From positions 558,001 to 622,000 of the forward strand of contig OZ237764.1 in the NCBI GenBank assembly GCA_965178125.1: a DNA stretch of 64,000 bases. Reading direction: 5' to 3'. This DNA comes from Bilabrum cf. latius. Its lineage: Eukaryota. Positions within the stretch are counted from its first letter, which is position 1, and each line of letters starts with the position of its first letter. The notes below the pieces were generated by a model. That model searched no databases, was not told where the DNA came from, and saw nothing but the letters and a program-made list of their open reading frames with translations. This document shows, one piece after another, positions 1 to 64,000 of this stretch. The translations under genes and the position numbers were made by a program.

Positions 1-3000
1 CGAGAGGATCCGTCCGAGTGGCGAGCGGCAGCCGTTCCAAGCTAGGCGAGCTCTAGGGGCAGGCTCCCCCCTAGAGCCCGGCCCCGAAATCCCCGGGCAA
101 AACCAGAAGACAAGGAAGAGGCGGCGGATTCGTTCGAAGTAGACCGGTCCGGCGCGATGGATCCAGAGGCGGTGGCGGAGACGTCTGGTCTGGACCGCTT
201 CTGGCCCAGCCCATTGGCACCCTTGGCTGCATTCACTTCCTTCTGGATGTAGTCGATCGACAGGAAGGTGCTTTCCAGTGACCTGGACACACTTGGTGTC
301 GGCTTGGAGCTTGCGCCTGCTCTAGATCTAGATCCAGAGGTAGGCTTTGCATCTTTGCGGCTGGTCTTGGAAGACCGAGCCTTGACAGGCTCTCTCGTGG
401 ACTTGACACTCGGGCCGACCTCTGCTTTGCTGCTAGCGAAACCGGCAGACTTGAGGCTGTCATCGGTAGACGACACATGAACACCGCCTGCTGCTGTCCC
501 GTGACCGGCGACAGCCAGGCTGGCAGTTGCTGAGGAGGCGGCCGCTAGCTCGTCGTCAGCGCCGCGCCTGCTTCCCGACGTGCTACCACTATCCGATGTG
601 ACGCACGTGTTTGCGCCATCGCCGAGACGGGCAATGCCTGTCGCTGCCGACAAGGCCGGTACCACTGCAGTCTAGGTTGCTGGAGCGCTCTTCTTTCGGT
701 CGGAAGGTGCGCGCGAAACAGAGTGGCCTGCTTGTGTATCGTTCCTCCCCGTCTTTTTTTGCTTCCCACTCGTTTTCTGCCCTCCAATCAGCGGTGCAAA
801 TGGAATCTCCGCCGCCTGGCGGTCTGGCTGCAACGGCTGGAACTCGGGGGTGGTGGCGGCGATGGCCGCAGCTGCCACCGCGACGGCTTCATTGGCCTTC
901 TTGGCCGAATCGCTCGCGCTAGAACCGCTGGCAGAGGAACCATCGCTTCGTTCGCGCATGGCCCTCTGCAGGATCAAAGAGGCAGACAGCGGACCGCTGG
1001 CATTCGAGCTCGAGGCGGATGCACGAGCCGACCCCCCGCTGTCCCGCTTTCGACTGCTTGCAGCCATTCCACTAGACCTAGCACCCGCACCTACTCTGCT
1101 TCGTGTTGGACTGCCTCTGAGCTCAGAGTGCTTCGAAGGTCTGGCTCTAGGAGTGGCGGAGGCTGGCGTAGCGCGGGCTGTTCCCGGGGAGGACGGTGGC
1201 ACCGGTCGTGACGCAGCCGAGGCGGGGGTACGAGGCCCAGCGACGACCGGCACCGCCCTTGCTCTGGTCATGAGTCCTAGCTACAACTGAGCCTCAAGCC
1301 GTGTCAGCTTGCACTGCCTTGCAGCGTTCAGTGCCATCTGGGAGTGGAGCCCGATCTCGAGTGCGCTTGGCCTGTGCCCGGCTGTGAGGACGATCAGCTC
1401 CTTGAAGTGGAAGATGTAGCTCGATTCGAAGCTGACCGAGTCATTCACGGGACAAGGCTATACGGACTCAGTAGCGGTGGGCAAATCTGCCGAACTTGGC
1501 CGTTCGGCTGCGCTGGAACTCGCCATCGAACCAGCACAAGACGCTCGTCGGTCCCCTTTCCGAGTCCCATTTCTGGCCTTCTGTCTGACCGGACTGCCAG
1601 GAGAACTAGTGTCATCCTCCATGGGCGCCTATCCAGTGCTTTTCCCCAACGTCACTTGACCCTGATTGGTCCGAGTGTACGGGCGGGAAGGGCTTGCTTG
1701 ACTATTTGCGGACTGATCAGATGAGCCTGACTCGTTGGCATGAGCCTGCATCCGCCAGTGCCGGTGCCTAAACAGACCCAAAATCCACCTAATTCCCACC
1801 TCTGACACACCCTACTACCGCAGCCCTCGGGGCTCAAGGAACACGCGACACGGTGCCTCTGGGAGAGACGCTTCAATCCACAGCGCGGTGCCAAACCGAC
1901 CCTTGCTGCCCTCCAGCAGGAACTCGCGCAAGCGATCCCGGGCGGTAGCTGATACCCCAGGCAACGGCTGGATCGCATCGGCTTGACCTGCAGCACGAGA
2001 GGTACCACGGCTTGGAGCTGCATCTGTGTCTTGGCTTGAAGCGGGCGGTCGTCTGTTCTTCTTCTTGCCACCAGCGGGGCGTCGTCGCTTCCGTCCCTGC
2101 ATCGCGACACCCTTAGCTTCGCTTCGTGTAACAGATGCCGAGGCATTGGAGCTTGTGATCCTGGCCGGGCTGTGGCTGGTGCTCGGGATGTGTGCGTTGC
2201 TCGTTTTGTTGGCTGCACTACCCGAGGAGCTGGACACGGCTGCACTGTTGGCTGCACTACCCGAGGAGCTGGACACGGCTGCACTGTTGGCTGCACTACC
2301 CGAGGAGCTGGACACGGCTGCACGCCGGTGGTGTGCCTTGAGTCTCGCCACAACGACACCCGAGCCCATGCTTGAGTCTGACATCGGGTGGGCATCCGTG
2401 TCGGCCACAGAGTCGCTTTCCGCCGTATCGCGCTCTGCAGCTGGCTGCATGGTAGCTGAAAGCTGCTTGGAGGCCCGCTGTTTAGAACCTCTCACGATAG
2501 ATGCCCGGCGACTCGACGACTAGGCCACCTTGCCTTTCCCATCGTTCGCAGTGTCCTCCCAGTCCGAGTCCGACCAATCGTCCGAGTCGTGCAAAAAACC
2601 GATCCGCCTGACCGATTGAGCAACCTACGAGCTGCTGTGCTTCCACGAATTCGCTGACTCTCGTTTCCCAGTGGCACTTGATTTTCTTCTTGCCTTGGCT
2701 TTGCTGTTCTATGGCGCAGGATTGGCGTCCTTCTTGGCCTAGGGACCTTTCGCAGAGTGCAATGGCTTCTCCTTGGCCTACGAGCGTTTCGCAGGCTGCA
2801 GGGGTTTCTGGCTTGCTATCTTGGATAGTACTTTGGCACTCGGCTTGCCACTGGCTGGTGCAGCAGTGCTTTGCACAGTGAGTGATCGCACGGCACGTCT
2901 CTCTGCCCGGCGCCGCCTCCGTTCAGATGACGTCATAGGAGCAGAGCCACCGCCACCGGCATCTTCCCATCGGGCCTCGTCCAGCTACTTGCTAGCAGTC

Positions 3001-4319
3001 GCGGCCGGCACGATGTTAACTATGCCATCCTGCGTGGCACTTGCATTATCCTGTCCGCCTGCGCTAGGGACCCTGCATAGCTGCACGCTTGGCACGCTCA
3101 TCGTGCTTGCACCGCTGCTCGGGGGACTGGAGAGAGGCAAGCCGGCAGCGTTGAAGGAGGCCACAGAGCTGGCACGCGTCGCTCCACTGCTGCGAGCGCC
3201 AACGCTGGGCCGTTTAGCGGCTGCAGAAGCAGCACCAGTACCAGAGGCGGAGGTCGCCGATCCTCTGTGCAACAACGACTTGGGGTTGGTGCGGTTCCGC
3301 TCGTTCAGCTGCCTTGCCTGCTGGCCCATCGTAACTAAATGGCGGATTCTGGCAAAGGTAAGCTGGTCCACTGCGCTACCGCGCGCATCAGAGCTTGATG
3401 GCAACGATGACGAAGATGATGATGGCGATGATGACAGGGCAGGGACGGGGACTTCGGCTGCCGTGGAAGCGATCATGATTTGCACCGCCTGCCTAGGGGA
3501 AATGCGGGCCGATGCCATGACAGCAGCCTGTCGAGGACGCCACCGTCTAGCTCCCTGGGGCTATGACGGCGCGGATGCCTTGGATGCTCGGGGTTGAACG
3601 GGCACCGTCTGCTGGGGGACCGTCTCGGCGGGCCCAGCATCTGGTGGCGGGTCAGTTGAACTCGCGTTGAGAAGCTCAACGCGACGCACCACTTCTGTAT
3701 GACCCTCTACCGTTAGCAGGTGCGATAAATTCGCGCATACGAAAAGCTGGATGTCATTAGCGGCTCCCTGGGCCGCAGGCGATTGTCCTGGCTTCGGCGG
3801 TGAACTCCTCTCTTCCTGCTGCATGAACTCGCGGAGCAGCTCTTGCCAACGGATCTTGCATTCGGAGGATAATCCCTATTCTTGAAGATCCTACCAGTCC
3901 GTGTAGATCGCAAACGATTGCGAGAGGGACCCTCTGCCGCTGAGTCCATTAGGAAACGTGCCTTCCCGAGCGTGAAGCAGGATGGAAGCAAATGCGTCGA
4001 TTCCAGCGAGGCCGTGAGTGATATTGTCGGGACTACCTTCCCTCGGAATTCCATCAGACTCTTTCGGAGGTACCTGCGAAAAGGGAGCCACAGGAGATAT
4101 CACGGTGCACTCGTGGACCGATCCAATCCACTGGAGCCACCAACTGAAAATTAAGCTTACTTTGGCGGCAGCAGACGCGCCTTTATGCGTCGGTAGAGCT
4201 GAGAGACGCACTGGCTGCTTTTTTTCCTGTGAAGATGTACCCAATTTGCAACTTGAGTGCGCATGTGATGGAATCAGCTATTGCTCGCTTTGAAGACACC
4301 CAATGTGAAGTAATACCAT
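1..4319 (-). CDS. Large Ser/Ala/Arg-rich low-complexity hypothetical protein (>1,400 codons, 3' end outside window); requires TAG=sense
   Basis: ORF fragments 3891-4244, 3561-3824, 2985-3518, 1815-2495, 672-1271 and 42-665 share one frame. I found no in-frame TAA/TGA in the gaps. The first ATG after an upstream TGA (4362) is at 4319. Possible in-frame 87-nt intron 4074-4160 (GTAAGC...TTTTCGCAG). No recognisable domain. Confidence 0.7.
2208..2323 (-). repeat. Coding tandem repeat, 39-bp unit x3 (AAVSSSSGSAANS)
   Basis: Three direct copies of ttggctgcactacccgaggagctggacacggctgcac. Confidence 0.9.
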
Positions 4320-4559
4320 CGTTCTCTCACGCGAACCATGTCTTTTTTTCTTCTATTTTAATCACTTCATGCACTTTTTAAATCCTGGGACGCACTAATT
4401 TCGTGTCAGGTTGACTTGAAACACATTTTGCTCGCCGTTGTACAGCACTCATCACACACCGTGCCACAGCGACGGACTTCAAGTTTAGACACAAGTGTTT
4501 GCGCGCCTGCGCGCAGCATAGGCCTGCAGTGCATGACCATCGAATAATCATAATTGCGC

Positions 4560-6794
4560 TCACATCTCCTTGAGCGCGCTGAACTTGGGCCCGTCGGTGT
4601 CGCTCAAGATGCGCGTGGCACCCCACGCCCCGTACCTGCTCCAGTAGCCAGCCAGCGAGAACTGGTGAAGGATGTCAAATACCTCCCCGTAGGTCTTGTA
4701 CCAGTCCAGCATGACCTGGTGCATGCCCTCGTTTGCGTGTGCCAGCAGCACGTTGCTGAGGTCAGTCTTGGTGCCGACCTTCATGCCGGGTCCTGCCTCG
4801 TACGACGTCATCTTGAGACCGAAGGCCTTGCCCACTGCAGCGATGTCCCTCTGGTCCTGGGTCACGTTGTTGGCCGTGAGGCTGTACCCCTTCACGATGT
4901 CATCCACGGATGCCTTGCTGGGCAGGGTCTTGGGGCCAGCAGCGGTCTGGTTGTAGTTGAAGTAGGCAGTGGCAGCGACGCCCCACAGGTACTTTGACGC
5001 AGCCCCCTTGCCGTATGCCGTCTCAAACCAGGTGAGCGTGTCGTTGTAGTGCTGCGGGAAGATGCTCCACTCGGCGTAGATGCCCCTGATCCGGTTGTTG
5101 ATCTCGTTCTCGCCGAAAACCACAGCAAATTCACGCACCGTTTCGTACAGCCTCTGCAGGTGCCTGCGCATGGCTAGCACGTTCTGGTCAGAGCACGGCA
5201 GGGTGCTGTTGGGGTCATTTCTCGAGGGGCAGGGCACGCTGCACATGGGGTCCTTGTTGTCAGTCTGCTTGCACACGTCGAGGGCGTTGAGCTTGTTGTA
5301 CGTGTACTGGGAGAAACCGAAGTTCCAGACCTCGTTGGAGTGCTCAATGTACACGGCCGAGTCCTTGGGCAGCTGGTCATAGAGGAGCTTGGCAGCCTGA
5401 GAGACGTAGGAGCTGCTGTTGCCGCTCCAGCAGCTGCTACCTTGGGGCACCGGCATGCAGGCAGAAGAGGCGCCGACTGGCAGGTTAACCCACACGTCCT
5501 GCCCAAAGGTGCTGGCGTACTTGGCGATCGCGTCCCAGGAGATGCCCCCACCCTGGGGGTTTCCCCTGGGGCTGAAGCTGCGGCTCGAGTCATCGGGGGT
5601 CGTGCGCTGGTACCACTCGATGATGTGGTGACCCGGGTCACCTGCGGGAGTGTAGGTCGCAAGAGTGACGAGTGTAATAGGGTGTGGTGCTGCGAGACAT
5701 TCGATCCATCTGTATTCAGGCCCCATCACTCCATTCAGGCCCCATCACTCTCACCATAGAATCCAGTCTTGTAGTTGGTGTGCAGTGCGCCCATGAACCG
5801 GGCGTGCTTGCATGCCTTGATGCTCTTGATGGCCGCGATGAGGTTGTTAGAGAAGAACTGCCCCGTGCGGATGTCAGCGTCAGCAAACGTGTGGTTCGGG
5901 ACGATGAGGCTGATGTTGCTGATGCCCGAGCCCAGGGGCGCGGTGAGGTTGCGCCTCGTGTCGGTGAAGTTGAGCAGCATCAAGTTCAGCTCGGGGCGCC
6001 ATTTCTCCGAGGGCATGGTGAGGTTGAGGTAGGACCAGTTCGTGTCCTCCTCGTAGGAGAGCTCGCTGAACTGCCAGGCGCAGCCCGCGTTCGGGTCCAC
6101 GATGCAGCTTACGTTGGCGAGTCCCTGGAAGCGCATCTGCCACACGCCAGGGGTCCACTCCCCGATGTGCTGGGGGTCATCCTGCGTGCATGAAACACCC
6201 AAGAAGAAAGAAAACAGCAGGCTGACCCAGGATGTTGTAGCTTGAAAGAAAGGTTGCTGATGGGTGCTCGAATGGGAACAAGCATATCACATGGATGGTT
6301 CTTGAACAAAGAATGTCAATTTCCGTCGCACCGACGATCATGAACTCACCTCAGGAGGTGCCCAGGCAAACGAGGGGCGCATGTCGAATACATCCTGCGA
6401 GTGGTCGCCAGACAAACGAGGTACCACCTTGAAACATTAGGCAGACTTTCCGATATACCACTAGCACAATTCAATTTGATATGATGCGTATCCCTCACTT
6501 GGAAAAAATCTGACATGGGCCAGCCATGCTCGTCCATTGGTGCTACCGCAGACTTGTTCAGAGTTTTCGGCTCGCCCACAGATTTCCACTGGTCTACGAA
6601 TGCCATGTCTCCACCAAACTCCACACCAAGAACTGCAGATCCAAGTGTGTGCTGCGTACACGGACGGAATCAACAGACGTGATGCTGAGCGAGCTGAACC
6701 TTGATGACGCGTAGCACCCAAGCGTACCCGTACCTATCTTTACAGATCTCACGCTTGCACCGGCAAGAAGTACACACGTTAAAAGAGAGCGCAT
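4560..6794 (-). CDS. Secreted protein resembling the bacterial 'cellulose-binding protein' family, putative clan GH-A-like glycoside hydrolase; about 5 exons
   Basis: Signal-like N-terminus MRSLLTCVLLAGAS (ATG 6794). Predicted GT-AG introns: ~6633-6733, from 6498 (acceptor ambiguous), ~6182-6349 and 5642-5754. Motifs AFVDQWK, MDEHGWP, DVWVNLP, VYIEHSNEVWN, SYEAG and SRYGAWG. Ends TGA at 4560. Family call is from remembered motifs, not a search. Confidence 0.7.
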
Positions 6795-6897
6795 ACTATT
6801 GAGCGGTCCTACGCTTGGATTGAAAGTAGAACGTGCTGCAAAGATCGAAGATCGCAGTTCGAACGGCAACTGGAGGCTCCGTCAAGGAGACTTTCGG

Positions 6898-6953
6898 CTT
6901 GACGAACCTTGACGAACTGATACGAACCTTCTGAAAAGGTTCCAGAAGGTTCA
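6898..6953. promoter_or_regulatory. Palindromic motif cluster in a divergent promoter, including a heat-shock-element-like nTTCn-nGAAn-nTTCn array
   Basis: AT-rich intergenic region between ATG 6794 (-) and ATG 7157 (+). gTTCc-aGAAg-gTTCa at 6939-6953. Perfect 10-bp inverted repeat gaaccttctg/cagaaggttc (6924-6952). cttgacgaac occurs twice. Confidence 0.35.
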
Positions 6954-7156
6954 TTTTTTATAGACTACTCTTTCGTTTATATTGTGAAGTCTTAAGTAAG
7001 TCTTGAAGACTACTTGAGCTTAACATGACTTACGCAAGTATTCTCTTCTCAGAATTTGTCACGTGCACTTACTAATTAAATCGAGATATATATTTGCGTT
7101 TATCTCTGTTGAACGAAGCACAAGGCCAAGCCAGTCCCTAGTGCAGCGTCTTTACA

Positions 7157-10100
7157 ATGTCTAAGCCAACTTGGGGAGATGCCGAGTTTGGACCACAAAT
7201 GGCAGGAATGAATATTGCATGGCTTGTTGAAGAGGACATGCAGTGGAGGAACGGCATGGTCGAAGTTTATGCAGCTGACAAAGGTGACAGGGATCCAAGA
7301 GCTGCCCTCAAGCTCCGTAGTGGAAGGGTCGCACAAGAGTGGGACACCCTCGAAACCGCTTCAGAAATATTTGCTATGTATTCAAATCGGTTCAGGCAGT
7401 CGGTGTGGGTAGATGCCGTTTCAGATGTTTGGGCTGCCAGGCTGTCGTCCGAGGTGAAGGTCCTGTCGGCGACATCGTCTGCCGGGACACAAAACTACGT
7501 TGTTCTGGCCGGGCCGCCCGAATTCCAGCCTGTTCTCAGGCCAGGTGATCGACTTCTATTCGGTGAGACAACGCAAGATCCGCCCGAGCAGTCCCGGCGG
7601 TGCGACCACGGACAGGCATTTTTTCAGCGATCGCTTCAGCCATAGCAAGCAACGCCACCACAGCCGCGTCTTGCATCGCGAGAACGACAACGATTCCAAA
7701 GTTATGATTCGTGGTATACTTTGCATCGCAGGAAGTGAACCAGAATCGCTGAACAGGCAGGTTCTCGACGAGCGACGCAAGCAAGAGCAGGCCGCCGCAC
7801 GAGAGCAGAGCAGGCTTGGCAAGAGAAAGCGAAGCGAATCCCTCCCGAATAGTAAAGAACCGAATAAGTTTCGGTCAGAGCGGGATAAATCGAGTCCGGG
7901 GCGTGCATCAGGTGTCGGGGCAATGTCCTCTGTGCTAGCCTCCGAATCAGCCCATGCTGCAGGCAGTCACGATGGGAAAGGGAAAGGCCGCGAGACCGAA
8001 GGAACGAATAATCTCGATGAAATTAGTTCAAATACAGCCGCTGACAAATCCGGGCGGAGCGATCCGGCGGTGCGATCCAAAGCACTCGCCCTCCTCTCGG
8101 GCTCCCCGGCGGTGCGATCCAAAGCACTCGCCCTCCTCTCGGGCTCCCCGGCGGTGCGATCCAAAGCACTCGCCCTCCTCTCGGGCTCCTCGGACGGCCA
8201 CAGCCCGAGCAAGGCACCGGCAGTGCCGACCCGCAAGGAGGTTACTCAGGCTCAGGCGGTCCCGGGGAAACAGGAAGTACAATCTATGCAGATGACCCGC
8301 GCTCTGGCTGGCCAGGAAGCGCGGCCTGCATCGAAGGGCGTGCAATCGCTGCAAGTGGTGCCTCAGTCCGGTCCCGCGCCCTCCTCGTCCTCGTCCTCGT
8401 CCTCGTCCTCCAAGCTTCATACCGTGATCGAGCTGTCTTCTGACTCCGAATCGGGCACTAATTCCGATTCGGAGTCTGAGTCTGATTCGGACGTCGAGAT
8501 TGCCTCCGTACAGCAGACTACCAAGGGTGCGGGCTCGGGATCAGCAGCCGTAGCAGCCTCGTCACTTGCTGCTGCATCGCCAGTCGCGTTAAGGCCTTCG
8601 ATCATGCCGAAAGCATCAGTTGCAATGGACGGAGACGGTCCTAGCATAGGCCCTGTGCACGCCGCAGACATGGCTGCTGGTGGTGGCGCTGGTACTGGTG
8701 CTGGTGCTCTAAATGATGCAGTATATGGACATCATGATGATGGTGAAGATGTCGATGTTGATGCCACCAGTGGCGGTGCATCGAAGGCAAGCAGTCCAGC
8801 CCCCACCAGTGGCGGTGCATCGAAGGCAAGCAGTCCAGCCCCCACCAGTGGCGGTGCATCGAAGGCAAGCAGTCCAGTCCCCACCAGTGGCGGTGCATCG
8901 AAGGCAAGCAGTCCAGCCCCCACCCGTGGCGGTGCACCGACGGGTTCAGTGGACGGCGGCGGCAAGGCGGGTAGTGCTAGCAAGAAACCGCTAGATGGAC
9001 ACATGGCAGCAGCCAAGTTGGTCTCAGTCGGGCACGTCCCAGCCGGTGCCATTCGGTCCGTCCCATCTGCCGCGCAGGTGCCGACATCAGTACGTCCATC
9101 GCCACTCTAGCCTTCGGCATCTGCTGCGGCGCTGTCTCCGGCCACAGCGAGAAAACCTGCAGACAAGGAGTTAATTGCAGCAGGCCAGGCCGTCTCGCCG
9201 GATGGCAGGAGCACGAAAGCAGGGTCGGGCGGCTCGAATGCGCGCAACCATGGCATCGCTGCACACCGTGCTCAATCGGGCGCACGCGGAAAGATGTCAC
9301 GAGGCAGCGCCGAGGACGTTCCCGTAATGGATAGCGATGATGATGAGTACATCGACCCTCGGTGCGGCCCACAGCCCGTAGTTCAGTGCACGATCGAGCG
9401 CTTGTATCGCATGTACATCCCGCACAAACTTGGGAAAACCAAGTCTCCCTCCCGATCGAAAGAGCTGGCAGGTGTGGCAGGAGCGCGCTGGGCGTAGGAT
9501 GAAGACGACGAAGACTACACGATTGGCTCGAAAGCACAGGGGGTATCTTCCCCAAGCAGTAGCGGGGGCATGCGCAAGGGCAGCAATAGCGGCAGACCCG
9601 CCCCCGCACCGGCGTCGAGTAGAGCCGCTCAGGCAGAGACGCCTCGCAGGCAGTCCCCGGGGAGGTCCAAACACAAGGCCTGGAAGAAGCAGGAAGGTAC
9701 GTGGCTGCAAGTCCTCAAGTTGGACGAGGCGCCCGCGGACTCAGTTTGGAGCTCCTCGAATCCAGCGGTGTACTGGCAAAAGGAGCATCAGCTGCCGTGT
9801 CCTTGGATCCCCGTTGCACCTCCTGGGTCCGGAGATGCCGACGACCAGCTTCGGATGCGGATCGCCATGAAGCAGTCCAGTGACGAGTCTGCACTGAGGA
9901 AAGACAAGACTGGTGAAGTGAAGAGGGGCTTTGAAGCGCAGGCAGATGCTCGGAGAAGACGAAGGCGGTCTCTCAGGCTGTTTTTTGAGCGCGGTGTGCC
10001 CAACGTGGCGCCAATGATGACTGTAGTTGGGCCGAACTCAGGCAAGGCCGGTGATGGCAGACATGGCGATGATCGCCCGCCGCCATTCTGTCGCGACGTC

Positions 10101-13100
10101 GCGATGCCAAGCGTCAGGCTAAGGCCTCTTCTAAAACGAGCTCTCGTGCAGCTACCCGGATGGGACCTGGGCAAGGCGACTGCCAGCCTCTCGTCAAAAT
10201 CATACCCGATGTTTGCCGGGTCGCCCGCACGAGCCAAAGGCAAACAAGCCCGTGCAGATGCCGGTACAGGTGCAGGTGCCAGAGCCGGAGCCGGCGCGGG
10301 TGCTGTAGCCAAGTCCAGTACGGCAAGGAGCAGTGGTGACACCAAAACTATCGGCGCAGAAAAAGCAGGCAGTGGCCTTCCGAGTAGTAGCATGAAACCG
10401 GCTTAGCTAGTCAAGGCAGTAGCCGCTGCGAGTAGATCGGAAGACCGGTCTCTAAGCAGTACCGGGAGCGAAGGGAATGGAAATCAAGATGCTCTGCCTG
10501 CTGGTTCTGCTCTGCGCCCGTCTTCTATCTCCTCTTCATTGCCATCATTGACGTCGTCGTCATCGTCGTCATCATCTTCGAAAGTGTCTCGGCCAGCACA
10601 GCCCAGCGGCCAGGTTCCGATGCAGTAGGACGAACCCGAAGACAAGTCGCCAGCACCAAGAATGGGCTAGGCACCTGCACCAAGAGCAGCTAGTGTACCT
10701 GCGGCAAACGCAGTCAAAGTGCAAGCGCCCAGCGCAGGCGTCACTGGCCCTAAAACAAGCCCTCGGGTGTCTCAACCGGTGGAGGGCCTGGGCCAGGCAC
10801 GACCCTACGGCCAGCTTGAACTCAAAGCCAGTCAGGGTCCGGCGGGCCGGCCGGGCTCAGCCAAGACTGGCTCAGAGACAGATAAAGAGGTCTTGCCTGA
10901 TTCAGCCAAAATTGGCCCTGACGCCATGGTCCCCCAACGGCATGCATCGGCTGCCCATCCACAGCCAGGACTGCTTCGCATCAATGGAGCTGGTGAGCGT
11001 CCCGACAGTGTAATTGCCCGATAGTCGTCCCTGCTAGAGTACGCAGGCGAGCTGGACGTGTCCCCACCAGTCAAAAAGAAGCCGAGGATAGTTCCATCGA
11101 GCAAGTGCAGCGATTCATCGCGGGTGCCTGAGACTACTGCAGATGCACGCAGTCTACAGGAAACCGCGAAGGTGCGTAGTGCGGAACCAGGACAGCCCGG
11201 TGTGCCGCGACACGGGTCTAGCAGCGGCGGTGTAGTCGCTCAGATGTCCACATCTCAAGAAGCGCCGGCTGCAATCGGGAGCAAGAGGCCGAGATCCAGC
11301 GAGGCCAAACATGCTCCACCCAGCGAACGGGGCGCCGCGCCCCGCCCTAGCTCTGCAACGGCAGCTCAAGAGGCGCTGGGTCCCGAGAGCACATCATCTG
11401 CTCCTACATCCACCGCTGCAACTGGTGGTTTATCTACTGCCAGTGGCGCTCTAGCTCCTGCGGCTGCTGGTCGGGCTAGTGGCACCATACCTGCTGCCAC
11501 CAAGGCTTCACACCCGGGGCTCAGTGAGCCACCTGCCGCGCCCTCTGATTCTCCCATTGATCATCATGGGCGTGCAGGATTGCAGGCGGCGAGCACGTCT
11601 GCAGGCTTACGCATGGGATCAGCATCACTACTGCGCTTGGTTTGTCCACGTGTTGCCAGCACGACGACCACGGCCGGGGTCGCGTGTGACGCAGCCAAGG
11701 CAGGCACGACGCAACCCGAGGTACCTGCCAAGGTTCCTGTCCGCAAGTATGACGCAAGCAAATAGCACACATCATCTGGCGGTGAGAAGTCCTAGATCCC
11801 GTCCTCCTAGTTTGCAAATTATGGTGTAGGTAGTGCAGCGCAAGGCTCAAATTTTGGCAGCGGACTTGGTTTAGAGAGTGAGTAGCTGCGTGGAATGCGA
11901 AGCGAGAAGCAGTCTACCGAGAACAAAGAATCCAGCTCTGCAGCAGGCACTGGCGGTGGCATGTCCTCGAAAGTATCGCTAGTGCAGACTGGAGACCCGG
12001 GAGCGGAGGCAGGTAGTTCGGAGCAAATGATCGGGAGGCCGCCGGCAAGTCAGGCCGCCATGCTGCCTAAAGGCATAGGACATCTTGATCGTGCCGGTGC
12101 ATAGGCGAGCAGACTGGGCAGCGGCGCCGCAGCAGCTGCATCGTCCATTGCACCAGCCTCAGCTGCACGCGCCAATGGCACCGTATCTTCGGTGAGCTCG
12201 GGCACTGTGCCTGGAATTAAAGGGCCATCAGCAGCGGCGCCGACTGTGTCACTTGGTGCGCACACACGGGCGAGCCACACGTCCCCGACCAAGAAGCCAC
12301 CAAGGAAGTCGTCCTCCTCCTCGTCCGCCTCTTCAGCTGCCTCTCCTCCCACGGCAAAGGACAAGAAGCTGAGAACTGGCGCAAAGCACCCTACAGTGTT
12401 CCAGCAGCTCAAGCAGCATGCCAAGGTATTCTTGCTCGCGGCGAAAACGGCAGTCGCCCCACCGCTCGCCAGGCGCGACATGCCCAACCTGAGGGTGTGG
12501 TAGAAACCTAGCGGACCTGGAGGCGCTGCATCGGGTGCATTGCATGGCGGCACAATGCCCGGCATGATCACATCTGCCACGGCACCGAACGGAGAGCCGT
12601 TGCATGGTGCGGTGGCGCAGCTGTATCGTGTGGTTTGCATCAAGCAAGAAATTAAGGAGGCGCTAAACCGACTGAGATCACCCAAGGGTGCCAGCCAGGC
12701 AGCCGGTGTGACGAGTGGGCCCGAGCTGAGGGCAATCCACTCCGGGTGCGTGGAGCTGGGCCGGATCGACATGGGCACTCTGGAGGCCCACGGCGCCGGG
12801 CTGCTTCGTGCGGACAACCTCGGGCTGTGGCAGTGCTTCATGTCGCTGAGATCGCTTCTGAAGATGCGCAAGCTCGCGAAATAGCTGGCAGAAAGACATG
12901 ATGCCATGATTGCGTCGTGGTAGGGTGCATCGCATGGTGATGGATGCCCACCGCCGTCGATGTACGAGTGTTTTCTGCAGGCTTGTCAGACGCTGCAGGC
13001 GTGGGGGCAGCAGCTGGGGCTGGTTTCTGCAGAGGACGAGGATAAGTGGAGATCTACAGGAGGATAGCCCAGTAGTGCTGGCCATTAGCAGCGTGAAGCG

Positions 13101-13199
13101 AGCGGGGAAATGGGCATGCGCGGGGTTCCAGACGCGCCCGCTGGCAGCTCTGCGGGCTGGTCCAGCAGCGGACTAGCCGGCAGCGAGATGGAGTTTTGA
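7157..13199 (+). CDS. Large (~1,950 aa) mostly low-complexity hypothetical protein with a globular-looking N-terminus; requires TAG=sense
   Basis: Exon 1 from ATG 7157. Candidate intron 7563-7731 (GTGAGA...CATCGCAG) joins the frame of 7500-9110. Fragments starting 9294, 9570, 10719, 11058, 11895, 12192 and 12540 are in that frame, separated only by TAG. First TGA at 13197-13199. Confidence 0.75.
8064..8188 (+). repeat. Coding tandem repeat, 42-bp unit x3 (PAVRSKALALLSGS)
   Basis: Three direct copies of ccggcggtgcgatccaaagcactcgccctcctctcgggctcc. Confidence 0.9.
8765..8936 (+). repeat. Coding tandem repeat, 39-bp unit x4.4 (PTSGGASKASSPA)
   Basis: Near-identical copies of ccaccagtggcggtgcatcgaaggcaagcagtccagccc. 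Confidence 0.9.
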
Positions 13200-13679
13200 A
13201 CCCTTGCGCGCGCCTTGCACTAGGATAGGGGCGGCTCATGCCTGCCTGCTTAATATTTAATTGTGTACCTTTCTGGAGGCGCGCGTGCCTTGTCGGTCTA
13301 GGTCTACTTTGTGTCGTTGATCGGCAGCAGTTCCGGTTTCTGAAACTAGATGCAGCTGCTTGGATAGTCATTCAGGCTCACAAACAACACAAATGAAACC
13401 AACTCTGGTATCTACCCCATCCCGCGCTGTCGGCGGTCAACTACAAGGGTGATGCTAAGCCATATGTGCTTGCGGCTTGCGGCTTGCGGCTTGAGTGCGC
13501 CGGGCGCTGCAGGTTTACCCAGCTCGTTCTCGGCGCTTGCACTCCCACCAGAAATCCAAGAAGCCCACCATTTAACACTCAGTGTATGCCTAGCCATCAT
13601 CGTATCAAGCATGCATAGCTGCTACTGTCTCGATGCTCTCGGGTTATGCCGGGCCGTCCCGTAGTCGGTAATGTCTGCT

Positions 13680-16600
13680 TCAGTCATCTTCACGGAGTTG
13701 ACCACCAGACGCCGGCGATCGAAGCCCACCTACTATCTCTTCTGCAGGAGTCACGTCAGGCATTCTGCCTGAGTCACCGCCAGCCAGGTGTACTGCCTAG
13801 TCCTCACTGCTACTGCCATCCGGATGCAATGCAGCTGGTCGCACCTTGGAATTGCTCGACGCACTAAACTACCTTGATCCAACCTGCTGGCTAGTTGCTT
13901 TGGTGGAAGCATGGTGCTTTGCAACTGTGGCCCTGTCCCCACCCTCTGCTTTCATCACGGTGGATGGACCGGCCACCCCGCACACGGTGAAGCAGCAGTA
14001 GTCCGCCCACGGCCGTGACGTCTCGAAAACCATGGAAATCAGGAACAAAAACGCAAATGCATGCATAGCCAGAAGCGCCACTGTAAGCGCAACTGCCACG
14101 TCAGGATACTGCCAATACAGCAGCGAACCGGCCTGCGACAGAGCAGTGACAGTTAGTGCAACCGTTTCGGCCCGGTTCAGCAGCCGGTGCTAGAAAGGAT
14201 GCACCAACTGATGCAGCTGCAGCGCGGCAAGCATCACGTATATAGCGCAGTACATCTGGAGGAACGGGTCCGCCATCAGGCTCATGATTGCACTAAGAGC
14301 GACCTTACGGGCGACCGTCACGTTGACCTCCCAGAAAAAGTACTCGTGCTTGATGCCGGCGTACAGGAATGACGTCTGCATCAGGAAGCTGGGCCTGCTC
14401 ATGTGATGTCTGTTCACGTAAAGCGTCATGGAGGCGCATCCTGGGAGCCCAATCACGTACAGGAGGAGGGATACGATTGCCACCGGCAGGACGAACGTCA
14501 GGTAGAAACTTGAATCAAGCGAGATCGTGAAATCGCTGGATAGGTAGGACTTTCCCTCTACAGGGCTGGCGTAGGACTTGAACGCCGCCAGAGTATACCC
14601 CGTGATGCTAGGGTATAGGATGAAGAGCAGCACGATCAGCATGGCAACGCCTCTTGAGAAGGCCCTGTCGAAATGCGATCGGAACACCGCCTTGGCATCC
14701 ACCAGAACCTGCAGCTTGCCAGGTCCATTCTAGTTCGCCACTTGCGCTGATATCGCTTTAGCGGTCGAGGCTTTAGGTGCCACGAGACGAGAAGCACCGT
14801 CTGATCCGCCCGACCCAGCAGGCGAATCAGCCAAACGATCGGCACTTTGACAGGCCTGCCCAGCATCCATATTTCTGTCGGACCCAGGCTATGCCTATGC
14901 AGTTCGGGGTGCCGATTGTGTCGCTGCAGGCACAGAAGCTACGCTAGCGTCGCTCTGCTGCACCGCAGAGGACTTGGTCCTCGCTTCGCTACCACTGCCT
15001 TGCTGCCTATGCATGGGAGCAGATGCATCTGCACCGGCCTCTGCACCGGCATTCTCGTTGATGAGACCTACCCGGATGGCCGCCCCAAGCGCCTCTTTGC
15101 ACCCCTCGTCGTACTCTCTTGAGAGGTCACCGGCAGCCGCCAGGTCCTCCGTGATGTCGCCCTTGTACCCCTTTTCCTCTGGATCAAAGTGCCACAGCGC
15201 GGCCAGAAATCCGGCGGAAAGGAGAAACACGAGTAGGAGTGCAAGTACAGGCAGCAAAGCGTACGCAACCAGCTTCACGATGAACCCCCATTCGAAGCTG
15301 CAGTTGACGAACGTCAGCTGGTCGGGCGCCCCTGTGGCAGGCGTGCTCGCAGCTCCGATGATCTGCTCGTACAGCTCTGGCCCTTTGAGCGAGAGACCGC
15401 CTAATAGAGCATTGGTTTGCAGGTATGTCATGATGATCCGGATCAGAGCAACACGGCTGAACCTGCTTGGGTTCGCGTCACTGTCTGGGTCAGCGTGCTC
15501 CTCCACCTCCTGCTCGTTCTGGTGTGCATCTAGCACGGCATGCAGGTGCTGATGCGTGGGCACTGCCGGGGTGTTCCCACCTTGTTTGCTTGATATCTGG
15601 CCGATAAGAACTGCTGTATCAGCCGGCATATCACTGCTGCTGCTCGTTTCTCGAGTCTTGATCTCTCCTCCCGATCTACGTTTAGAGGTGGATACGTCGC
15701 CCATCTTGTCACCTGCCTCCATGTACGTCGCCGAGGGCAGCTCGTCCCCCCCAAGTGCGCCGTTACTATCATGGTCAGTTGCCGCAGCTGCTCCCGAGGA
15801 CGCCTCATGATTAGGCCCAGTACCGGGCTGTGTGTCACCAGCGACGAGAGAGTGCAGCGCCTCTAGTGCCATGCTCCTGCGCCTGTGCTTCCGTTCGCGC
15901 TTCCGCATCCGCAGCACGGCCGTCTCCAGGTGTACCTTAACGGTCCGTAAGCTCTCGTTCAGCGCTGAGCGAAGCGAGTGCAGCAGGAAGAGAATGACCG
16001 CTGCGGTCAGACCGAAGATGCCCAGCCCCCGGACTGCAGATTCGCCCTCCTCACATTTGACGCATACGGCACCCCTGGACTTCTCTGCCCACCCAGGCTT
16101 GCATACGGCACACAAGGGACCCTCGTGCCCATCGGCGCACGTGCTGAAATACAGCGTTGCGGTGTCTTCGTCGCCAGCAGTAATCGATGCGTTCGATGCT
16201 GTCTGAAGCCCACGGCCGCCTGGCATGCTCACCCCCGGTGCACCCGCGCGTCGGCCTGACAGTCGCCTAGCCGCCTGACTATTCACGCTGGTCTGGCCCA
16301 GGAACCGTCTTGCGACGGCTCGCGGCACAGTCACCTGCTATATTACACAGGCCTCCGGGATGGGACACTGAATTACGGGTGTACCGGGATCTAGGAGCAT
16401 ACGGGCAGCGTCCGTTGCGTTCACATCAACGGCTGTGGTGGTATTTCCTGCATCGGTCGTGTCTTGCAGCCTTCGGCTGCTGGACGAGCTGAGTACGTCC
16501 GTGATCGCACCTCGCAGTATGTCTTCGATCGACGTTCCAGTCTCGTTCTGCACCCCACTTGCCGCAACTTCGTCTCGGAACCACACGCCTGACTCCGGAA

Positions 16601-19600
16601 TCACGAGCACCCCGGCACTACAATCAGTGTTTTCCAGACACGCAACGCATTCGGTCGCACCCTCCATCGAGAAGAAGCCGCTGGGACAGGGGGTGCAGCT
16701 GGAAGACGCAAAGGATGGTGCATAGGTACCTCCTGGACACGGCAAGCACCCGGTCTCGCCTGTCGTCGGGGCGTAGTATCCCGGATCGCAGCTGGTGCAA
16801 TTACCGCCTGCCACGCCGTTAGCGTGGCCGGTTAGACAAGACTAACATTCAATCCCGTTGGATTCCGTGCCCCTAGCGCACGTCACACAGGATGCGCGCG
16901 TGGACTGGTCGGGCACCTGGCCATCGGGGCAGGGCTTACAAGAGAGCTGCCCTGGCTCCAGTGCCACCTAGGCCTCGCCACACGCTACGCATAGCCGACC
17001 AGACTCAAACGTTCCTGCAGGACACGGTTCCACACCAATGTTGCGGTCGCCAGACACCACAGCCCTGTGACCCCTTGGAACGCTCTGGCACCGAGCTTGC
17101 CCCGTCTGGTTAGTGAACAGGGTGGGTTCTTCGCATGGGAGACACTCGTCATCCTGGTGGTACTGTCCTATCTGACATGGAACGCATGCATCGCCCTGAG
17201 CGATGCTTCCTGCAGGGCATTCTTCACAGCCGGTCAGATCGGCACTCGGAATAGAGTTTTGCACGGGGCTGTCGTCGCACGTGAGGCAATCCTCGCGGTC
17301 CTCATCGGTCCAGAACTGGCCAACAGGTGCACAGGCGAGGCAACGATCCGATCCTACCGCTTTAGCCACGCTCCCACCTGGACAAAGTCGGCACTCCAGA
17401 CCATCGCTTGAAGCGAACCCCACGGGACAGGGCTAGCATTCGATTGACTCGAGAGAAGCCCCATCGATGGTGGCATTAGAGTCAAACGCGTACAAAGTCG
17501 CAGAGTCATTCACCGAGCTAGGCAGCAGCACTGGCCCCCACCCGGGCACACAGCTCCGAATCAGGAAGGGTGCTTCGGGCAGCAGCATAGAGGGCCTGAA
17601 GCCCTGGGATCGGACGGCGATGGCCGCGCGCTGAGGGGCGCCCAGCGCACCCACGTCCACATCCACCTCGCCCGTGGCAGGCAGGAAGAAACCTGGGGAC
17701 CCGGTCATGCTTACAGTGCTGGATTCCGAAGCACCGTCCTCCGCAGGCGCTGTGCGAATAGTCGCCTGCAGCTGTACCGTGGGCGTGGTCCATTTGACCC
17801 GCTAGCCGAGCCTATCCAGCAGCACCACTCCAACACCTGTTGACTGGGTCGTGTCCGACAGATACACCCCACTTGGAACTGACACCGGGGCACCGGACCG
17901 CCATGCAAGATCCACAGGGGGGGTACCTGAGATGGACCCGTGACCCTCCACAGTCTGCGAGTCTTCGAAGAAGGTCCATGGGAAGGGCCTGAAAGCAAGC
18001 GACTCGGCTTCTTCACGGTCCACCTACCTGCCTGCAATGTGTAGCCCTAGCGTGGATCGCGCTAGCAAGGGTCGCTGCCAGGACTGTTCCTTGATTGACT
18101 TCGAATCAAAGCAGGAGAGGTCATCCGAGGGAGGGCCAGTGCACTGCACCGCCTGGAGACTCCACAGGAGTGCTGGGGGAGCTAGAGTACCGTTCGTGTC
18201 TGCCAGTCGCAGTGCTCCGGGCGCAATCGTTCTGCCCACCTTCTCACCCTCTAGAGCCGCACTGCCAATCTGAGCATACGCTCCAGTGCCCAATGCAGCT
18301 GCTAACGGGGACAGTCTGTCAGAGTTCCAGATGAATGGCGGGCTTGAAGTGGCGGCAACGGACCCGTTAGCAGATGCAGAGCTTGCCACAGGATTCGCAG
18401 CCTGCAGCACCTCACCTTGCAGTGAAGCGGCGAGTGCGTCGATCGGAGCCGCGTGAGGCATGCTGCTCCCAGATGCGCCGGCATCGAACGGGATGCCGTG
18501 CACCTCTGCCTTGCTTGACATCACGGCGGCTGTGAGGCTTTCCTGGCTCTGCAGCTGCAACGGCAGGCACGCCTCGACCTGTGCTGCTGCACCGGCGCGA
18601 GCGTGCGGCAACGTGATGGCGTTGGGGATAGTCGCGCCAGGAGACCATCCGCTGCCGGCCAGCAGCGCCTGACTAGCCGAGAGCGTAAAGTTGAATCGGT
18701 TGTCCCGATCTGCGAGAGCCTCTGCAGACAATGCCGTTGTGAAGGTGGCAGTGTAAACTGCAGCGCCTTGCAATGCACGATTGAGGCCAAACTCGCACCT
18801 TTCAAAGGTCCCAATCCCAGCGTCGGTGTCTGCAACCACTTCATCCGCGCGGGCGCTGGCATCGGAGCTCATTGGGTCCTAAAGGTGCACCGCCCCGCCC
18901 CTCACCGCTGCATTCGATCGGAAGATGCAAGACCTGACTTCCAGCTGGGAGTTGGCCTGGGCAGCAATACCACCGCCATCCGACACGGACAGAGAGGCCT
19001 CGCCATCCGGCTTGCTTACGACAGCGTCCGTGTTGGCCTCATTGCACTCTAGCAGGGAGCGGGTCAGCAAGACATCCGCGTTTGACGCAGCGAATAGGCC
19101 GCCTCCCATCTATCCAGCTGCATTGGACTGCAGCGTTACACGTGTCATCGCCTTCACTTTTGCCTCGTCTCCGAGGTACACCCCGCCGCCGCTGATGCCC
19201 GCGTGGCACCCGTGCACGAGCACCTCCGCCACTGCCTGCTCCACCACATTCGCGAACAACCCGCCGCCCAGCATCCGCGCCCCGCTGTGCACAATGCTTG
19301 TTCCCTGGAGAACAAGAGATGAGTCCTGCTCCTCCCTTGTGTACTCGATCGACAGGCCACCGCCGGCATTCCCAGAGGTGCAGCGCACGAGGCGAGTGCC
19401 GTCCGCCACGAATCCGTGTGAATCCACGAGATCGATGCAACCTCCCAGCGAATCTGCCGCGCTGTCTGCAACCACAAGACCGACGGCGTACACACCAGCG
19501 ACGCCGTCGGCATGAAGACCGCCACCCGTGCCCAGCGTGGACCGCTGCGTGGTGTCTGGCACCGCCTGTGACATCGCGATGACGGAGTCCTGAAATGACC

Positions 19601-22600
19601 CATCGGTTGTACGGAAATGAAGCAGATCGATGCCACTCAGCCCGCCACTCGTGTATGCCCGCCCCGCGATGGAAGCAACGTCCCCCGATCTCGCGTGTCC
19701 TAGGGCAATCCGGTGCATTGCACGGTGGGCGTCGGCACCCTCACTGCCCTGGGCGCTAGTGAAGCTTCGGCTCGCCCTGTTGACCATGGCAGGGATGGGC
19801 CCTGTTGTCTGTGCTGTTCCCCCAAGTGCCACCCCGCCACCCCTCACCGCGGTGCAGCCGGTGATCCGGCTTTCTCGCAGCAGAGCAAGCGATGCCCCGG
19901 ACTTGGCTTCGGAGGACCCGGTAGGCTAGCCCCCAAGGGTTGCTTCAAACGGCGGCAGAGTGACTATGTCCGCGACAAGACCTTCACTTGCAAGGTATGC
20001 GTAGCCAGTATCCTACACCGACCCGTCGTCATTGAAGGCCTTCTGCTAGAAGGCCAAGTACTCCACATCTGTCAGCTTGTTGGCCTCAAACCCGGCGTAG
20101 GACGAGTCAGTCTGGAGGGCCCAAGCTAGTCCCAGCTTTGCACCAGAACCGGCACCGCTAGACCCGCCCTACGTTTGCCTCTACGATTTCGACAGCGAGT
20201 CATAGAACGATCCGAAACCAGTGACGGCGATTGCGCCGCCCCAGTACGCATCGCAGCCCAGGATGCTGCTCTGATGGACGTGGGTGCGCCCCTGCGCTTC
20301 ATCGCCAATCATGATGGCACCGCCGCGGGCAAGCAGCGCGGAGCTGTGAGCAATGTGAGATCGCCACACGGACAGCGTGCCCGCAGCGCCAGTCACAGCC
20401 ACGAATCCGCCTCCGGTGGTCGCGGACGGCGCGGCAGTGCTGGACGCAAACACGGACGTGCCAAGCTCGAACACCCCGTCAGAGTCACTATCCTGCCACG
20501 CAGGCGACCCGCGCACAGCAGTTAATGCGCCAATGCTCCTATCGACGATTACCTCGCACATGGGACATTCGGACGATATCGCGCCTCCCTTGCTCTGGGC
20601 CAGGAACCCAAACACGCCCGCGCCCTTGAGCTATACCCTAGACCTTGCTGCCACATCGCCGACATAGCTGCCTATGCCCTCGGGCATAGCGGCAAGTCCG
20701 CCGCGGTACACCCCATTCGAAGCAGCAGTGGGATCCACGAACGTGTCTAGCCAGTAGGTGTCTCCGCCTGCGATGCTGGTCAGGAGCTGCAGCAGGCGTG
20801 TCTCATCAGGCACGTAGATCGGCAGCAGCCCCTCGGCAATTGCAGTCGTGAAATTACTGAACTCGGAGGTGTTTAGCCCGGTCTATGCACTGAGACGTGT
20901 CGCAAGCACGTCAGCATACCGCGCCCGGAGAGCAGCACCTTCGTCTACTACCGGATCACGCAGCAAAGCAACGCCTTGAATCAACAACTCCCCGGCCCTT
21001 ACTTCGGCGAATGACCCAGATCCTTGCACGCGAATCACAGGCACGTGAGGCGCGAGCAGCAGGGACAGGGCGTGCATGGTAGCAGCAGAGCGAGATGGTC
21101 GCAGGCCAGCCCCAGCAATCGCATCGTCATGGATGCCGGCCGCAATCAGTTCAAGAGACACTGACGATGGCAGCAGCAGCCCGTTGCTGCGTGCCAGTTC
21201 GACCAATCGCTGCGAGGATACTTGCGCGTCACTCCAGCTGATAGATGCGCCCATCTCCGAGCCGAGCGTTGCGTTGGTCCAGTCAGCGACCTCATCGGGA
21301 AGCATGCCAGCTAGTCCATGCGGCTCTAGTGATGGATCTGCTGCAAGAACTGGCCGAGCAAGGCACTGCATCCCGACTGCCGACACACCGAACACACGGC
21401 TGTCGCACAGCGATTCGTACATGCCTCCCATGAGACGCGATGAGGCGTCGGGATCGCTCCCCGCTGCTGTTGGAATTACGATTCCGAGTAGTGACGTCAG
21501 TCCGGATTGGTCCATTACCACAGGCGTATCAGGGCCGATCGATCCAGCCAGTGAATCCAGGCGACTGACCCAAGCCGCTGCCAGCGAAGCGCGACCAGAC
21601 TGATCTAGTCGGTGGCCGCACCGCTGTGCGGGCGGGGGGCCGCGCGGCGCGTTCCGGATCGCATCAGCGATTGCTTCTCCGCCTTGCTGTCCCTTGCCGT
21701 GCAGGAGTGCCATACCTCGAGCGTGCAGGTCAAACAGCCTCGGCGCCTTCTGAGCATCCACGCACACAGTGACGGTTGACAGCACCATGTCCGCAGTCGC
21801 GTTGCCAATCAATGCGAGCCGGGCACCAGCAGCACCCAATTCGGCCTTGAGGGCCTCCGCTCCGGCTGTTACAATTGCGATGCTTTTAGCGTTGAAGTCT
21901 GCAAGGACTTTGGACTCGGGAGTAGGCGCAGATGGGAATGCACCTCCACCTCCCAGCGTGATGTTGCCCACCAGTCGCCGCCCCGTGTCGGACAGGCTAT
22001 CATACACGCGGGCAGCGACGAGCCGGCGAGCCACACTAGTCACGTTTGGATGACCTAGCAGCTACAGTGATCCCAATGGCCACCACCGTGCCGCGTACGC
22101 AAGCGCGTTGAGACCCATTGCCGCACCCGAGCCTAGGGGCAAGCAGCTCGACGGTGCCAAGCCCTCTGGTTGTGCGGATTGCCCGCGATGGAGCCATACA
22201 GGCAGGCTATCCCGCGCTGCCTGCAACGCAAACGCTAATTCGCTGGCATTGCCACCAGCCCCATCTCCGGCAGACGCGATCAATCCGGCTACCAGATCCA
22301 CTGCCCCCCTTGGGTGGAGGTCACGACCGGCGCTTGCCAGCACCTGACCCGTCGTGCACAGTGAGCTGGAGTTGCCACCACCTACGGTGATATTCGTCAC
22401 GCCATCGCCAGTACTGATAGACAGTTGCATGGCAGGCGCGTTGTGCGGCTGATACTCCGCAGGCAAAGGCACAAACACACCGTGCACTGCACCCTGCCTG
22501 GACCAGGGATACTCCCCGTGCGGCATCCAGGACTACAGCGCGAGGCCCCTGTAGCTGGCCTGCAGCGCCGCGGATGGCTGGGCAAGCGATCCTGCGGTGT

Positions 22601-25600
22601 GCTCCAAGGCTATCGTCTCGTCTTGCACGTGCATAAATACCGTCTGGCCGGGAACCGAACCTTCAGAGTCGTACACGGCCGAGCCATCGGCCAGCAATCG
22701 TCCGTCCCGGCTCACACGCCCAGCGAACGAGGCATCGGGTTGGCCAGCCGCTTCATCTACCTCTGGCGGGGCAGTCGCATTTGACTGTGGCACAATCAAC
22801 ACGTCATGCACGCCTGGCATCAGCGCCATACGAACGTTCCTTGGCGAAGCCATGGCTGCGGCTCGGATGGAGCGGAAGGGGCGCGGCCTGCTTGCAATCG
22901 CTGTGACTCCGCCATCCTCAAGCCAAGAGGTGGTCAAAGTGGCGCCCTGCGGATACCCACACTGCGCGTCCGCTGTACCCACCGATCCCCAAGTAGGCGC
23001 ATCTAGCCCGACGAGTGGGTCTGGGCTGACCAACCGCACTGCTCGCGCATCTGGCTGAATGTCCTTCAGTGCAGGGACGACGAGGGTCGCAAGCGGGGTC
23101 AAGAACGGCAATCCATCGCCAGAGGTGTTGAAAGCATGCGGGAACGGTACAGTTCTGTTGAGTCGAGTCAATGAACCGCCACTCCTCCAGAAATTGAACG
23201 AAGTAGCACTCGATTCCGGGCCAGAAGAGGACACATCATTCCAACGCGTTGCGCCTGAAAGGAACACGCGGCCGTCCCTGGCCGTCAGAGAAGAGGCGCC
23301 GATCGCACCAGCACCCCCTGCGGTACGAACTACAGCCGCGGCCCCTGTCAAGTTGGAGATGCTGCCGTAGTCAGCACCGAGTGAACTCACGGGTGAAGCC
23401 ATGAGACCCGCAGGCTGGTGCAACGTGCACCCAATCAAGTGAGCCGCGATCGCGGTGTGCGCAGCGCTCGTCAGGTCCTCCACACCAAACATGCCTGGAC
23501 TGACCGCCCGCCTGTCTGCTCCCTGAGCCCACGACTGCCCACCGAGGGACGGAGAACAAACATCGGTCCCGAGCGAAGCCAGCCGGGCTGCCGTACTCAG
23601 AGGCATCGCTCGCAGCAGGGCTGCACCCTCCAGCACGCCATCTGCTGCTACGAGCCCTTCGGCAACGTGGGATGGCGGACTGGCGAAACCGATAGATTCT
23701 GACGTGACGAACATGTCACTTCCGGCCAGGATGCCGTCAACCACCTGGTCATACCTGCTCCCCGCACCGCCGGAACCAAATAGTCCCTGCTCCCGGTCGG
23801 CCGCAACCTTAGCCATGAGCCCGCTCACTCCCCCAGTGAACCAAGCACCCGAAGCGGCCTGAGCAGCAGCAACATAGTCCACCGAATCAGCAGCCACCTG
23901 CGAAATGAAGGCAGCCAGGCTGGTTCCTGTGACCTCGCCTCCGCCAGCCGCGAGGATGGCATCTAGACCGGACTCGTTCAGAGCCGAGACCAACCGTGCC
24001 TGCGCGGAGCCGATGCTTCCAATACCGTCAACAGCAGAGGCGGGGGGGACTAGCACTCGATTTCCAGCAAATTCGCAACCAATGAACACAGTCGCGTCGG
24101 CAGACGATTCCGCCAGCACGCCGGTGTCTGCCCTCCCTTCGATCAGCAGCGCACCTCCCGCGCTCGTGACCGCGCCGCCAGCCACGTTACCGGCAAACAC
24201 GCACGAGGAAAAATTCACGGGCCCGATGAGTGCACCGCGTTCGAGGCTCGTGTTGAGCGCCAGCCCGCCTGCATCATCCTCTACCAGCGCGATTGGATCC
24301 CCTTGAAGCACCGTAACAGCGCCGCCGTGGGGTGCGGCTCCGCCTACGAACGTGACGTCCATGAATTTCACGGCTCCGATGTCGGCACCCGTGTTGCTGC
24401 CTGAGGACTAAGAGCTGCAGCCCTGCTGTCCGAGCTGGCTGCGCAGATTGCTGGTCGTGGTGCTCGAGTCTTCCGCGGCCTATTCAAGCGCGATGGCCAC
24501 GTGTCCGCCACCAACGTACCCGACGCTAAAGTCGCCGCTGGAAGAAGACCCGCTGGAAGATGGCATTCCGGCGGTGTCTGCAGCCGGCAAAGGCCACTGT
24601 CCGGCTCCGGCAGGCACGACTGAGTTGTTAACGAAATCAGTCGCAGTCCATTGGATTGCCTAGGCCGATACTAGCTGGAACATGGCACCTCCCCCCAGCC
24701 CAGCTGCGTTGCCAGCAAACGAGTTGCGGGCGTGCGTCTGCCCCGACGGAAGCTCGAGCGCAGGGTACAGCTTGGCCAGCCCTTTCTTAACGTCAGAAGG
24801 GGTGTTCAAAGTGAGGGGCGCTGAAGATACGAGGTCTTGCCCCGGGGGCGCCTACCCAGACGAGGAGGAAGAGGAGGAGGAGTATCCGTCGGGCGCCGCG
24901 ACCATGAGTGCCAGGCCACCACCCACCTCCGTGGCAGTGCAGCCCTCGATCGACGTCCCCAGGAAAGCCATGCCAGAGGGCTTCCCGCCGAGGAAGAGAG
25001 CCCCACCTGACCCACTGAGGGTGTGGCACTGCTGGAAGGTTGAGTCAACCACCAGCATCGCGTACGAAACCTCGGATTGAGTCTACCGCTAGGAGTCCAG
25101 CAGACCGCCAGTCGCCCCAGCACCGATGGCACCGCCGTGCACCCTGCCTGCAGTTCCTGTCGTACCATTCACAGCAATGCTTGCAATGTCCTTGAACTGT
25201 GTTCCCTAGATTGTGACGGTGCCATCCGTGGGCAGCACGTGCACGGCAGGTACGCCCACGCACCTGAATCCCTCTATATCCGTGTCGGTGATGGTGATAG
25301 TAGCTCCCGTCGCAAGGGGCCTCAGATCCAGGGCACAGCCACGTGCAAGCGCGCACGTCTCGTTCTCAGCGCGAGATATGCCGTGGAACAGGCTAGCATT
25401 ACCGGGGGTAGAGTACTGTTCGTAATGTCCCTACGACGCTATCGCGCTCTCGGTAGCCACTCCGGTGAAGGAGCAGTCATCGATGGTGATGGAGTGCCCG
25501 CTGCCCTGCGACTGGCCGGGCGTGCTGCCTCCGCCACCGCCTCCACTCGACACGGCAGCAGCCGCATCTGCCACCACGGGGCACTTGGTACCCCCGTCCA

Positions 25601-27595
25601 CGTGCTTCCCCTCCACCCCGCTCAGCAACACGCTGCCCCTGTGTTCCCCACCCACCAGCAGCCCGGGACCGGCTTGCTCGCCCGAGAATGTCACCCCTTG
25701 CAGAGTCAAAGGACCGGTCGTGGATCCAGATACGGCAATAGAAGCATATCGGCTGCTCAGCGCGGAACCTGTCGATCTTCCAAAGTCGCAATTCGTGAAG
25801 GCGGCGTCGCTGGCCATGTCAGCCAAATGGACATCAGTTCCGGCGGGAGTCTCGTCTGCTGTGTCGGCCTGCAGCACCGTCTGCCCGTCAAAGGTGCACC
25901 CTGACACCACAACCGCGCAGTCGTCACACGAATCACCCCCATTTGGCCCCACGGGCGCCTCGTTCGAGATGAAGAGCGCAGCCCCGCCGATACCGTCCAG
26001 CGAATCGAGACCAGCAACCACGGCGGTGCCCGAATCCCCCGGTGGCGCACCTCCTCCTCCACCACCGCCGCCCCCGCCACCCCCCGAAGAGGGGTCATCG
26101 GGCTGCTATATGGTGTTGTTGCTGAACTGGACGTTCCTTGCCACGACGGGCACAAGGGAGGCGTAGATGGCAGCCCCAGACCTGAGGCCGCCATTCCCCG
26201 CGAAGGAACCCCCTTGCACCCGCAGCGACCGGGCGGAGGCGTCTGTCCTCTGCATGCAGGTCTGCTCCACGCGTAAGGCAGCACCCTCTGCCTCGCTGGC
26301 ATAGGACTGCGGGGGCGCGGGCGCCTGCACTGCATTGCCGCTCACCTCGCAGTCCTCCAGCCTCACGTGCGGAGTGCTGATCCGAAGCAGAGAGGATGCG
26401 CCCAGCGGTGCCAGGCCCAGAACCGCCTGGTTCGCGGTTGCATACGCGCCTGCAGCTACCTGCGGCCACTCGTCAGCGGCGCAATCTGCGCCCAGCTGCG
26501 CGCTGATGGCGGTGGAAGCGACGGTTGGCACCCCGGCCTGAGCCACGGACCCGGTTCCCACGTTGTCCGAGAAAACAGAGTCCTCTGCCTCTAGGATTCC
26601 CTGGTCTGACAAGTACACAGCCGGTCCACTTGCTGCCTTGTTCTCTGAGATCGTAGACCCTGTGATCCGGAGCCGACAGCCAGACGGGCCCGCGCCCCGG
26701 CTCACGACAGCCGCTCCGTTCTTCTGCGTGACAACTCCGGTAATGGTGGAATCCTCTACGAGGACGTTGCTCAGGGAGGTATCACCATTTTTGTCGGCGA
26801 CAAAGGCCAAAGGGTTGCACGCGAGACCCGAGACCACCGATGTCCCAGATTCGTGCGACAGGACTAGCCCGCCGGCGTCGTCGTTGCTGTCCTGCGCAGG
26901 GAAAGAATCCTGTCCGTTGATGGTGCTGCCGGTCAGCCGGACGGAACTACCGTGGTGCACATGGACCGCGTTCGTGCAGAATCGCTTCAAATTGAGGTCG
27001 GAAAGGACGACGTTTGTGCTGTACGCCACCTCTATCGCAGAGCCGACGTGCTCCGACTCGATTGCCAGCCCGCTTATGGTTGCTGTGGTGCTTCCATTCA
27101 CAACGAATAATGCTGCAAAGGAACGGATGCAAAATCTGGTGGAGCGCAGCTTCGTTCAGGAAGTTTCACGCCAGACTAACAAGTAGCTAATGACGAAACC
27201 GATTGGAAAGGCAACCCATGTGATAGCCGAATAAAGCCCTCAACCCACTGCGCGCTCGACTAATTCTACTTACATGTATCAATTTGACAATTTCCAGACG
27301 CATGCGCCGAAACTTGTACGACTGGGGTTGCTCCTGGGGTCCTTTTGCGTATTACAACGCCAGGCAACACATTAGATTGCGGGAGCAGCGCGTGAGTGCC
27401 AGGGTGCACGATTACGACATCATTAGATGTTACAAGGCCTAAAATGGTTTGCAACGTCGCCCCGGTCACAGGTGATAGTCCGTTACCTATTCCAAGAGGC
27501 GCTGTGGTGGCGTGATATGTGGTAGCAACAGTAGACTGCATCACACAGATTGCCCCAATACTAAGCAGGAGACAAATCGATGTAAAGCGCAACAT
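13680..27595 (-). CDS. Giant (~4,580 aa) cell-surface protein: signal peptide, Pmp-like beta-helix repeats, Cys-rich CxxC repeats, C-terminal multi-pass TM region; requires TAG=sense
   Basis: ATG 27595 with signal peptide MLRFTSICLLLSIGAICVMQS. Intron 27113-27273 (GTAAGT...TTTGCAG). A single ~13.4-kb exon follows, in which 18 ORF-track fragments are in frame and each ends in TAG. Repeated GGA(I/L/V) and FxxN motifs. CxPCPxG repeats at ~16650-17450. TM-region motifs GPLCAVC, LFILYP, LYVIGLP, FLYAG...FFWE and HPF...NRAE. TGA at 13680. Confidence 0.85.
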
Positions 27596-28479
27596 AGTTG
27601 ATGCTACTTTGATTCACAAAAAAGTTGGCTAATGGGGTACAAAACCCGCGGCTGAGCTGTTGCGATGTGCGAGAGAGAGACTGGAATTGGTCAAGTATTT
27701 TCTCTTCATCTTTACGAATCACATTTCTAATCGTATTGGATCTCGTTAGATGTTTGGCCAAGGCTTGACGAGATACATAGCCATATCTCGTACAATCAAT
27801 AAGAAAATCAAACAACCAGCGGTGCATCTCATAGGACAGCACCAAACAACCCCCCCCATAGGCCCCAGTGTCGAGGCCGCCGATAGTTGGTACAAAGCGC
27901 CCACGCTACCAGTCCTTTATTTTTGTGCAGAATGAATTGGTAGACTTGCATGCATGTCCACATCGCCTCATCAAGGCCCGAAGACCCGAATCTGTGATGG
28001 GTCGCAAGCTTGGTCGCAACTTGTTGAAGAAGAGGAAATCAATGAAGACCCCCCATGACTGGACCATGAGAATAGCAAGAACTACTACTTTACTTCGACG
28101 AGCCTTCTGACGATAATAACCTATGTGGTCTAGTCCTGCGAGGTTCTGCAAACTGGTATGAGCCGGCTGGTTATCAGCCAGCGATAACAACGCAATTTCG
28201 ACCAGCAGGCATTGGATACAGGTTCTGCCAAGTATGACTTCTACGCTACCGAGACCGTGAAGCTATGCATTGCGCGTTTTGTGGAATACCAGCACCGTGG
28301 TTGAAATTTTAGAAAAGCGAACGTTCGATGAGTACCAGCGAACCCGCCGATATTGGTCCAGATATGACCACCCAGCAGAACAAAGGGTTTACAAACAGGA
28401 CCTGGAAGTCTTTAGCAGGGACATATCCTGTTAGCGACTCAATTGCTTATTTGGAGCTTCTTTCTGGGACAGTTCAGTC

Positions 28480-31400
28480 ATGATGGATCAAGGAAGTGGC
28501 CCCGAGAATTACGGCAACGACGCCGGCGATCTCACGACTTACAGGCCTATGCCACTGGTGTACGCAGGCGGTACCAAGACCATTCTGATCTCACAATCAA
28601 GCGGAAGTTTCATTCAGTTGTGCGAATCGAGCTCAGGTACAGAGGCCGTTCGCCGTCTGTCCGAAACACGTCCTGTCTTCAAAATCGGAGGTTTGATGGA
28701 CAATCGTGACGGCCGGAAGGCAACTAGTCGACGCTTGGTTGCTCTCATTGTGGAGTCCCCTCAAACTGGAGACGATACCTGTGGGGACCATCTCTAGATG
28801 AGCAATGTCTCGCCGCATCGAAACGTTGTCGTGTCCCTATTTCGCAGCATGCAGCAACTACCAGGCTGGATGCAAACTGCCATCCAGGAAATTGATGTAC
28901 GCAAAATGGCTGGCACAACTGATACGTAGGATTATCTCAAGAGCATCCGCTCGGGCGCGGCAGCGTGTTGCGTGACTGGAGTCGAGCCCTTTGAATGCAG
29001 TTTGACTGACTGGATGCGCGACAAGCTTCCCGACATGCCGTATTTCCTAGCTGCTGATGCCTTGTTACAAATTGCACTTGACATCGCAAAGGGCATGCAT
29101 CACCTGCAGCGGCACGGGGTGGTGCACCGTGACCTGAAGCTGGACAACGTGATGTGGGACTCGAAGGGGGGTCCGGAGGGGGTGGGACGCGCAGTGCTCA
29201 TGGACTTCTTGCCCGGCATGCATTCAATCGAACCGAATGACCCCGTCTCACCCGTGGATGCTGCCGATCGAGACCTGCAAACGCCCGAGGCCGGGCCAGC
29301 ATCGGGAGCGGGGGCTGCAATCGGTCCGTCCGGAGTGACGAATGCAAGACCTCGGGGTCATCATGCTGCCGGGGCTGACCTTGCTGTTGAAGCAGTTGAT
29401 AGGCTATCTGCAGAGCATACAGCAGGGGCGGGTGCCGGGGCAGGACACGAAGGCCGGCCGCGCCCTGGGAGGCAGGCAGCCCTTGCCCTGGGGCGCGTGC
29501 TGCAGGAGCTGCTGGCCGAAAGTATGCAGCTCAACCCAGAGATCCGGAGGGCCGCTGAATATGCGAACGCTTGTGGACAATCTGGCGCTGCAGACGCAGG
29601 CGATGCAAGCGCCACAGGGCAATCGTACAAGACGGGCGAGGAGGGGGGGGAGGGCCCCCAGGATGTGCCACCGGGCACGCCCGCCGAGCTGCAGTGCATT
29701 GCAACGACACTCGAAGGACTTCTGTCGCCGGACCCGCACAGCAGGATGGACATTACAGGTGCCATCGAGAGGCTGCGGATGGTCCCCACCCAGATGTACT
29801 ACGGGATGAATCACCTGCTGTCGGGGCTGGTGTGGGAAGACGGCAGCAGCAGCAGCAGCAGCAGCAGCAGAGGGGCTTACACGGAACTGTTTGACGAGGT
29901 GCGAGAGGACGTGGAAGCCTCCAGCCGCCTCGAGGGGGTTCACGTTCTACTACGGCTGGCCAACGGTCTGGAGATTTTGCGGTGGGCTCATTCGTGGGAT
30001 GATGACCCGCGGTTTGATGCGACAGACGAGGAGGAAGACGATCCCAGGGGTCTAGCCCAGCGTGAGAGCCGGCAGGCGCTGATCAAAGCCGTCGGACGTG
30101 CAACCAGTCGTGACGCGAGGCACCTGAAAAGCATGCTACTCGAAGGCAACCACGGCCCTCTGGTCGCATCGCTCCGCAATGCAATGCATGGAAAGTCCAT
30201 GCTCATGAAGGGAGGAGAGGCATGCGACGTGATAAGCGACCTGACCGCACTTTTCAAAGGCGAGATGATGTGCAACCTGGTAGTGTCGGAGGGTCTCATT
30301 CAGTGTGTGGTGGAGCTGCTGGCCTCGTCGCGGTGCTCAGACCGGAAGCGAGCTGCCAGCTTGGTCGCAGACTTCGGTACCGTCCTGTTCAAGCAGGAAG
30401 AGATTGTGGTTGCCTGCGTGCAAGCGAACGCCTTGCCTTGGCTAGGTGGCATGCTCGAGCACGGCGAGCTCATTCATGGCGGGGAGGCGACACTGGCTGC
30501 CAAAGCCCTGTTAGCGATCGTGTAGTAGGTTGATATCGGAGGCAAGCGGCAAGTGGTACAGGCGGGCTGTTTGCGCGGCCTAGCCCGCGCTCTCTCTCGC
30601 CCAGGAACCCCAGCATTCACGGAGTCTGCCAATGTCGTTCGACGCATTGCCAACGAATCGCAAGACCTGAGACGAGCCGTCGTGCAACAGGACGGGATGC
30701 TGATCGGCGTCATGGACGGATTCGGGCGCGCCGATCACGACTCTGCGGCTGAGTACATCGAGACTTTGATTGCGCTTGGGACTGGCGACGATGAAGCCAT
30801 GCTTTCCCTGCTTGATGCCGGCGGTATAGACGTGGTAGCAAGGGCGATGCGCAGCGGCGCGGGGTGCGTGGAATCCACTGCGCTCAGGGCACTCTCTACA
30901 CTGATCGACTGTGACAGCTCCCCCCTGCGCCATACGCTGCACCGCCATGTGCTGCAGACGGACATGCTGCCTTCCTTGGCACTATCACTCACATCCTAGC
31001 GGGGCATCGATTCTTTTTGGGCAACGAAATCGCTGCTGCACTTGGCGAAAGGCAACGATGAGGCGAAGCGTAGGATCGTTGCCTCTGGCGCTCTGCCTGG
31101 CATCGTCTGGATCATGCAGGCTGGCAAATTGGAAGAATCAGAAATGGCCATCAGGGTGCTGCAGCACGTGCCGTGTACCACGGACGAGTGGAAGGAGCTC
31201 GCCGACCAGACCGATGTGATGCCCGAACTTGTTCGCTTGCTCGAGTTCAATAGCCACGGAGTGGCACGTTAGGCCGCCAAAGTCTTGGTTCGGCTGTCAG
31301 GCAAGACGCTCGGGCTTCTAGATATGGTGCGCGGTGCTGACCCATTTCCATCGCTAGTGCCATTGCTGACGAAGCCAGGCTCAAAGGACGCCCACGTTGC

Positions 31401-32838
31401 GATTTAGGCACTGCATGCAGTATTAGAGGATGTGTAGAGCCTAAACAAGCTGAGAGAGATCAAAGACATTGTTCCAAGCCTTGTAGCGCTGCTAGGGGAC
31501 CGAGCGACACCACCCGAGGACATTGCACGTGGAGTCAAGGTGTTTGTCGGAATCATGTCTGCTAGAAACGATATCGTAAGGAGCCGGCTGCAAGATGAGG
31601 CCCTGCGTGCTGGCGTGCTTGGAGCTGCTCGTGGGCTTCTCTCCCAGCGCCGCGAGAGCCACCTTACGGTGGCAGCTCTGGGGTTGATATCATCGGTTCA
31701 AGGCAAGTGGTCGGCCGCGATTCAAACGCTGGATCAACGAGGAGCAGAGGTCATCGTTGCCTATCTTGACTCCAACGACCGTGCCGTGCGCTTCGCAGCG
31801 GCAAGTACCCTCACAAGGATTCTTGCAGACACCTACGAAGAGAGCAATCGCCCCGATTGCAGGGGGTAGGTGCTTGCGTCCATTCTTGGGGCCGGTGCCG
31901 TCCCTGTCACGATTCGAATGCTCCAGCGCTACTTCGACGACAAGGACGTCCGAAGCTCGTTTAGTTAGCTCCTCTTGCTAGTGCTGGACAGATCAACCGA
32001 TGGGATGGCAGCGGTGGTGTCGGGTGGCGGCGTACCTCTGCTGGTGCAATAGCTTTCGCTGTACCCGCAAGATAGCTAGGCAGCAGCATATGCAGCAATA
32101 GCGGTCACGTAGCTTTTGTCTGGACCGCAATGGGCAGTCGATGCAGTGCTGGAAGAGGGCCCATTCCAAGCACTCATCAAGATGATCCAGCCAGGGGATG
32201 ACGCCACCGGCGAGCTGGACCCTGCAGCCAAAGCTGCTGTTGAAGCACTTACGTCAGCTGCTAGAATTGGCGATCATTTGAAGCGTGCAATTACTGAGCT
32301 TGGATCGGTCCCTTTTCTTGCAAGAATACTCGGCCATGGGAAGTTTGATTTCCGTGACGCAGCTATCGACTGCCTCCTTGAGCTGAGCTCTGGGCCGGAG
32401 CCCGTTCAGGTCGCAGTCGCGGATGCAAAGGTGCTGGATGATCTGGCCAGAGTAATCATGCCTCCCATTACGACTTATGGTACCCGCGAACGAGTCATTA
32501 TCCAACTTGCGAGAAATCTAGTTTCTCGATCTACAGCAGTGCGGCACGCTGTCTCACAGTCTAAACTGTTTGGGGTGCTCGTTACGCTGCTGTAGGACTC
32601 CAGCATGGAGGGATCCAGACATCTTTTGCAACAAACGGTTGCGATCCTGACAAGAGACCCCGCAGCAATGCGTCAGCTTGACGGCATAGTATCGCCGCCT
32701 AGTTGGGGCACGATCCTGTCCCAGCTGCAGGAGAACGTGGATGCAGGAAGTCACCGAGCCCGAGAGCTACGCGACAGATTGCGTAGCTTTGGGTGGCATT
32801 AGGTGAATGAGGAAGGGGGTGATGGCGATTTGGGATGA
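28480..32838 (+). CDS. Divergent protein kinase (possible pseudokinase) fused to armadillo/HEAT-like repeats, ~1,450 aa; start uncertain; requires TAG=sense
   Basis: Frame open 28261-32838 except for TAG. Fragments 28480, 28972, 30553, 31042, 31540, 32116 and 32605 are in frame. Kinase motifs PHRNVV, VVHRDLKLDNV, VLMDFL and LLSPDPHSR. ARM-like segments IVASGALPGIV, AGGIDVV and GGVPLLV. TGA at 32836-32838. Confidence 0.8.
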
Positions 32839-32955
32839 GATAATCCAATTCTGTTGGATCTGGATGTGCCCGTGTCCGAGCAACGTAAGCATCCGGATGC
32901 ATGTATGGTATAAGACAAGTTTTCTAATTTGATCCAAGCTATCCGATGCGAACCG

Positions 32956-35900
32956 TCAGAATGCGTCTGAGTCCCTCTGGCTGGTCTCCCCTGATACCAA
33001 AGGCCCGACTCCTCTCGCCTGTCGCCGCCTGTGCGCTGCGGCCATGGCCGCCCTTGCCCTATCCCTCACATCTTGGTTGCTCGTCCTTTCGCTAGAATTC
33101 CTGCCTATTTCAGAAACGCCGCTGCTAGTGTAGCTACGGCTACTGCTCGAGGCCACTGCCGATCGACCAGGTGTGAGCAAGCCAGCTCCTATCACTCTCC
33201 ATTCTGAGCTGCCACTGGCACTCAAATGAGCATCACCTCGCATCGGCAGCTCCTTCGGCACTGGAGTGCTTCCACGGCTACCGGTGCTGCTCTCTGCATC
33301 GGAACTTGCTCTCCCCCCTACAGCCGACCTGCCTGGCTAGAGCAATCCCGGCCCTGCACCGCTCGTGCCAGTGCTCGTTGTGGCTGCAAAGTCACCACCG
33401 TGTGCAAGCAGATCGCGAATCTGCTGGCCCATGTAGCCATCCTACTGGTACTCAGCATGCTGACGTTCGGGCCCTGCTCTCTGATTGCCGGGCACTGCAA
33501 AACCACCTCTTGCTCCAGCCGGCGGAGGCAAAGATCCGAAATCTACGGACGACATCGTGCTACTTTCTACCTCATTCGAGATGACCCGATCGTGGCCGCG
33601 GTCCCGCGTCCCGGAGTCACTTGCGCCGCGGCTATCATTTCCTTCGCTGCCATGAGAATGCACCAACCCAGGCTGTGCTTTGCTTAGATCAGGTAGTCGT
33701 GCCTGCTGCCACTCTGATATGGGCACCTCAACGACCCCCTAAACAGCCACCATGGCCGGGGCACTGTCAGAAATACCGTCGTGGATAGCCTGACCCGTCT
33801 AAGCCACGGGTACTGCTTCCATGACTACGCCTGGCCTCGGCATGCTGTCAGCGATCTGGCTCCCTCTGCGCCCCGTGGCACCACCACTGATCACGAAATC
33901 GCTGTCGATGCTGTCAGCCCTCCAAGAAGACGAGGACTAGGACGATGATGCCTGTGATGACGACTGCATTGCGCGACCATCGCCAGCGGTACCTCGCTAG
34001 GATGCTGCACGGTGCTCCTCCGTACCAGGTCGAGAAGTGGGTGTGGCTTCTGCCGCCCGCAGCTCCGATGGCTGGTCCTCCTTCGTCGCAGTGTACTGGT
34101 TGCTTACACCCACTGCCGTGTCGGATGGCGCCACGGCCAGGTGTGCTGCATGCTGTACAATGCGGCACACGTCGTCGTCAGCGTCCAGCTCAGGACTACT
34201 GACGTGGTCATCACCGTGTTGGCTGTCGGCGTTGACTGCAGCCACGTGCTCGGACGTTTGTTCCCATGCTTGCTTCCCCTAGCTCCCGAAGCCCGCACCC
34301 TTAGAGTTTGAATCCTACTATTCACTACATGGTGCCTGCTCCCGAGCTCGCAGTTGCGAAGCGCGCTCTCCCTGGCCCCCTCCCTCGATGCTGGGAAACA
34401 CCGCACTGGCGCCCCTGGTAGTGTCTGTATGGGATGGGGCGGGCGAACATGAAGTTCGGTCTACATTTCCAACGGACTTGCTCGTCACACCTTCACTCCA
34501 TGACCCAGCCTGCTCTGCACTTAACTCCCCCGGGCCATTTGAGCGATACCCAGCTGGAGTACTACCACTGCCGCTGCTGCTGCTGCTGCTGCTGGTACTG
34601 GCTTGTGCACCAGCCGATACTCCGTCGGACCGCAGTTGCAATGATCGAGCGGGCAGCACTGCCAAACCAGAACCAATGCTGCGGTTAGATTGGTGTGATA
34701 AGCGCGCATGTCTCTCACGATGCTCCTGCTCCTAGCCAAGTGACTGTCCGCCCATGGCCTCCACCGTATTGCCCTTGCTGTCGCCATGCTGCACTTGCTT
34801 GCAGACTGCTCCCATTGGGTTTCCATAGCTATCGTACTCAATGACGACCTGCTAGCTCGGGATAATGTCGCCGTCGGCGTCCAGCTCCGCAGTACCAGCC
34901 CTTGTCCCCGGCGTGCTGTTGGCTCCAGCTGAGCGACAGCGAGGGCTGGATGCTTTCTAATCCAGACCAACAGGCGTGATTGAGGCCGAACTCTTCGATC
35001 GATCGTCCTACTACTCCCCATCGTCCCGGTCGGCACCCGCAGCTACGTGCCGCGCATATGCAACTAGTCCAGCAATGAGAGCAACGACTAGGATGGCACC
35101 CACTGCGCCGACTGCGATTGTCAACGCCATGGACTTGCGACCGTCTAGGCCACCTGCACCCACGCTGATGCCGAATGACCCATCTGCATCATCCGCTTGC
35201 GCGTCGTCTTCTTCACTGAGTTCACCAGACGGAGGTGGAGGTGTAGAAAAAGGAGGCACGTATAGTGACCCATCAGGTGCTAGCACGAGCCCGCCCACCG
35301 CGGTGTTCTGCAGCAGACTGGCAGAGAGATCCACGAGCGACAACTGCCCAATGGAAGCTTCGCTGATCGCAAGCTGCAGAGTCTCCACGCCTGCAGTTAC
35401 TGCATCCTCGTCGCCGAGCCGAGCCGAAGCAGCCGCTTGGAGAGAAGCCAGAGCAATTCGAGGATCGCCACCAGCGGCACTGGAAGCGTTCTCCATCAAA
35501 TTAGGGGGTTTAACACTTGATGAACTGATCAATGACCCGCCGGAGGATGTACCATTCTGCAACTGTCCTGGCAGGGGAGATGCACCTGCGGCTGGAGAGT
35601 GCCAACGACCTGGGTGCATGGCAAGCCTTAGCTCCACAGCGTACGCGACTAGCACTTCGTCCACGACCGTGGGCGTCCCGCCAAACTGCTTGCCAGTGGG
35701 ACTGGCGGTTCCGTTCTAATTCGGATCGGGACCAAATCCAAACTGTGGTGGCCCGAATCCGATCTATACCCGGCGTCCCTCATTCGCTTCGTCGTTGCTA
35801 TTGATGCCAATACCTTCAGGTTGGGCATGTGTGACCCGCTGGGGCCGATCCACGCGAATACCTAACGAGCCCAGCACGTCAGCAGCAGACGGAGTGCCAT

Positions 35901-38900
35901 CAAGTGAGTTGCCTCCAACAGATGCCACTGCAACCACGGCTATCGCACCGGTCTGGTAGCTCAGCCTGCCGCCAGACCACACGATTCCAACGCTAGGGAT
36001 GCTCCCATCAGTGGCGAATCCAAGCACAGCCATCAAGGCCTGCCCGCATGCCACCTACAGCAGCTAGACAGACGTCATGTTCCCGTCTCTGATTCCAGCC
36101 CCGTCAATCAAGACGAATTGCATGGAGCCCGTCACATTCGCCTTCACGATTGCAACGGTACCTTGGCTAGGAAAAGGGGTGATACTCGGCGATTCTGCAG
36201 GTGTTAATGATGGTGTTGCTGAGTGAATGCTCAAAGCGCTTTGTGTTGGGTTGGTTGTCACGCTACCAGTGGGGCTGCTGGTCCGTGATGTGTTGCCAGC
36301 AGTAGGGGGTGAGACGCTGGGTGCCATGCTGCCAGTCACAGGCAGCGATCCACTTTGTGTCGGGCTCTGGCTTAGAACTGGACTGATCACTGGGTCGAGC
36401 GATGCACCAACTGACTCTTTACCGCTTATACTCGGGCTGGCGCTGATCGATGGGCTTGTACTGCTGCTGGTACTCGGGCTGGCGCTGATCGATGGACTTG
36501 TACTGCTGCTGGTGCTGGTGCTGGCGCTGATCGATGGACTTGTACTGCTGCTGGTACTCGGGCTGGCGCTGATCGATGGGCTTGTACTGCTGCTGGTACT
36601 CGGGCTGGCGCTGATCGATGGGCTTGTACTGCTGCTGGTGCTGGGGCTGGCGCTGATCGATGGGCTTGTACTGCTGCTGGTGCTCGGGCTGGCGCTGATC
36701 GATGGGCTTGTACTAATGCTGGTGCTGGGGCTGGCGCTGATCGATGGGCTTGTACTGCTGCTGGTACTCGGGCTGATCGATGGGCTTGCACTGCTGCTGG
36801 TACTCGGGCTGGCGCTGATCGACGGGCTTGTACTGCTGCTGGTGCTGGGGCTGGCGCTGATCGATGGTGTTGTGCTTGGACTGGGTTCGGCTGTAACCGA
36901 TGAGATCGCGGAAGTAGAAGGTACTGGCCGTCCAGAGGGCACGATCAGCCCGTTGGTGCCTGCAGCCAGGCACCCTTGCCCCGCAGTGGCACCCTGCTGC
37001 ATCCCCCAGAGAACAACAGCGCCTATCTCACCGCCAGTGTCTTGATTTCGGTGGCCAATCGCCCCAACAGCGATCACAGGATGTTGACACCCGGTGAAAT
37101 TCCCGGTGGCAAGGGAAGTTGCTAGCCGCGGGGCACCACCCAGATTCAGTGCGTTGGAGGTGCAGCAATCCGCGGATACAACCTCGTTGTAGCTAGGCAA
37201 GCCGGTTTCCTTGTCAAGACCAAGTACGTGGACTGCACCCGAGCTACCATAACCGCCTACAACAGCCTGGTCTCGCCCCACCAGCAAGCCGTACCCATCA
37301 CCTCCCGATGGATCCGGGATGGATGCCAGGCTGCTGCCGAACGACGAGTACTCCGTCGGCACTCCGTTTACGTTTGTTGAATTAAGCACAACGACTCGGC
37401 TGACGTTGGCTGGCAAGCTAGAGCTGATTCCCTCTCGGAACAGAACGTACACGCACACCCGCGGCTGCAATGTATCGCTCTTCAGCTCAGACGTCAAGGC
37501 TAGCTCATTCCACCCATCTTGATTGGCATCACCAATCCAAGCCAGCTCCATACCGAAATTGTCGGAGCGGTATGTGCTGCTGATACCCAGCAATGGAGAT
37601 ATGGGAGCTCCGTCCGCGGCATCGATGAGTTCTGTGTGGAGCACATACCCAGTGCCATTGAGTGCCAGAATGAAGACGGCACCGCGCTTGCTACCGCTCA
37701 CAGAAGCAAACCGCTGAGCTCCCACAGCTAGCAGTGCTGCACAAGACCCCGTGCATCCCAGGTCGGGACTGCTGTCGCGAGGCAGTGCTGCAAGCGCAGA
37801 TCCGAACCCGGTCTGTCTCTCCGCTGACGACGATAGGCCGTCAAATCCATTGGAGCCATGCTCGATCACCGCAAACTTTGACACGGTGCCGATACTCGTC
37901 AGCCACACGAGGCTCACACCGCCGAATGGCCTCCCTGCCCCAGCATCGTGCCTCCGTGCACCGATTGCGAGAACGTGCCCTGTCCCCTAGCCTGCGAGCT
38001 CGCCCAACCCAGCCAATGCACTCCCAAAGTTCGCATCCGAGCCACCGCGGATCCCGGCGCTGTATCCGTTAGTTCCTCCTACTTGACGTATACCGACAAT
38101 GCTACCATCCCCTGCCTGACTCGTGCGAAGCACAAAAACGTCGTTGTTGCTTCGTTCAGTCACAGCCATGTCATCTGTACCTGAACCGTCAATATCTCCT
38201 ATGTTGGCCACATTCCCACCAAACTTGCCCCCTGTGCTTGGAAGAGTGTTTAATGCCGCTCCCTGCGACCCACTTGCCAGCAACCTGAACCAAGTTGGAA
38301 TCTACAAGGGGGCAGGTGAAACACTAGTGCTGGCGCTGACCGATAGGCTGGGGCTGGCGCTTACACTTGGGCTGAGGCTAGTGGTCGGACTGGTGCTTGA
38401 GCTTTGTGTCGTCGAGGGGCTCGGGCTCGGACTAGGGCTCGAGAAACCACTGGAAGATGGACTGCCCGTACGTGGCACCGGCTACTACGCTCCCATGGTG
38501 CTATCCAACAGCAAGACACCTCCAATTTCATTCCCATGGCCATCGATGTGTGACCGCGCCCCCGCAGCCACCACGAGCCTCGACCCCCCGGAGAAGTTCC
38601 CTACTGCAATGGACGAGCCCATCCTGGTGCTGTGCCCACGATGCAGGTGGGAAGGGTCCGGTCTATCATCATCGCAGCAGTCCCACGTCGTCGCGTTTGC
38701 GTAGGATACACGGCCAGTGTCTGGGTCGAGTGCCAGCGCCCACACTGCACCTGCCTGCTCCAGCGATGGTCCCGGGTACGATTCTTGGCCTACCAGCAAC
38801 CCGATGCGAGTCCCGCAGCTACCAGAAGGGTTCGGAATATCCGCGAGACTGCTACCAAACCCAACTGCGCTGTGCAAGCGCGGCACCGTCGACTCATTCA

Positions 38901-40773
38901 GGACAAACGCACGGCCCCTCTGCAGAGCCGCACCAGGATTATAGTTGGCAATGAAGGTGCGCGCTGACATGATCACAGCAACATTCACGATGCTCGTGTT
39001 CACCTGCGTGGGTTGGAAAGCCACTGCAAGCTCTGGCTCGCCATCTCCGTTCGCATCGCCGACCCACGCCAGGGCGCGGCCAAACGAGCTGCTGTTGCTG
39101 TCGGCTGGTAGAGGAAGCAGCACCCCCCACTGGCTCGTGGCGGCATTGCGACGATGCATGATCCTCAGGGCGCTCAACACATACCCGGTGCCATTGAGAG
39201 AGAGAACAAATACGGCCCCGGGGGACTGACCTGCCGTCGTGCTGAACGCCGAGGCGCCCACTGCCAGGACCGCCCTGCAATAGCCCCTGCAGCTCGTCCC
39301 GGCCATGCCGGGTGGGAGAGCCGCGAGTGCAGAGCCGAACCGCGTGAGGCTCTCAGTTGCACTGCCCATTCCATGGAATCCAGACATTCCCTGCGCTATA
39401 ACCGTGTGGTTAACATAACTTCCAGCTCGGTCTAGTGTGACGAGTGCAACACCCCCCCGAACGGTGCTGGCAGGGCTGCTGTAGGTGGGGGCCCCGATAG
39501 CCACAGTGGTGAGCTTTGCGCCACCATGCAGTGCACCTAGCCCCGCGAGGCTTTGTCCGAAAGAATCGGAATTGAATATGAGCCCAGGTGGGGGCGTCAC
39601 CCCAATCGTCACACGCACCAGCTTGACAAGCGACAGGTCACCGGTGGGACTAGTGAGCCCCACCCAGACGCGCCTCGGCGACGATTCGGTGACTAAAAGG
39701 TCCTCCGTGCCCGACCCATCCACATCACCCACTGCAGCAACGGCCATCCCGATCCCCCCGCTGTTGCTCCATGCATTAAAGTCGTGGCCCTGGGACCCTT
39801 TCGCCCACATCGTGTATGACGAGCCGATTCGGGCGGGTGCGCACGCGCTGGTTGATGGTGATGATGGCGCTGATGGGGACGGGCTGGGCGACGGGATCAG
39901 GTGATTGAAAGTCCCGCACATGTCATACTGCAAGAAACGTTCCCGGAATGCCCCGGGAAACCGCACGAGCAGGGCATGCCTGGATGGGTATCCTGGGCCC
40001 GTGCCACCGGCGAAGCATGGTACCGGGTACTATACGTCCGGGCCGGGCCCAGTTGAGCTACAAGGCGAGCAACCCGTAGAAGCAGCTTCTACGGATGCTT
40101 GCTTCAGTGCGTCTTGGTCGTTCATGTCAATTAGACCTCCTTGGCTCGTGCGAACTGTGCTGTATTGGAGCACCGGCAAAGCCCTGCCGGTGAAATTGAA
40201 CCTGCGTAGGTTTGTGCCCCACTCCACGGCCAAGGCAACAGCAACTTCTAGAAAATTGCCACCGGTATCCGCTCCGCATACCCCTGGTGAGGCACACCTC
40301 GGCCAATTCTGAACAGCGACGTCCAGCGCAACCTGTCCTGAAGAGACCTGCGATGTGCTCCCGTCGCCGAGAGTCAGCCTCCCATCCTCGAGAAAAGTAT
40401 AAAAGGCCACATTAACGGACTTGTTTGCTGATGTCCATTGCATCACATATCTCGCAGCGCGCACCCCGTGGCATGCAGATGTGACTGAACGTGTCTCGAT
40501 CACAGGAGCGGGTGATGGGCTGTGACTGGGACTAAGCAGCTCATGAGATACCGTTGATAGCTACATATCGGCGCCATTACGCTCAACAACGTACGCGACA
40601 AAAGGACTGGCCGTTTCGTTAGCGGGCGAATTGCCGAAGCCCATGAACTGCAAGGTTCCGCTACCTTGCCCGAATTGTCCCTCGGCTGGACAAATGTTTA
40701 CTGCAGTTCCATGTGTAAACTGAGTTGAATCAAATAACGACACGACATGTAAAACAATGACTAATCGCAGCAT
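32956..40773 (-). CDS. FG-GAP/integrin-alpha-like repeat single-pass receptor A (~2,605 aa): two repeat clusters, Ser/Pro/Thr stalk, TM helix, long Ser-rich tail; requires TAG=sense
   Basis: Single frame from ATG 40773 to TGA 32956, with only TAG interruptions (gaps checked). Motifs VGDVDGSGTEDL, WVGDANGDGEPELAV, IGDIDGSGTDDM, FGSALA and VAIGAP. TM segment ALTIAVGAVGAILVVALIAGLVAYA. Confidence 0.85.
36428..36867 (-). repeat. Mucin-like coding minisatellite, ~42-bp unit x~10 (SPSISASPSTSSST)
   Basis: Repeated gggctggcgctgatcgatgggcttgtactgctgctggt on the + strand. Confidence 0.9.
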
Positions 40774-40914
40774 ATCGCTTCAGAAATGCAGCGCCGACTT
40801 TCGGTGTGGAATGGTCGCAGTTGGTCGCAAATGCCATTGGTGCACCTTCAAGGTGTGCATGCACAGACTAGACGAGTTGCAACGCAGTCGCTTTATTTCG
40901 ACCACCTATACGAA

Positions 40915-43900
40915 TCAATAAAGCTGTGACTATCCCGGCCGCAGCAGGCCCGTGCCCCCGTCCATCGAGCTGGCCCCTGATGTCCCAAGTCTGTCTCGAG
41001 CTCCTGGTCCAGCCTTTTCAGCTCCGAGTCTCCTGCCGCCGTACACCAGGCTCACGCGGCCATCCGGGTCAGAGGGAGGGGGAAGCGAGTCCATTCCAAT
41101 ACCATCAGAGACGATGCTGGAAGCAGCAGAGCTTACCTTTCGACGCGGTGGTGCTTCCGCTGATCCGATCCCTGAACCCCCAGCATTTATTCGCCCACCG
41201 GTCTTGCCGGCCCCGCTTGAGCGATAAGGTCCCTGCATAATGCCTTCAATTGAATTTCGATCATTCTATGATTCCGGTCTCGCTTGCATGTCCGTCATAG
41301 AGCGCCCCGTGCGCCACACATGGCGGGCCGTGCCTGCTCCTTCTCCGCCTGGACCTCTGCTGCGAACGTTCCACGTACTGCCGCGCGAACCTTTTAATGC
41401 TGCACCATCGTTGTAGACCTCTTCTATCCCCCTATCAATGGGACCACCAAGGCCAAATGCATTCGATGTACTGGCACTCACGGCCTCTTGCACGTCGGAG
41501 GCGCTGCGAATCGATGCGGCGGCTTTGCTTCGCGATGGAGACGCTCGCTCTTTCTGAGCAGATTCTGCTTCCGACGCCGCTGCATGCACCACCATGCGAT
41601 ACACTTCATCATCGAGCGCCGGCCCATCTCGTGGCTCGGACAGTATCTATGGCTGCACACTGGAATGCACGGCCGTGGCGCATGTCCCCGCTGCTGCACT
41701 CCCCTCACTCCCGCTGGCACTTCCATCTACAAAAGCCTTCGGATTGACACGTGTGTCTGGCCGACCTGCTCTTGGAGTCCTGTCAGTGTCTTGGTCCACC
41801 CCTGGTATGGCCTCAGAGCCAAGAAAGCCGCTCGGCTTTGCCTCGTGCGCTCTTCTGCGATGCTCGCGATGGTTTGAGGCAGCTGACAATTGAAAGGGTG
41901 ATGCAGTCGAAGAGAAGGACTTGGCATCATCATCAGCGCCGTTGATGGCACCTTTCAGATCAGAGCGGGCCGGGAGTACCCCGAGACCCCTGTGCTTAGA
42001 CCTCGATCTGCTGCGGGAGGTGGAAGCACTCCCATGCATCGTACCCGGAGAGGACCGTACCCTGATGCGCCGGATCGCAAGCCGTGCACTGCGAAGCGGG
42101 CTGCTGGGCGAGCTAGCGACAGCTGTAGCCACCGGGCTTCCTGCGCTAGAGGCACCATTAGGTTCTCCGCTGTCCTTGCACCCGGCTGCACCGCTTCGAT
42201 TGATAAACGCCGCTGGACCGGAAGAGTTCTCACTGTTGCCTGCTGCAGCGAGTTCAGAGTTGCTCGGATCAGAACCTCCAGCAAGCTCACCAGCTGATCC
42301 ACTGTCCTCATCAGACACAAACGCGGTACTCGTTGATTTCACTTGGTTCTCTTCCTCGGCCTCTCCATCCGCCCCTGATGCGACGTGCATGGCGTATGCG
42401 ACCAGCCCAGCAATAAAGACTATAAGCAGAATCCCGCAAGCTGCACCGACCGCAATTGTTAAAGCCGTAGATTCACTGCTGTCCAGACCCGAAGTTGTCC
42501 CAAGGTCAAGCCCGGGGACATCGCCATTGTCACCACCGTCCCCGTCATAATTTGTTGTTGCAGGACCCGGCCGATACAGAGTGCCGTCAGGATGAAGCAC
42601 CTGCCCACCAACTGCGGACTGGAGCTCCAAACCAATCCCTGCAGAGCCGCCTGCGCTCCTATCCAAGCGTACTAGTTCGCCGATGGATGACTGCCCGATG
42701 GCCTCCTGTAGAGCCGTTGTGCCCGCCTGCACGGATTCATTGCCAGTGAATCGCTCATGAATGGAACTAACAAGTGATCCTAGCATTGACCCTGGCTCAC
42801 AAGACGCGTTAGCTAAAGCCGCAATTGCTGCGAGCGCTCCCTGCGTCGAGTCTCTTGTTACAGCACATCTATGAGCTGCACCTTGATCGTTCATCTACAC
42901 TGCAATCCGCACTTCAAGAGCGAATGCGGCAGCGACGCTCCGCCATGGTGCCCCGATATCCGCCCGAGAATCATTCAGGCTGTTGCCACCAGACAGCAGC
43001 CTCTGAGCAGCAAAAGCAACGCCTGCTGAGCTCCGCTGTGCATCGCTTCGACCTCGCTTCTCCGCGATGCCGAGGCTAGCCAATGCCCTTCTCGCACTCT
43101 TCACATCACTACCTGCAGCGCTAGTCTCATCCACGGTGTCAGTGCTTGCAAGTGCCACAACCGCTATCGCACCGGTCTGATAGCTCAGCCTGCCGCCAGA
43201 CCACACGATTCCCTGCTATGGGATACTTCCACTGACTGGCACACCAAGCACAGCCATCAAGGCTTGCCCGCATGCCACCTACAGCAGCTAGACAGACGTC
43301 ACGCTCGCGTCTCTGATTCCAGCTCCGTCGATCAAGACGAACTACATGGAGCCCGTCACATTCGCCTTTACAACAGCAACGGCACCTTGGCTGGGTGCGG
43401 GCGTAGAGCCAATGCCTCCAGTTGGAAAAGCAGAAATGCTGGGGCTGGCGCTGATCGATGGGCTGGGGCTAGTACTGGTGCTGGCGCTAGTCGATGGGCT
43501 GGCGCTGCTGCTGGTGCTCGGGCTAAACGACGGGCTGGTGCTGCTGCTGCTTGGGCTGATCGATGGGCTGGCGCTGCTGCTGGTGCTGGAGCTGATCGGT
43601 GGGCTGGCGCTGCTGCTGGTGCTCGGGCTAAACGACGGGCTGGTGCTGCTGCTGCTTGGGCTGATCGATGGGCTGGGGCTAGTACTGGTGCTGGCGCTAA
43701 TCGATGGGCTGGCGCTGCTGCTGCTGCTCGGGCTAAACGACTGGCTGGTGCTGCTGCTGCTTGGGCTGATCGATGGGCTGGCGCTGCTGCTGTGGCTGTG
43801 GCTGGCGCTAATCGATGGGGTGGTGGTGCTGCTGGTGCTGCTGGTGCTGCTGCTTGGGCTGATCGATGGGCTGGCGCTGCTGCTGCTGCTGGTGCTGGAG

Positions 43901-45463
43901 CTGATCGATGGGCTGGCGCTGCTGCTGCTGCTGGTGCTGGAGCTGATCGATGGGCTGGCGCTGCTGCTGTGGCTGTGGCTGGAGCTGATCGATGGGCTGG
44001 CGCTGCTGCTGTGGCTGTGGCTGGCGCTAATCGATGGGGTGGTGGTGCTGCTGGTGCTGCTGGTGCTGCTGCTTGGGCTGATCGATGGGCTGGCGCTGCT
44101 GCTGCTGCTGGTGCTGGAGCTGATCGATGGGCTGGCGCTGCTGCTGTGGCTGTGGCTGGAGCTGATCGATGGGCTGGCGCTGCTGCTGTGGCTGTGGCTG
44201 GCGCTAATCGATGGGGTGGTGGTGCTGCTGGTGCTGCTGGTGCTGCTGCTTGGGCTGATCGATGGGCTGGCGCTGCTGCTGCTGCTGGTGCTGGAGCTGA
44301 TCGATGGGCTGGCGCTGCTGCTGTGGCTGTGGCTGGAGCTGATCGATGGGCTGGCGCTGCTGCTGTGGCTGTGGCTGGCGCTAATCGATGGGGTGGTGGT
44401 GCTGCTGGTGCTGCTGGTGCTGCTGCTTGGGCTGATCGATGGGCTGGCGCTGCTGCTGCTGCTGGTGCTGGAGCTGATCGATGGGCTGGCGCTGCTGCTG
44501 CTGCTGGTGCTGGAGCTGATCGATGGGCTGGCGCTGCTGCTGCTGCTGGTGCTGGAGCTGATCGATGGGCTGGCGCTGCTGCTGCTGCTGGTGCTGGGGC
44601 TGATCGATGGGCTGGCGCTGCTGCTAGTGCTCGGGCTGATCGATGGGCTTGTACTGCTGCTGGTGCTGGGGCTTAAGGTCATTGTGCTAGTAGTGGGCCA
44701 TGTAGATGGGGACGCAGAAGGGTTCACAGACGGCATGAGGAGACCACTGCTGCCCGCAGTAGGGCAATTCGATTGACCGTGACTGCCACCAGACGTGCCC
44801 CAGAGTAGGACCGCGCCTCGTTGTTTGTTGGGATGCCCGCCCCTGTGCCTTGGTGCACCCACCGCGATGACCGGCTCGCTGCATCCACTGAAATTGCCAC
44901 TCGTAACGGATGTGCCCAGTCTTGGATCATCGGAGACATCGATGGAAGCGCCGTCACCGTCTGTGCAGCAGTCCCCAGTGATCATGCTGCTGTAAGTGAC
45001 AATCCCAGGATCCTACGCATCCAGCCCTAAGATATGGACGGCACCTGGCTGTGGTCCACCACTAGCTAGGGCTTCGTTGTGGCCTATGAGAAGACCCAGC
45101 CCGCCGCAACCTGAGGGATCGGAAATCGAAGCCAAGCTGCTACCGAACGATGACAGGTGTGCGGCCGCACCCAGAACGTTGGATGCATTCAAGATCGCAA
45201 CAGATCCCACCCCGGCGGTTGCATCTTCACCCGGATTTCCGGTTAGGACCAGCACCATCCCCTGACCGACGGATACTTGAGTATCAACAAGCGTTGATAC
45301 GGCCAGAGAATGCCATCCGTCCCCGTTGGAATCACCCAACCAGGTAATGGCCCGTCCGAAGCGCTGCAAAGAGTCAGCCGTGGACAGAGGTACCATTCGC
45401 CTAAATGCAGACGAGTGAACGGCGTCTATCACCGAGAAGTCTACGACATACCCCGTCTCATTG
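40915..45463 (-). pseudogene. 3' part of FG-GAP/integrin-alpha-like receptor B (paralog of A), separated from its 5' part by a retrotransposon
   Basis: Fragments 45013, 43342, 42895, 41647, 41266 and 40930 are in frame with TAG breaks only; TGA at 40915. Shares VKANVTGSM(Q)FVLIDG, WSGGRLSYQTGAIAVVA and the TM segment ALTIAVGA with gene A. Confidence 0.8.
43436..44670 (-). repeat. Mucin-like coding repeat array with 177-bp higher-order units
   Basis: 36-54-bp SPSIS-anchored monomers. A 59-codon block (SPSISPSSSTSSTSSTTTPSISASHSHSSSASPSISSSHSHSSSASPSISSSTSSSSSA) recurs at a 177-bp period. Confidence 0.9.
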
Positions 45464-45618
45464 AAAACTGACATTGATTTGTACGTTACATCGAATCAGT
45501 TCTAGAACCTCCGGTTAGGGTTGCTAGATAAATGCGAGGGCGCGCTGGGTCCCGGCTCCTCGGGCGGTTGACCACCCGTGGTGCCACAAGGGGACCCGGC
45601 TGCTGGTGCAGCCTGCGC
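45464..45618 (-). repeat. Split direct repeat B2 (3' terminus of element), 155 bp
   Basis: Matches 46343-46497 with one substitution (gggaccc vs gggatcc). Confidence 0.95.
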
Positions 45619-46169
45619 GCCTGACGCGGGTAAGCAAAGTGCCTACCCACCGGAGGTATTATTCAATTCATACAATGCAAGCAGATGCGCTCGAAGTTCT
45701 AAACACCCAGCCTATGGCTGGGAAAAGTCACCCGAGCTCGGTGCCGCCCTCTCAGTGAGGTGACGACCCCTACATCCAAATCCGTCAGAGTGTCTGCATG
45801 GCCTGAACTAGAAAGACCCAAATTGTTCCGGTAGAAACTCGTCCACGCCTAGGTGCCGCCCTCTCCGTGAGATGACGACCCCTCTTTCTGCTGACTGTCC
45901 GCGAGTGACTTGCTGGCTGAGTCGATGCCGCCAAGATCACGCGCTTTCTGAGTGCCGCCCGCCGGCGTCCGGTGGCGCCTCTCATGTCCCTGATTGTGTG
46001 CCATGCCCTCTGCCCTGCCGGGTGCGCTGTCGCTGTGTGCCACCTCGCTGGCCCTGGGCAGTCCATCGCGCTCCAACCGTCGTGGTGCCGCGTAGTCCAC
46101 TGCTCCCAACTCGGGCCCAGAGTCATGACCCTCATCCTTCTACTTCCTCTACACTTTGCGGGTGGGCGG

Positions 46170-46343
46170 GAAAACTTTTTGCAAGCCGACTCAGAACTAC
46201 AATATCCTGTAGTACGTGTCTTATTGAGCTCGGCCGAGACCACTGTACTCGGCGTACCCTCGGGAAGATGAGTCGAGCTTCACGCAAATCAATCCCAGTT
46301 TCTACAGTTCCGGTCTTACTGGTTGTAACCCCAGACCTGCTAA
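46170..46343 (-). repeat. Split direct repeat A2 (internal), 174 bp
   Basis: Identical by eye to 52907-53080; directly abuts B1. Confidence 0.95.
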
Positions 46344-46497
46344 AAACTGACATTGATTTGTACGTTACATCGAATCAGTTCTAGAACCTCCGGTTAGGGT
46401 TGCTAGATAAATGCGAGGGCGCGCTGGGTCCCGGCTCCTCGGGCGGTTGACCACCCGTGGTGCCACAAGGGGATCCGGCTGCTGGTGCAGCCTGCGC
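46343..46497 (-). repeat. Split direct repeat B1 (internal), 155 bp
   Basis: Matches 45464-45618. The B1|A2 junction reads cagtttttagcagg on the element strand. Confidence 0.95.
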
Positions 46498-46572
46498 CGT
46501 ACTGACCCGCAGATTTGGCCACCTGTGGCCACTGCGGCTTGCCGCCCTACGCATACTGACCTGTGGGTCACG

Positions 46573-47706
46573 TTAACTTGCTGCTGTGACTGCTCCCCGG
46601 TAGGCCGCGAGCATCGCTCTTGCCCTCGATCTGGTGCTCATGCCCAGATAGTAGTTCGCTGTCTCGGGTGACCGCCACGCAGCTTGTTGCATCAATTGCT
46701 CAATTGAAATGCCCCCTTCCGCCGCCATGGTGGCTCCCGTTCGCCTCGTTGAGTGCGTAGTGAACCTGATCACTGGCGTGCCTGGCCGCCGGTACTTGGT
46801 AAGAATGCTCCGCATAGTTGCTGTCCAGCTCTTGGGATGCCATTTCCCAGTCTTTCGCGCATCCGGGTTGATGAAGCGTAGTCCACTTGCTCCTGACGTG
46901 CTCGTGAGTGCCGTATTCGTCGGGTTCCGGGCTCTCATCGCTGTCAGCGCTCTCGCTCGTGCGCGCATGCCCAGAGCTGCGAGCTCGGCAACTCGAAATG
47001 GGCCACCATCGTCCAGCGGAATGACGGCCTGCTCTGGTTCATCTCTGTCCTTGGTTGTTTTGCGACGCATGCTGGCCACGACCCATGTACTGTCCTTGGA
47101 CTTATACTCTTGCAAGTCTCCTAGCTTCAGGTTCAGGATTTCCTTGGATCGCCCAAGGATGATGCAGCCATGGATGAACGCATCCCAAGCGCAGAGCTCC
47201 TTGTCTGAACCCATCTTGATGACTTGATCATTGACGTACATCACGTCCTCGGTTGGGATCACTCGTGCTCGCTTCCGGCGGTTGCCGAGTAGGTGCAGCT
47301 ACTTGGCCCGCCCTTTCGGTAATTTCCGACCCAGCCGCATTGTTTCGTCGGCAATCGGGGCGCCAATCTCCAAAAAATGCTCGACCAAGTGGCCAAATTC
47401 TCTCTTGATGGTGCCCTCGCCGACCTTGTCGTCCCTAACCCTGACGTACAGGTAGCTCAGGATGGAAGAGCAGCGTGTGGGGGACTCGTCTCGTGCCTCG
47501 CTGGCGTACTTCTTGAACTTGGCGATGCTTTTCCGCTTCTTATCTTCAGTCTCCTTGGTCTTGATCATGCTGAGGGCGATGGCTCCCGCCAGATCCGCCG
47601 AGCGGGCTGGAGGGCGGTGCTCCACCCGCGGCCGTGTGGTCGCCTCCGTCAGGCTCTTCATCATGGTGCATACCTTTGCTGCAATCTGATCGTCTCGTGT
47701 GTCCAT
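46573..47706 (-). CDS. Tyrosine recombinase of the retrotransposon (~377 aa)
   Basis: 47299-47706 and 46573-47262 are joined by one in-frame TAG. Catalytic pattern GRSKEIL (R), HSTRRTGAT (HxxR), AAWRS (W) and ANYYL (Y). Ends TAA. Overlaps the end of pol by 161 nt. Confidence 0.92.
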
Positions 47707-50305
47707 CTGCTGCTTGGTGCAGGGCGGCGAGCAATTCTGGCTGCGACGGAGGCCACTCCTTTCCCTTGATCAACGGATGCAACAGTATCGTCTCCTCACA
47801 ACACGTGACCGTCACCGTGGATACTCCTGCTTGCCCCCACAATGTGTGAGCTGTGGCGTGGTCAGCCTTTCCAAGTGCGTCGTTAGCAGCTACCCAAGGC
47901 TTGCTGCGTGGTAGATGCCGTGGAACAAGTGTAATTTTCCTAGAATCCAGGATATCCGCTAGCCTCGTCAGGGTTGCTTGCGTCCTAACTGTGGAGCCCC
48001 TGAAAGTGCACAACTGGACACAAGTTCCAGCGTTATCACAATCCCAATATATTGTAGTCGGAGTGCTTGGTCTGCACTGCAGAGCTGCTCTGAGTGCTCC
48101 CGTTGCTGCTACTATGGTCTCACGGGCTGTTGATGACTTCTCCGGGTCCGTGCTACCTTCCGTTCCCCAAATATCTCGGGGAAGTGGAAACACTAGGGCT
48201 GAACAAATTGGCCTTCCAATACTGATAGCTCCGGTGGATACACTAGCGTCTGAACTGCCGAATATCGAAATGGCGCCAGACTTCGATCCCGGTTTGGCTC
48301 CGAGTCCGCATGCGGCATCCTGGGGATCTGGAGCGCTCCGCTCAGTATTTATACCCAAGAGCTTTGACATCGACGTAGTTGCGTCTCGCATTAGCATCCC
48401 CTGGAGAGTTTGTACTGCTCGCGCTATATCTGGGCGTAGGAATGCGTTGCTGCCGTTCCGTTTGGCTTCGTTTGCCACAACGACGAGTGCCGCACTGCGG
48501 GCCATCTGGCCCCTACTGCCTCCTGCATACGCTAGCGCCTTCCCCTACAGATGTTCCAGTAGGTCAACTGGAATGCGCAGTCGTTGCCTTGATGCCCGCA
48601 TCGTGGCCTTCAACGTGATTGCGAGATCCTTCTGCTTGTCCGGTGGGGCTCGCGCGTCGATCGTAGGTGACGTCGAGATATCCATTCCCAGGAAACGCAT
48701 CTTTTGGCTTGGCAATGTCAGTTTGCTGATGCTCATGCTGAAACCTGCCTGTCGTGCGGTGAGGACGGAGGTGAACATACCCGCCCATGCCGCTGGTGCT
48801 TGTCGTTCTCCCCCGGCGAAATCGTCCATGTATACCGACTGAAGGAAGCGCTTTGCTCGGATGATGTCCGCCAACGACTCGGTGGCTGTCTGTAGATGGA
48901 TGGGCGAGTGCACCATTCCCATCGGCATGCGAAAAAAATGTGCCGCTAGGCCGTTCGCGCTGAACCACGTGAAGTTCCAGGAAGCCGGGTGAGCCTTGAA
49001 GGCATAGAAAGCTTTTGCCACGTCCCAACTATATATCCATGACCCTGGATCCAATTGAGCTGCAAATTCTGCTGGTCCATCTAGCCCAAAATGCAGCTAT
49101 GCTGCATGTGGTCGTAGTCCCGAGAAATCCACGACGAGCCTGGCCTTCTCACTTGGTACTGTGCGTCGCTGCATGCCCACGCCGGGGGTGAGCTTCCAAG
49201 CGTATTTCCGGACCAGAAAGGCTCTCGGCATATCTGATGTTGCCGGTGCCGATGTAACTCGAATGAATCCTGCCTCTGCCTGCTTTCGAATCTCAGTGGA
49301 CAGGGCTGATTGGGTCAAGGTACCCTCGTGCCAGTCGACGTCTCCACCGTCTCGTGGAGCCTTGATCGCTGCGTCAGGCTCGAGGTACCAGTGGAAAGGC
49401 GCGCCATACTTGCCTAAGACGTGCAACACCTCTGCCACCGGACAAAACTGCGCGGTGCAGTCTGAGCATGTAGCTAGATGCATCCAATACAGTTTGTCCC
49501 CACTGTGCACTTGCATGCTCCTCAGTGCGCTGCTCTGCGAGTTCATGCCGCTACGTTGCTCCACAATAGCCCTCTCGGTGTGCTCTGCTCTGGCTCCCTG
49601 ACGGGCTACAAGAGTTCGCTCCTGGGTGGCCTGCTTTACAGCGGACGACTAATTCCTCGAGGCCTCCTCCCGGGTCCCCCCAAGGCTAACTCTAGCATCA
49701 AGGGATGGTCCCGTGGATTTGACAGGCAGTATGAGTCCCCCTTCGCCGTGACCTAGTCGGACCTCTCCTTCTAGTGCGAACGTCGGAGGCACTCTGCCGC
49801 CTTGCTGCTGCTACGTCGGTGCTGATGTTCGTGCTGCTTCCTACTACCGCGGCTGCACTTCGACCTGGCCCTTCTGCGCCTCGCGCTGGGGGTGCTGTCG
49901 TCGCGCCGCTAGTAGATGTTCTGCAAGGGCTCGTGCTCGCCTGGGGGGTGGCGTATGCTCCGCCTCCCGCATGCATCCCAAATCTCGCCGAAGCGCCGCC
50001 CGGAGCCACTACTGGGCTACTCGTGGTGAGCTGGCGCTGATTGCGCGCTTTCTGCAGTCCTTGGCCGAGAATCGTTCCGCTTGATGTTTGTGGCCCCGGG
50101 GTCCCGTTGGGAACAGCCGCAGAAGGTCAATCAGGTCTGGGTCGGGGCCCTCTCTGGGGTGGTCTAGCCATGAGGAGAGTATACGAACGCTGGCTGCTTG
50201 CTGTTTGGGTGATAGCGATTGAAATCCTCTTTGTACACAATCATCCCAAAGCACCCCTGTTCTGATTAGCCGCGCTTTTACTTCGTCCACTCCCCTCGCC
50301 TCCTT
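47546..50305 (-). CDS. pol: Reverse transcriptase + RNase H (pol) of the retrotransposon; first in-frame ATG at 49972
   Basis: Continuous frame with TAG=sense. RT motifs RLVVDF, WDVAKAFY, MPMGMVHSP, VYMDDF and RFLGM. RNase H acidic motifs SDAS, ARE, DCDN and NDAL. Ends TGA at 47546. Confidence 0.92.
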
Positions 50306-51646
50306 TTAGGAGCTGGCCTGGGAATCGCCGTCGTCGTCGCTGTCGTCCGCACCTGCGCCAGACGCCGCGCCTTGACCTGCCTTGACACGATTGTCTTGTC
50401 CCGTGTTCCCGTGCCGGTGGTGCTTGTGCTTCGGCCCGTTTTTCTTCTACCCGCGCTTGCCCCGCCCGCGCTTCTACCCCAGGCGCTGCTGGCCCTGGTG
50501 GTGAGCGCGCTTGGCTGCTTGCATTGCCATTGCCGCGAAGGCCGACTCCGGATGCATCTTCGTGGGGCTGCTGTGAATCTGCATGGCCATTGCTGCACCC
50601 GCTGCAGCTGACGATCCCATTGGCGAGGCGGACGTTGATGTCCCCGAACCGCTGGTTGCGCTGGATGCCGATGACGTGGGCGGGACTCCGCTGCCCGGGT
50701 ATCTGCTCCCGAGCGGCCCAGTGTTCACGTTGAAGTATTGCGCCAGCCATACTGCCAACTAGTGCGGCATCAGGTGATTCTGCCGGTCCATGGTGTCCTG
50801 GCCGCGCCTGGGTGGCTCTGGGAGGAGAGTTGACGGGATGCTACGCAAGAGCAGCTGCATCGTCCCCGCATCGGCTGCAGACAGATCTGGATAGAATCCG
50901 ATCCTAGTGGCGAGCATCAGTTCGACTACCATGCGGCCCAAGCCACAATGTCCACCTTGCATGCTGACGCTCCGAGCAAACCGCTCCTTTACTGCGGCCG
51001 CTGCGCCCTGCACCGATCGAATGAAGGCTCTGGCGGTAATATCCTTGGACTCCGGGTTGCTCAATGTCAAATCCGAGACGTCCTCCTGCACCATTGCGTG
51101 GTGTCCTGCGTACGCATGCCACAGTGCCCGATCCCACGGTGGGAGATCGTCCAGCCCCCGGACTCCTGCACGAGTGACGATAGTGTTCAACCGATCGGCC
51201 GCCTTCACGATCCGATCCCAATCTCCAGCGTGTCCTGCTGCCCTCAGCGCACCTGAAGTACGCTCGCTCAACCGGTGGATGTAGGCGGTTATCGTCGTGG
51301 TCTTGCCCGACCAGACATATGTGTGGGAGTCCGCATCCAGATACAGCGGCAGGAGGTAATTGATAGGACCGACAAGCTACTCCAACACCCAGCTCATTCC
51401 CTGGGGCAGCCAGAGAGTCACACTGGAGTGAGCTGCGCGTACCGCGGTATCACTTGCCTTAGGCTGGTACTGTGTGCCTGCCAGCACCCGATGTCCGAAA
51501 TCCATACGGGCAGTTTTCAGCTTGTCGCCCAAGTCGTGAAGGGTCGTACGAAGGGCGTGAGCGACGACCGCCTGCAGGCGGTACGTAGGCCATCTCTAAG
51601 CTTTTGCAGGTGCGCTCGCTGCGCTCCCCGCAGCCCCGCCCCAGAA

Positions 51647-51686
<40 letters not shown>

Positions 51687-52876
51687 GCTGCCCCTGACGA
51701 TGCTCCCGCAGGGTTCATCAGTGTTGACGTGAGTTCCCTCACGGCCATTTTACCGATTTCCTTCATGAGCTCCTCGTCCTTTGGCAGAATCGACTGGAAC
51801 AGGTCATCCACCTTACCAGCTAGAAATATTCCTATCTTCTAGTCCGGGAGAACGTCGGCGAGCGTCTTTAAGATCCGAGCCGTGCGTTGGCGCCCGTCCC
51901 CCGTCTTGCACTCCTCACGCATGGCATCCAGCCGCGGAACCCACCATGCGACAATGGCGTTAGCACGATGTAGAACATCACCTGCTGCGCTCCACGCCGC
52001 CTTCTCCTGCGTGATGAACTGGGTCGCCGCGTCGTCGGTCGTGGGCCAAGCTGTTGGCGGGAGCTTCTGGACCTGCTCGACCTCGTCAGCCTCTGCATCG
52101 ACGTCATCGGGGTCCTCTCCAGGAGCTTCCCCATCTGCATCGTCTTGTTCTTCTCCCAGGGCCTGTGTCGCGTTTTGTTCGTTTACCACGGCTGCGATCG
52201 CCTTCGCAAGCACGTGGTCCGGGTAGCTGTCCTGCTATTCCAACTTCTCAGTCGTAAGTCGCCACCCCCAATTAGAGGCGAAACGTGTCATTGACAGCAG
52301 AGATGTCCGTTTGGCCGCTCGCAGCGGACCATACGCGGACTGCAACACTGCTGCAGCTCGTAGTAGTTGATGTAGGAGCCCACCGCCCGCAGACGTTGTG
52401 AGGACCGCAAACCATCCAGCTGCACCTGTTGACAGCTGCGCTCCTTCCTAAGCAGGGAAGTTACGCTTGCAGTCGTGCAAAACTCGTTTCAGCTCCTCCT
52501 TGGTAGGACGATGAGGTAATTTCACGTACAGTGAAATCACCCATGCCGTGGCCGTCATCAGGACTGCCCGTTTCTTCTGGTTGTCGTCCATTCCCACCGA
52601 CAGTAAGGTCTTAAAGTCATTACCCAGACCGTTTGCTGTTGCCGTGTCCATTGGTTTGTCGCCCGCTGCTTGGTTGCTGATAGCCTCGATGAACCCAGCA
52701 TGACCTCCGGCGCCCATTGCTGTTTCCATCCATGCTTCCCAGGATTCACCAACGCAATTATCCAGAATATTTGCGGATTCTTGCTTTGCGATAGCAATCA
52801 ATGCCTTGTGCGGCTAGGAACCTTGAAGATGCGATAGAGCCGCTGCAGCCTGTGTGCCCTGCTCCACCTGGGCCAT
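50306..52876 (-). CDS. ORF1 (Gag-like by position, ~856 aa) of the retrotransposon
   Basis: ATG 52876 lies 30 nt after repeat A1. Fragments 52448, 51839, 51596, 50759 and 50474 are in frame with TAG breaks only. Basic Lys/Arg/His-rich C-terminal segment. Ends TAA 50306-50308. No zinc knuckle recognised. Confidence 0.8.
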
Positions 52877-52906
52877 ATTTCACAGTGAAGTCACGCGCAC
52901 TTTTCC

Positions 52907-53080
52907 GAAAACTTTTTGCAAGCCGACTCAGAACTACAATATCCTGTAGTACGTGTCTTATTGAGCTCGGCCGAGACCACTGTACTCGGCGTACCCTCGG
53001 GAAGATGAGTCGAGCTTCACGCAAATCAATCCCAGTTTCTACAGTTCCGGTCTTACTGGTTGTAACCCCAGACCTGCTAA
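52907..53080 (-). repeat. Split direct repeat A1 (5' terminus of element), 174 bp
   Basis: Identical by eye to 46170-46343. Confidence 0.95.
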
Positions 53081-54785
53081 GTTCCAGCACAAAGACCGCC
53101 CCACTGCGTTGGCCAGCTGCTGATGTAAATCCCGGGGCGCCAACGGCAAGCTGCATGGCGCACGTGCTGTTGCACGGCCCTGCACGCACGTCAGCAGATT
53201 CCACCAGCCCAAGTGCGGCACCAAACTCGGTGTCATGCTCAACAGACGCTGACAGCCCAAAGAATCCCAGCGAGCCGTGCTCGAGTACATCGTACCGCCT
53301 AACCGACAGGCCTCCAGTGGCCAGCCGAACCAGAGCCACCCCGCCCTTCGGGATGCTTGATGCTGAAGAGGGCTCGTGACCCGGGGCACCAATGGCCAGG
53401 GCGGTGACGATAGCCGTTGCATGTCCATTACTTCGACTGTATCCCGCTAATGAAGCTCCGAACTTTGCACCGTTCCCACCAACAATGCCCACATCTGCGC
53501 CATGTGTTCCCCCGATCGCAGCCATAGATGTTGCACTGGCATCGCCGGTACCACTGGTGAGCACGATCCATACCTGATTGTCCTCTGCCTGCGAGATCGC
53601 CATGTCTTCAGTGCCCGACCCGTCGACGTCTCCGATGTTTGCAATCGCGTTGCCGAGCTGGGCGTCGTTGCCGATGCCGTTGAAGTCGTTGCCCTGGGCC
53701 CCCCTCGCCCACAGCCGGTACCAGGTTGGCGCGGCGAGTGCAGCCGAGCACGACTCGGTAGTGGTGCTGGGTTGGGGATATGTTGACGTGCTGCCTGTTG
53801 ATACGGCGAGCTGTCGCTGCGGCCCGGGTGCAGCGATTTGTTGGAGGGCCAGGGCACTGGCACCTGCATCACGATGTGCCAGTGCCAGCCCTGTCGCGGC
53901 GGCAGCCGGCCGAGCTGGTTTCCCCGCGACGGCACTGGATCTACCCCTGCTGTTGGTCGCGTGCATTGATCTGGTTTTCCTGTGACTGCACATGTCAAAC
54001 CTTAAATCACCGTCCATTTCCACGAGAGGCAAGTACAGCTGCAGCACAGCTGCACCTCTCTGTGTTTCGCAGAGCTGCGGGGGCGACACTTTGGCCTGAG
54101 CCTGCTTCTCAGCACGTTGGATGCATGTTTTATCCTCGGTACATCCACCCGCAGCCAAATCTGATCTGGCATTGTCTCGACTACTGCCCAGATGGCTGCC
54201 TGACCTGGCATTGCTGTGCTATCTGATTGGGGACAGCCAATCGAACATCTGCGCAGCTAAGCCCGCATTATCCCGACTACAGCTGAACTAAATGTAAATT
54301 ATTAGCTCAATAATGTTATTCTGGACTGCGGGAACAAATGATAGCCCGGCAGCAGGCCGAATTACGGCGTCAACTGCAAGCTACCCAGCATGCACCTGCG
54401 CCGATGTCCTGCCAAAAAGGGACAGCTCCCCAGAGTCGGAGAATTTAAATAAGTCTATGGTCAGCGAAGAGTCCTCATAAGTCCAAGCTGACGATGTTGC
54501 AACAGATGAAATGCCCCCGCAATGCTCGTGCTAGCCTCCAACAACCCGTACATCGCGAGTGTGCTTGAAAGTGAATTCTCTCTCTGATGCAGAACCCGTT
54601 CGATTGGAGTACCCTAATTCGTACTACCAAGCGGCGCGCAATAATCTGATGACGGGCTTCCGGTTGCTCTCGAAGTGAACGTGAGCTGTGTCACTCCGGC
54701 TCAGCAAATCTTCAATTTTTGAGCTACACGATCGAATGGAAGCCGCAACATACGCAATCTGTAAAAGTGCAAAGGCAGCATACAT
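53080..54785 (-). pseudogene. 5' part of FG-GAP/integrin-alpha-like receptor B (intact allele would be ~2,084 aa)
   Basis: Probable ATG 54785 with signal-like MYAAFALLQIAYVAAS. N-terminal domain aligns with gene A. Motifs IGDVDGSGTEDMAI, FGASLA and LAIGAPG. The frame runs into the element after AVFVLEL and stops at TAA 52758. Confidence 0.78.
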
Positions 54786-54902
54786 CGCTTTACTCCCCTC
54801 TGTCGCAGTTGTGCAGAGAGAATATAAGCAAGGAGATCTGTTGATTGCATTCATCTTTGAAATATGCTTGGTCGCACAGTAGAGATTCCGGCACTGTATC
54901 AA

Positions 54903-56064
54903 CTAAGAAACACAATCACCGTGTGCCCCCGCCCTTGCTGCTTCCAGCACGTCCATATCCATACCATCCACCACCCCGGTTACCCAAGCTCCACCAGCCA
55001 ACTTGCCAAGCCTCAGCCGCTTCTCCAGCTCCATGGGCCTCCCCTCCCTCGCGGCCTGAAACACCATCGAGGCATCCCTGTGCGCTTCATGTGCCCGCCG
55101 CCACCGCACCAGCTGGTCCCCCCGTCTGGGATCCAGGTGCTTCACACGAGCCAGCTCCCCTGCGGGCACTAGCTCAAAAAGCTTGCCCAGCACCTCCCGG
55201 GGCCTGGCTCCCCGCTTGCTGCTGTACAGAGCTTTAGGCACCGGCAAATGCTCCGTCATGCTCCCGTACGACATGAACGACTGCGTTTCCCTGCATGCCA
55301 CATCCAGCCACGTCGCACCGGTCTCGCTGTCTAGCCCTTGTTGGTACACCCTTGACCCCCAGTGTAGGAGGATCGCGAGAGAGGCAGATGATTCCTCATC
55401 GCACGCTTGCCGTGCAGCATTCAATACTACCGCTTGCGGCTTGCGATCAAGCAAGCATCTCAAAATCTCTTCATGCGTTACAGACTACCAACCTGTATCC
55501 AGGGTACCGGCTCGACACATATACTCGAGGGATTGCAGCGCGCTTTGGCGAATGAAGCTCAAAACCAGTGTCACTTGTTTCTGCGTGATATCCTTCATTG
55601 GGAGCTCTCAATCAGTCACTCACTGTACTTTCACCATTCAAGGCAGGACACTAGCACGACATGATGCACGGGGTAGACTTCTTGCTCACACATCGCAATC
55701 TTGCAGACTTGGACAGAGCTCGCTACAGCACTGCAGGGCGATCGAACGCTCCAAGTGCATCGGTTATACCCAAATACTGCGTGAAAGGCAGACACTCTGT
55801 GTTGAAATGAACCATGGCGACGATGTGCTTTGCCTGTCTTGACTAGAGTTGCATCGTGCTCACCCTGTGGAGCTCGCCATCGAATCTTGAGCTCCTGGGC
55901 CAATGTGTCCTGCATAGCTTCTCTTCATACGTATCGAATAATGCAATGGCGAGGGCATCATTGCGATCATTCAAGGCTTGAAGAAAGCGCCTTTTCAATG
56001 CTGCCCACTCCCTGCAACCAATAAAACTGAAGATTGTAGCAGAAATCCCAATCAGGAAACACAC
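54903..56064 (-). CDS. Hypothetical helical/ankyrin-like protein, copy 1 (5' exon structure unresolved; no stop at its expected end)
   Basis: Last exon encodes GATWLDVAC, FQAAREGR and LEAARAGAHGDCVS (ankyrin-like). Upstream ORF 55843-56064 is in another frame, so an intron is presumed. Confidence 0.45.
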
Positions 56065-56385
56065 AGCTAATGGTTAAATATGTACCTATACAATAAGTCC
56101 TACACACCTCATCTGGTCAACGCAACTATTCTCAGGGCAGTCCTCGCGAGGACGATAGCCAACCCGAAGTGTACTTGTGTAAGCCTCTATCAAGGATTCA
56201 TGCGACACCATCCTACACAACTACCCACACGATGCAAACGAGCAAACGCGAACTCAAGCCCAAATGTATTAATGTGTCCAGACACCAGCAAACTGTGATA
56301 GATTCATACTTTAGCTTCTGTGAGAGTGAGAACCAAACAAACATTCCACCGTGACCGCCGGCGAAGAGCACCTTGCAAGGCAACC

Positions 56386-57534
56386 TCAGAATCCCACACC
56401 AGCTATCGACCCGCCCTCCACGCCCTCCACAAACGCACACAAATCAAAACAACTAGGCACCACACCACCAGACCCTCCCGCACCAGCCTTGTAACCAGCC
56501 TATGCGATGGATGCCCCACCAGCCCCGCCATCACCAGCCCCGCCATCACCAGCCCCGCCCCCCAGCACGAACTTCACCTGCCGAGGCACGTCCAGCACGA
56601 CCACCCGCACCGAATCATCACCGTCCTCGTCCCGCACCCAGGCCTTGTCGCACGCCATCCGCACCTCGTCCGCAGCCGTGTCGTCCTCGGGCCCCGCCAA
56701 GAAGAAGCGCGTCTGCCCCTCCGCCCCCCTCGTCACGTCGAACCGCCCACTGGCCACCTCCTCCAGCGCAGAGCGGAGTTTCTCCGATTTCTCCGCGTCC
56801 GTCAGCCTGTCCGCAAGCACCACCACGCAGCGGGTGCTGTTCAGCGCGCTGCCCGCACTCCGCAGCGGCGCCACTGGAGCCAGCCACGGGAACTGCGCGG
56901 CGCCCGTCTCTGGTTCCGCAGCGATGGACTTGGCGTTGTGGTGCACCATCCGGCCCGTGGGCGCGTGGATGATGGTGAGCTGCGGAATCTTCTGCACCCT
57001 GCACGCCAGAGCCAGTTGCTGGCTCACGGCCCCAGCACCCGGCCCCGCTTCACCGCCGTCTGCGTCAAACCGCAGCATGGGGAAGGGCATGGTCCCGGCG
57101 TACTCCTCCGTCTGGCCCCTGTCCGTGTCCGCCGACACGAAGATCACCTCGGACCCGGGCCGGATCGGCTCGTCGGACTTGCTCTCCTCCTCCTCCTTGG
57201 CTTCCTGCTCGGCCCCTGACGCTGCCCCGGCTCCAGAGGCGGCTCCAGCCTCGGCATCGGCCGGCGACGCAGCCTTCTTCGGTGCGGAACCGGCGCCGCG
57301 CGATCCGATCGTTACGATCGCGGGGTACATGCCCGCCAGCCTGGGAGTGAAGGTCTTGCACGGCTTGCAGAAGGCAGCGCTGAAGTACAGAGCCACGTAC
57401 TCGCTGCGAGCGCACACCTCCTGTAGCGTCTCTTCTCTCCCGTCCTTGTGCTGGATGACGGCGTCTTTGCGGCGAGCGATCTGGGCGAAGGTGGGCCGGC
57501 TGCAGGGGAAGTTCAGTCCGGCGGGATCATCCAT
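56386..57534 (-). CDS. Nucleoredoxin/tryparedoxin-like thioredoxin-fold protein, copy 1
   Basis: YVALYFSAAFCKPCKTFTPRL, EVIFVSAD, MPF, KIPQLTII and FPW. Reading through TAG 56500 gives the same GGSIAGVGF-TGA end as copy 2. Confidence 0.85.
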
Positions 57535-57698
57535 GACTTCGGTGCGTTCCGTTTTGCTTCAGCCTCTTGTTTTGCCTTTTGCCAATCACGCGACTGTTGC
57601 GTTCGATTCATGGAGATTCTTGTTTATTCTAGAAACTGCATCGGATTGGCCAGCGTGTACTTCAGGGCTCGAGCTGAAGCCAAATCTTGTGCGGCTCC

Positions 57699-60029
57699 AT
57701 GCAAACGGTACTGGTAAAGATGGCGGCTGTTGCTGCATTCTTGCTAGTGATGCTAGTGGTCGCTCCTGCAGCTGTGGCCGAAGAGCAAGGAGATTCGTTG
57801 ATGCTGCGGCATGATACAATGGTACAGCGGCCTGTTGGTATTTCGAAAGCCGCCAGGAACTTCATGAAGAGGGAGCAAAAGAGACGATCTGGCTAGAAAG
57901 GGAGGCGCAAGCAGGAAACCTAGCCTTCGGGCGGTCAATCGAGTAAGATCCCAGCCCAAGGTAGCACAGTCCATTCAGTGCTGAAAGTCGGCATGATTTA
58001 TGCATGGCCGCAGACCTTATCGGTTGAGGTAAGTGGCAAACTAGAGCACATCGACATGGGTGTCAAGGTCGGCATGACCAGCGATCGTTTCGAGCTTGAC
58101 AAGCTCGATCCGGACAGCCTGGTCCTAGCCACCCAAGTCGGATTCGGTGCAGAGGCAGCACAGGCTGCCGGCAGTGCGTCATTCAAGCCATACATCACTC
58201 AGGTATCGTCCAAAGATCCGCCGATTGCCGCTGTGGCCGGAAGCTCGGGTCCCAGCGTCGATTCATAGGGCGCTGGGAGCAAGGCCCAGTCTGGCTAGCC
58301 TTCCGGTGCTGTTGATTCTGCGAGTCAATCCGGCACGTTAAAATCTTCATCCTCTTCCGGTGCTTCGCGCGAGCCGACGTCCACCAGCTCCAGCGCTTGT
58401 GCTTAGAAGCCAGCCGCTGGGTTGGAGTTCCCATCCGATGGCACCGGCGCAGTGGGCTCTGGTGCTGGATAGGACAAGGCTTCGACGGCAACTGGAGGGG
58501 CAGCCACCGCGGCCCATAGTGAGCATACCTTGCCTGCCGGTGCATCTGTCGGTCCCTCAGTGCCCATGAGCGGGGCATCGGCGAGTGCTTCCTACCAGCA
58601 GTCCCCAGGTGGTGCCAAGGATCGACAGAAGATCTGGAGCGGCTTCCTCGAACTGAGCCACAGGGTTCTATCGCGCGCTCTGGACACGCTTGCGAGTGGG
58701 AATCCCGCCATCCTCAACTTCTGGCGTGAGGAAGTGCAGGGGGACGAGGGATCAGTCGTGTCATCCGATGGCTCGTCCACGGGGTCATCGCCACACAAGA
58801 AGCCGAGGCAAGAAGACCTCGCCGGGGACGGTTCGGATGGTGAGGACGGTGACCATGACCAGCAAGCCAGTGGTGGCGCGGCTTCCAAAGCAGGGGTGCC
58901 CGAAGCCGGCTACCCGCTCAGGATGGTGATGCCGCCCGTCGACGCGGACCAGCTCATCAGTTCACTCACGAGGATCACCAAGATGTCCACTCTGCTCGTG
59001 AGCATGGACCACTTCTTCGCAGCGCATGTCCTGGTAGATGCAGGGCAACGTGCCGGGTCTGCATTGGCGATCCCTGAGCCACTTGATGCGGGCAAGGTGG
59101 AGGAGTCATCCAAGGTTGCCCTGGACAGTGCCAGCGATGTGCTTGCCAAGGCTCGTACCAGCGATTCGTTGGATGTAGTGCAGCGATTCTTGTCGCGGTT
59201 CCCAGACTCGGATGGGGAGACGCATAGCGGACCAGCAAGGTCGGCCGAGCCCAGCGGGAGCATGGCAATGGCATCCGGGCCGGCGTCAGGGTCTGGTGCA
59301 GCAGAACTAGACCCATCGTCTGGCGCGAAGCGTCCTCGCACGATTGCAGTGCGTGGTGGCAAGGTCGAGCATCCAGCCGGGCAGCCGATGCACTACTCGC
59401 ATGGCGCGCAGACTGTGGAGAAGATAGCCCACCTGAACCTGCAAGCATTCGGGCTGGTGAAGCTGGGCTCCCTTGCTGGCACGACTGAGACATTCATACC
59501 TCTGGTACATGTCACTTCTGGGATGACGACTGCCGACCTGAGATCACGTATCACGACTGCAATTGATGCCGTGAAAGATGACGCGAAAGTGTTTGCAGTT
59601 CTGCTGGACCATGATTCGTTCTCAAAGATTATGCGTGAGGTGTACGCATTCAAGCAGAAGCTGGCCCCTGGTTGGCGCGCCGGAGGGATCGATCGTTCCA
59701 AGCTGAACCAAGACTACATTGCCCATTTGCGCGCTGCACTGACCGAAGCCATGGAGACCTGCCAATGGGTGGCTCTTTTGGATTCTTTGGTGGACGTGGG
59801 CGAGATCGCGATTCGCCTGGCGGAGCTGGGTGTTGTCGTGAACATGCGACCAGCAGAGGGCCAAGAATGGCTCAAGACCTTCACGCCGTCCAAATTGCAA
59901 GACTTCAACGAGATGGACTTGACTCCAGCACCCGATGAAGACGAAATAGCGATTGAGGCTGTGACATGGGCAGGCCCAATTCACTATGCGCACCACATGC
60001 TCCTGCTTAGAGACTGCCCGATGAATTGA
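57699..60029 (+). CDS. Hypothetical protein, copy 1 (start uncertain, 57699-57993); requires TAG=sense
   Basis: 57687-57896, 57978-58268 and 58530-60029 are in one frame with only TAG breaks. Ends TGA. No domain recognised. Confidence 0.65.
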
Positions 60030-60042
60030 AGCGTTTGTCGTA

Positions 60043-61237
60043 TCATACTTGCTGCCTGCTTCTGACACCCATCAACACACTCACGCAGTCCGCATGGCCT
60101 CCCGCCCTTGCTGCTTCCAGCACGTCCATAGCCACACCATCCACCACCTAGGTCACCCACGCCCCACCAGCCAACTTGCCAAGCCTCAGCCGCTTCTCCA
60201 GCTCCATGGGCCTCCCCTCCCTCGCAGCCTGAAACACCATCGAGGCATCCCTGTGCGCCTCATGTGCCCGCCGCCACCGCACCAGCTGGTCCCCCCGTCT
60301 GGGATCCAGGTGCTTCACACGAGCCAGCTCCCCTGCGGGCACTAGCTCAAAAAGCTTGCCCAGCACCTCCCGGGGCCTGGCTCCCCGCTTGCTGCTGTAC
60401 AGAGCTTTAGGCACCGGCAAATGCTCCGTCATGCTCCCGTACGACTTGTGCGATTCCGTTTCCCTGCATGCCACATCCAGCCACGTCGCACCGGTCTCGC
60501 TGTCTAGCCCTTGTTGGTACACCCTTGACCCCCAGTGCAGGAGGATCGCGAGAGAGGCAGCTGATTTCTCATCGCATGCTTGCCGTGCAGCATACACTAC
60601 TACAGCTTGCCGCTTCCGACGAAGCCAGAATCTCAAGATCTCTTCATGCGTTACAGACTACCAACCTGTATCCAGGGTACCGGCTCGACACATATACTCG
60701 AGGGATTGCAATGCACCATGGCGTATGAATCTCGTAACCAGTGGCACTTGTTTCTGCGTGATATCGATCAATGCAAGCTCACAGTGAATCACTCATTGAA
60801 CTTTCACTATCCAAGGCAGGACACTAGCATAACATGAGGCACGGGGTAGACTTCTTGCTCACACATCGCAATCTTGCAGACTTGGACAGAGCTCGCTACA
60901 GCACTGCAGGGCGATCGAACGCTCCAAGTGCACCAGTTATACTCATAAACTGCGTGAAAGGAAGACACTCTGTGTTGCAATGAACCATGGCGACGATGTG
61001 CTGTGCCTATCTTGACTAGAGTTGCATCGTGCTCACTCTGTGGAGCTCGCCATCGAGTGTTAAGTTCCTGGGCCAATGTGTCCTGCATAGCTTCGTGTCA
61101 TACTGATCGAATAATGCAATGGCGACGGCATCATTGCGATCATTCAAGGCTTGAAGAAAGCGCCTTTTCAATGCTGCCCACTCCCTGCAACCAATAAAAC
61201 TGAAGATTGTAGCAGAAATCTCAATCAGGAATGATAC
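60043..61237 (-). CDS. Hypothetical helical/ankyrin-like protein, copy 2 (5' structure unresolved)
   Basis: ORF 60148-60636 reads through TAG 60148 into VVDGVAMDVLEAARAGGHADCVSVLM...QQV-TGA (60043). The 5' coordinate is approximate, set by homology to copy 1. Confidence 0.5.
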
Positions 61238-61558
61238 AACAAATGCTCATATATGCACTCATACGATAAGCCGTACACACCTCATCTGGTCAACGCAACT
61301 ATTCTCAGGGCAGTCCTCGCGAGGACGATAGCCAACCCGAAGTGTACTTGTGTAAGCCTCTCTCAAGGATTCATGCGACACCATCCTACACTACTATCCA
61401 CACGATGCAAACGAGTAAACGCGAACTCAAGCTCAAATGTATTAATGTGTCCAGACACCAGCAAACTGTGATTGATTCATACTTAAGCTTCTGTGAGAGT
61501 GAGAACCAAACAAACCTTCCACCGCCGGCGTGACCAAAGAGCACCTTGCAAGGCAACC

Positions 61559-62722
61559 TCAGAATCCCACACCAGCTATCGACCCGCCCTCCACGCCCTC
61601 CACAAACGCACTCAAATCGAAACTACTTGGCACTTCTACACCACCAGACCCTCCCGCACCAGCCTTGCAACCAGCCGATGCACCGGATGACCCGCCAGCC
61701 CCACCATCACCAGCCCCACCATCACCAGCCCCGCCATCACCCGCCCCGCCCCCCAGCACGAACTTCACCTGCCGAGACACATCCAGCACGACCACCCGCA
61801 CCGAATCATCACCGTCCCCGTCCCGCACCCACGCCTTGTCGCACGCCATCCGCACCTCGTCAGCAGCCGTGTCGTCCTCGGGCCCCGCGAAGAAGAAGCG
61901 CGTCTGCCCCTCCGCCCCCCTCGTCACGTCGAACCGCCGACTGGCCACCTCCTCCAGCGCAGAGCGGAGTTTCTCCGATTTCTCCGCGTCCGTCAGCTTG
62001 TCCGCAAGCACCACCACGCAGCGGGTGCTGTTCAGCGCGCTGCCCGCACTCCGCAGCGGCGCCACCGGAGCCAGCCACGGGAACTGCGCGGCGCCCGTCT
62101 CTGGTTCCGCAGCGATGGACTTGGCGTTGCGGTGCACCATCCGGCCCGTGGGCGCGTGGAGGATGGTGAGCTGCGGAATCTTCTGCACCCTGCACGCCAG
62201 GGCCAGCTGCTGGCTCACGGCCCCGGCACCCGCCCCCGCATCGCCGCCGTCTGCGTCAAACCGCAGCATGGGGAAGGGCATGGTCCCGGCGTACTCCTCC
62301 GTCTGGCCCCTGTCCGTGTCCGCCGACACGAAGATCACCTCGGACCCGGGCCGGATTGGCTCGTCGGACTTGCTCTCCTCCTCCTTGGCTTCCTGCTCGG
62401 CCCCTGACGCTGCCCCGGCTCCAGAGGCGGCTCCAGCCTCGGCATCGGCCGGCGACGCAGCCTTCTCCAGTGCGGAACCGGCGCCGTGCGATCCGATCAT
62501 AGCGATGGCGGGATACATGCGCGCCAGCCGGGCAGTGAAGGTCTTGCACGGCTTGCAGAAGGCAGCGCTGAAGTACAGAGCCACGTACTCGCTGCGAGCG
62601 CACACCTCCTGTAGCGTCTCTTCTCTCCCGTCCTTGTGCTGGATGACGGCGTCTTTGCGGCGAGCGATCTGGGCGAAGGTGGGCCGGCTGCAGGGGAAGT
62701 TCAGTCCGGCGGGATCATCCAT
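61559..62722 (-). CDS. Nucleoredoxin/tryparedoxin-like thioredoxin-fold protein, copy 2 (387 aa)
   Basis: Uninterrupted ORF, FCKPC motif, ends TGA. TPRL of copy 1 is TARL here. Confidence 0.85.
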   Translation of the reverse strand: MDDPAGLNFPCSRPTFAQIARRKDAVIQHKDGREETLQEVCARSEYVALYFSAAFCKPCKTFTARLARMYPAIAMIGSHGAGSALEKAASPADAEAGAASGAGAASGAEQEAKEEESKSDEPIRPGSEVIFVSADTDRGQTEEYAGTMPFPMLRFDADGGDAGAGAGAVSQQLALACRVQKIPQLTILHAPTGRMVHRNAKSIAAEPETGAAQFPWLAPVAPLRSAGSALNSTRCVVVLADKLTDAEKSEKLRSALEEVASRRFDVTRGAEGQTRFFFAGPEDDTAADEVRMACDKAWVRDGDGDDSVRVVVLDVSRQVKFVLGGGAGDGGAGDGGAGDGGAGGSSGASAGCKAGAGGSGGVEVPSSFDLSAFVEGVEGGSIAGVGF

Positions 62723-62945
62723 GACTTTGGTGTGTTCCGTTTTGCTTCAGCCTCTTGTTTTGCCTTTCAGCTTCTGAGGTCGGCAGGGCTCAGGCGGGTC
62801 CAATCACATATGAACGAAGACCCTTTTGCCAATCACGCGACTGTTGCGTTCGATTCATGGAGATTCTGGTTTATTCTAGAAACTGCATCGGATTGGCCAG
62901 CGTGTACTTCAGGGCTCAAGCTGAAGCCAAATCTGGTGCGGCTCC

Positions 62946-64000
62946 ATGCAAACGGTACTGGTAAAGATGGCGGCTGTTGCTGCATTCTTGCTAGTGATGC
63001 TAGTGGTCGCTCCTGCAGCTGTGGCCGAAGAGCAAGGAGATTCGTTGATGCTGCGGCATGATACCATGGTACAGCGGCCTGTTGGTATTCCGAAAGCCGC
63101 CAGGAACTTCTAAAAGAGGGAGCAAAAGAGACGAGCTGGCTAGAAAGGGAGGCGCAAGCAAGGAACCTAGCCTTCGGGCGGTCAATCGAGTAAGATCTCA
63201 GCCCAAGGTAGCACAGTCCATTCAGTGCTGAAAGTCGGCATGATTTATGCATGGCCGCAGACCTTATCGATTGAGGTAAGTGGCAAACTAGAGCACATCG
63301 ACATGGGTGTCAAGGTTGGCATGACCAGCGATCGTTTCGAGCTTGACAAGCTCGATCCGGACAGCCTGGTCCTAGCCACTCAAGTCGGATTCGGTGCAGA
63401 GGCAGCACAGGCTGCCGGCAGTGCGTCATTCAAGCCATACATCACTCAGGTATCGTCCAAAGATCCGCCGATTGCCGCTGTGGCCGGAAGCTCGGGTCTC
63501 AGCGTCGATTCATAGGGCGCTGGGAGCAAGGCCCAGTCTGGCTAGCCTTCCGGTGCTGTTGATTCTGCGGGTCAATCCGGCACGTTAAAATCTTCATCCT
63601 CTTCCGGTGCTTCGCGCGAGCCGACGTCCACCAGCTCCAGCGCTTGTGCTTAGAAGCCAGCCGCTGGAGCGGAGTTCCCATCCGATGGCACCGGCGCAGT
63701 GGGCTCTGGTGCTGGATAGGACAAGGCTTCGACGGCAACTGGAGGGGCAGCCACCGCGGCCCATAGTGAGCATACCTTGCCTGCCGGTGCATCTGTCGGT
63801 CCCTCAGTGCCCATGAGCGGGGCATCGGCGAGTGCTTCCTACCAGCAGTCCCCAGGTGGTGCCAAGGATGGACAGAAGATCTGGAGCGGCTTCCTCGAAC
63901 TGAGCCACAGGGTTCTATCGCGCGCTCTGGGCACGCTTGCGAGTGGGAATCCCGCCATCCTTAACTTCTGGCGCGAGGAAGTGCAGGGGGACGAGGGATC
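62946..64000 (+). CDS. Hypothetical protein, copy 2 (partial; in-frame TAA at 63111 if the upstream start is used)
   Basis: Near-identical to 57699-58753; runs off the window end. Confidence 0.5.

What the first reader, a model, noticed from the sequence alone, without database searches (positions are those of the whole stretch)
1..64000. Non-standard nuclear genetic code: UAG is a sense codon, most likely glutamine
Seen: in most genes on both strands, ORF fragments lie in one frame and are broken only by TAG. For example, 18 of 18 breaks in the 13.4-kb exon 13680-27112 are TAG. Four lines point to Gln. (i) Receptor A has GSM-CAA-FV (36118-36120) where paralog B has GSM-TAG-FV (43342-43344). 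(ii) A has QVSSG-Q-VALD where B has QVHAG-TAG-LAVD (54381-54383). (iii) Cys repeats read C-TAG-PCP (17433) and C-TAG-SC (~16842), like CQPCP. (iv) There is a TAG-CAG-CAG-CAA run at 49802-49813. Two TAGs (SV*LL*VACG) are conserved in both paralogs. Established: UAG=Gln corresponds to NCBI table 15, and most eukaryotic reassignments change UAA and UAG together. Inference: genome-wide reassignment in this lineage; whether it is already described depends on the organism, which I cannot identify.
Basis: partly seen in the sequence, partly recalled or inferred. Interest (0 to 1): 0.95.

Follow-up and report, generated by a model that had tools for sequence, protein, structure and literature searches.

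The report
UAG read as glutamine, nuclear genes
In this GC-rich eukaryotic DNA the usual stop codon TAG sits inside nearly every long gene and is almost certainly read as glutamine, a rare but already known kind of genetic-code change in an organism that could not be named here.

Summary
Reading TAG as sense raises the longest ORF from 640 to 4491 codons; 50 shuffles reach at most 643. The coding frames of 11 ORFs or exons hold 129 TAG, 0 TAA and 0 TGA in 16,142 codons. Contigs of three runs carry the GT..AG splice at 27112/27274, and one 12,250-base contig covers most of the giant exon without a difference, so the TAGs are most simply present in mRNA.

Glutamine is the best reading. In metagenome relatives (53-77% identical GH-like gene), in-frame TAG falls on 9 alignable columns and this window has Gln at 6 of them. 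A column score against 42 remote homologues gives Q +6.5 bits, E +2.4, all others below 0. Inside the window, paralogues pair TAG with CAA or CAG, and a 71%-identical relative has Q at one TAG. Ser and Leu, both known UAG meanings, fit poorly.

TGA ends all 9 cellular genes. TAA is never in frame in them and closes only two retroelement ORFs, so UAG-only (table 15) and rare-UAA (table 6) codes are not separated. The taxon is unknown, and a known ulvophyte lineage is not excluded.

The parts
13680..27112 (-). Exon 2 of a giant secreted or membrane protein (beta-helix repeats, Cys-rich ephrin-receptor-like repeats, C-terminal membrane-spanning part). It has 32 in-frame TAG, no TAA or TGA, and the terminator is TGA at 13680-13682.
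   Evidence: A 12,250-base contig of run X5 covers 13357-25606 with 0 differences.
27113..27273 (-). GT..AG intron of 161 bases between exon 1 and exon 2 of the giant gene.
   Evidence: Joint 27112/27274 in contigs of X5, X7 and X8. A contig of X6 runs through it unspliced. Sequence read.
27274..27595 (-). Coding part of exon 1: ATG at 27595-27593 followed by a hydrophobic signal-peptide-like start.
   Evidence: Sequence read. The phase fits exon 2.
7458..13199 (+). Low-complexity protein ORF of 1913 codons with 16 in-frame TAG; it ends in TGA.
28261..32838 (+). Kinase-like plus armadillo-repeat protein with 16 TAG in the ORF (15 after the first ATG); it ends in TGA. The TAG-TAG pair at 30523-30528 aligns with Q-then-end of relative P0059.
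   Evidence: X5 contigs cover 28397-32891 without differences, in three pieces with gaps at 29142-29156 and 29832-29878.
32956..40779 (-). Receptor paralogue A (FG-GAP repeats, Ser-rich stalk, one membrane span) with 24 TAG; it ends in TGA. CAA 36118-36120 and CAG 40333-40335 lie opposite TAGs of paralogue B.
40915..45495 (-). 3' part of receptor paralogue B with 9 TAG, including 43342-43344; it ends in TGA.
52758..55607 (-). 5' part of receptor paralogue B with 7 TAG, including 54381-54383.
46573..52879 (-). DIRS-like retroelement (reverse transcriptase plus tyrosine recombinase) lying between the two parts of paralogue B. It has 17 in-frame TAG: 16 in the 1777-codon frame and 1 in the recombinase ORF. 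An in-frame TAA at 50303-50305 sits between two long ORFs, and the recombinase ORF ends in TAA at 46573-46575.
3..4361 (-). Low-complexity protein ORF that runs off the window start, with 18 TAG (17 after the first ATG).
4560..6639 (-). GH-like gene of four exons (6639-6508, 6409-6350, 6184-5750, 5642-4563) with GTGAG-type introns and no TAG; it ends in TGA. It is the anchor for the orthologue test.
56386..57558 (-). Thioredoxin-like gene with 1 TAG (56500-56502), which is TCG in the tandem copy; it ends in TGA.
57678..60029 (+). Protein of 783 codons and no known family with 6 TAG, all kept in the tandem copy at 62822-64000; it ends in TGA.

Best explanation
This is nuclear DNA of a GC-rich eukaryote whose translation system reads UAG as an ordinary sense codon for glutamine. 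UAG makes up about 19% of Gln codons. UGA ends every cellular gene seen, and UAA is kept out of coding frames.

Shown here: UAG lies in frame in real, conserved and most simply transcribed genes. It behaves as Gln in orthologue and homologue columns. Close relatives in environmental metagenomes share the trait.

Inferred from established knowledge of such codes (PMC5304391, PMC11687900): a tRNA-Gln with anticodon CUA reads UAG but not UAA, and eRF1 has lost recognition of UAG. New TAG codons arise freely from CAG by C-to-T change.
For: 1. ORFs. The longest ORF is 4491 codons with TAG as sense, against 640 under the standard code; the maximum of 50 shuffles is 643.

2. Frame census. There are 129 TAG, 0 TAA and 0 TGA in 16,142 coding-frame codons. 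The other two frames of the same stretches hold 159/153 TAG, 66/68 TAA and 262/343 TGA. After the first ATG the counts are 127 TAG, 367 CAG, 160 CAA and 0 TAA in 15,433 codons.

3. Transcripts. Contigs of X5, X7 and X8 (two studies) join 27112 to 27274 across a GT..AG intron, while an X6 contig runs through it. X5 holds 13357-25606 in one contig with 0 differences.

4. Relatives. Six metagenome contigs encode the GH-like protein at 53-77% identity, and within the aligned coding parts of L001/L002 and L006 TAG is the only in-frame stop-type codon (the TGA/TAA hits in L006 lie in its intron). Over 9 distinct aligned columns this window has Q at 6, and D, T and E at the others. In 42 remote homologues Q is the majority residue at 3 of the 9 TAG columns of L001 and L006 (24 of 40, 18 of 42, 15 of 42). 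The summed column score is Q +6.5 bits, E +2.4, T -0.7, K -4.3, and all others -8.1 or lower. Control sets of 9 known positions return the true residue for Q in 241 of 300 draws, S 252 of 300 and L 278 of 300.

5. Within the window. TAG pairs with CAA (16 of 16 flanks identical) and with CAG between the receptor paralogues. S-Q-R-Q-T-Q occurs twice in the giant protein, with TAG and CAA swapped and different Ser, Arg and Thr codons. Relative P0059 (71% identical) has Q opposite TAG 30523-30525 and then ends.

6. Leu is excluded by the armadillo columns. Masked-Leu controls gave a hydrophobic top in 5 of 5 runs, whereas the TAG columns gave polar residues and L was not in the top 10.

7. The Ser context model fits TAG worse (D -52) than any of the six Ser codons (-29 to +64).
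Against: Direct evidence for this organism's own TAGs is thin. Ten aligned sites give Q 3, S 2, N 2, H 1, E 1 and T 1, and the BLOSUM62 sums I added by hand put N close to Q if the SQRQTQ pair is left out.

In the armadillo column test Q ranks only 8th, 0.99 units below K, and that test cannot separate polar residues. One recent duplicate shows TAG against TCG (Ser) and another TAG against GGG.

The strongest Gln evidence comes from relatives, not from this genome. One relative group (L003-L005) has a frameshift and an in-frame TAA, so its TAGs may be decay.

The runs are labelled only 'RNA?', and X5 'probably DNA'. If they are DNA, the joined form is a DNA variant and the claim about mRNA falls. 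No tRNA gene, eRF1 or peptide could be examined.
Confidence: 0.88

Rival explanations
1. Both UAA and UAG mean glutamine and UGA is the only terminator (NCBI table 6, as in dasycladalean, cladophoralean and trentepohlialean green algae). UAA would simply be very rare in this GC-rich genome. The code would then be an already described one.
For: All 9 cellular genes in the window and all 12 relatives' ORFs and GH-like gene ends listed stop at TGA; none stops at TAA. The retroelement has an in-frame TAA that would fuse ORFs of 857 and 919 codons into 1777. The ulvophyte paper reports TGA as the only stop and TAG much commoner than TAA (PMC2984419, Results section read). Introns are of GTGAG..CAG type. 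A relative's GH38 sits nearest to Streptophyta-labelled Atlas clusters, a weak lead.
Against: There are 0 TAA against 127 TAG in 15,433 cellular codons, while CAA is 30% of CAA+CAG. The same ratio would give about 54 TAA. TGA makes up about 80% of TAA+TGA in non-coding frames, so I reckon nine TGA ends have a chance of about 0.13 by composition alone. TAA also ends the recombinase ORF about 25 residues after its catalytic-Tyr region, as a stop would.
Confidence: 0.22
2. UAG means serine, as reported for the green-algal order Scotinosphaerales, where TAA and TGA stay stops.
For: TAG lies opposite AGC in paralogue A (11 of 16 flanks identical) and opposite TCG in the tandem thioredoxin copy. A few TAGs sit in Ser runs. 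The precedent is PMC8271138 (passages read).
Against: The column score for S is -8.7 bits or lower over the relatives' 9 TAG columns, against +6.5 for Q. No column is Ser-dominant. TAG is absent from the long Ser-rich tracts of both receptors. The Ser context model fits TAG worse than any Ser codon does. TAG density correlates negatively with Ser density.
Confidence: 0.03
3. UAG means another residue: glutamate, lysine or leucine, all of which are precedented for UAG or UAA in other protists.
For: E is second in the column score at +2.4 bits. K and R top the weak armadillo test. One armadillo TAG (residue 1264) falls on a Leu-dominant column, 37 of 67.
Against: Q beats E by about 4 bits and K by about 11. 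L is excluded by the masked controls, 5 of 5. In 6 of 9 orthologous columns the residue is Q itself.
Confidence: 0.05
4. UAG is ambiguous. It is read as Gln inside genes but still terminates near true 3' ends, as in Condylostoma or Blastocrithidia.
For: Two genes have a TAG within 12 codons of the TGA: residue 1514 of 1525 and residue 1522 of 1526. Relative P0052 ends one residue before the former TAG.
Against: At the observed TAG density I reckon two such cases among seven genes are not unusual (roughly p 0.1). The GH-like gene ends at the same TGA in this window and in L001. No gene end at TAG is shown.
Confidence: 0.08
5. The TAGs are not translated: the genes are pseudogenes, or the codons are edited or spliced out.
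For: None beyond the presence of stop-type codons. Paralogue B is split by a retroelement.
Against: Only TAG occurs in frame, never TAA or TGA, in 16,142 codons. TAGs are conserved between 43%-identical paralogues. Contigs that carry the splice hold the TAGs unchanged. The same pattern is seen in independent relatives.
Confidence: 0.01

Closest known systems
UAG-only reassignment to Gln: Iotanema spirale (Fornicata) and the ciliates Hartmannula sinica and Trochilia petrani; NCBI table 15
   Same: UAG is sense and reads as Gln, while UAA is not used as a sense codon. A CUA-anticodon tRNA is the expected mechanism (PMC5304391 passages; PMC11687900 abstract and introduction read).
   Different: In those lineages UAA is the preferred terminator, and in Iotanema UAG is about 8% of Gln codons. 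Here every cellular gene seen ends in TGA and UAG is about 19% of Gln codons. This DNA is 59% GC with very long, intron-poor genes. A relative contig encodes an oxygen-dependent PhyH dioxygenase, which fits an anaerobic gut flagellate poorly. That ciliate genomes are AT-rich is recalled, not tested.
UAR=Gln code of ulvophycean green algae (Dasycladales, Cladophorales with Blastophysa, Trentepohliales); NCBI table 6
   Same: Gln meaning, TGA as the only terminator seen, TAG much commoner than TAA, and a GC-biased codon choice (PMC2984419, Results read). The intron signals and a weak Atlas lead are compatible with a green alga.
   Different: No TAA at all in 15,433 cellular codons, where about 54 would be expected from the CAA/CAG ratio. 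No plastid-related or alga-specific gene was seen, and the taxon was not established.
Scotinosphaerales: TAG=Ser
   Same: TAG alone is reassigned in a (possibly) green-algal setting (PMC8271138 passages).
   Different: The columns here say Gln, not Ser. That study reports TAA as a terminator of actin, EF-1alpha and histone H3.
Rhizarian exLh and uncultivated phyllopharyngean ciliates: UAG=Leu
   Same: UAG alone is reassigned.
   Different: Leu is excluded by the masked controls and the column scores.

Membership tests
UAG=Gln with UAA and UGA as stops (table 15 type) | In-frame UAG in genuine protein-coding genes | tested here: met
   129 TAG, 0 TAA and 0 TGA in 16,142 coding-frame codons. The genes carry Pfam domains and have homologues.
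UAG=Gln with UAA and UGA as stops (table 15 type) | The UAGs are present in mature mRNA (not edited, not spliced out) | tested here: met
   Contigs with the 27112/27274 splice exist in three runs, and a 12,250-base contig has 0 differences. Caveat: the runs are only guessed to be RNA.
UAG=Gln with UAA and UGA as stops (table 15 type) | UAG columns enriched for Gln in conserved alignments | tested here: met
   Relatives: Q +6.5 bits over 9 columns, and this window has Q at 6 of 9 orthologous columns. Own TAGs: Q at 3 of 10 aligned sites, plus the SQRQTQ pair.
UAG=Gln with UAA and UGA as stops (table 15 type) | UAA is not a sense codon | tested here: met
   0 TAA in 15,433 cellular codons, against about 54 expected from the CAA/CAG ratio.
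UAG=Gln with UAA and UGA as stops (table 15 type) | UAA is used as a terminator | tested here: inconclusive
   0 of 9 cellular genes end in TAA. Only two retroelement ORFs do.
UAG=Gln with UAA and UGA as stops (table 15 type) | tRNA-Gln(CUA) gene and an altered eRF1 N-domain | not testable with these tools
   No genome is held. There is no tRNA in the window or in L001-L006.
UAR=Gln (table 6 type) | UAA also at Gln positions in coding frames | tested here: not met
   None in cellular genes. The only in-frame TAAs are in the retroelement (50303-50305) and in a frameshifted relative copy, at a Tyr column.
UAR=Gln (table 6 type) | UGA is the sole terminator | tested here: inconclusive
   9 of 9 genes here and all 12 relatives' ORFs and GH-like gene ends listed end in TGA, but composition alone predicts about 80% TGA.
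UAG=Ser (Scotinosphaerales type) | UAG at conserved Ser columns | tested here: not met
   S scores -8.7 bits or lower, and no column is Ser-dominant.
UAG=Leu (exLh or phyllopharyngean type) | UAG at conserved Leu or hydrophobic columns | tested here: not met
   1 of 12 armadillo columns is Leu-dominant. Masked-Leu controls behave differently in 5 of 5 runs.
Context-dependent stop/sense codes | The same codon also terminates at true gene ends | not tested
   This needs many conserved gene ends or ribosome profiling. Only hints are available.

The most novel reading that the evidence does not exclude
This could be an undescribed, aerobic, GC-rich eukaryotic lineage, with at least three diverged relatives in environmental metagenomes, that has split the meanings of UAG and UAA in an unusual way. 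UAG would be a common Gln codon, UGA the working terminator of cellular genes, and UAA neither sense nor terminator in cellular genes, surviving only at ORF ends of a retroelement. That would make UAA a nearly unassigned codon, a state expected as an intermediate on the way from a table-15 to a table-6 code.
Probability: 0.25. Interest if true: 0.75.

Novelty: new member of a known kind. Interest (0 to 1): 0.55.

Why it matters
Nuclear codes in which UAG and UAA differ are few: Iotanema, a rhizarian, Scotinosphaerales and some ciliates. They bear on how release-factor specificity and suppressor tRNAs co-evolve.

A lineage with abundant UAG=Gln, TGA-only gene ends and no in-frame UAA would be a useful test case for stepwise models of UAR reassignment.

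There is also a practical cost. Standard-code gene callers cut this organism's proteins into fragments. The relatives in the protein collections appear only as pieces of 55-206 residues, so annotation and homology searches of this genome and of related metagenome contigs need the right table.

Tried and rejected
- No tRNA and no Rfam family was found in the window, and no tRNA in L001-L006.
- The look-up of sequencing runs: no RNA holder listed. In read laying, the stretches 27658-28396 and 32892-32913 had little or no cover in X5, X7 and X8. This is noted only here, as an uncovered part proves nothing.
- The search for homologous proteins gave one weak hit with the armadillo region and none with the retroelement polymerase. 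The same tool on the GH-like protein gave homologues at 39% identity or less and no organism.
- The first metagenome scan, with the armadillo C-terminus, found no relative.
- The Atlas search on the GH-like protein returned bacteria-labelled clusters without a family.
- A naive-Bayes neighbour classifier recovered 12 of 59 codons and was dropped.
- A second context classifier is weak for Gln (64 of 200 right). It voted V 145, Q 32, I 16, E 5, F 1, L 1 and S 0 for TAG.
- Wild-card k-mer matching was swamped by Ser runs from a few sites.
- Self-profiles of the armadillo and beta-helix repeats aligned too few repeats to be useful.
- The window-density test gave only r 0.13-0.21 for Gln.
- The PDB match of the reverse transcriptase did not cover its TAG sites.
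- No synteny beyond the GH-like gene was found between the window and L001-L006.
- No TGTAA or AATAAA signal was seen near the contig ends at 13345-13357 and 32891.
- Six paper searches for a matching published case found none other than the lineages listed under Closest known systems; two more concerned Amoeboaphelidium only. Supplements were closed, so per-taxon TAA/TAG counts for ulvophytes were not seen.
- Structure and complex prediction were not used, because they would not bear on the question.

Full report
**What is in the window**

The window is 59% G+C. Under the standard code its longest ORF is 640 codons. If TAG alone is read as sense, ORFs of 4491, 2607, 1913, 1526, 1525 and 1453 codons appear on both strands. 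Reading TAA as sense changes nothing, and reading TGA as sense gives at most 1042. Fifty dinucleotide-preserving shuffles gave a longest TAG-sense ORF of 390 on average and 643 at most.

In the coding frame of 11 ORFs or exons there are 129 TAG, 0 TAA and 0 TGA in 16,142 codons. The other two frames of the same stretches hold 159/153 TAG, 66/68 TAA and 262/343 TGA. Counting only from the first in-frame ATG, there are 127 TAG, 367 CAG, 160 CAA and 0 TAA in 15,433 codons. If TAG is Gln, it makes up 19% of Gln codons.

The one error is that the giant exon has 32 TAGs, not 18.

**The genes are real and eukaryotic**

- The 4491-codon frame has beta-helix, ephrin-receptor-like and DUF7630 matches.
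- A kinase-like plus armadillo protein, two FG-GAP receptor paralogues and a thioredoxin-like gene are also present.
- A DIRS-like retroelement, with reverse transcriptase and tyrosine recombinase, lies between the two halves of paralogue B.
- A GH-like gene at 4563-6639 aligns to homologues in four exons, separated by GTGAG..CAG introns of 98-165 bases. It contains no TAG.

**Transcript evidence**

I laid the contigs of four public runs on 13200-33000. X5, X7 and X8 (two studies) each have a contig joining 27112 to 27274. The skipped 161 bases begin with GT and end with AG on the minus strand. An X6 contig (19656-27633) runs through them. The junction links an upstream exon, which has an ATG at 27595-27593 and a signal-peptide-like start, in phase with the giant exon.

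One X5 contig of 12,250 bases covers 13357-25606 with no difference, and no run showed any other letter. The simplest reading is spliced mRNA that keeps its UAGs.

There is a caveat. The runs are only guessed to be RNA, and the tool marks X5 'probably DNA'. If that is right, the joined form would be a DNA variant.

**Which amino acid: candidates**

The literature holds three precedents for a UAG-only change:
- Gln in Iotanema and two ciliates;
- Leu in a rhizarian and in uncultivated ciliates;
- Ser in the green-algal Scotinosphaerales.

(Sources: PMC5304391 passages; PMC11687900 abstract and introduction; PMC8271138 passages.) I therefore did not take Gln for granted.

**Which amino acid: evidence inside the window**

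Between the receptor paralogues, sites with usable flanks pair TAG as follows:
- CAA, with 16 of 16 flanks identical;
- CAG, 5 of 16;
- AGC (Ser), 11 of 16;
- CAT (His), 6 of 16;
- GAG and AAC, 6 of 16 each.

Two TAGs are conserved in both paralogues. In the 94-98% identical tandem duplication, 7 TAGs are kept, one is TCG in the other copy and one is GGG. The giant protein has S-Q-R-Q-T-Q twice, with TAG and CAA swapped at two positions and with different Ser, Arg and Thr codons. This looks like conservation at the peptide level.

These data favour Gln but are thin.

**Which amino acid: the tests that did not separate polar residues**

Context statistics reject Ser and fit Gln, but they have little power among other residues.

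A column test on the armadillo domain used 125 remote homologues. It shows that TAG sits at polar positions. Masked-Leu controls gave hydrophobic tops in 5 of 5 runs, whereas for TAG the order was K, R, T, S, W, H, E, Q, with L outside the top ten. This excludes Leu but does not single out Gln, which ranks 8th.

**Which amino acid: relatives decide it**

The exhaustive protein search returned three short fragments of close relatives: P0052 (71% identical), P0059 (71%) and P0053 (53%), from Logan and ENA assemblies. P0059 reads ...LLVIVQ and ends where this window has AIV-TAG-TAG. That puts Q opposite one TAG and, by inference, a TAG-type stop opposite the next. At residue 1445, P0052 has T and P0053 has N.

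A second metagenome scan with the GH-like alignment then found six contigs at 53-77% identity. Their GH-like genes carry in-frame TAG; the other in-frame stop-type codons are one TAA in L003-L005 and TGA/TAA inside the L006 intron:
- L001/L002 at columns 82, 153 and 163, where this window has Q, Q and Q;
- L006 at columns 30, 197, 204, 264 and 359, where this window has Q, Q, T, Q and E, plus one TAG opposite a gap;
- L003-L005 at columns 30, 82 and 247, where this window has Q, Q and D.

Over 9 distinct aligned columns this window has Gln at 6.

Against 42 remote homologues, Q is the majority residue at three of the nine TAG columns of L001 and L006 (24 of 40, 18 of 42, 15 of 42). The summed log-odds are Q +6.5 bits, E +2.4, T -0.7 and K -4.3, with every other residue at -8.1 or lower. 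Random sets of nine known positions return the true residue in 241 of 300 draws for Q, 252 of 300 for S and 278 of 300 for L.

L003-L005 also carry a one-base deletion and an in-frame TAA at a Tyr column, so that copy may be decaying. It was left out of the score. Other ORFs on L005 and L006 likewise need TAG as sense and end in TGA: PhyH and GH38 mannosidase, plus ORFs without a Pfam match.

**Terminators and UAA**

All nine cellular genes whose end lies in the window stop at TGA. So do all 12 relatives' ORFs and GH-like gene ends listed. By composition alone TGA is about 80% of TAA+TGA, so this is suggestive, not proof.

TAA is never in frame in cellular genes. If it were an ordinary Gln codon, about 54 would be expected from the CAA/CAG ratio.

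TAA does occur at two places in the retroelement. It lies between two long in-frame ORFs at 50303-50305, and it ends the recombinase ORF at 46573-46575. UAA is therefore most likely a little-used stop.

A table-6 code with a very rare UAA, as described for ulvophycean algae (TGA the only stop, TAG much commoner than TAA; PMC2984419 Results), cannot be excluded.

**Who is it?**

The taxon could not be established. There is no rRNA and no held genome, and run and organism names were coded. GTGAG-type introns and Streptophyta-labelled nearest Atlas clusters for a relative's mannosidase are weak leads to the green lineage. An oxygen-dependent PhyH on a relative contig argues against an anaerobic fornicate. 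Eight paper searches found no description matching a GC-rich non-ciliate with UAG-only Gln other than Iotanema. Supplements were closed.

**Verdict**

The kind of change is known. Whether this lineage is a new instance, and whether UAA is a stop, unassigned or a rare Gln codon, remains open. It needs the whole genome: tRNA genes, eRF1, a terminator census and a phylogenetic placement.

Noticed in passing
window 45496-52757, with ORFs at 46573-52879 (-): A DIRS-like retroelement (RT plus tyrosine recombinase) sits between the two halves of receptor paralogue B, whose halves both stay open. It is unclear whether the element lies in an intron or has recently broken the gene. The element itself carries 17 in-frame TAGs, so it is adapted to the host code.
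   Followed up: partly
window 54925-58753 and 60097-64000: A tandem duplication of about 3.8 kb at 94-98% identity. It includes the 5' end of paralogue B, the thioredoxin-like gene and the start of the 783-codon gene. The second copy of the last gene has TAA where the first has ATG (57864).
   Followed up: partly
window 4563-6639 (-): The GH-like gene has no TAG in about 560 codons although it has some 20 Gln codons. Its orthologues in relatives carry 3-6 TAGs. Many of its remote homologues are bacterial or unnamed, and no Pfam family matches.
   Followed up: partly
L003, L004, L005 (for example L005 6324-7402): Three contigs with different contig-name prefixes share the same one-base deletion and an in-frame TAA (at a Tyr column) in the GH-like gene. 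This is either a fixed pseudogene or something odd about frame and UAA in that relative.
   Followed up: partly
window 32836-32958: Two convergent genes end 118 bases apart (TGA 32836-32838 and TGA 32956-32958). The contigs of X5 stop at 32891 and start again at 32914, which suggests very short 3' UTRs. No TGTAA or AATAAA signal was seen.
   Followed up: no
window 25077-25094 and 20169-20186 (-): The hexapeptide S-Q-R-Q-T-Q occurs twice in the giant protein with different codons throughout. It may be a short functional motif.
   Followed up: no
window 36400-36900 and 43400-44700 (-): Long Ser/Pro/Thr-rich repeat stalks in both receptors are evolving by unit duplication (81-94% internal DNA identity). 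They hold no TAG at all.
   Followed up: no
L006 7494-10340 (-): A 949-codon conserved-looking protein without a Pfam match lies on the relative contig and has two in-frame TAGs. It could serve as a further test gene.
   Followed up: no

What the first reader, a model, noticed from the sequence alone, without database searches (positions are those of the whole stretch)
1..64000. UAA behaves differently from UAG, and every traceable host gene ends in UGA
Seen: host stops at 4560, 13197, 13680, 32836, 32956, 40915, 56386, 60027, 60043 and 61559 are all TGA. TAG is frequent in these frames and CAA is in ordinary use, yet I found no in-frame TAA in the host CDSs except one candidate at 63111. The TAA terminators seen all lie within the retrotransposon (50306, 46573, and 52758 for the disrupted host frame). 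Inference: this is not the ciliate-type UAR=Gln code. UAA is either a rarely used (possibly leaky) stop or a nearly unused codon. Decoupling of UAG from UAA is known in only a few eukaryotes.
Basis: partly seen in the sequence, partly recalled or inferred. Interest (0 to 1): 0.8.

Follow-up and report, generated by a model that had tools for sequence, protein, structure and literature searches.

The report
UAG codes glutamine; UAA does not
This GC-rich eukaryote reads the stop codon UAG as an amino acid, most likely glutamine, but never uses UAA inside genes, and this split between the two codons is known from only a handful of eukaryotes.

Summary
In 11 curated host coding regions (15,730 codons) there are 122 in-frame TAG, 0 in-frame TAA and 10 TGA, all terminal. 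If TAA were synonymous with TAG, 36-70 TAA would be expected (P<1e-14), so the ciliate-type UAR=Gln code is excluded for this window.

Spliced contigs from other public runs show GT..AG introns. Long contigs cover 23 of the in-frame TAGs of the giant gene unchanged.

TAG most likely means glutamine. All four comparisons in conserved sequence pair TAG with CAA or Q.

All 10 host stops are TGA (9 independent). That is only suggestive: P=0.03-0.11 if TAA made up 20-30% of stops.

A young DIRS-like retroelement that itself holds 17 in-frame TAG ends two of its three reading frames in TAA. This is the only positive sign that TAA still terminates.

Best reading: a table-15-like code (UAG=Gln; UGA the main stop, UAA a minor one). 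The rival, that UAA is effectively unassigned or leaky, stays open.

The organism could not be named, and no tRNA or eRF1 gene lies in the window.

The parts
3..4073 (-). G1: large exon of a gene that runs off the window. It holds 16 in-frame TAG and no TAA. Introns lie at 4074-4160 and 4227-4330.
   Evidence: ORF and counts; CT..AC joints, which are GT..AG on the minus strand
4560..6810 (-). G2: secreted, glycoside-hydrolase-like gene of 5 exons (583 codons spliced). It has no TAG and no TAA. Its stop is TGA at 4560-4562.
   Evidence: four joints; GT..AG, spliced frame open; homologues end 5-19 residues after its C-terminus, one 103; 0 TAG among 23 Gln-type codons
7732..13199 (+). G3: long exon with 16 in-frame TAG. 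Its stop is TGA at 13197-13199. An intron lies at 7563-7731.
13680..27155 (-). G4: 4,491-codon open frame (beta-helix, Cys-rich and multi-TM protein) with 32 in-frame TAG and 0 TAA. Its stop is TGA at 13680-13682.
   Evidence: (an X6 contig at 13357-23999 and an X7 contig at 13345-17501 lie on it with no differing letters)
28261..32838 (+). G5: kinase plus ARM-repeat protein with 16 in-frame TAG. Its stop is TGA at 32836-32838.
32956..40779 (-). G6: FG-GAP-like, Ser-rich membrane protein with 24 in-frame TAG. Its stop is TGA at 32956-32958.
40915..45463 (-). G7: 3' part of a paralogous FG-GAP gene that the retroelement interrupts. It holds 9 in-frame TAG and ends in TGA at 40915-40917. The 5' part of the gene lies at about 53081-53990.
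45464..53080 (-). DIRS-like retroelement with split direct repeats (46170-46343 = 52907-53080 at 100%; 45464-45618 = 46343-46497 at 99%). Its reading frames are a gag-like ORF at 52879-50306 ending in TAA, an RT ORF at 50305-47546 in the same frame ending in TGA, and a tyrosine-recombinase-like ORF at 47769-46573 ending in TAA. Together they hold 17 in-frame TAG.
50306..50308 (-). TAA between the gag-like ORF and the RT ORF, in frame with both. No ATG follows for 113 codons.
46573..46575 (-). TAA ending the recombinase-like ORF, 26 codons after its YYLG motif.
56386..57558 (-). G8: thioredoxin-like gene with 1 in-frame TAG (the paralogue has TCG there). It ends in TGA.
57678..60029 (+). G9: secreted protein with 6 in-frame TAG. 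It ends in TGA at 60027-60029.
60043..60792 (-). G10: 249-codon gene with 2 in-frame TAG. It ends in TGA at 60043-60045.
61559..62746 (-). G11: second copy of the thioredoxin-like gene, with no TAG. It ends in TGA.
62925..63998 (+). G12: second copy of G9, running off the window. It holds the single candidate in-frame TAA at 63111-63113, where copy 1 has ATG, and 6 TAG shared with copy 1.

Best explanation
The window comes from the nuclear genome of a GC-rich eukaryote with spliceosomal introns.

Shown: UAG has been reassigned from stop to sense, UAA is not a sense codon, and UGA ends every host gene seen.

Supported by a small sample: UAG encodes glutamine.

Inferred mechanism: a tRNA-Gln with anticodon CUA reads UAG only, because C34 does not wobble to A. 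The release factor eRF1 has lost UAG recognition but keeps UGA and at least some UAA recognition. UAA therefore remains a terminator that host genes rarely choose. This is the table-15 type of code (UAG=Gln; UAA and UGA stop), here with UGA strongly preferred rather than UAA.

The resident DIRS-like retroelement has adapted to this code: it carries in-frame TAG and closes two ORFs with TAA.
For: 1. TAG is sense.
- 122 in-frame TAG lie in 15,730 host codons, in frames that stay open for up to 4,491 codons.
- Contigs of runs X6, X7 and X8 carry 7 GT..AG joints, so they hold spliced forms. Contigs of X6 (13357-23999) and X7 (13345-17501) lie on G4 with no differing letters across 23 and 10 of its in-frame TAG.

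2. TAA is not synonymous with TAG.
- There are 0 in-frame TAA against 36-70 expected, while the off-frames hold 57 and 60.
- ORF bounds are unchanged when TAA is read through.

3. TAG is Gln.
- CAA in G6 aligns with TAG in G7 inside a block where the other 19 of 20 residues are identical.
- P0050 (76% identical) has Q and Q where both window paralogues have TAG and TAG in TSVzLLzVACG.
- P0057 (70% identical) ends ...LLVIVQ and then a standard stop, where the window has ...LLAIV-TAG-TAG.
- At one non-conserved TAG column, relatives have T and N, both polar. MMLV RT has D opposite a retroelement TAG.

4. UGA terminates.
- 10 of 10 host ORFs end in TGA.
- For G2 the TGA agrees with the C-termini of 12 homologues: 11 run on 5-19 residues and one 103.

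5. UAA terminates.
- The retroelement has 100% and 99% identical terminal repeats, so it is young, and holds 17 in-frame TAG.
- Its gag-like and recombinase-like ORFs end in TAA.
Against: - No host gene in the window ends in TAA (0 of 10). Downstream of the real stops, the next in-frame TAA or TGA is TAA in 6 of 9 cases (Fisher p=0.003). UGA preference therefore exceeds local composition, and UAA may not be a normal host terminator.
- The gag TAA is in frame with the RT ORF, and no ATG follows for 113 codons. This fits a leaky UAA, or a nonsense mutation in this copy, as well as it fits a true stop.
- The Gln assignment rests on 4 positions only.
- No tRNA gene lies in the window and no eRF1, so the mechanism is inference.
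- The last TAG lies within 39 codons of the TGA in 6 of 10 genes (P=0.022). That could mean some TAG also terminate. For G8 and G10, however, the tails after the TAG are conserved in paralogues.
- X6 is flagged 'probably DNA' by the tool, so its long contig may not be RNA.
Confidence: 0.6

Rival explanations
1. UGA is the only working terminator and UAA is effectively unassigned. eRF1 has lost most recognition of both UAR codons, as in UGA-only ciliates, but only a tRNA(CUA) exists. UAA is therefore neither decoded nor efficiently terminated, and it is purged from both coding sequence and stop positions. The retroelement exploits slow termination at UAA to make a Gag-Pol fusion.
For: - 0 of 10 host stops are TAA, although TAA makes up 32% of TAA+TGA in non-coding DNA and 6 of the 9 next in-frame stops (Fisher p=0.003).
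- The gag-like ORF and the RT ORF are joined in frame by a single TAA, with 113 codons lacking ATG after it.
- A TAA sits in frame in G12, a 99% identical copy of G9.
Against: - The sample is only 9 independent stops. P(0) is 0.03-0.13 at a 20-32% TAA share (0.8^9 to 0.68^9, my arithmetic from the shares).
- The recombinase-like ORF ends plausibly at TAA, 26 codons after its catalytic-Tyr motif.
- No stimulatory structure follows the gag TAA (z=0.11).
- G12's TAA sits in a duplicate with many non-synonymous changes and may simply be a nonsense mutation.
Confidence: 0.25
2. The ciliate-type code 6 (UAA and UAG both Gln) applies, with UAA almost unused only because of GC pressure.
For: UGA ends every host ORF. 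One in-frame TAA candidate exists at 63111 and one between the gag-like and RT ORFs.
Against: - A-ending partners are in normal use: CAA 30%, GAA 34%, AAA 33%, TTA 21% of their pairs.
- 36-70 TAA are expected and 0 are seen in host CDS; P is 1e-14 or lower.
- TAA is common in the off-frames (57 and 60).
Confidence: 0.03
3. UAG has a dual meaning: sense inside genes, and also a terminator near transcript ends (a context-dependent code). Some of the TGAs counted as stops would then merely follow the true UAG stop. This can hold together with the best explanation.
For: - In 6 of 10 genes the last TAG lies within 39 codons of the TGA (P=0.022), and in G7 only 4 codons before it.
- The relative P0051 ends at ...SFGW, while the window reads ...SFGWH-TAG and then 11 more codons.
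- Copy A' of G10 loses similarity to its paralogue just after a TAG.
Against: - The tails after the last TAG of G8 and G10 are conserved in paralogues that have TCG or GGG instead of TAG.
- The tails mostly have coding-like GC of 0.55-0.69.
- If the tails were 3' UTR, their closing stop should often be TAA, as in 6 of 9 control cases, yet all six are TGA.
Confidence: 0.08
4. TAG encodes an amino acid other than Gln, for example Leu as in the rhizarian exLh or Glu as in some ciliates.
For: Close paralogue pairs also show TAG opposite TCG, GGG, GTG and AGC. Neighbour-composition and hydropathy analyses could not discriminate between residues.
Against: - All four comparisons in conserved context give Gln.
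- The other pairings lie in poorly conserved or low-complexity stretches.
- The remaining aligned residues are polar: T, N and D.
Confidence: 0.08

Closest known systems
Iotanema spirale (Fornicata) nuclear code: UAG=Gln, with UAA and UGA as stops (PMC5304391, passages read; PMC9161772, passages read)
   Same: Only UAG is reassigned, and to Gln. There is no in-frame UAA or UGA. It is a non-ciliate eukaryote.
   Different: In I. spirale UAA is the predominant terminator. Here 10 of 10 host stops are UGA, and UAA appears only at retroelement ORF ends. Whether the eRF1 GTS-to-GGS change reported there occurs here cannot be checked.
Rhizarian exLh nuclear code: UAG=Leu (PMC5304391)
   Same: UAG is decoupled from UAA. 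UAG is never a stop, and UAA and UGA terminate (56 and 15 cases reported there).
   Different: The residue there is Leu, whereas here 4 of 4 conserved-context comparisons give Gln. UAA is the main stop there.
Phyllopharyngean ciliates with UAG-only reassignment, including UAG=Gln (translation table 15) in Hartmannula sinica and Trochilia petrani (PMC11687900, passages read)
   Same: The formal code is the same: UAG=Gln, with UAA and UGA as stops.
   Different: In those ciliates 93.5-100% of C-terminal alignments end at UAA. This window shows long genes, GT..AG introns of 87-169 nt, a DIRS-like element and UGA stops.
Code 6 lineages (UAR=Gln): many ciliates, Ulvophyceae, Hexamita, Streblomastix, Amoeboaphelidium protococcarum (listed in PMC11687900, and PMC5304391)
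   Same: UAG=Gln, and UGA is the terminator seen.
   Different: UAA is also Gln there. Here in-frame UAA is absent against 36-70 expected.
Oligohymenophorea sp. PL0344, where UAA and UAG encode different amino acids (PMC10553269; title and abstract start only, from the search listings)
   Same: UAA and UAG are decoupled, with UGA as the remaining stop.
   Different: There both codons are sense. Here UAA is not used as sense.

Membership tests
Table-15-type nuclear code (UAG=Gln; UAA and UGA stop) | UAG occurs in frame inside coding sequences | tested here: met
   122 in-frame TAG lie in 15,730 host codons. Contigs of X6 and X7 cover 23 and 10 of G4's TAG unchanged, and the same runs carry spliced joints.
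Table-15-type nuclear code (UAG=Gln; UAA and UGA stop) | UAG aligns with Gln at conserved positions of homologues | tested here: met
   4 of 4 conserved-context positions give CAA or Q. The sample is small. One non-conserved column shows T and N.
Table-15-type nuclear code (UAG=Gln; UAA and UGA stop) | No in-frame UAA or UGA in coding sequence | tested here: met
   There are 0 TAA, and the only TGAs are the 10 terminal ones. One unresolved TAA lies in the duplicate G12.
Table-15-type nuclear code (UAG=Gln; UAA and UGA stop) | UAA serves as a terminator of host genes | tested here: inconclusive
   0 of 10 host stops are TAA. 2 of 3 retroelement ORFs end in TAA. P(0 of 10) is 0.03-0.11 at a 20-30% share.
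Table-15-type nuclear code (UAG=Gln; UAA and UGA stop) | A tRNA-Gln with anticodon CUA is present, none with UUA, and eRF1 is altered in its N-domain motifs | not testable with these tools
   There is no tRNA in the window, no Rfam match, no genome held and no eRF1 gene in the window.
Code 6 (UAA and UAG = Gln) | In-frame UAA is used as a Gln codon alongside UAG | tested here: not met
   0 TAA against 36-70 expected; P is 1e-14 or lower.
Context-dependent stop/sense codes (Condylostoma or Blastocrithidia type) | The codon used as terminator also occurs in frame as sense | tested here: not met
   There is no in-frame TGA in 15,730 codons. Dual use of TAG is not excluded.
DIRS-order tyrosine-recombinase retroelement | A reverse transcriptase domain | tested here: met
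   Pfam RVT_1 gives E=4.3e-6 and 27.0 bits, below the curated 29.6. PDB foamy-virus and MMLV RTs give E=0.0013-0.02 with the YMDD region aligned. The match is weak but consistent.
DIRS-order tyrosine-recombinase retroelement | A tyrosine recombinase instead of a DDE integrase | tested here: inconclusive
   Pfam Phage_integrase gives E=3.9e-4 and 20.7 bits, below the curated 27.1.
DIRS-order tyrosine-recombinase retroelement | Split direct or inverted terminal repeats rather than simple LTRs | tested here: met
   The repeats follow the pattern A1...B1A2...B2: 52907-53080 = 46170-46343 (100%) and 46343-46497 = 45464-45618 (99%). That this layout is typical of Ngaro/PAT-like elements is recalled, not checked against a paper.

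The most novel reading that the evidence does not exclude
UGA is the sole efficient terminator and UAA is a codon in limbo. No cognate tRNA decodes it and eRF1 recognises it poorly, so host genes have purged it from both sense and stop positions. A resident retroelement uses this leaky UAA as a built-in Gag/Gag-Pol ratio switch. This would be a living intermediate between the standard code and code 6, reached by the UAG-first route.
Probability: 0.2. Interest if true: 0.85.

Novelty: new member of a known kind. Interest (0 to 1): 0.62.

Why it matters
UAG and UAA almost always change meaning together. The papers I read passages of describe UAG-only reassignment in one fornicate, one uncultured rhizarian and some phyllopharyngean ciliates.

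A further, GC-rich, intron-bearing lineage would be an independent natural experiment on how eRF1 and tRNAs tell UAG from UAA. It has a public genome and apparently transcript data, and at least one relative breaks standard-code ORFs at the same TAG positions.

It also uses UGA where the known cases use UAA. That allows a test of whether UAA can become functionally unassigned on the way to code 6.

In practice, any annotation of this genome with the standard code or with code 6 will be wrong: the standard code cuts giant genes into fragments, and code 6 reads through real TAA stops.

I could not name the organism, so its code may already be described. My searches of the held library found no such report for a GC-rich non-ciliate.

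Tried and rejected
- **Whole genome:** none is held, so tRNA, eRF1 and genome-wide stop counts were impossible.
- **The look-up of sequencing runs:** no RNA holder listed. Organisms and studies are coded and I did not try to decode them.
- **Uncovered parts:** these are not used as evidence.
- **Metagenome scans:** scans with the RT ORF and with the ARM C-terminal alignment found no relative (0 loci each). No further DNA of this organism or its kin could be read.
- **The search for homologous proteins on the RT region:** no hit at E<=1e-5.
- **Taxon guesses:**
  - Amoeboaphelidium, reported as UAR=Gln, was rejected because its genomes are about 40% GC (Table 1 of PMC10608142) against 60% here.
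  - Amoebophrya ex Karlodinium was rejected because its recoded sequences are AT-rich and UGA is also read as Trp.
  - The ESM Atlas and the homologue list of G2 gave no usable taxon.
- **TAG identity from context:** neighbour composition and hydropathy could not discriminate between residues.
- **Readthrough signal after the gag TAA:** folding shows no better-than-shuffled structure (z=0.11).
- **Rfam and tRNA scans:** both empty.
- **Untested recollection:** I recalled that the residue before the G of the RT 'LxG' motif is usually hydrophobic, which would argue against Gln at the TAG in LLEHL-TAG-GK. The PDB alignments did not reach that column, so it is given no weight.
- **Supplementary tables:** those of the code papers (stop-codon tallies) are closed and were not seen. 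They could refine the comparison of stop usage.

Full report
**What the window is.** The window is 60% GC, with no tRNA and no Rfam family. Read with TAG as sense, it resolves into a few very long open frames on both strands: 13680-27155 (4,491 codons), 32956-40779, 7458-13199, 28261-32838, 40915-45495 and others. Reading TAA through as well (table 6) leaves the bounds of all these frames unchanged. So the absence of in-frame TAA in them is an observation, not an assumption.

**Evidence from other public runs.** Contigs of other public runs laid on 4000-23999 carry seven joints with GT..AG ends. These are 4074-4160, 4227-4330, 5642-5754, 6182-6349, 6395-6498 and 6652-6752 on the minus strand, and 7563-7731 on the plus strand (bounds refined). 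This is therefore a eukaryote with spliceosomal introns of 87-169 nt that cluster at the 5' ends of genes.
- The same runs give contigs lying on the giant gene G4 with no differing letters. X6 covers 13357-23999, spanning 23 of its 32 in-frame TAG. X7 covers 13345-17501, spanning 10 (with TAG positions).
- The kind of these runs is not on record. The tool guesses RNA for X7 and X8 and 'probably DNA' for X6. The spliced joints show that they hold processed forms.
- X6 and X7 contigs begin at 13357 and 13345, while an X5 contig runs on across that place. This is a weak hint of a transcript end about 330 nt after the TGA at 13680.

**The observation.** Two of them belong to copies of one duplicated gene, so nine are independent.
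- A curated set of 11 host coding regions has 15,730 codons: TAG 122, TAA 0, TGA 10 (all terminal), CAA 156, CAG 379.
- The two off-frames of the same DNA hold 57 and 60 TAA.
- The broader set of 13 ORFs gives 137 TAG in 16,981 codons, with one terminal TAA.
- A-ending codons are in ordinary use: CAA 30%, GAA 34%, AAA 33% and TTA 21% of their pairs. If TAA were synonymous with TAG, 36-70 TAA would be expected, and P(0) is 1e-14 or lower.
- Code 6 is therefore excluded for these genes.

**What TAG encodes.** Context statistics could not tell. Homology could, at a few sites.
- In a block shared by the paralogues G6 and G7 (KANVTGSM?FVLIDGAGIRD), G6 has CAA and G7 has TAG. The other 19 residues are identical and most of their codons are too.
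- A 121-residue protein from another assembly (P0050, 76% identical) reads TSVQLLQVACG where both window paralogues read TSV-TAG-LL-TAG-VACG.
- A 55-residue fragment (P0057, 70% identical to G5) ends ...AKALLVIVQ and is then cut by a standard stop. The window reads ...AKALLAIV-TAG-TAG-VDIGG.
- That makes 4 of 4 conserved-context positions Gln.
- At a non-conserved TAG column of G5, two relatives have T and N. Opposite a TAG of the retroelement RT, MMLV RT has D.
- Less conserved paralogue pairs also show TAG opposite TCG, GGG, GTG and AGC, so the assignment is probable rather than proven.
- P0050 and P0051 each come from a contig of 7,363 nt. That would fit one syntenic contig of a relative, but I could not read it.
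- These standard-code ORF calls are short fragments, and P0057 ends exactly at a window TAG. This suggests the relative also reads TAG as sense.

**What UGA and UAA do.** UGA terminates. For the five-exon gene G2 (583 codons spliced), the TGA falls where the homologues end: of 12 aligned, 11 run on by 5-19 residues and one by 103. For UAA the window gives three kinds of evidence.
1. UAA is never in frame in host genes.
2. UAA is never the host stop (0 of 10).
   - By composition this is not compelling. TAA is 20% of TAA+TGA in the whole window and 32% in the 7.6 kb of non-coding DNA, giving P(0 of 10) of 0.107 to about 0.02.
   - A local control is sharper. Downstream of the real stops, the next in-frame TAA or TGA is TAA in 6 cases, TGA in 3 and absent within 50 codons in 1. 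Fisher's test gives p=0.003, or 0.009 without the duplicate.
   - Host genes thus appear to prefer UGA beyond what composition gives, but nine independent genes cannot show that UAA is never used.
3. The retroelement uses TAA at ORF ends, as described next.

**The retroelement.** The element at 45464-53080 (minus strand) has split direct repeats that are 100% and 99% identical, so it is young.
- It has an RT that matches weakly but consistently: Pfam RVT_1 at E=4.3e-6, below the curated cut-off, and PDB RTs at E=0.0013-0.02.
- It has a recombinase-like ORF: Pfam Phage_integrase at E=3.9e-4, below the cut-off.
- It carries 17 in-frame TAG, so it is adapted to the host code.
- Its gag-like ORF ends in TAA (50306), its RT ORF in TGA (47546) and its recombinase-like ORF in TAA (46573), 26 codons after the YYLG motif.
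- This is the only positive evidence that UAA still terminates.
- The gag TAA is in frame with the RT ORF, and 113 codons without ATG follow it. That invites a readthrough reading, but the downstream RNA folds no better than shuffles (z=0.11). With a single copy I cannot exclude a recent nonsense mutation.

**The TAA at 63111.** This TAA lies in G12, the second copy of G9 (99% identical DNA). It aligns with ATG as three adjacent changed bases. The two copies differ by many non-synonymous changes, so a disabled duplicate is as likely as sense use.

**A caveat on UAG.** In 6 of 10 genes the last TAG lies within 39 codons of the TGA (P=0.022), and in G7 only 4 codons before it.
- This could mean that some TAG also terminate.
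- Against that, the tails of G8 and G10 are conserved in paralogues that carry TCG or GGG instead of TAG, and the tails mostly have coding-like GC.
- All six tails close with TGA, whereas chance stops in the 3' UTRs are mostly TAA.
- I leave this unexplained.

**Mechanism (inferred).** A tRNA-Gln with anticodon CUA would read UAG but not UAA. eRF1 would have to stop recognising UAG while keeping UGA. Whether it keeps full UAA recognition decides between the best explanation (UAA a minor stop) and the main rival (UAA functionally unassigned or leaky). Neither gene is in the window and no genome is held.

**Comparison with known codes.** From passages read in PMC5304391, PMC9161772 and PMC11687900:
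- UAG-only reassignment is known in Iotanema spirale (Gln, with UAA the main stop).
- It is known in the rhizarian exLh (Leu; 56 UAA and 15 UGA stops reported).
- It is known in some phyllopharyngean ciliates (Leu or Gln, with more than 90% UAA stops).
- In PL0344, known to me only from the listing abstract, both codons are sense with different meanings.

This window matches the table-15 type in three defining features. It differs in stop usage: UGA here, UAA there.

**Novelty and limits.** Five literature searches found no GC-rich non-ciliate with this code. I could not name the organism, and papers outside the held library were not searched.

Noticed in passing
45464-53080 (-): A young DIRS-like retroelement lies here, with split direct repeats (A1...B1A2...B2) that are 100% and 99% identical. 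It is inserted in an FG-GAP gene, whose 5' part is at about 53081-53990 and whose 3' part is at 40915-45463.
   Followed up: partly
50306-50308 (-): A single TAA joins the gag-like ORF and the RT ORF in frame, making 1,777 codons if read through. No ATG occurs for 113 codons after it, and the downstream RNA shows no structure better than shuffles.
   Followed up: partly
54900-60029 and 60043-64000: A tandem segmental duplication of about 5.2 kb carries three genes: a 249-codon gene, a thioredoxin-like gene and a secreted protein. In copy 2 of the secreted protein, TAA replaces ATG as a cluster of three changed bases (63111).
   Followed up: partly
4560-6810 (-): G2 has the highest contig depth on the laid stretch, though the tool warns that depth cannot rank genes. 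It has 0 TAG among 23 Gln-type codons, against 18.6% TAG overall (P=0.009). TAG may be avoided in strongly expressed genes.
   Followed up: partly
whole window, host CDS: TAG codons cluster with each other. TAG makes up 2.6% of the codons within two positions of a TAG, against 0.78% background, and there are several TAG-TAG doublets.
   Followed up: no
3' ends of G3, G4, G5, G7, G8, G10: The last in-frame TAG lies within 39 codons of the TGA in 6 of 10 genes (P=0.022). This is unexplained.
   Followed up: partly
54000-54905 (-): About 300 codons of lower-GC, apparently non-coding sequence lie between copy A' of G10 and the FG-GAP 5' part. They stay free of TAA and TGA in one frame while holding 6 TAG. 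The end of A' is unclear, because similarity to its paralogue fades just after a TAG.
   Followed up: partly
32836-32958: The convergent genes G5 and G6 have stop codons only 117 nt apart, so their 3' UTRs must be very short or must overlap.
   Followed up: no
proteins P0050, P0051, P0052, P0057: Other public assemblies hold short standard-code ORF fragments that are 53-76% identical to G5 and G6. P0057 ends exactly at a window TAG. P0050 and P0051 each come from a 7,363-nt contig. This suggests a related organism with the same code and perhaps the same gene order.
   Followed up: partly
introns at 4074-4160, 4227-4330, 5642-5754, 6182-6349, 6395-6498, 6652-6752, 7563-7731: Six of the seven introns begin GTGAG (one GTAAG) and five end CGCAG (two CACAG). 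They are 87-169 nt long and lie near the 5' ends of genes. The long 3' exons have no introns.
   Followed up: partly

Follow-up and report, generated by a model that had tools for sequence, protein, structure and literature searches.

Results

An Ngaro-type retroelement inserted in a host gene

The minus strand of the window (the whole 64,000-nt stretch of DNA analysed) carries a recently active Ngaro-type tyrosine-recombinase retroelement of 7.6 kb, at approximately 53081-45466. It is bounded by split direct repeats: A1 (52907..53081, boundary ±2 nt), which forms the 5' end, is identical to A2 (46170..46343) over 174/174 nt (100%), and B1 (46343..46497) matches B2 (about 45466..45618), which forms the 3' end, at 154/155 nt (99.4%). 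The repeats stand in the order A1-[ORFs]-B1A2B2, with B1 directly adjoining A2; the one deviation from this order is a 551-nt spacer (45619-46169) between A2 and B2. The element interrupts a host FG-GAP-like gene on the same strand. The 5' half of this gene (53082..55607) aligns with a paralog at 32956..40779 up to the insertion point, the 3' half (40915..45465) was delimited by paralog alignment and in silico excision, and removal of 53081..45466 in silico turns the gene back into a 2358-codon open frame. Given the near-identity of both repeat pairs and a host frame that is restored on excision, this copy of the element is young. Other contigs part from the window sequence at 53082, which supports the outer boundary of A1. 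The differing flanks at this position, together with a depth several-fold over that of the flank, indicate that the element family has several copies; a second copy was not found within the 64-kb window by either blastn or tblastn.

The element has three ORFs, all on the minus strand. With TAG read as glutamine, ORF1 (50306..52879 including its TAA; codons 50309..52879) has 857 codons, nine of them in-frame TAG; its first ATG lies at 52876 and it ends ...DSQASS-TAA at 50308-50306. No Pfam family matched ORF1. A single-sequence AlphaFold model shows helices throughout and a disordered basic/acidic tail (the final ~140 residues are predicted to be disordered), and its mean pLDDT of only 38.8 makes it too poor for fold searching. 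We regard ORF1 as a putative Gag, the only hints being its basic tail and its place as the first ORF of the element. In a coding-potential scan the ORF1 frame scored highest of the three; the frame that ORF1 shares with pol was best until ~50110 and weak from 50110 to 49750, with noise too high to decide.

ORF2 (pol, 47546..50305) has 919 codons, seven of them in-frame TAG, and ends in TGA. Its predicted reverse transcriptase occupies approximately residues 350-640, where the RVT_1 match (E 2e-06, 28.1 bits) is just below the cut-off of 29.6 and the YMDD box is readable. At E<=0.001, 464 library proteins match pol, and the three distant ones that were scanned (P0006, P0008 and P0009) pass RVT_1. 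Residues 641-919 matched no Pfam family, and a PDB profile search likewise gave no RNase H; a DAS...E...D...ND pattern, kept in P0002, P0003 and P0005, is the one feature that hints at an RNase H in this part of pol. By Pfam, RVT_1 is the only domain in the whole of pol, with no methyltransferase. The absence of a methyltransferase sets Ngaro elements apart from DIRS1 and PAT. ORF3 (46573..47769), in the +1 frame, overlaps pol by 224 nt and ends in TAA; it probably encodes a tyrosine recombinase, with a Phage_integrase match (E 2.6e-4, 21.2 bits) below the cut-off of 27.1 and a readable H-x-x-R motif (HSTRR). Pfam gave no match to the rve integrase in any ORF, and neither a protease nor an integrase was detected in the element.

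A single TAA separates ORF1 from a conserved segment that has no AUG

ORF1 and pol are in one frame, separated by a single TAA (50306..50308, minus strand, context AGC TCC TAA AAG GAG), after which the frame stays open for 919 codons to the TGA at 47548-47546. The first in-frame ATG of pol is codon 112 (49970..49972). The coordinates given for this junction by the first-pass annotation, namely the TAA at 50308-50306, the first pol ATG at 49972 and the 111 codons before it, are all correct. Taken singly, these features are not far from what chance would give: a shared frame has a probability of 1 in 3, a 111-codon open run ~0.08 (from the off-frame density of TAA and TGA) and 111 codons without an ATG ~0.14. 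The same annotation had cautioned that 111 open codons might occur by chance; it is the homology described below that lifts the segment above chance.

Residues 9-110 of pol (49976..50281, minus strand), which lie wholly upstream of the first ATG, match P0038, a protein of 124 aa from a diverged sister element on a different contig (6,907 nt, also encoding P0005), at 39/106 identical positions (37%; pairwise E 2e-17, library-wide E 7.1e-08). From the TAA to the first ATG the frame is thus conserved coding sequence lacking any AUG, and since the first ATG is codon 112 the segment cannot be made from an AUG within it. Its position right after the TAA means that some bypass of the TAA is needed for its synthesis. 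As called under table 11, P0038 has its first residue aligned to V9 of pol, which would fit a stop just upstream in this 37%-identical family as well. The initial "M" of P0038 may represent a genuine AUG, in which case separate initiation would be favoured, or the gene caller may have translated a GTG or TTG start as M; P0001, for its part, opens with an M opposite the valine of ...MQVHSGD... in the pol of the window. The segment is modelled as helical (mean pLDDT 62.8) and this fold had no PDB match (best E 2.3). The TAA falls at a domain boundary, with the disordered tail of ORF1 before it and the conserved segment beginning eight codons after it; we estimate that a stop placed at random among the 1,777 codons would lie within 10 codons of the start of the conserved segment in ~1% of cases.

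The stop in other copies

The TAA recurs in near-identical copies of the element. A 1,043-nt contig from another data set (X2, covering 49572-50614) spans it unchanged, all six of its differences falling elsewhere. Two further contigs (X5 and X6) also span the TAA, with no change at 50306-50308 among the 40 of 72 rows listed; there are 7 (X5) and 6 (X6) differences beyond those listed, and a change at the TAA may be among them. In the pol frame, variants between copies lean synonymous, as the read-through proposal would have it (11 synonymous to 14 not, versus 4:21 and 5:22 when read in the alternative frames). The ORF1 contigs show no differences and the 1,043 nt spanning the stop show six, so that similarity there is too high to reveal selection. 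Related subfamilies coexist, as seen in a 7.5%-diverged variant of 49108-49373 and in contigs that share the terminal region and diverge at 46576.

Searches for more distant relatives of the junction gave no matches. A word-indexed protein search found no match for pol, a 199-aa junction-spanning protein query had no match at near or shorter lengths, no related loci were found in the metagenome, viral or genome contigs searched, and the exact 37-nt string beside the TAA did not occur in metagenome contigs. Other contigs matched 34 nt at 50325-50358, which we judged to be an acidic low-complexity coincidence and set aside. As a separate observation, the X6 contig is continuous and unspliced over 49103-51635, with no joint listed near the TAA; that X6 and X9 represent RNA is a guess, and the continuity of X6 carries no weight on expression or splicing.

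RNA structure and context of the stop

The small hairpin noticed in the first-pass annotation, CUCCU-AAA-AGGAG (50298..50310, minus strand), is present as a 5-bp stem with a 3-nt loop, the TAA consisting of the last T of the stem and two A of the loop. As a read-through signal it fares poorly, and we judge it to be a chance feature: it folds at -5.4 kcal/mol (z -1.19), 24 of 200 shuffles were as good or better, and since it contains the stop itself it would lie inside the ribosome and presumably be melted with the stop in the A site. No downstream stimulatory structure was found in the 71 and 111 nt after the stop, which fold worse than shuffles (z +1.03 and +0.93), and the 181 nt around the stop show no structure above shuffles (z -1.10). 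Known leaky stop motifs include stop-CARYYA and UGA-CGG/CUA, and in most eukaryotes a UAA with A as its next base terminates strongly. The context here, UAA-AAG-GAG, matches none of these leaky motifs.

The host genetic code

The premise that TAG is a sense codon in this organism is borne out by the host ORFs. Seven of them (14,298 codons) contain 121 in-frame TAG, against 147 and 145 in the off-frames, and no long host ORF is without an in-frame TAG. Those same seven ORFs have no in-frame TAA, with 57 and 58 in the off-frames; over nine host ORFs, usage at the rate of TAG would predict ~42 in-frame TAA and none is seen (Poisson P 4e-19). TAA is shut out of host reading frames and is therefore not simply a glutamine codon here. 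As to termination, all nine host ORFs that end within the window (two duplicates among them) stop at TGA and none at TAA, a small sample in which 0/9 has a P of about 0.1-0.15 if one fifth of genes used TAA. Within the window, TAA ends only ORF1 and the recombinase ORF of the element. Under table 6, 47546..52879 is one ORF, and the long host ORFs keep the same limits under table 6 and TAG=Q.

Alignments at individual TAG codons give mixed residues. Opposite the table-11 stop of P0001 stands Q in the window, in P0002 and in P0003; opposite the stop of P0003 there is Q in P0002, T in the window and A in P0005. At TAG 587 of the window, P0001 has Q and P0004 has W, and at TAG 403 both have P. The alignment of host paralogs is uninformative on the meaning of TAG, and no tRNA genes were found within the 64-kb window.

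Discussion

We tentatively favor translational read-through of the UAA as the best explanation for pol synthesis, at a probability of roughly 45%. In a full-length element RNA, just one UAA would stand between ORF1 and the reverse-transcriptase ORF, both in the same frame. The majority of ribosomes would terminate at the UAA and release the ORF1 protein; a minority would decode it by a near-cognate tRNA, probably one for glutamine, and enter pol, giving an ORF1-Pol fusion and a low Pol:ORF1 ratio. That the bypass would be read-through, that it would be partial and that ORF1 would act as a Gag are steps that we infer. The proposal of a UAA read-through switch goes back to the first-pass annotation, and it stands in part: (i) the TAA is a real non-sense codon; (ii) it is followed by a conserved segment without an AUG; and (iii) the element is young and multi-copy. 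What has fallen away is the proposed signal, as neither the hairpin, nor any downstream structure, nor a leaky context lends it support. It also counts against read-through that the near-identical copies may all descend from one defective master.

This last point leads to a scenario that we consider unlikely on balance but that has to be weighed in some detail, namely that the TAA is an inherited defect. The ancestor would have had a continuous ORF1-pol, or TAG or CAA at this position, and a master copy that gained the TAA would have been mobilized with Pol supplied in trans by sister families. In an organism where TAG is sense, a single transition suffices to turn TAG into TAA, and TAA copies could spread where related subfamilies coexist, as the 7.5%-diverged variant and the contigs diverging at 46576 indicate they do. 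That so few differences separate the copies, too few to show selection, and that folding tests gave no read-through signal are both in keeping with such a defect. Nevertheless, a random stop would fall so close to the conserved segment only ~1% of the time, the sister protein P0038 begins at the same boundary, and TAA-bearing copies are present at several sites, one of the insertions being very recent. A different possibility, which we regard as distinctly unlikely, is that ribosomes terminate and reinitiate, or initiate at a non-AUG codon, a few codons past the UAA and so make a separate Pol. Only eight codons lie between the stop and the conserved segment, there is a GTG at pol codon 6, P0038 has its called start at the aligned position, and the UAAUG stop-start coupling of SART1 provides a retrotransposon precedent (PMC10275272). 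Against this, there is no AUG over 111 codons, the called start of P0038 may be a GTG or TTG in disguise, and the shared frame is left unexplained, albeit with a 1-in-3 chance of arising anyway. Moreover, known reinitiation after a long ORF requires nearby RNA structure (PMC10275272), and none stands out here.

Bypass at the RNA level, in which splicing or a subgenomic start beyond the UAA would give a pol RNA free of that codon, seems improbable to us. The gag-pol junction of Tca2 does carry a minor internal promoter (PMC2194720), but a transcript starting past the UAA would still have no AUG ahead of the conserved segment, and since host genes in the window run as long ORFs without interruption, introns look rare. 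We give hardly any credence to the idea that UAA is itself sense (UAA=UAG=Gln, as in table 6) and ORF1-pol a single 1,777-codon gene. The single ORF at 47546..52879 under that table and the fact that 9/9 host ORFs ending in the window use TGA and none TAA do agree with it; however, the count of zero in-frame TAA versus 121 TAG in 14,298 codons, where ~42 were expected (P 4e-19), speaks strongly against it, and the identical limits of long host ORFs under table 6 and TAG=Q are a further point on that side.

The host data would also accommodate a more specific, rather speculative and in our estimation unlikely form of leakiness, in which UAA is an orphan codon that the host avoids both as sense and as terminator, and whose leakiness this Ngaro family exploits without any RNA structure. 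An altered release factor would read UAA poorly and no tRNA would read it well, such that a built-in leakiness would set the ORF1:Pol ratio; the recombinase ORF likewise ends in UAA. Should this be true, it would be the first recoding signal to exist only through the variant genetic code of its host, and tyrosine-recombinase retroelements would gain their first described translational control. If UAA is read through, the element would link control of the Gag-Pol ratio in retroelements to termination in organisms where UAG is sense and UAA non-sense, a natural structure-free leaky UAA would offer a handle on release-factor specificity in such codes, and annotators would be warned that "two ORFs" in such genomes may be one translational unit. 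Alternatively, if the TAA is a shared defect, the locus would amount to an ordinary young Ngaro insertion that has knocked out a host surface-protein gene.

A close parallel for read-through comes from gammaretroviruses of the murine leukaemia virus type, which make Gag-Pol by read-through of a UAG with a pseudoknot ~8 nt after the stop. As in these viruses, one stop is all that interrupts the common frame of a gag-like ORF and pol, and the part of pol after the stop has no start of its own. Unlike them, our element has UAA rather than UAG, no structure above shuffles, and a host in which UAG is sense; it is also a tyrosine-recombinase retroelement, with protease and integrase not detected. 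For reinitiation, LINE-1 and SART1 offer a comparison. In LINE-1, translation of ORF2 is AUG-independent. ORF2 of SART1 is made by termination-reinitiation at an overlapping UAAUG with a downstream structure (PMC10275272). Our element resembles both in having its second ORF directly past the ORF1 stop, reinitiation from a bicistronic RNA being their solution, and differs from SART1 in lacking an AUG for 111 codons and any structure above shuffles.

There is precedent for an in-frame stop between gag and pol of a retrotransposon. In the Ty1/copia element Tca2 of Candida albicans, gag-UGA-pol is in frame with a candidate pseudoknot, pol is expressed from a gag-pol RNA, and the junction alone gave no read-through in a yeast reporter (PMC2194720). 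The reporter result means that an in-frame stop is, as anatomy, no proof of read-through; the two elements share this anatomy, with UGA in Tca2 and UAA here. For Ngaro elements themselves (DIRS order), the literature searched yielded no description of ORF2 translation, nor of reverse-transcriptase synthesis in DIRS/Ngaro generally. The A1-[ORFs]-B1A2B2 repeats known from, for example, Cafeteria burkhardae (PMC8547959) are accompanied here by a similar content, with ORF1 Gag-like by position, ORF2 carrying a predicted RT and a putative RH, ORF3 probably encoding a tyrosine recombinase and methyltransferase not detected. Departures from Ngaro are the long ORF1 (857 aa), a lineage-specific pol extension of ~350 aa before the RT, the 224-nt overlap of pol and recombinase and the 551 nt between A2 and B2. 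Finally, nuclear codes in which UAG is sense and UAA is kept as a stop have been described for Iotanema spirale and the rhizarian exLh, with UAA as the primary terminator in I. spirale (PMC5304391). The host resembles both in having TAG in frame and TAA never, and unlike I. spirale it ends 9/9 of its ORFs in the window with TGA.

Results

When TAG is taken as a residue, the minus-strand frame 52879..47546 of the Ngaro-type element contains a single internal stop. ORF1 opens at its first ATG (52876) and closes after 857 codons (C-terminus ...DSQASS) at a TAA (50308-50306); pol (ORF2) continues in the same frame for 919 codons past the TAA to a TGA (47548-47546), its earliest in-frame ATG being codon 112 (49972-49970). 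This translation bears out the first-pass annotation, which had ORF1 and pol in one frame with one TAA between them, and all of its coordinates proved correct.

Chance alone would give 111 open codons with P about 0.08 and 111 codons lacking ATG with P about 0.14. Pol residues 9-110 are matched by P0038, a 124-aa library protein encoded on a 6,907-nt contig (39/106 identities; pairwise E 2e-17; E 7.1e-08 in a search of 1.84 billion proteins), and on this homology the segment from the TAA to the first ATG is conserved protein-coding sequence, starting 8 codons past the stop. The contig of P0005, an RT fragment (35% identical), is also 6,907 nt long. In a two-sequence AlphaFold model of moderate confidence (mean pLDDT 62.8) the N-terminal segment of pol is helical, and a PDB search with the modelled segment gave no match. 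The first residue of P0038 aligns to pol V9, and its initial 'M' could stand for a GTG or TTG start codon; in the pol of the window, the residue facing the initial M of another related protein, P0001, is the valine of ...MQVHSGD.... Where P0038 begins is compatible with a stop shortly before this point in its own family, a comparison that cannot speak to the identity of that stop or to the frame of ORF1 there.

Split direct repeats flank the ORFs of the element on the minus strand: A1 (53080-52907) is identical to A2 (46343-46170) at 174/174 positions, and B1 (46497-46343), which adjoins A2, matches B2 (45618-45464) at 154/155. PMC8547959 describes the layout A1-[ORFs]-B1A2B2 for Ngaro elements, in which ORF1 is termed 'Gag-like' on synteny, ORF2 encodes RT/RH and ORF3 encodes a tyrosine recombinase; the layout here is the same. 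A 551-nt spacer (45619-46169), unusual in a B1A2B2 layout, separates A2 from B2; it holds 35-nt repeats (45737-45771 and 45849-45883, 91% alike), and 241 nt of it (45900 to 46142) are skipped in variant contigs of 4/4 runs. Pfam domain matches were weak: RVT_1 in pol (28.1 bits, E 2e-06, cut-off 29.6) and Phage_integrase in ORF3 (21.2 bits, cut-off 27.1). ORF3 (47769..46573, minus strand) is read in the +1 frame relative to pol, shares 224 nt with it and likewise ends in TAA. ORF1 matched no Pfam family. A HMMER search of the protein library with pol returned 464 proteins with E<=0.001, almost all of which align to residues of about 370-600, and the 3 distant ones scanned all pass RVT_1. RNase H was found in pol neither by Pfam nor by PDB profile search; the only trace of it is a motif pattern like that of RNase H.

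The element interrupts a host gene (40915-55607, minus strand), a large, FG-GAP/Ser-rich, surface-protein-like gene. Its flanking open frames, 55607..52758 and 45495..40915, are both 43% identical to the neighboring paralog (40779..32956), with alignments that meet at the insertion point. In silico excision of 53081..45466 yields a stop-free frame of 2358 codons; the four alternative joins tried gave 26 or 44 stops. By analogy with LTR dating, the near-identical repeats and restored host frame mark the insertion as recent. The intact paralog directly downstream (32956-40779) has 2607 codons, and both genes contain long Ser/Pro/Thr-rich tandem coding repeats (43400-44700 and 36400-36900) that create long, spurious ORFs in several of the frames. 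About 3.9 kb of sequence is segmentally duplicated (54925-58753 and 60097-64000; 94-98% identity); the duplication takes in the 5' end of the interrupted gene together with a pair of near-identical ORFs (56386-57558 and 61559-62746).

In the host code TAG is sense and TAA is not, as both codon counts and ORF limits indicate. Over the 14,298 codons of seven long host ORFs, TAG stands in frame 121 times, TAA 0 and TGA 0 times; the two off-frames contain 57 and 58 TAA and 147 and 145 TAG. Scaling the TAG count by the CAA:CAG ratio, about 42 in-frame TAA were expected in nine host ORFs and none was seen (Poisson P 4e-19), and long ORF limits are equal whether TAG alone or both TAA and TAG (table 6) are read as Gln. 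Alignments lend modest support to TAG as Gln; the stop called under table 11 in one sister fragment aligns to Q in three relatives; for the stop of another fragment, the aligned residues are Q (one relative), T (the window) and A (P0005). TGA terminates 9/9 host ORFs with a 3' end in the window (two of the nine being duplication copies), and among well-scoring ORFs a TAA stop is confined to ORF1 and the recombinase ORF of the element. Every long ORF has in-frame TAG. Genes run to great length without interruption and are separated by short intergenic gaps; the longest (13680-27155, minus strand; 4491 codons) combines a beta-helix region with ephrin-receptor-like Cys repeats and a C-terminal part that is multi-pass. 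A UAG-sense code that keeps UAA as a stop is already known, but in that report (PMC5304391) UAA is the main terminator.

Contigs from four sequencing runs were aligned to 45300-53300. A 1,043-nt contig of run X2 (49572-50614) spans the stop with six differences from the window, none at 50306-50308; contigs of X5 (46542-50614) and X6 (49103-51635) also span it, with no change at these positions among the differences listed (40 of 72). Because X2 word depth was higher in element contigs (153-251) than in a flank contig (59), depth not being equal to copy number, and because X2 and X5 hold contigs with different sequence beyond 53082, the data suggest several copies. Synonymous and nonsynonymous variants between copies stood at 11:14 in the pol frame; the other two frames gave 4:21 and 5:22. 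The first 111 pol codons hold only one variant. Two variants of 49108-49373, upstream of RT, coexist in X2 (depths 176 and 314; 20 differences, 7.5%, one an in-frame AAG-to-TAG change), so the family looks mosaic. In 4/4 runs a contig that shares the 3' region of the element departs from it exactly at 46576, beside the recombinase stop, which suggests that sister families have the terminal region in common but carry another recombinase gene.

Discussion

Making the conserved pol segment requires bypass of the TAA, and the family that bears this stop moved recently. Our preferred explanation, held at a probability of about 0.45, is that ribosomes would read through the UAA from ORF1 into pol, because this would account for the common frame, the missing AUG and the position of the stop at the boundary. 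The palindrome overlapping the TAA (CTCCT-AAA-AGGAG) forms a weak hairpin (-5.4 kcal/mol, z -1.19; 24/200 shuffles fold equally well or better) and, since the stop lies within it, would presumably be melted with the stop in the ribosomal A site. Sequence starting at the stop was less stably folded than its shuffles over both 71 and 111 nt (z +1.03 and +0.93), and the 181 nt spanning the stop give z -1.10. We know of no leaky stop context that UAA-AAG-GAG fits.

The TAA could instead be an inherited nonsense change, with Pol rescued in trans; subfamilies do coexist and the copies are nearly identical, both of which would allow this, but the boundary position of the TAA and the start of P0038 count against it, and we consider it rather unlikely. 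Pol might also be made by reinitiation or non-AUG initiation, for which SART1 provides a precedent (PMC10275272); this seems to us a doubtful prospect. Bypass of the TAA at the RNA level is quite improbable, and that the TAA is itself a sense codon is barely credible. For Tca2, PMC2194720 indicates that having gag and pol in frame across a stop is not necessarily enough by itself to direct read-through.

The literature, searched mostly at the title/keyword level, yielded no account of read-through in tyrosine-recombinase retroelements; among the matches listed, 'readthrough' was absent from DIRS-focused papers, and co-occurrence of 'Ngaro' and 'stop codon' gave no title on translation. The production of Gag-Pol by stop-codon read-through is well known. 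Its use by a tyrosine-recombinase retroelement would be new, and the variant code of the host would give the present case, as read from sequence, added interest.
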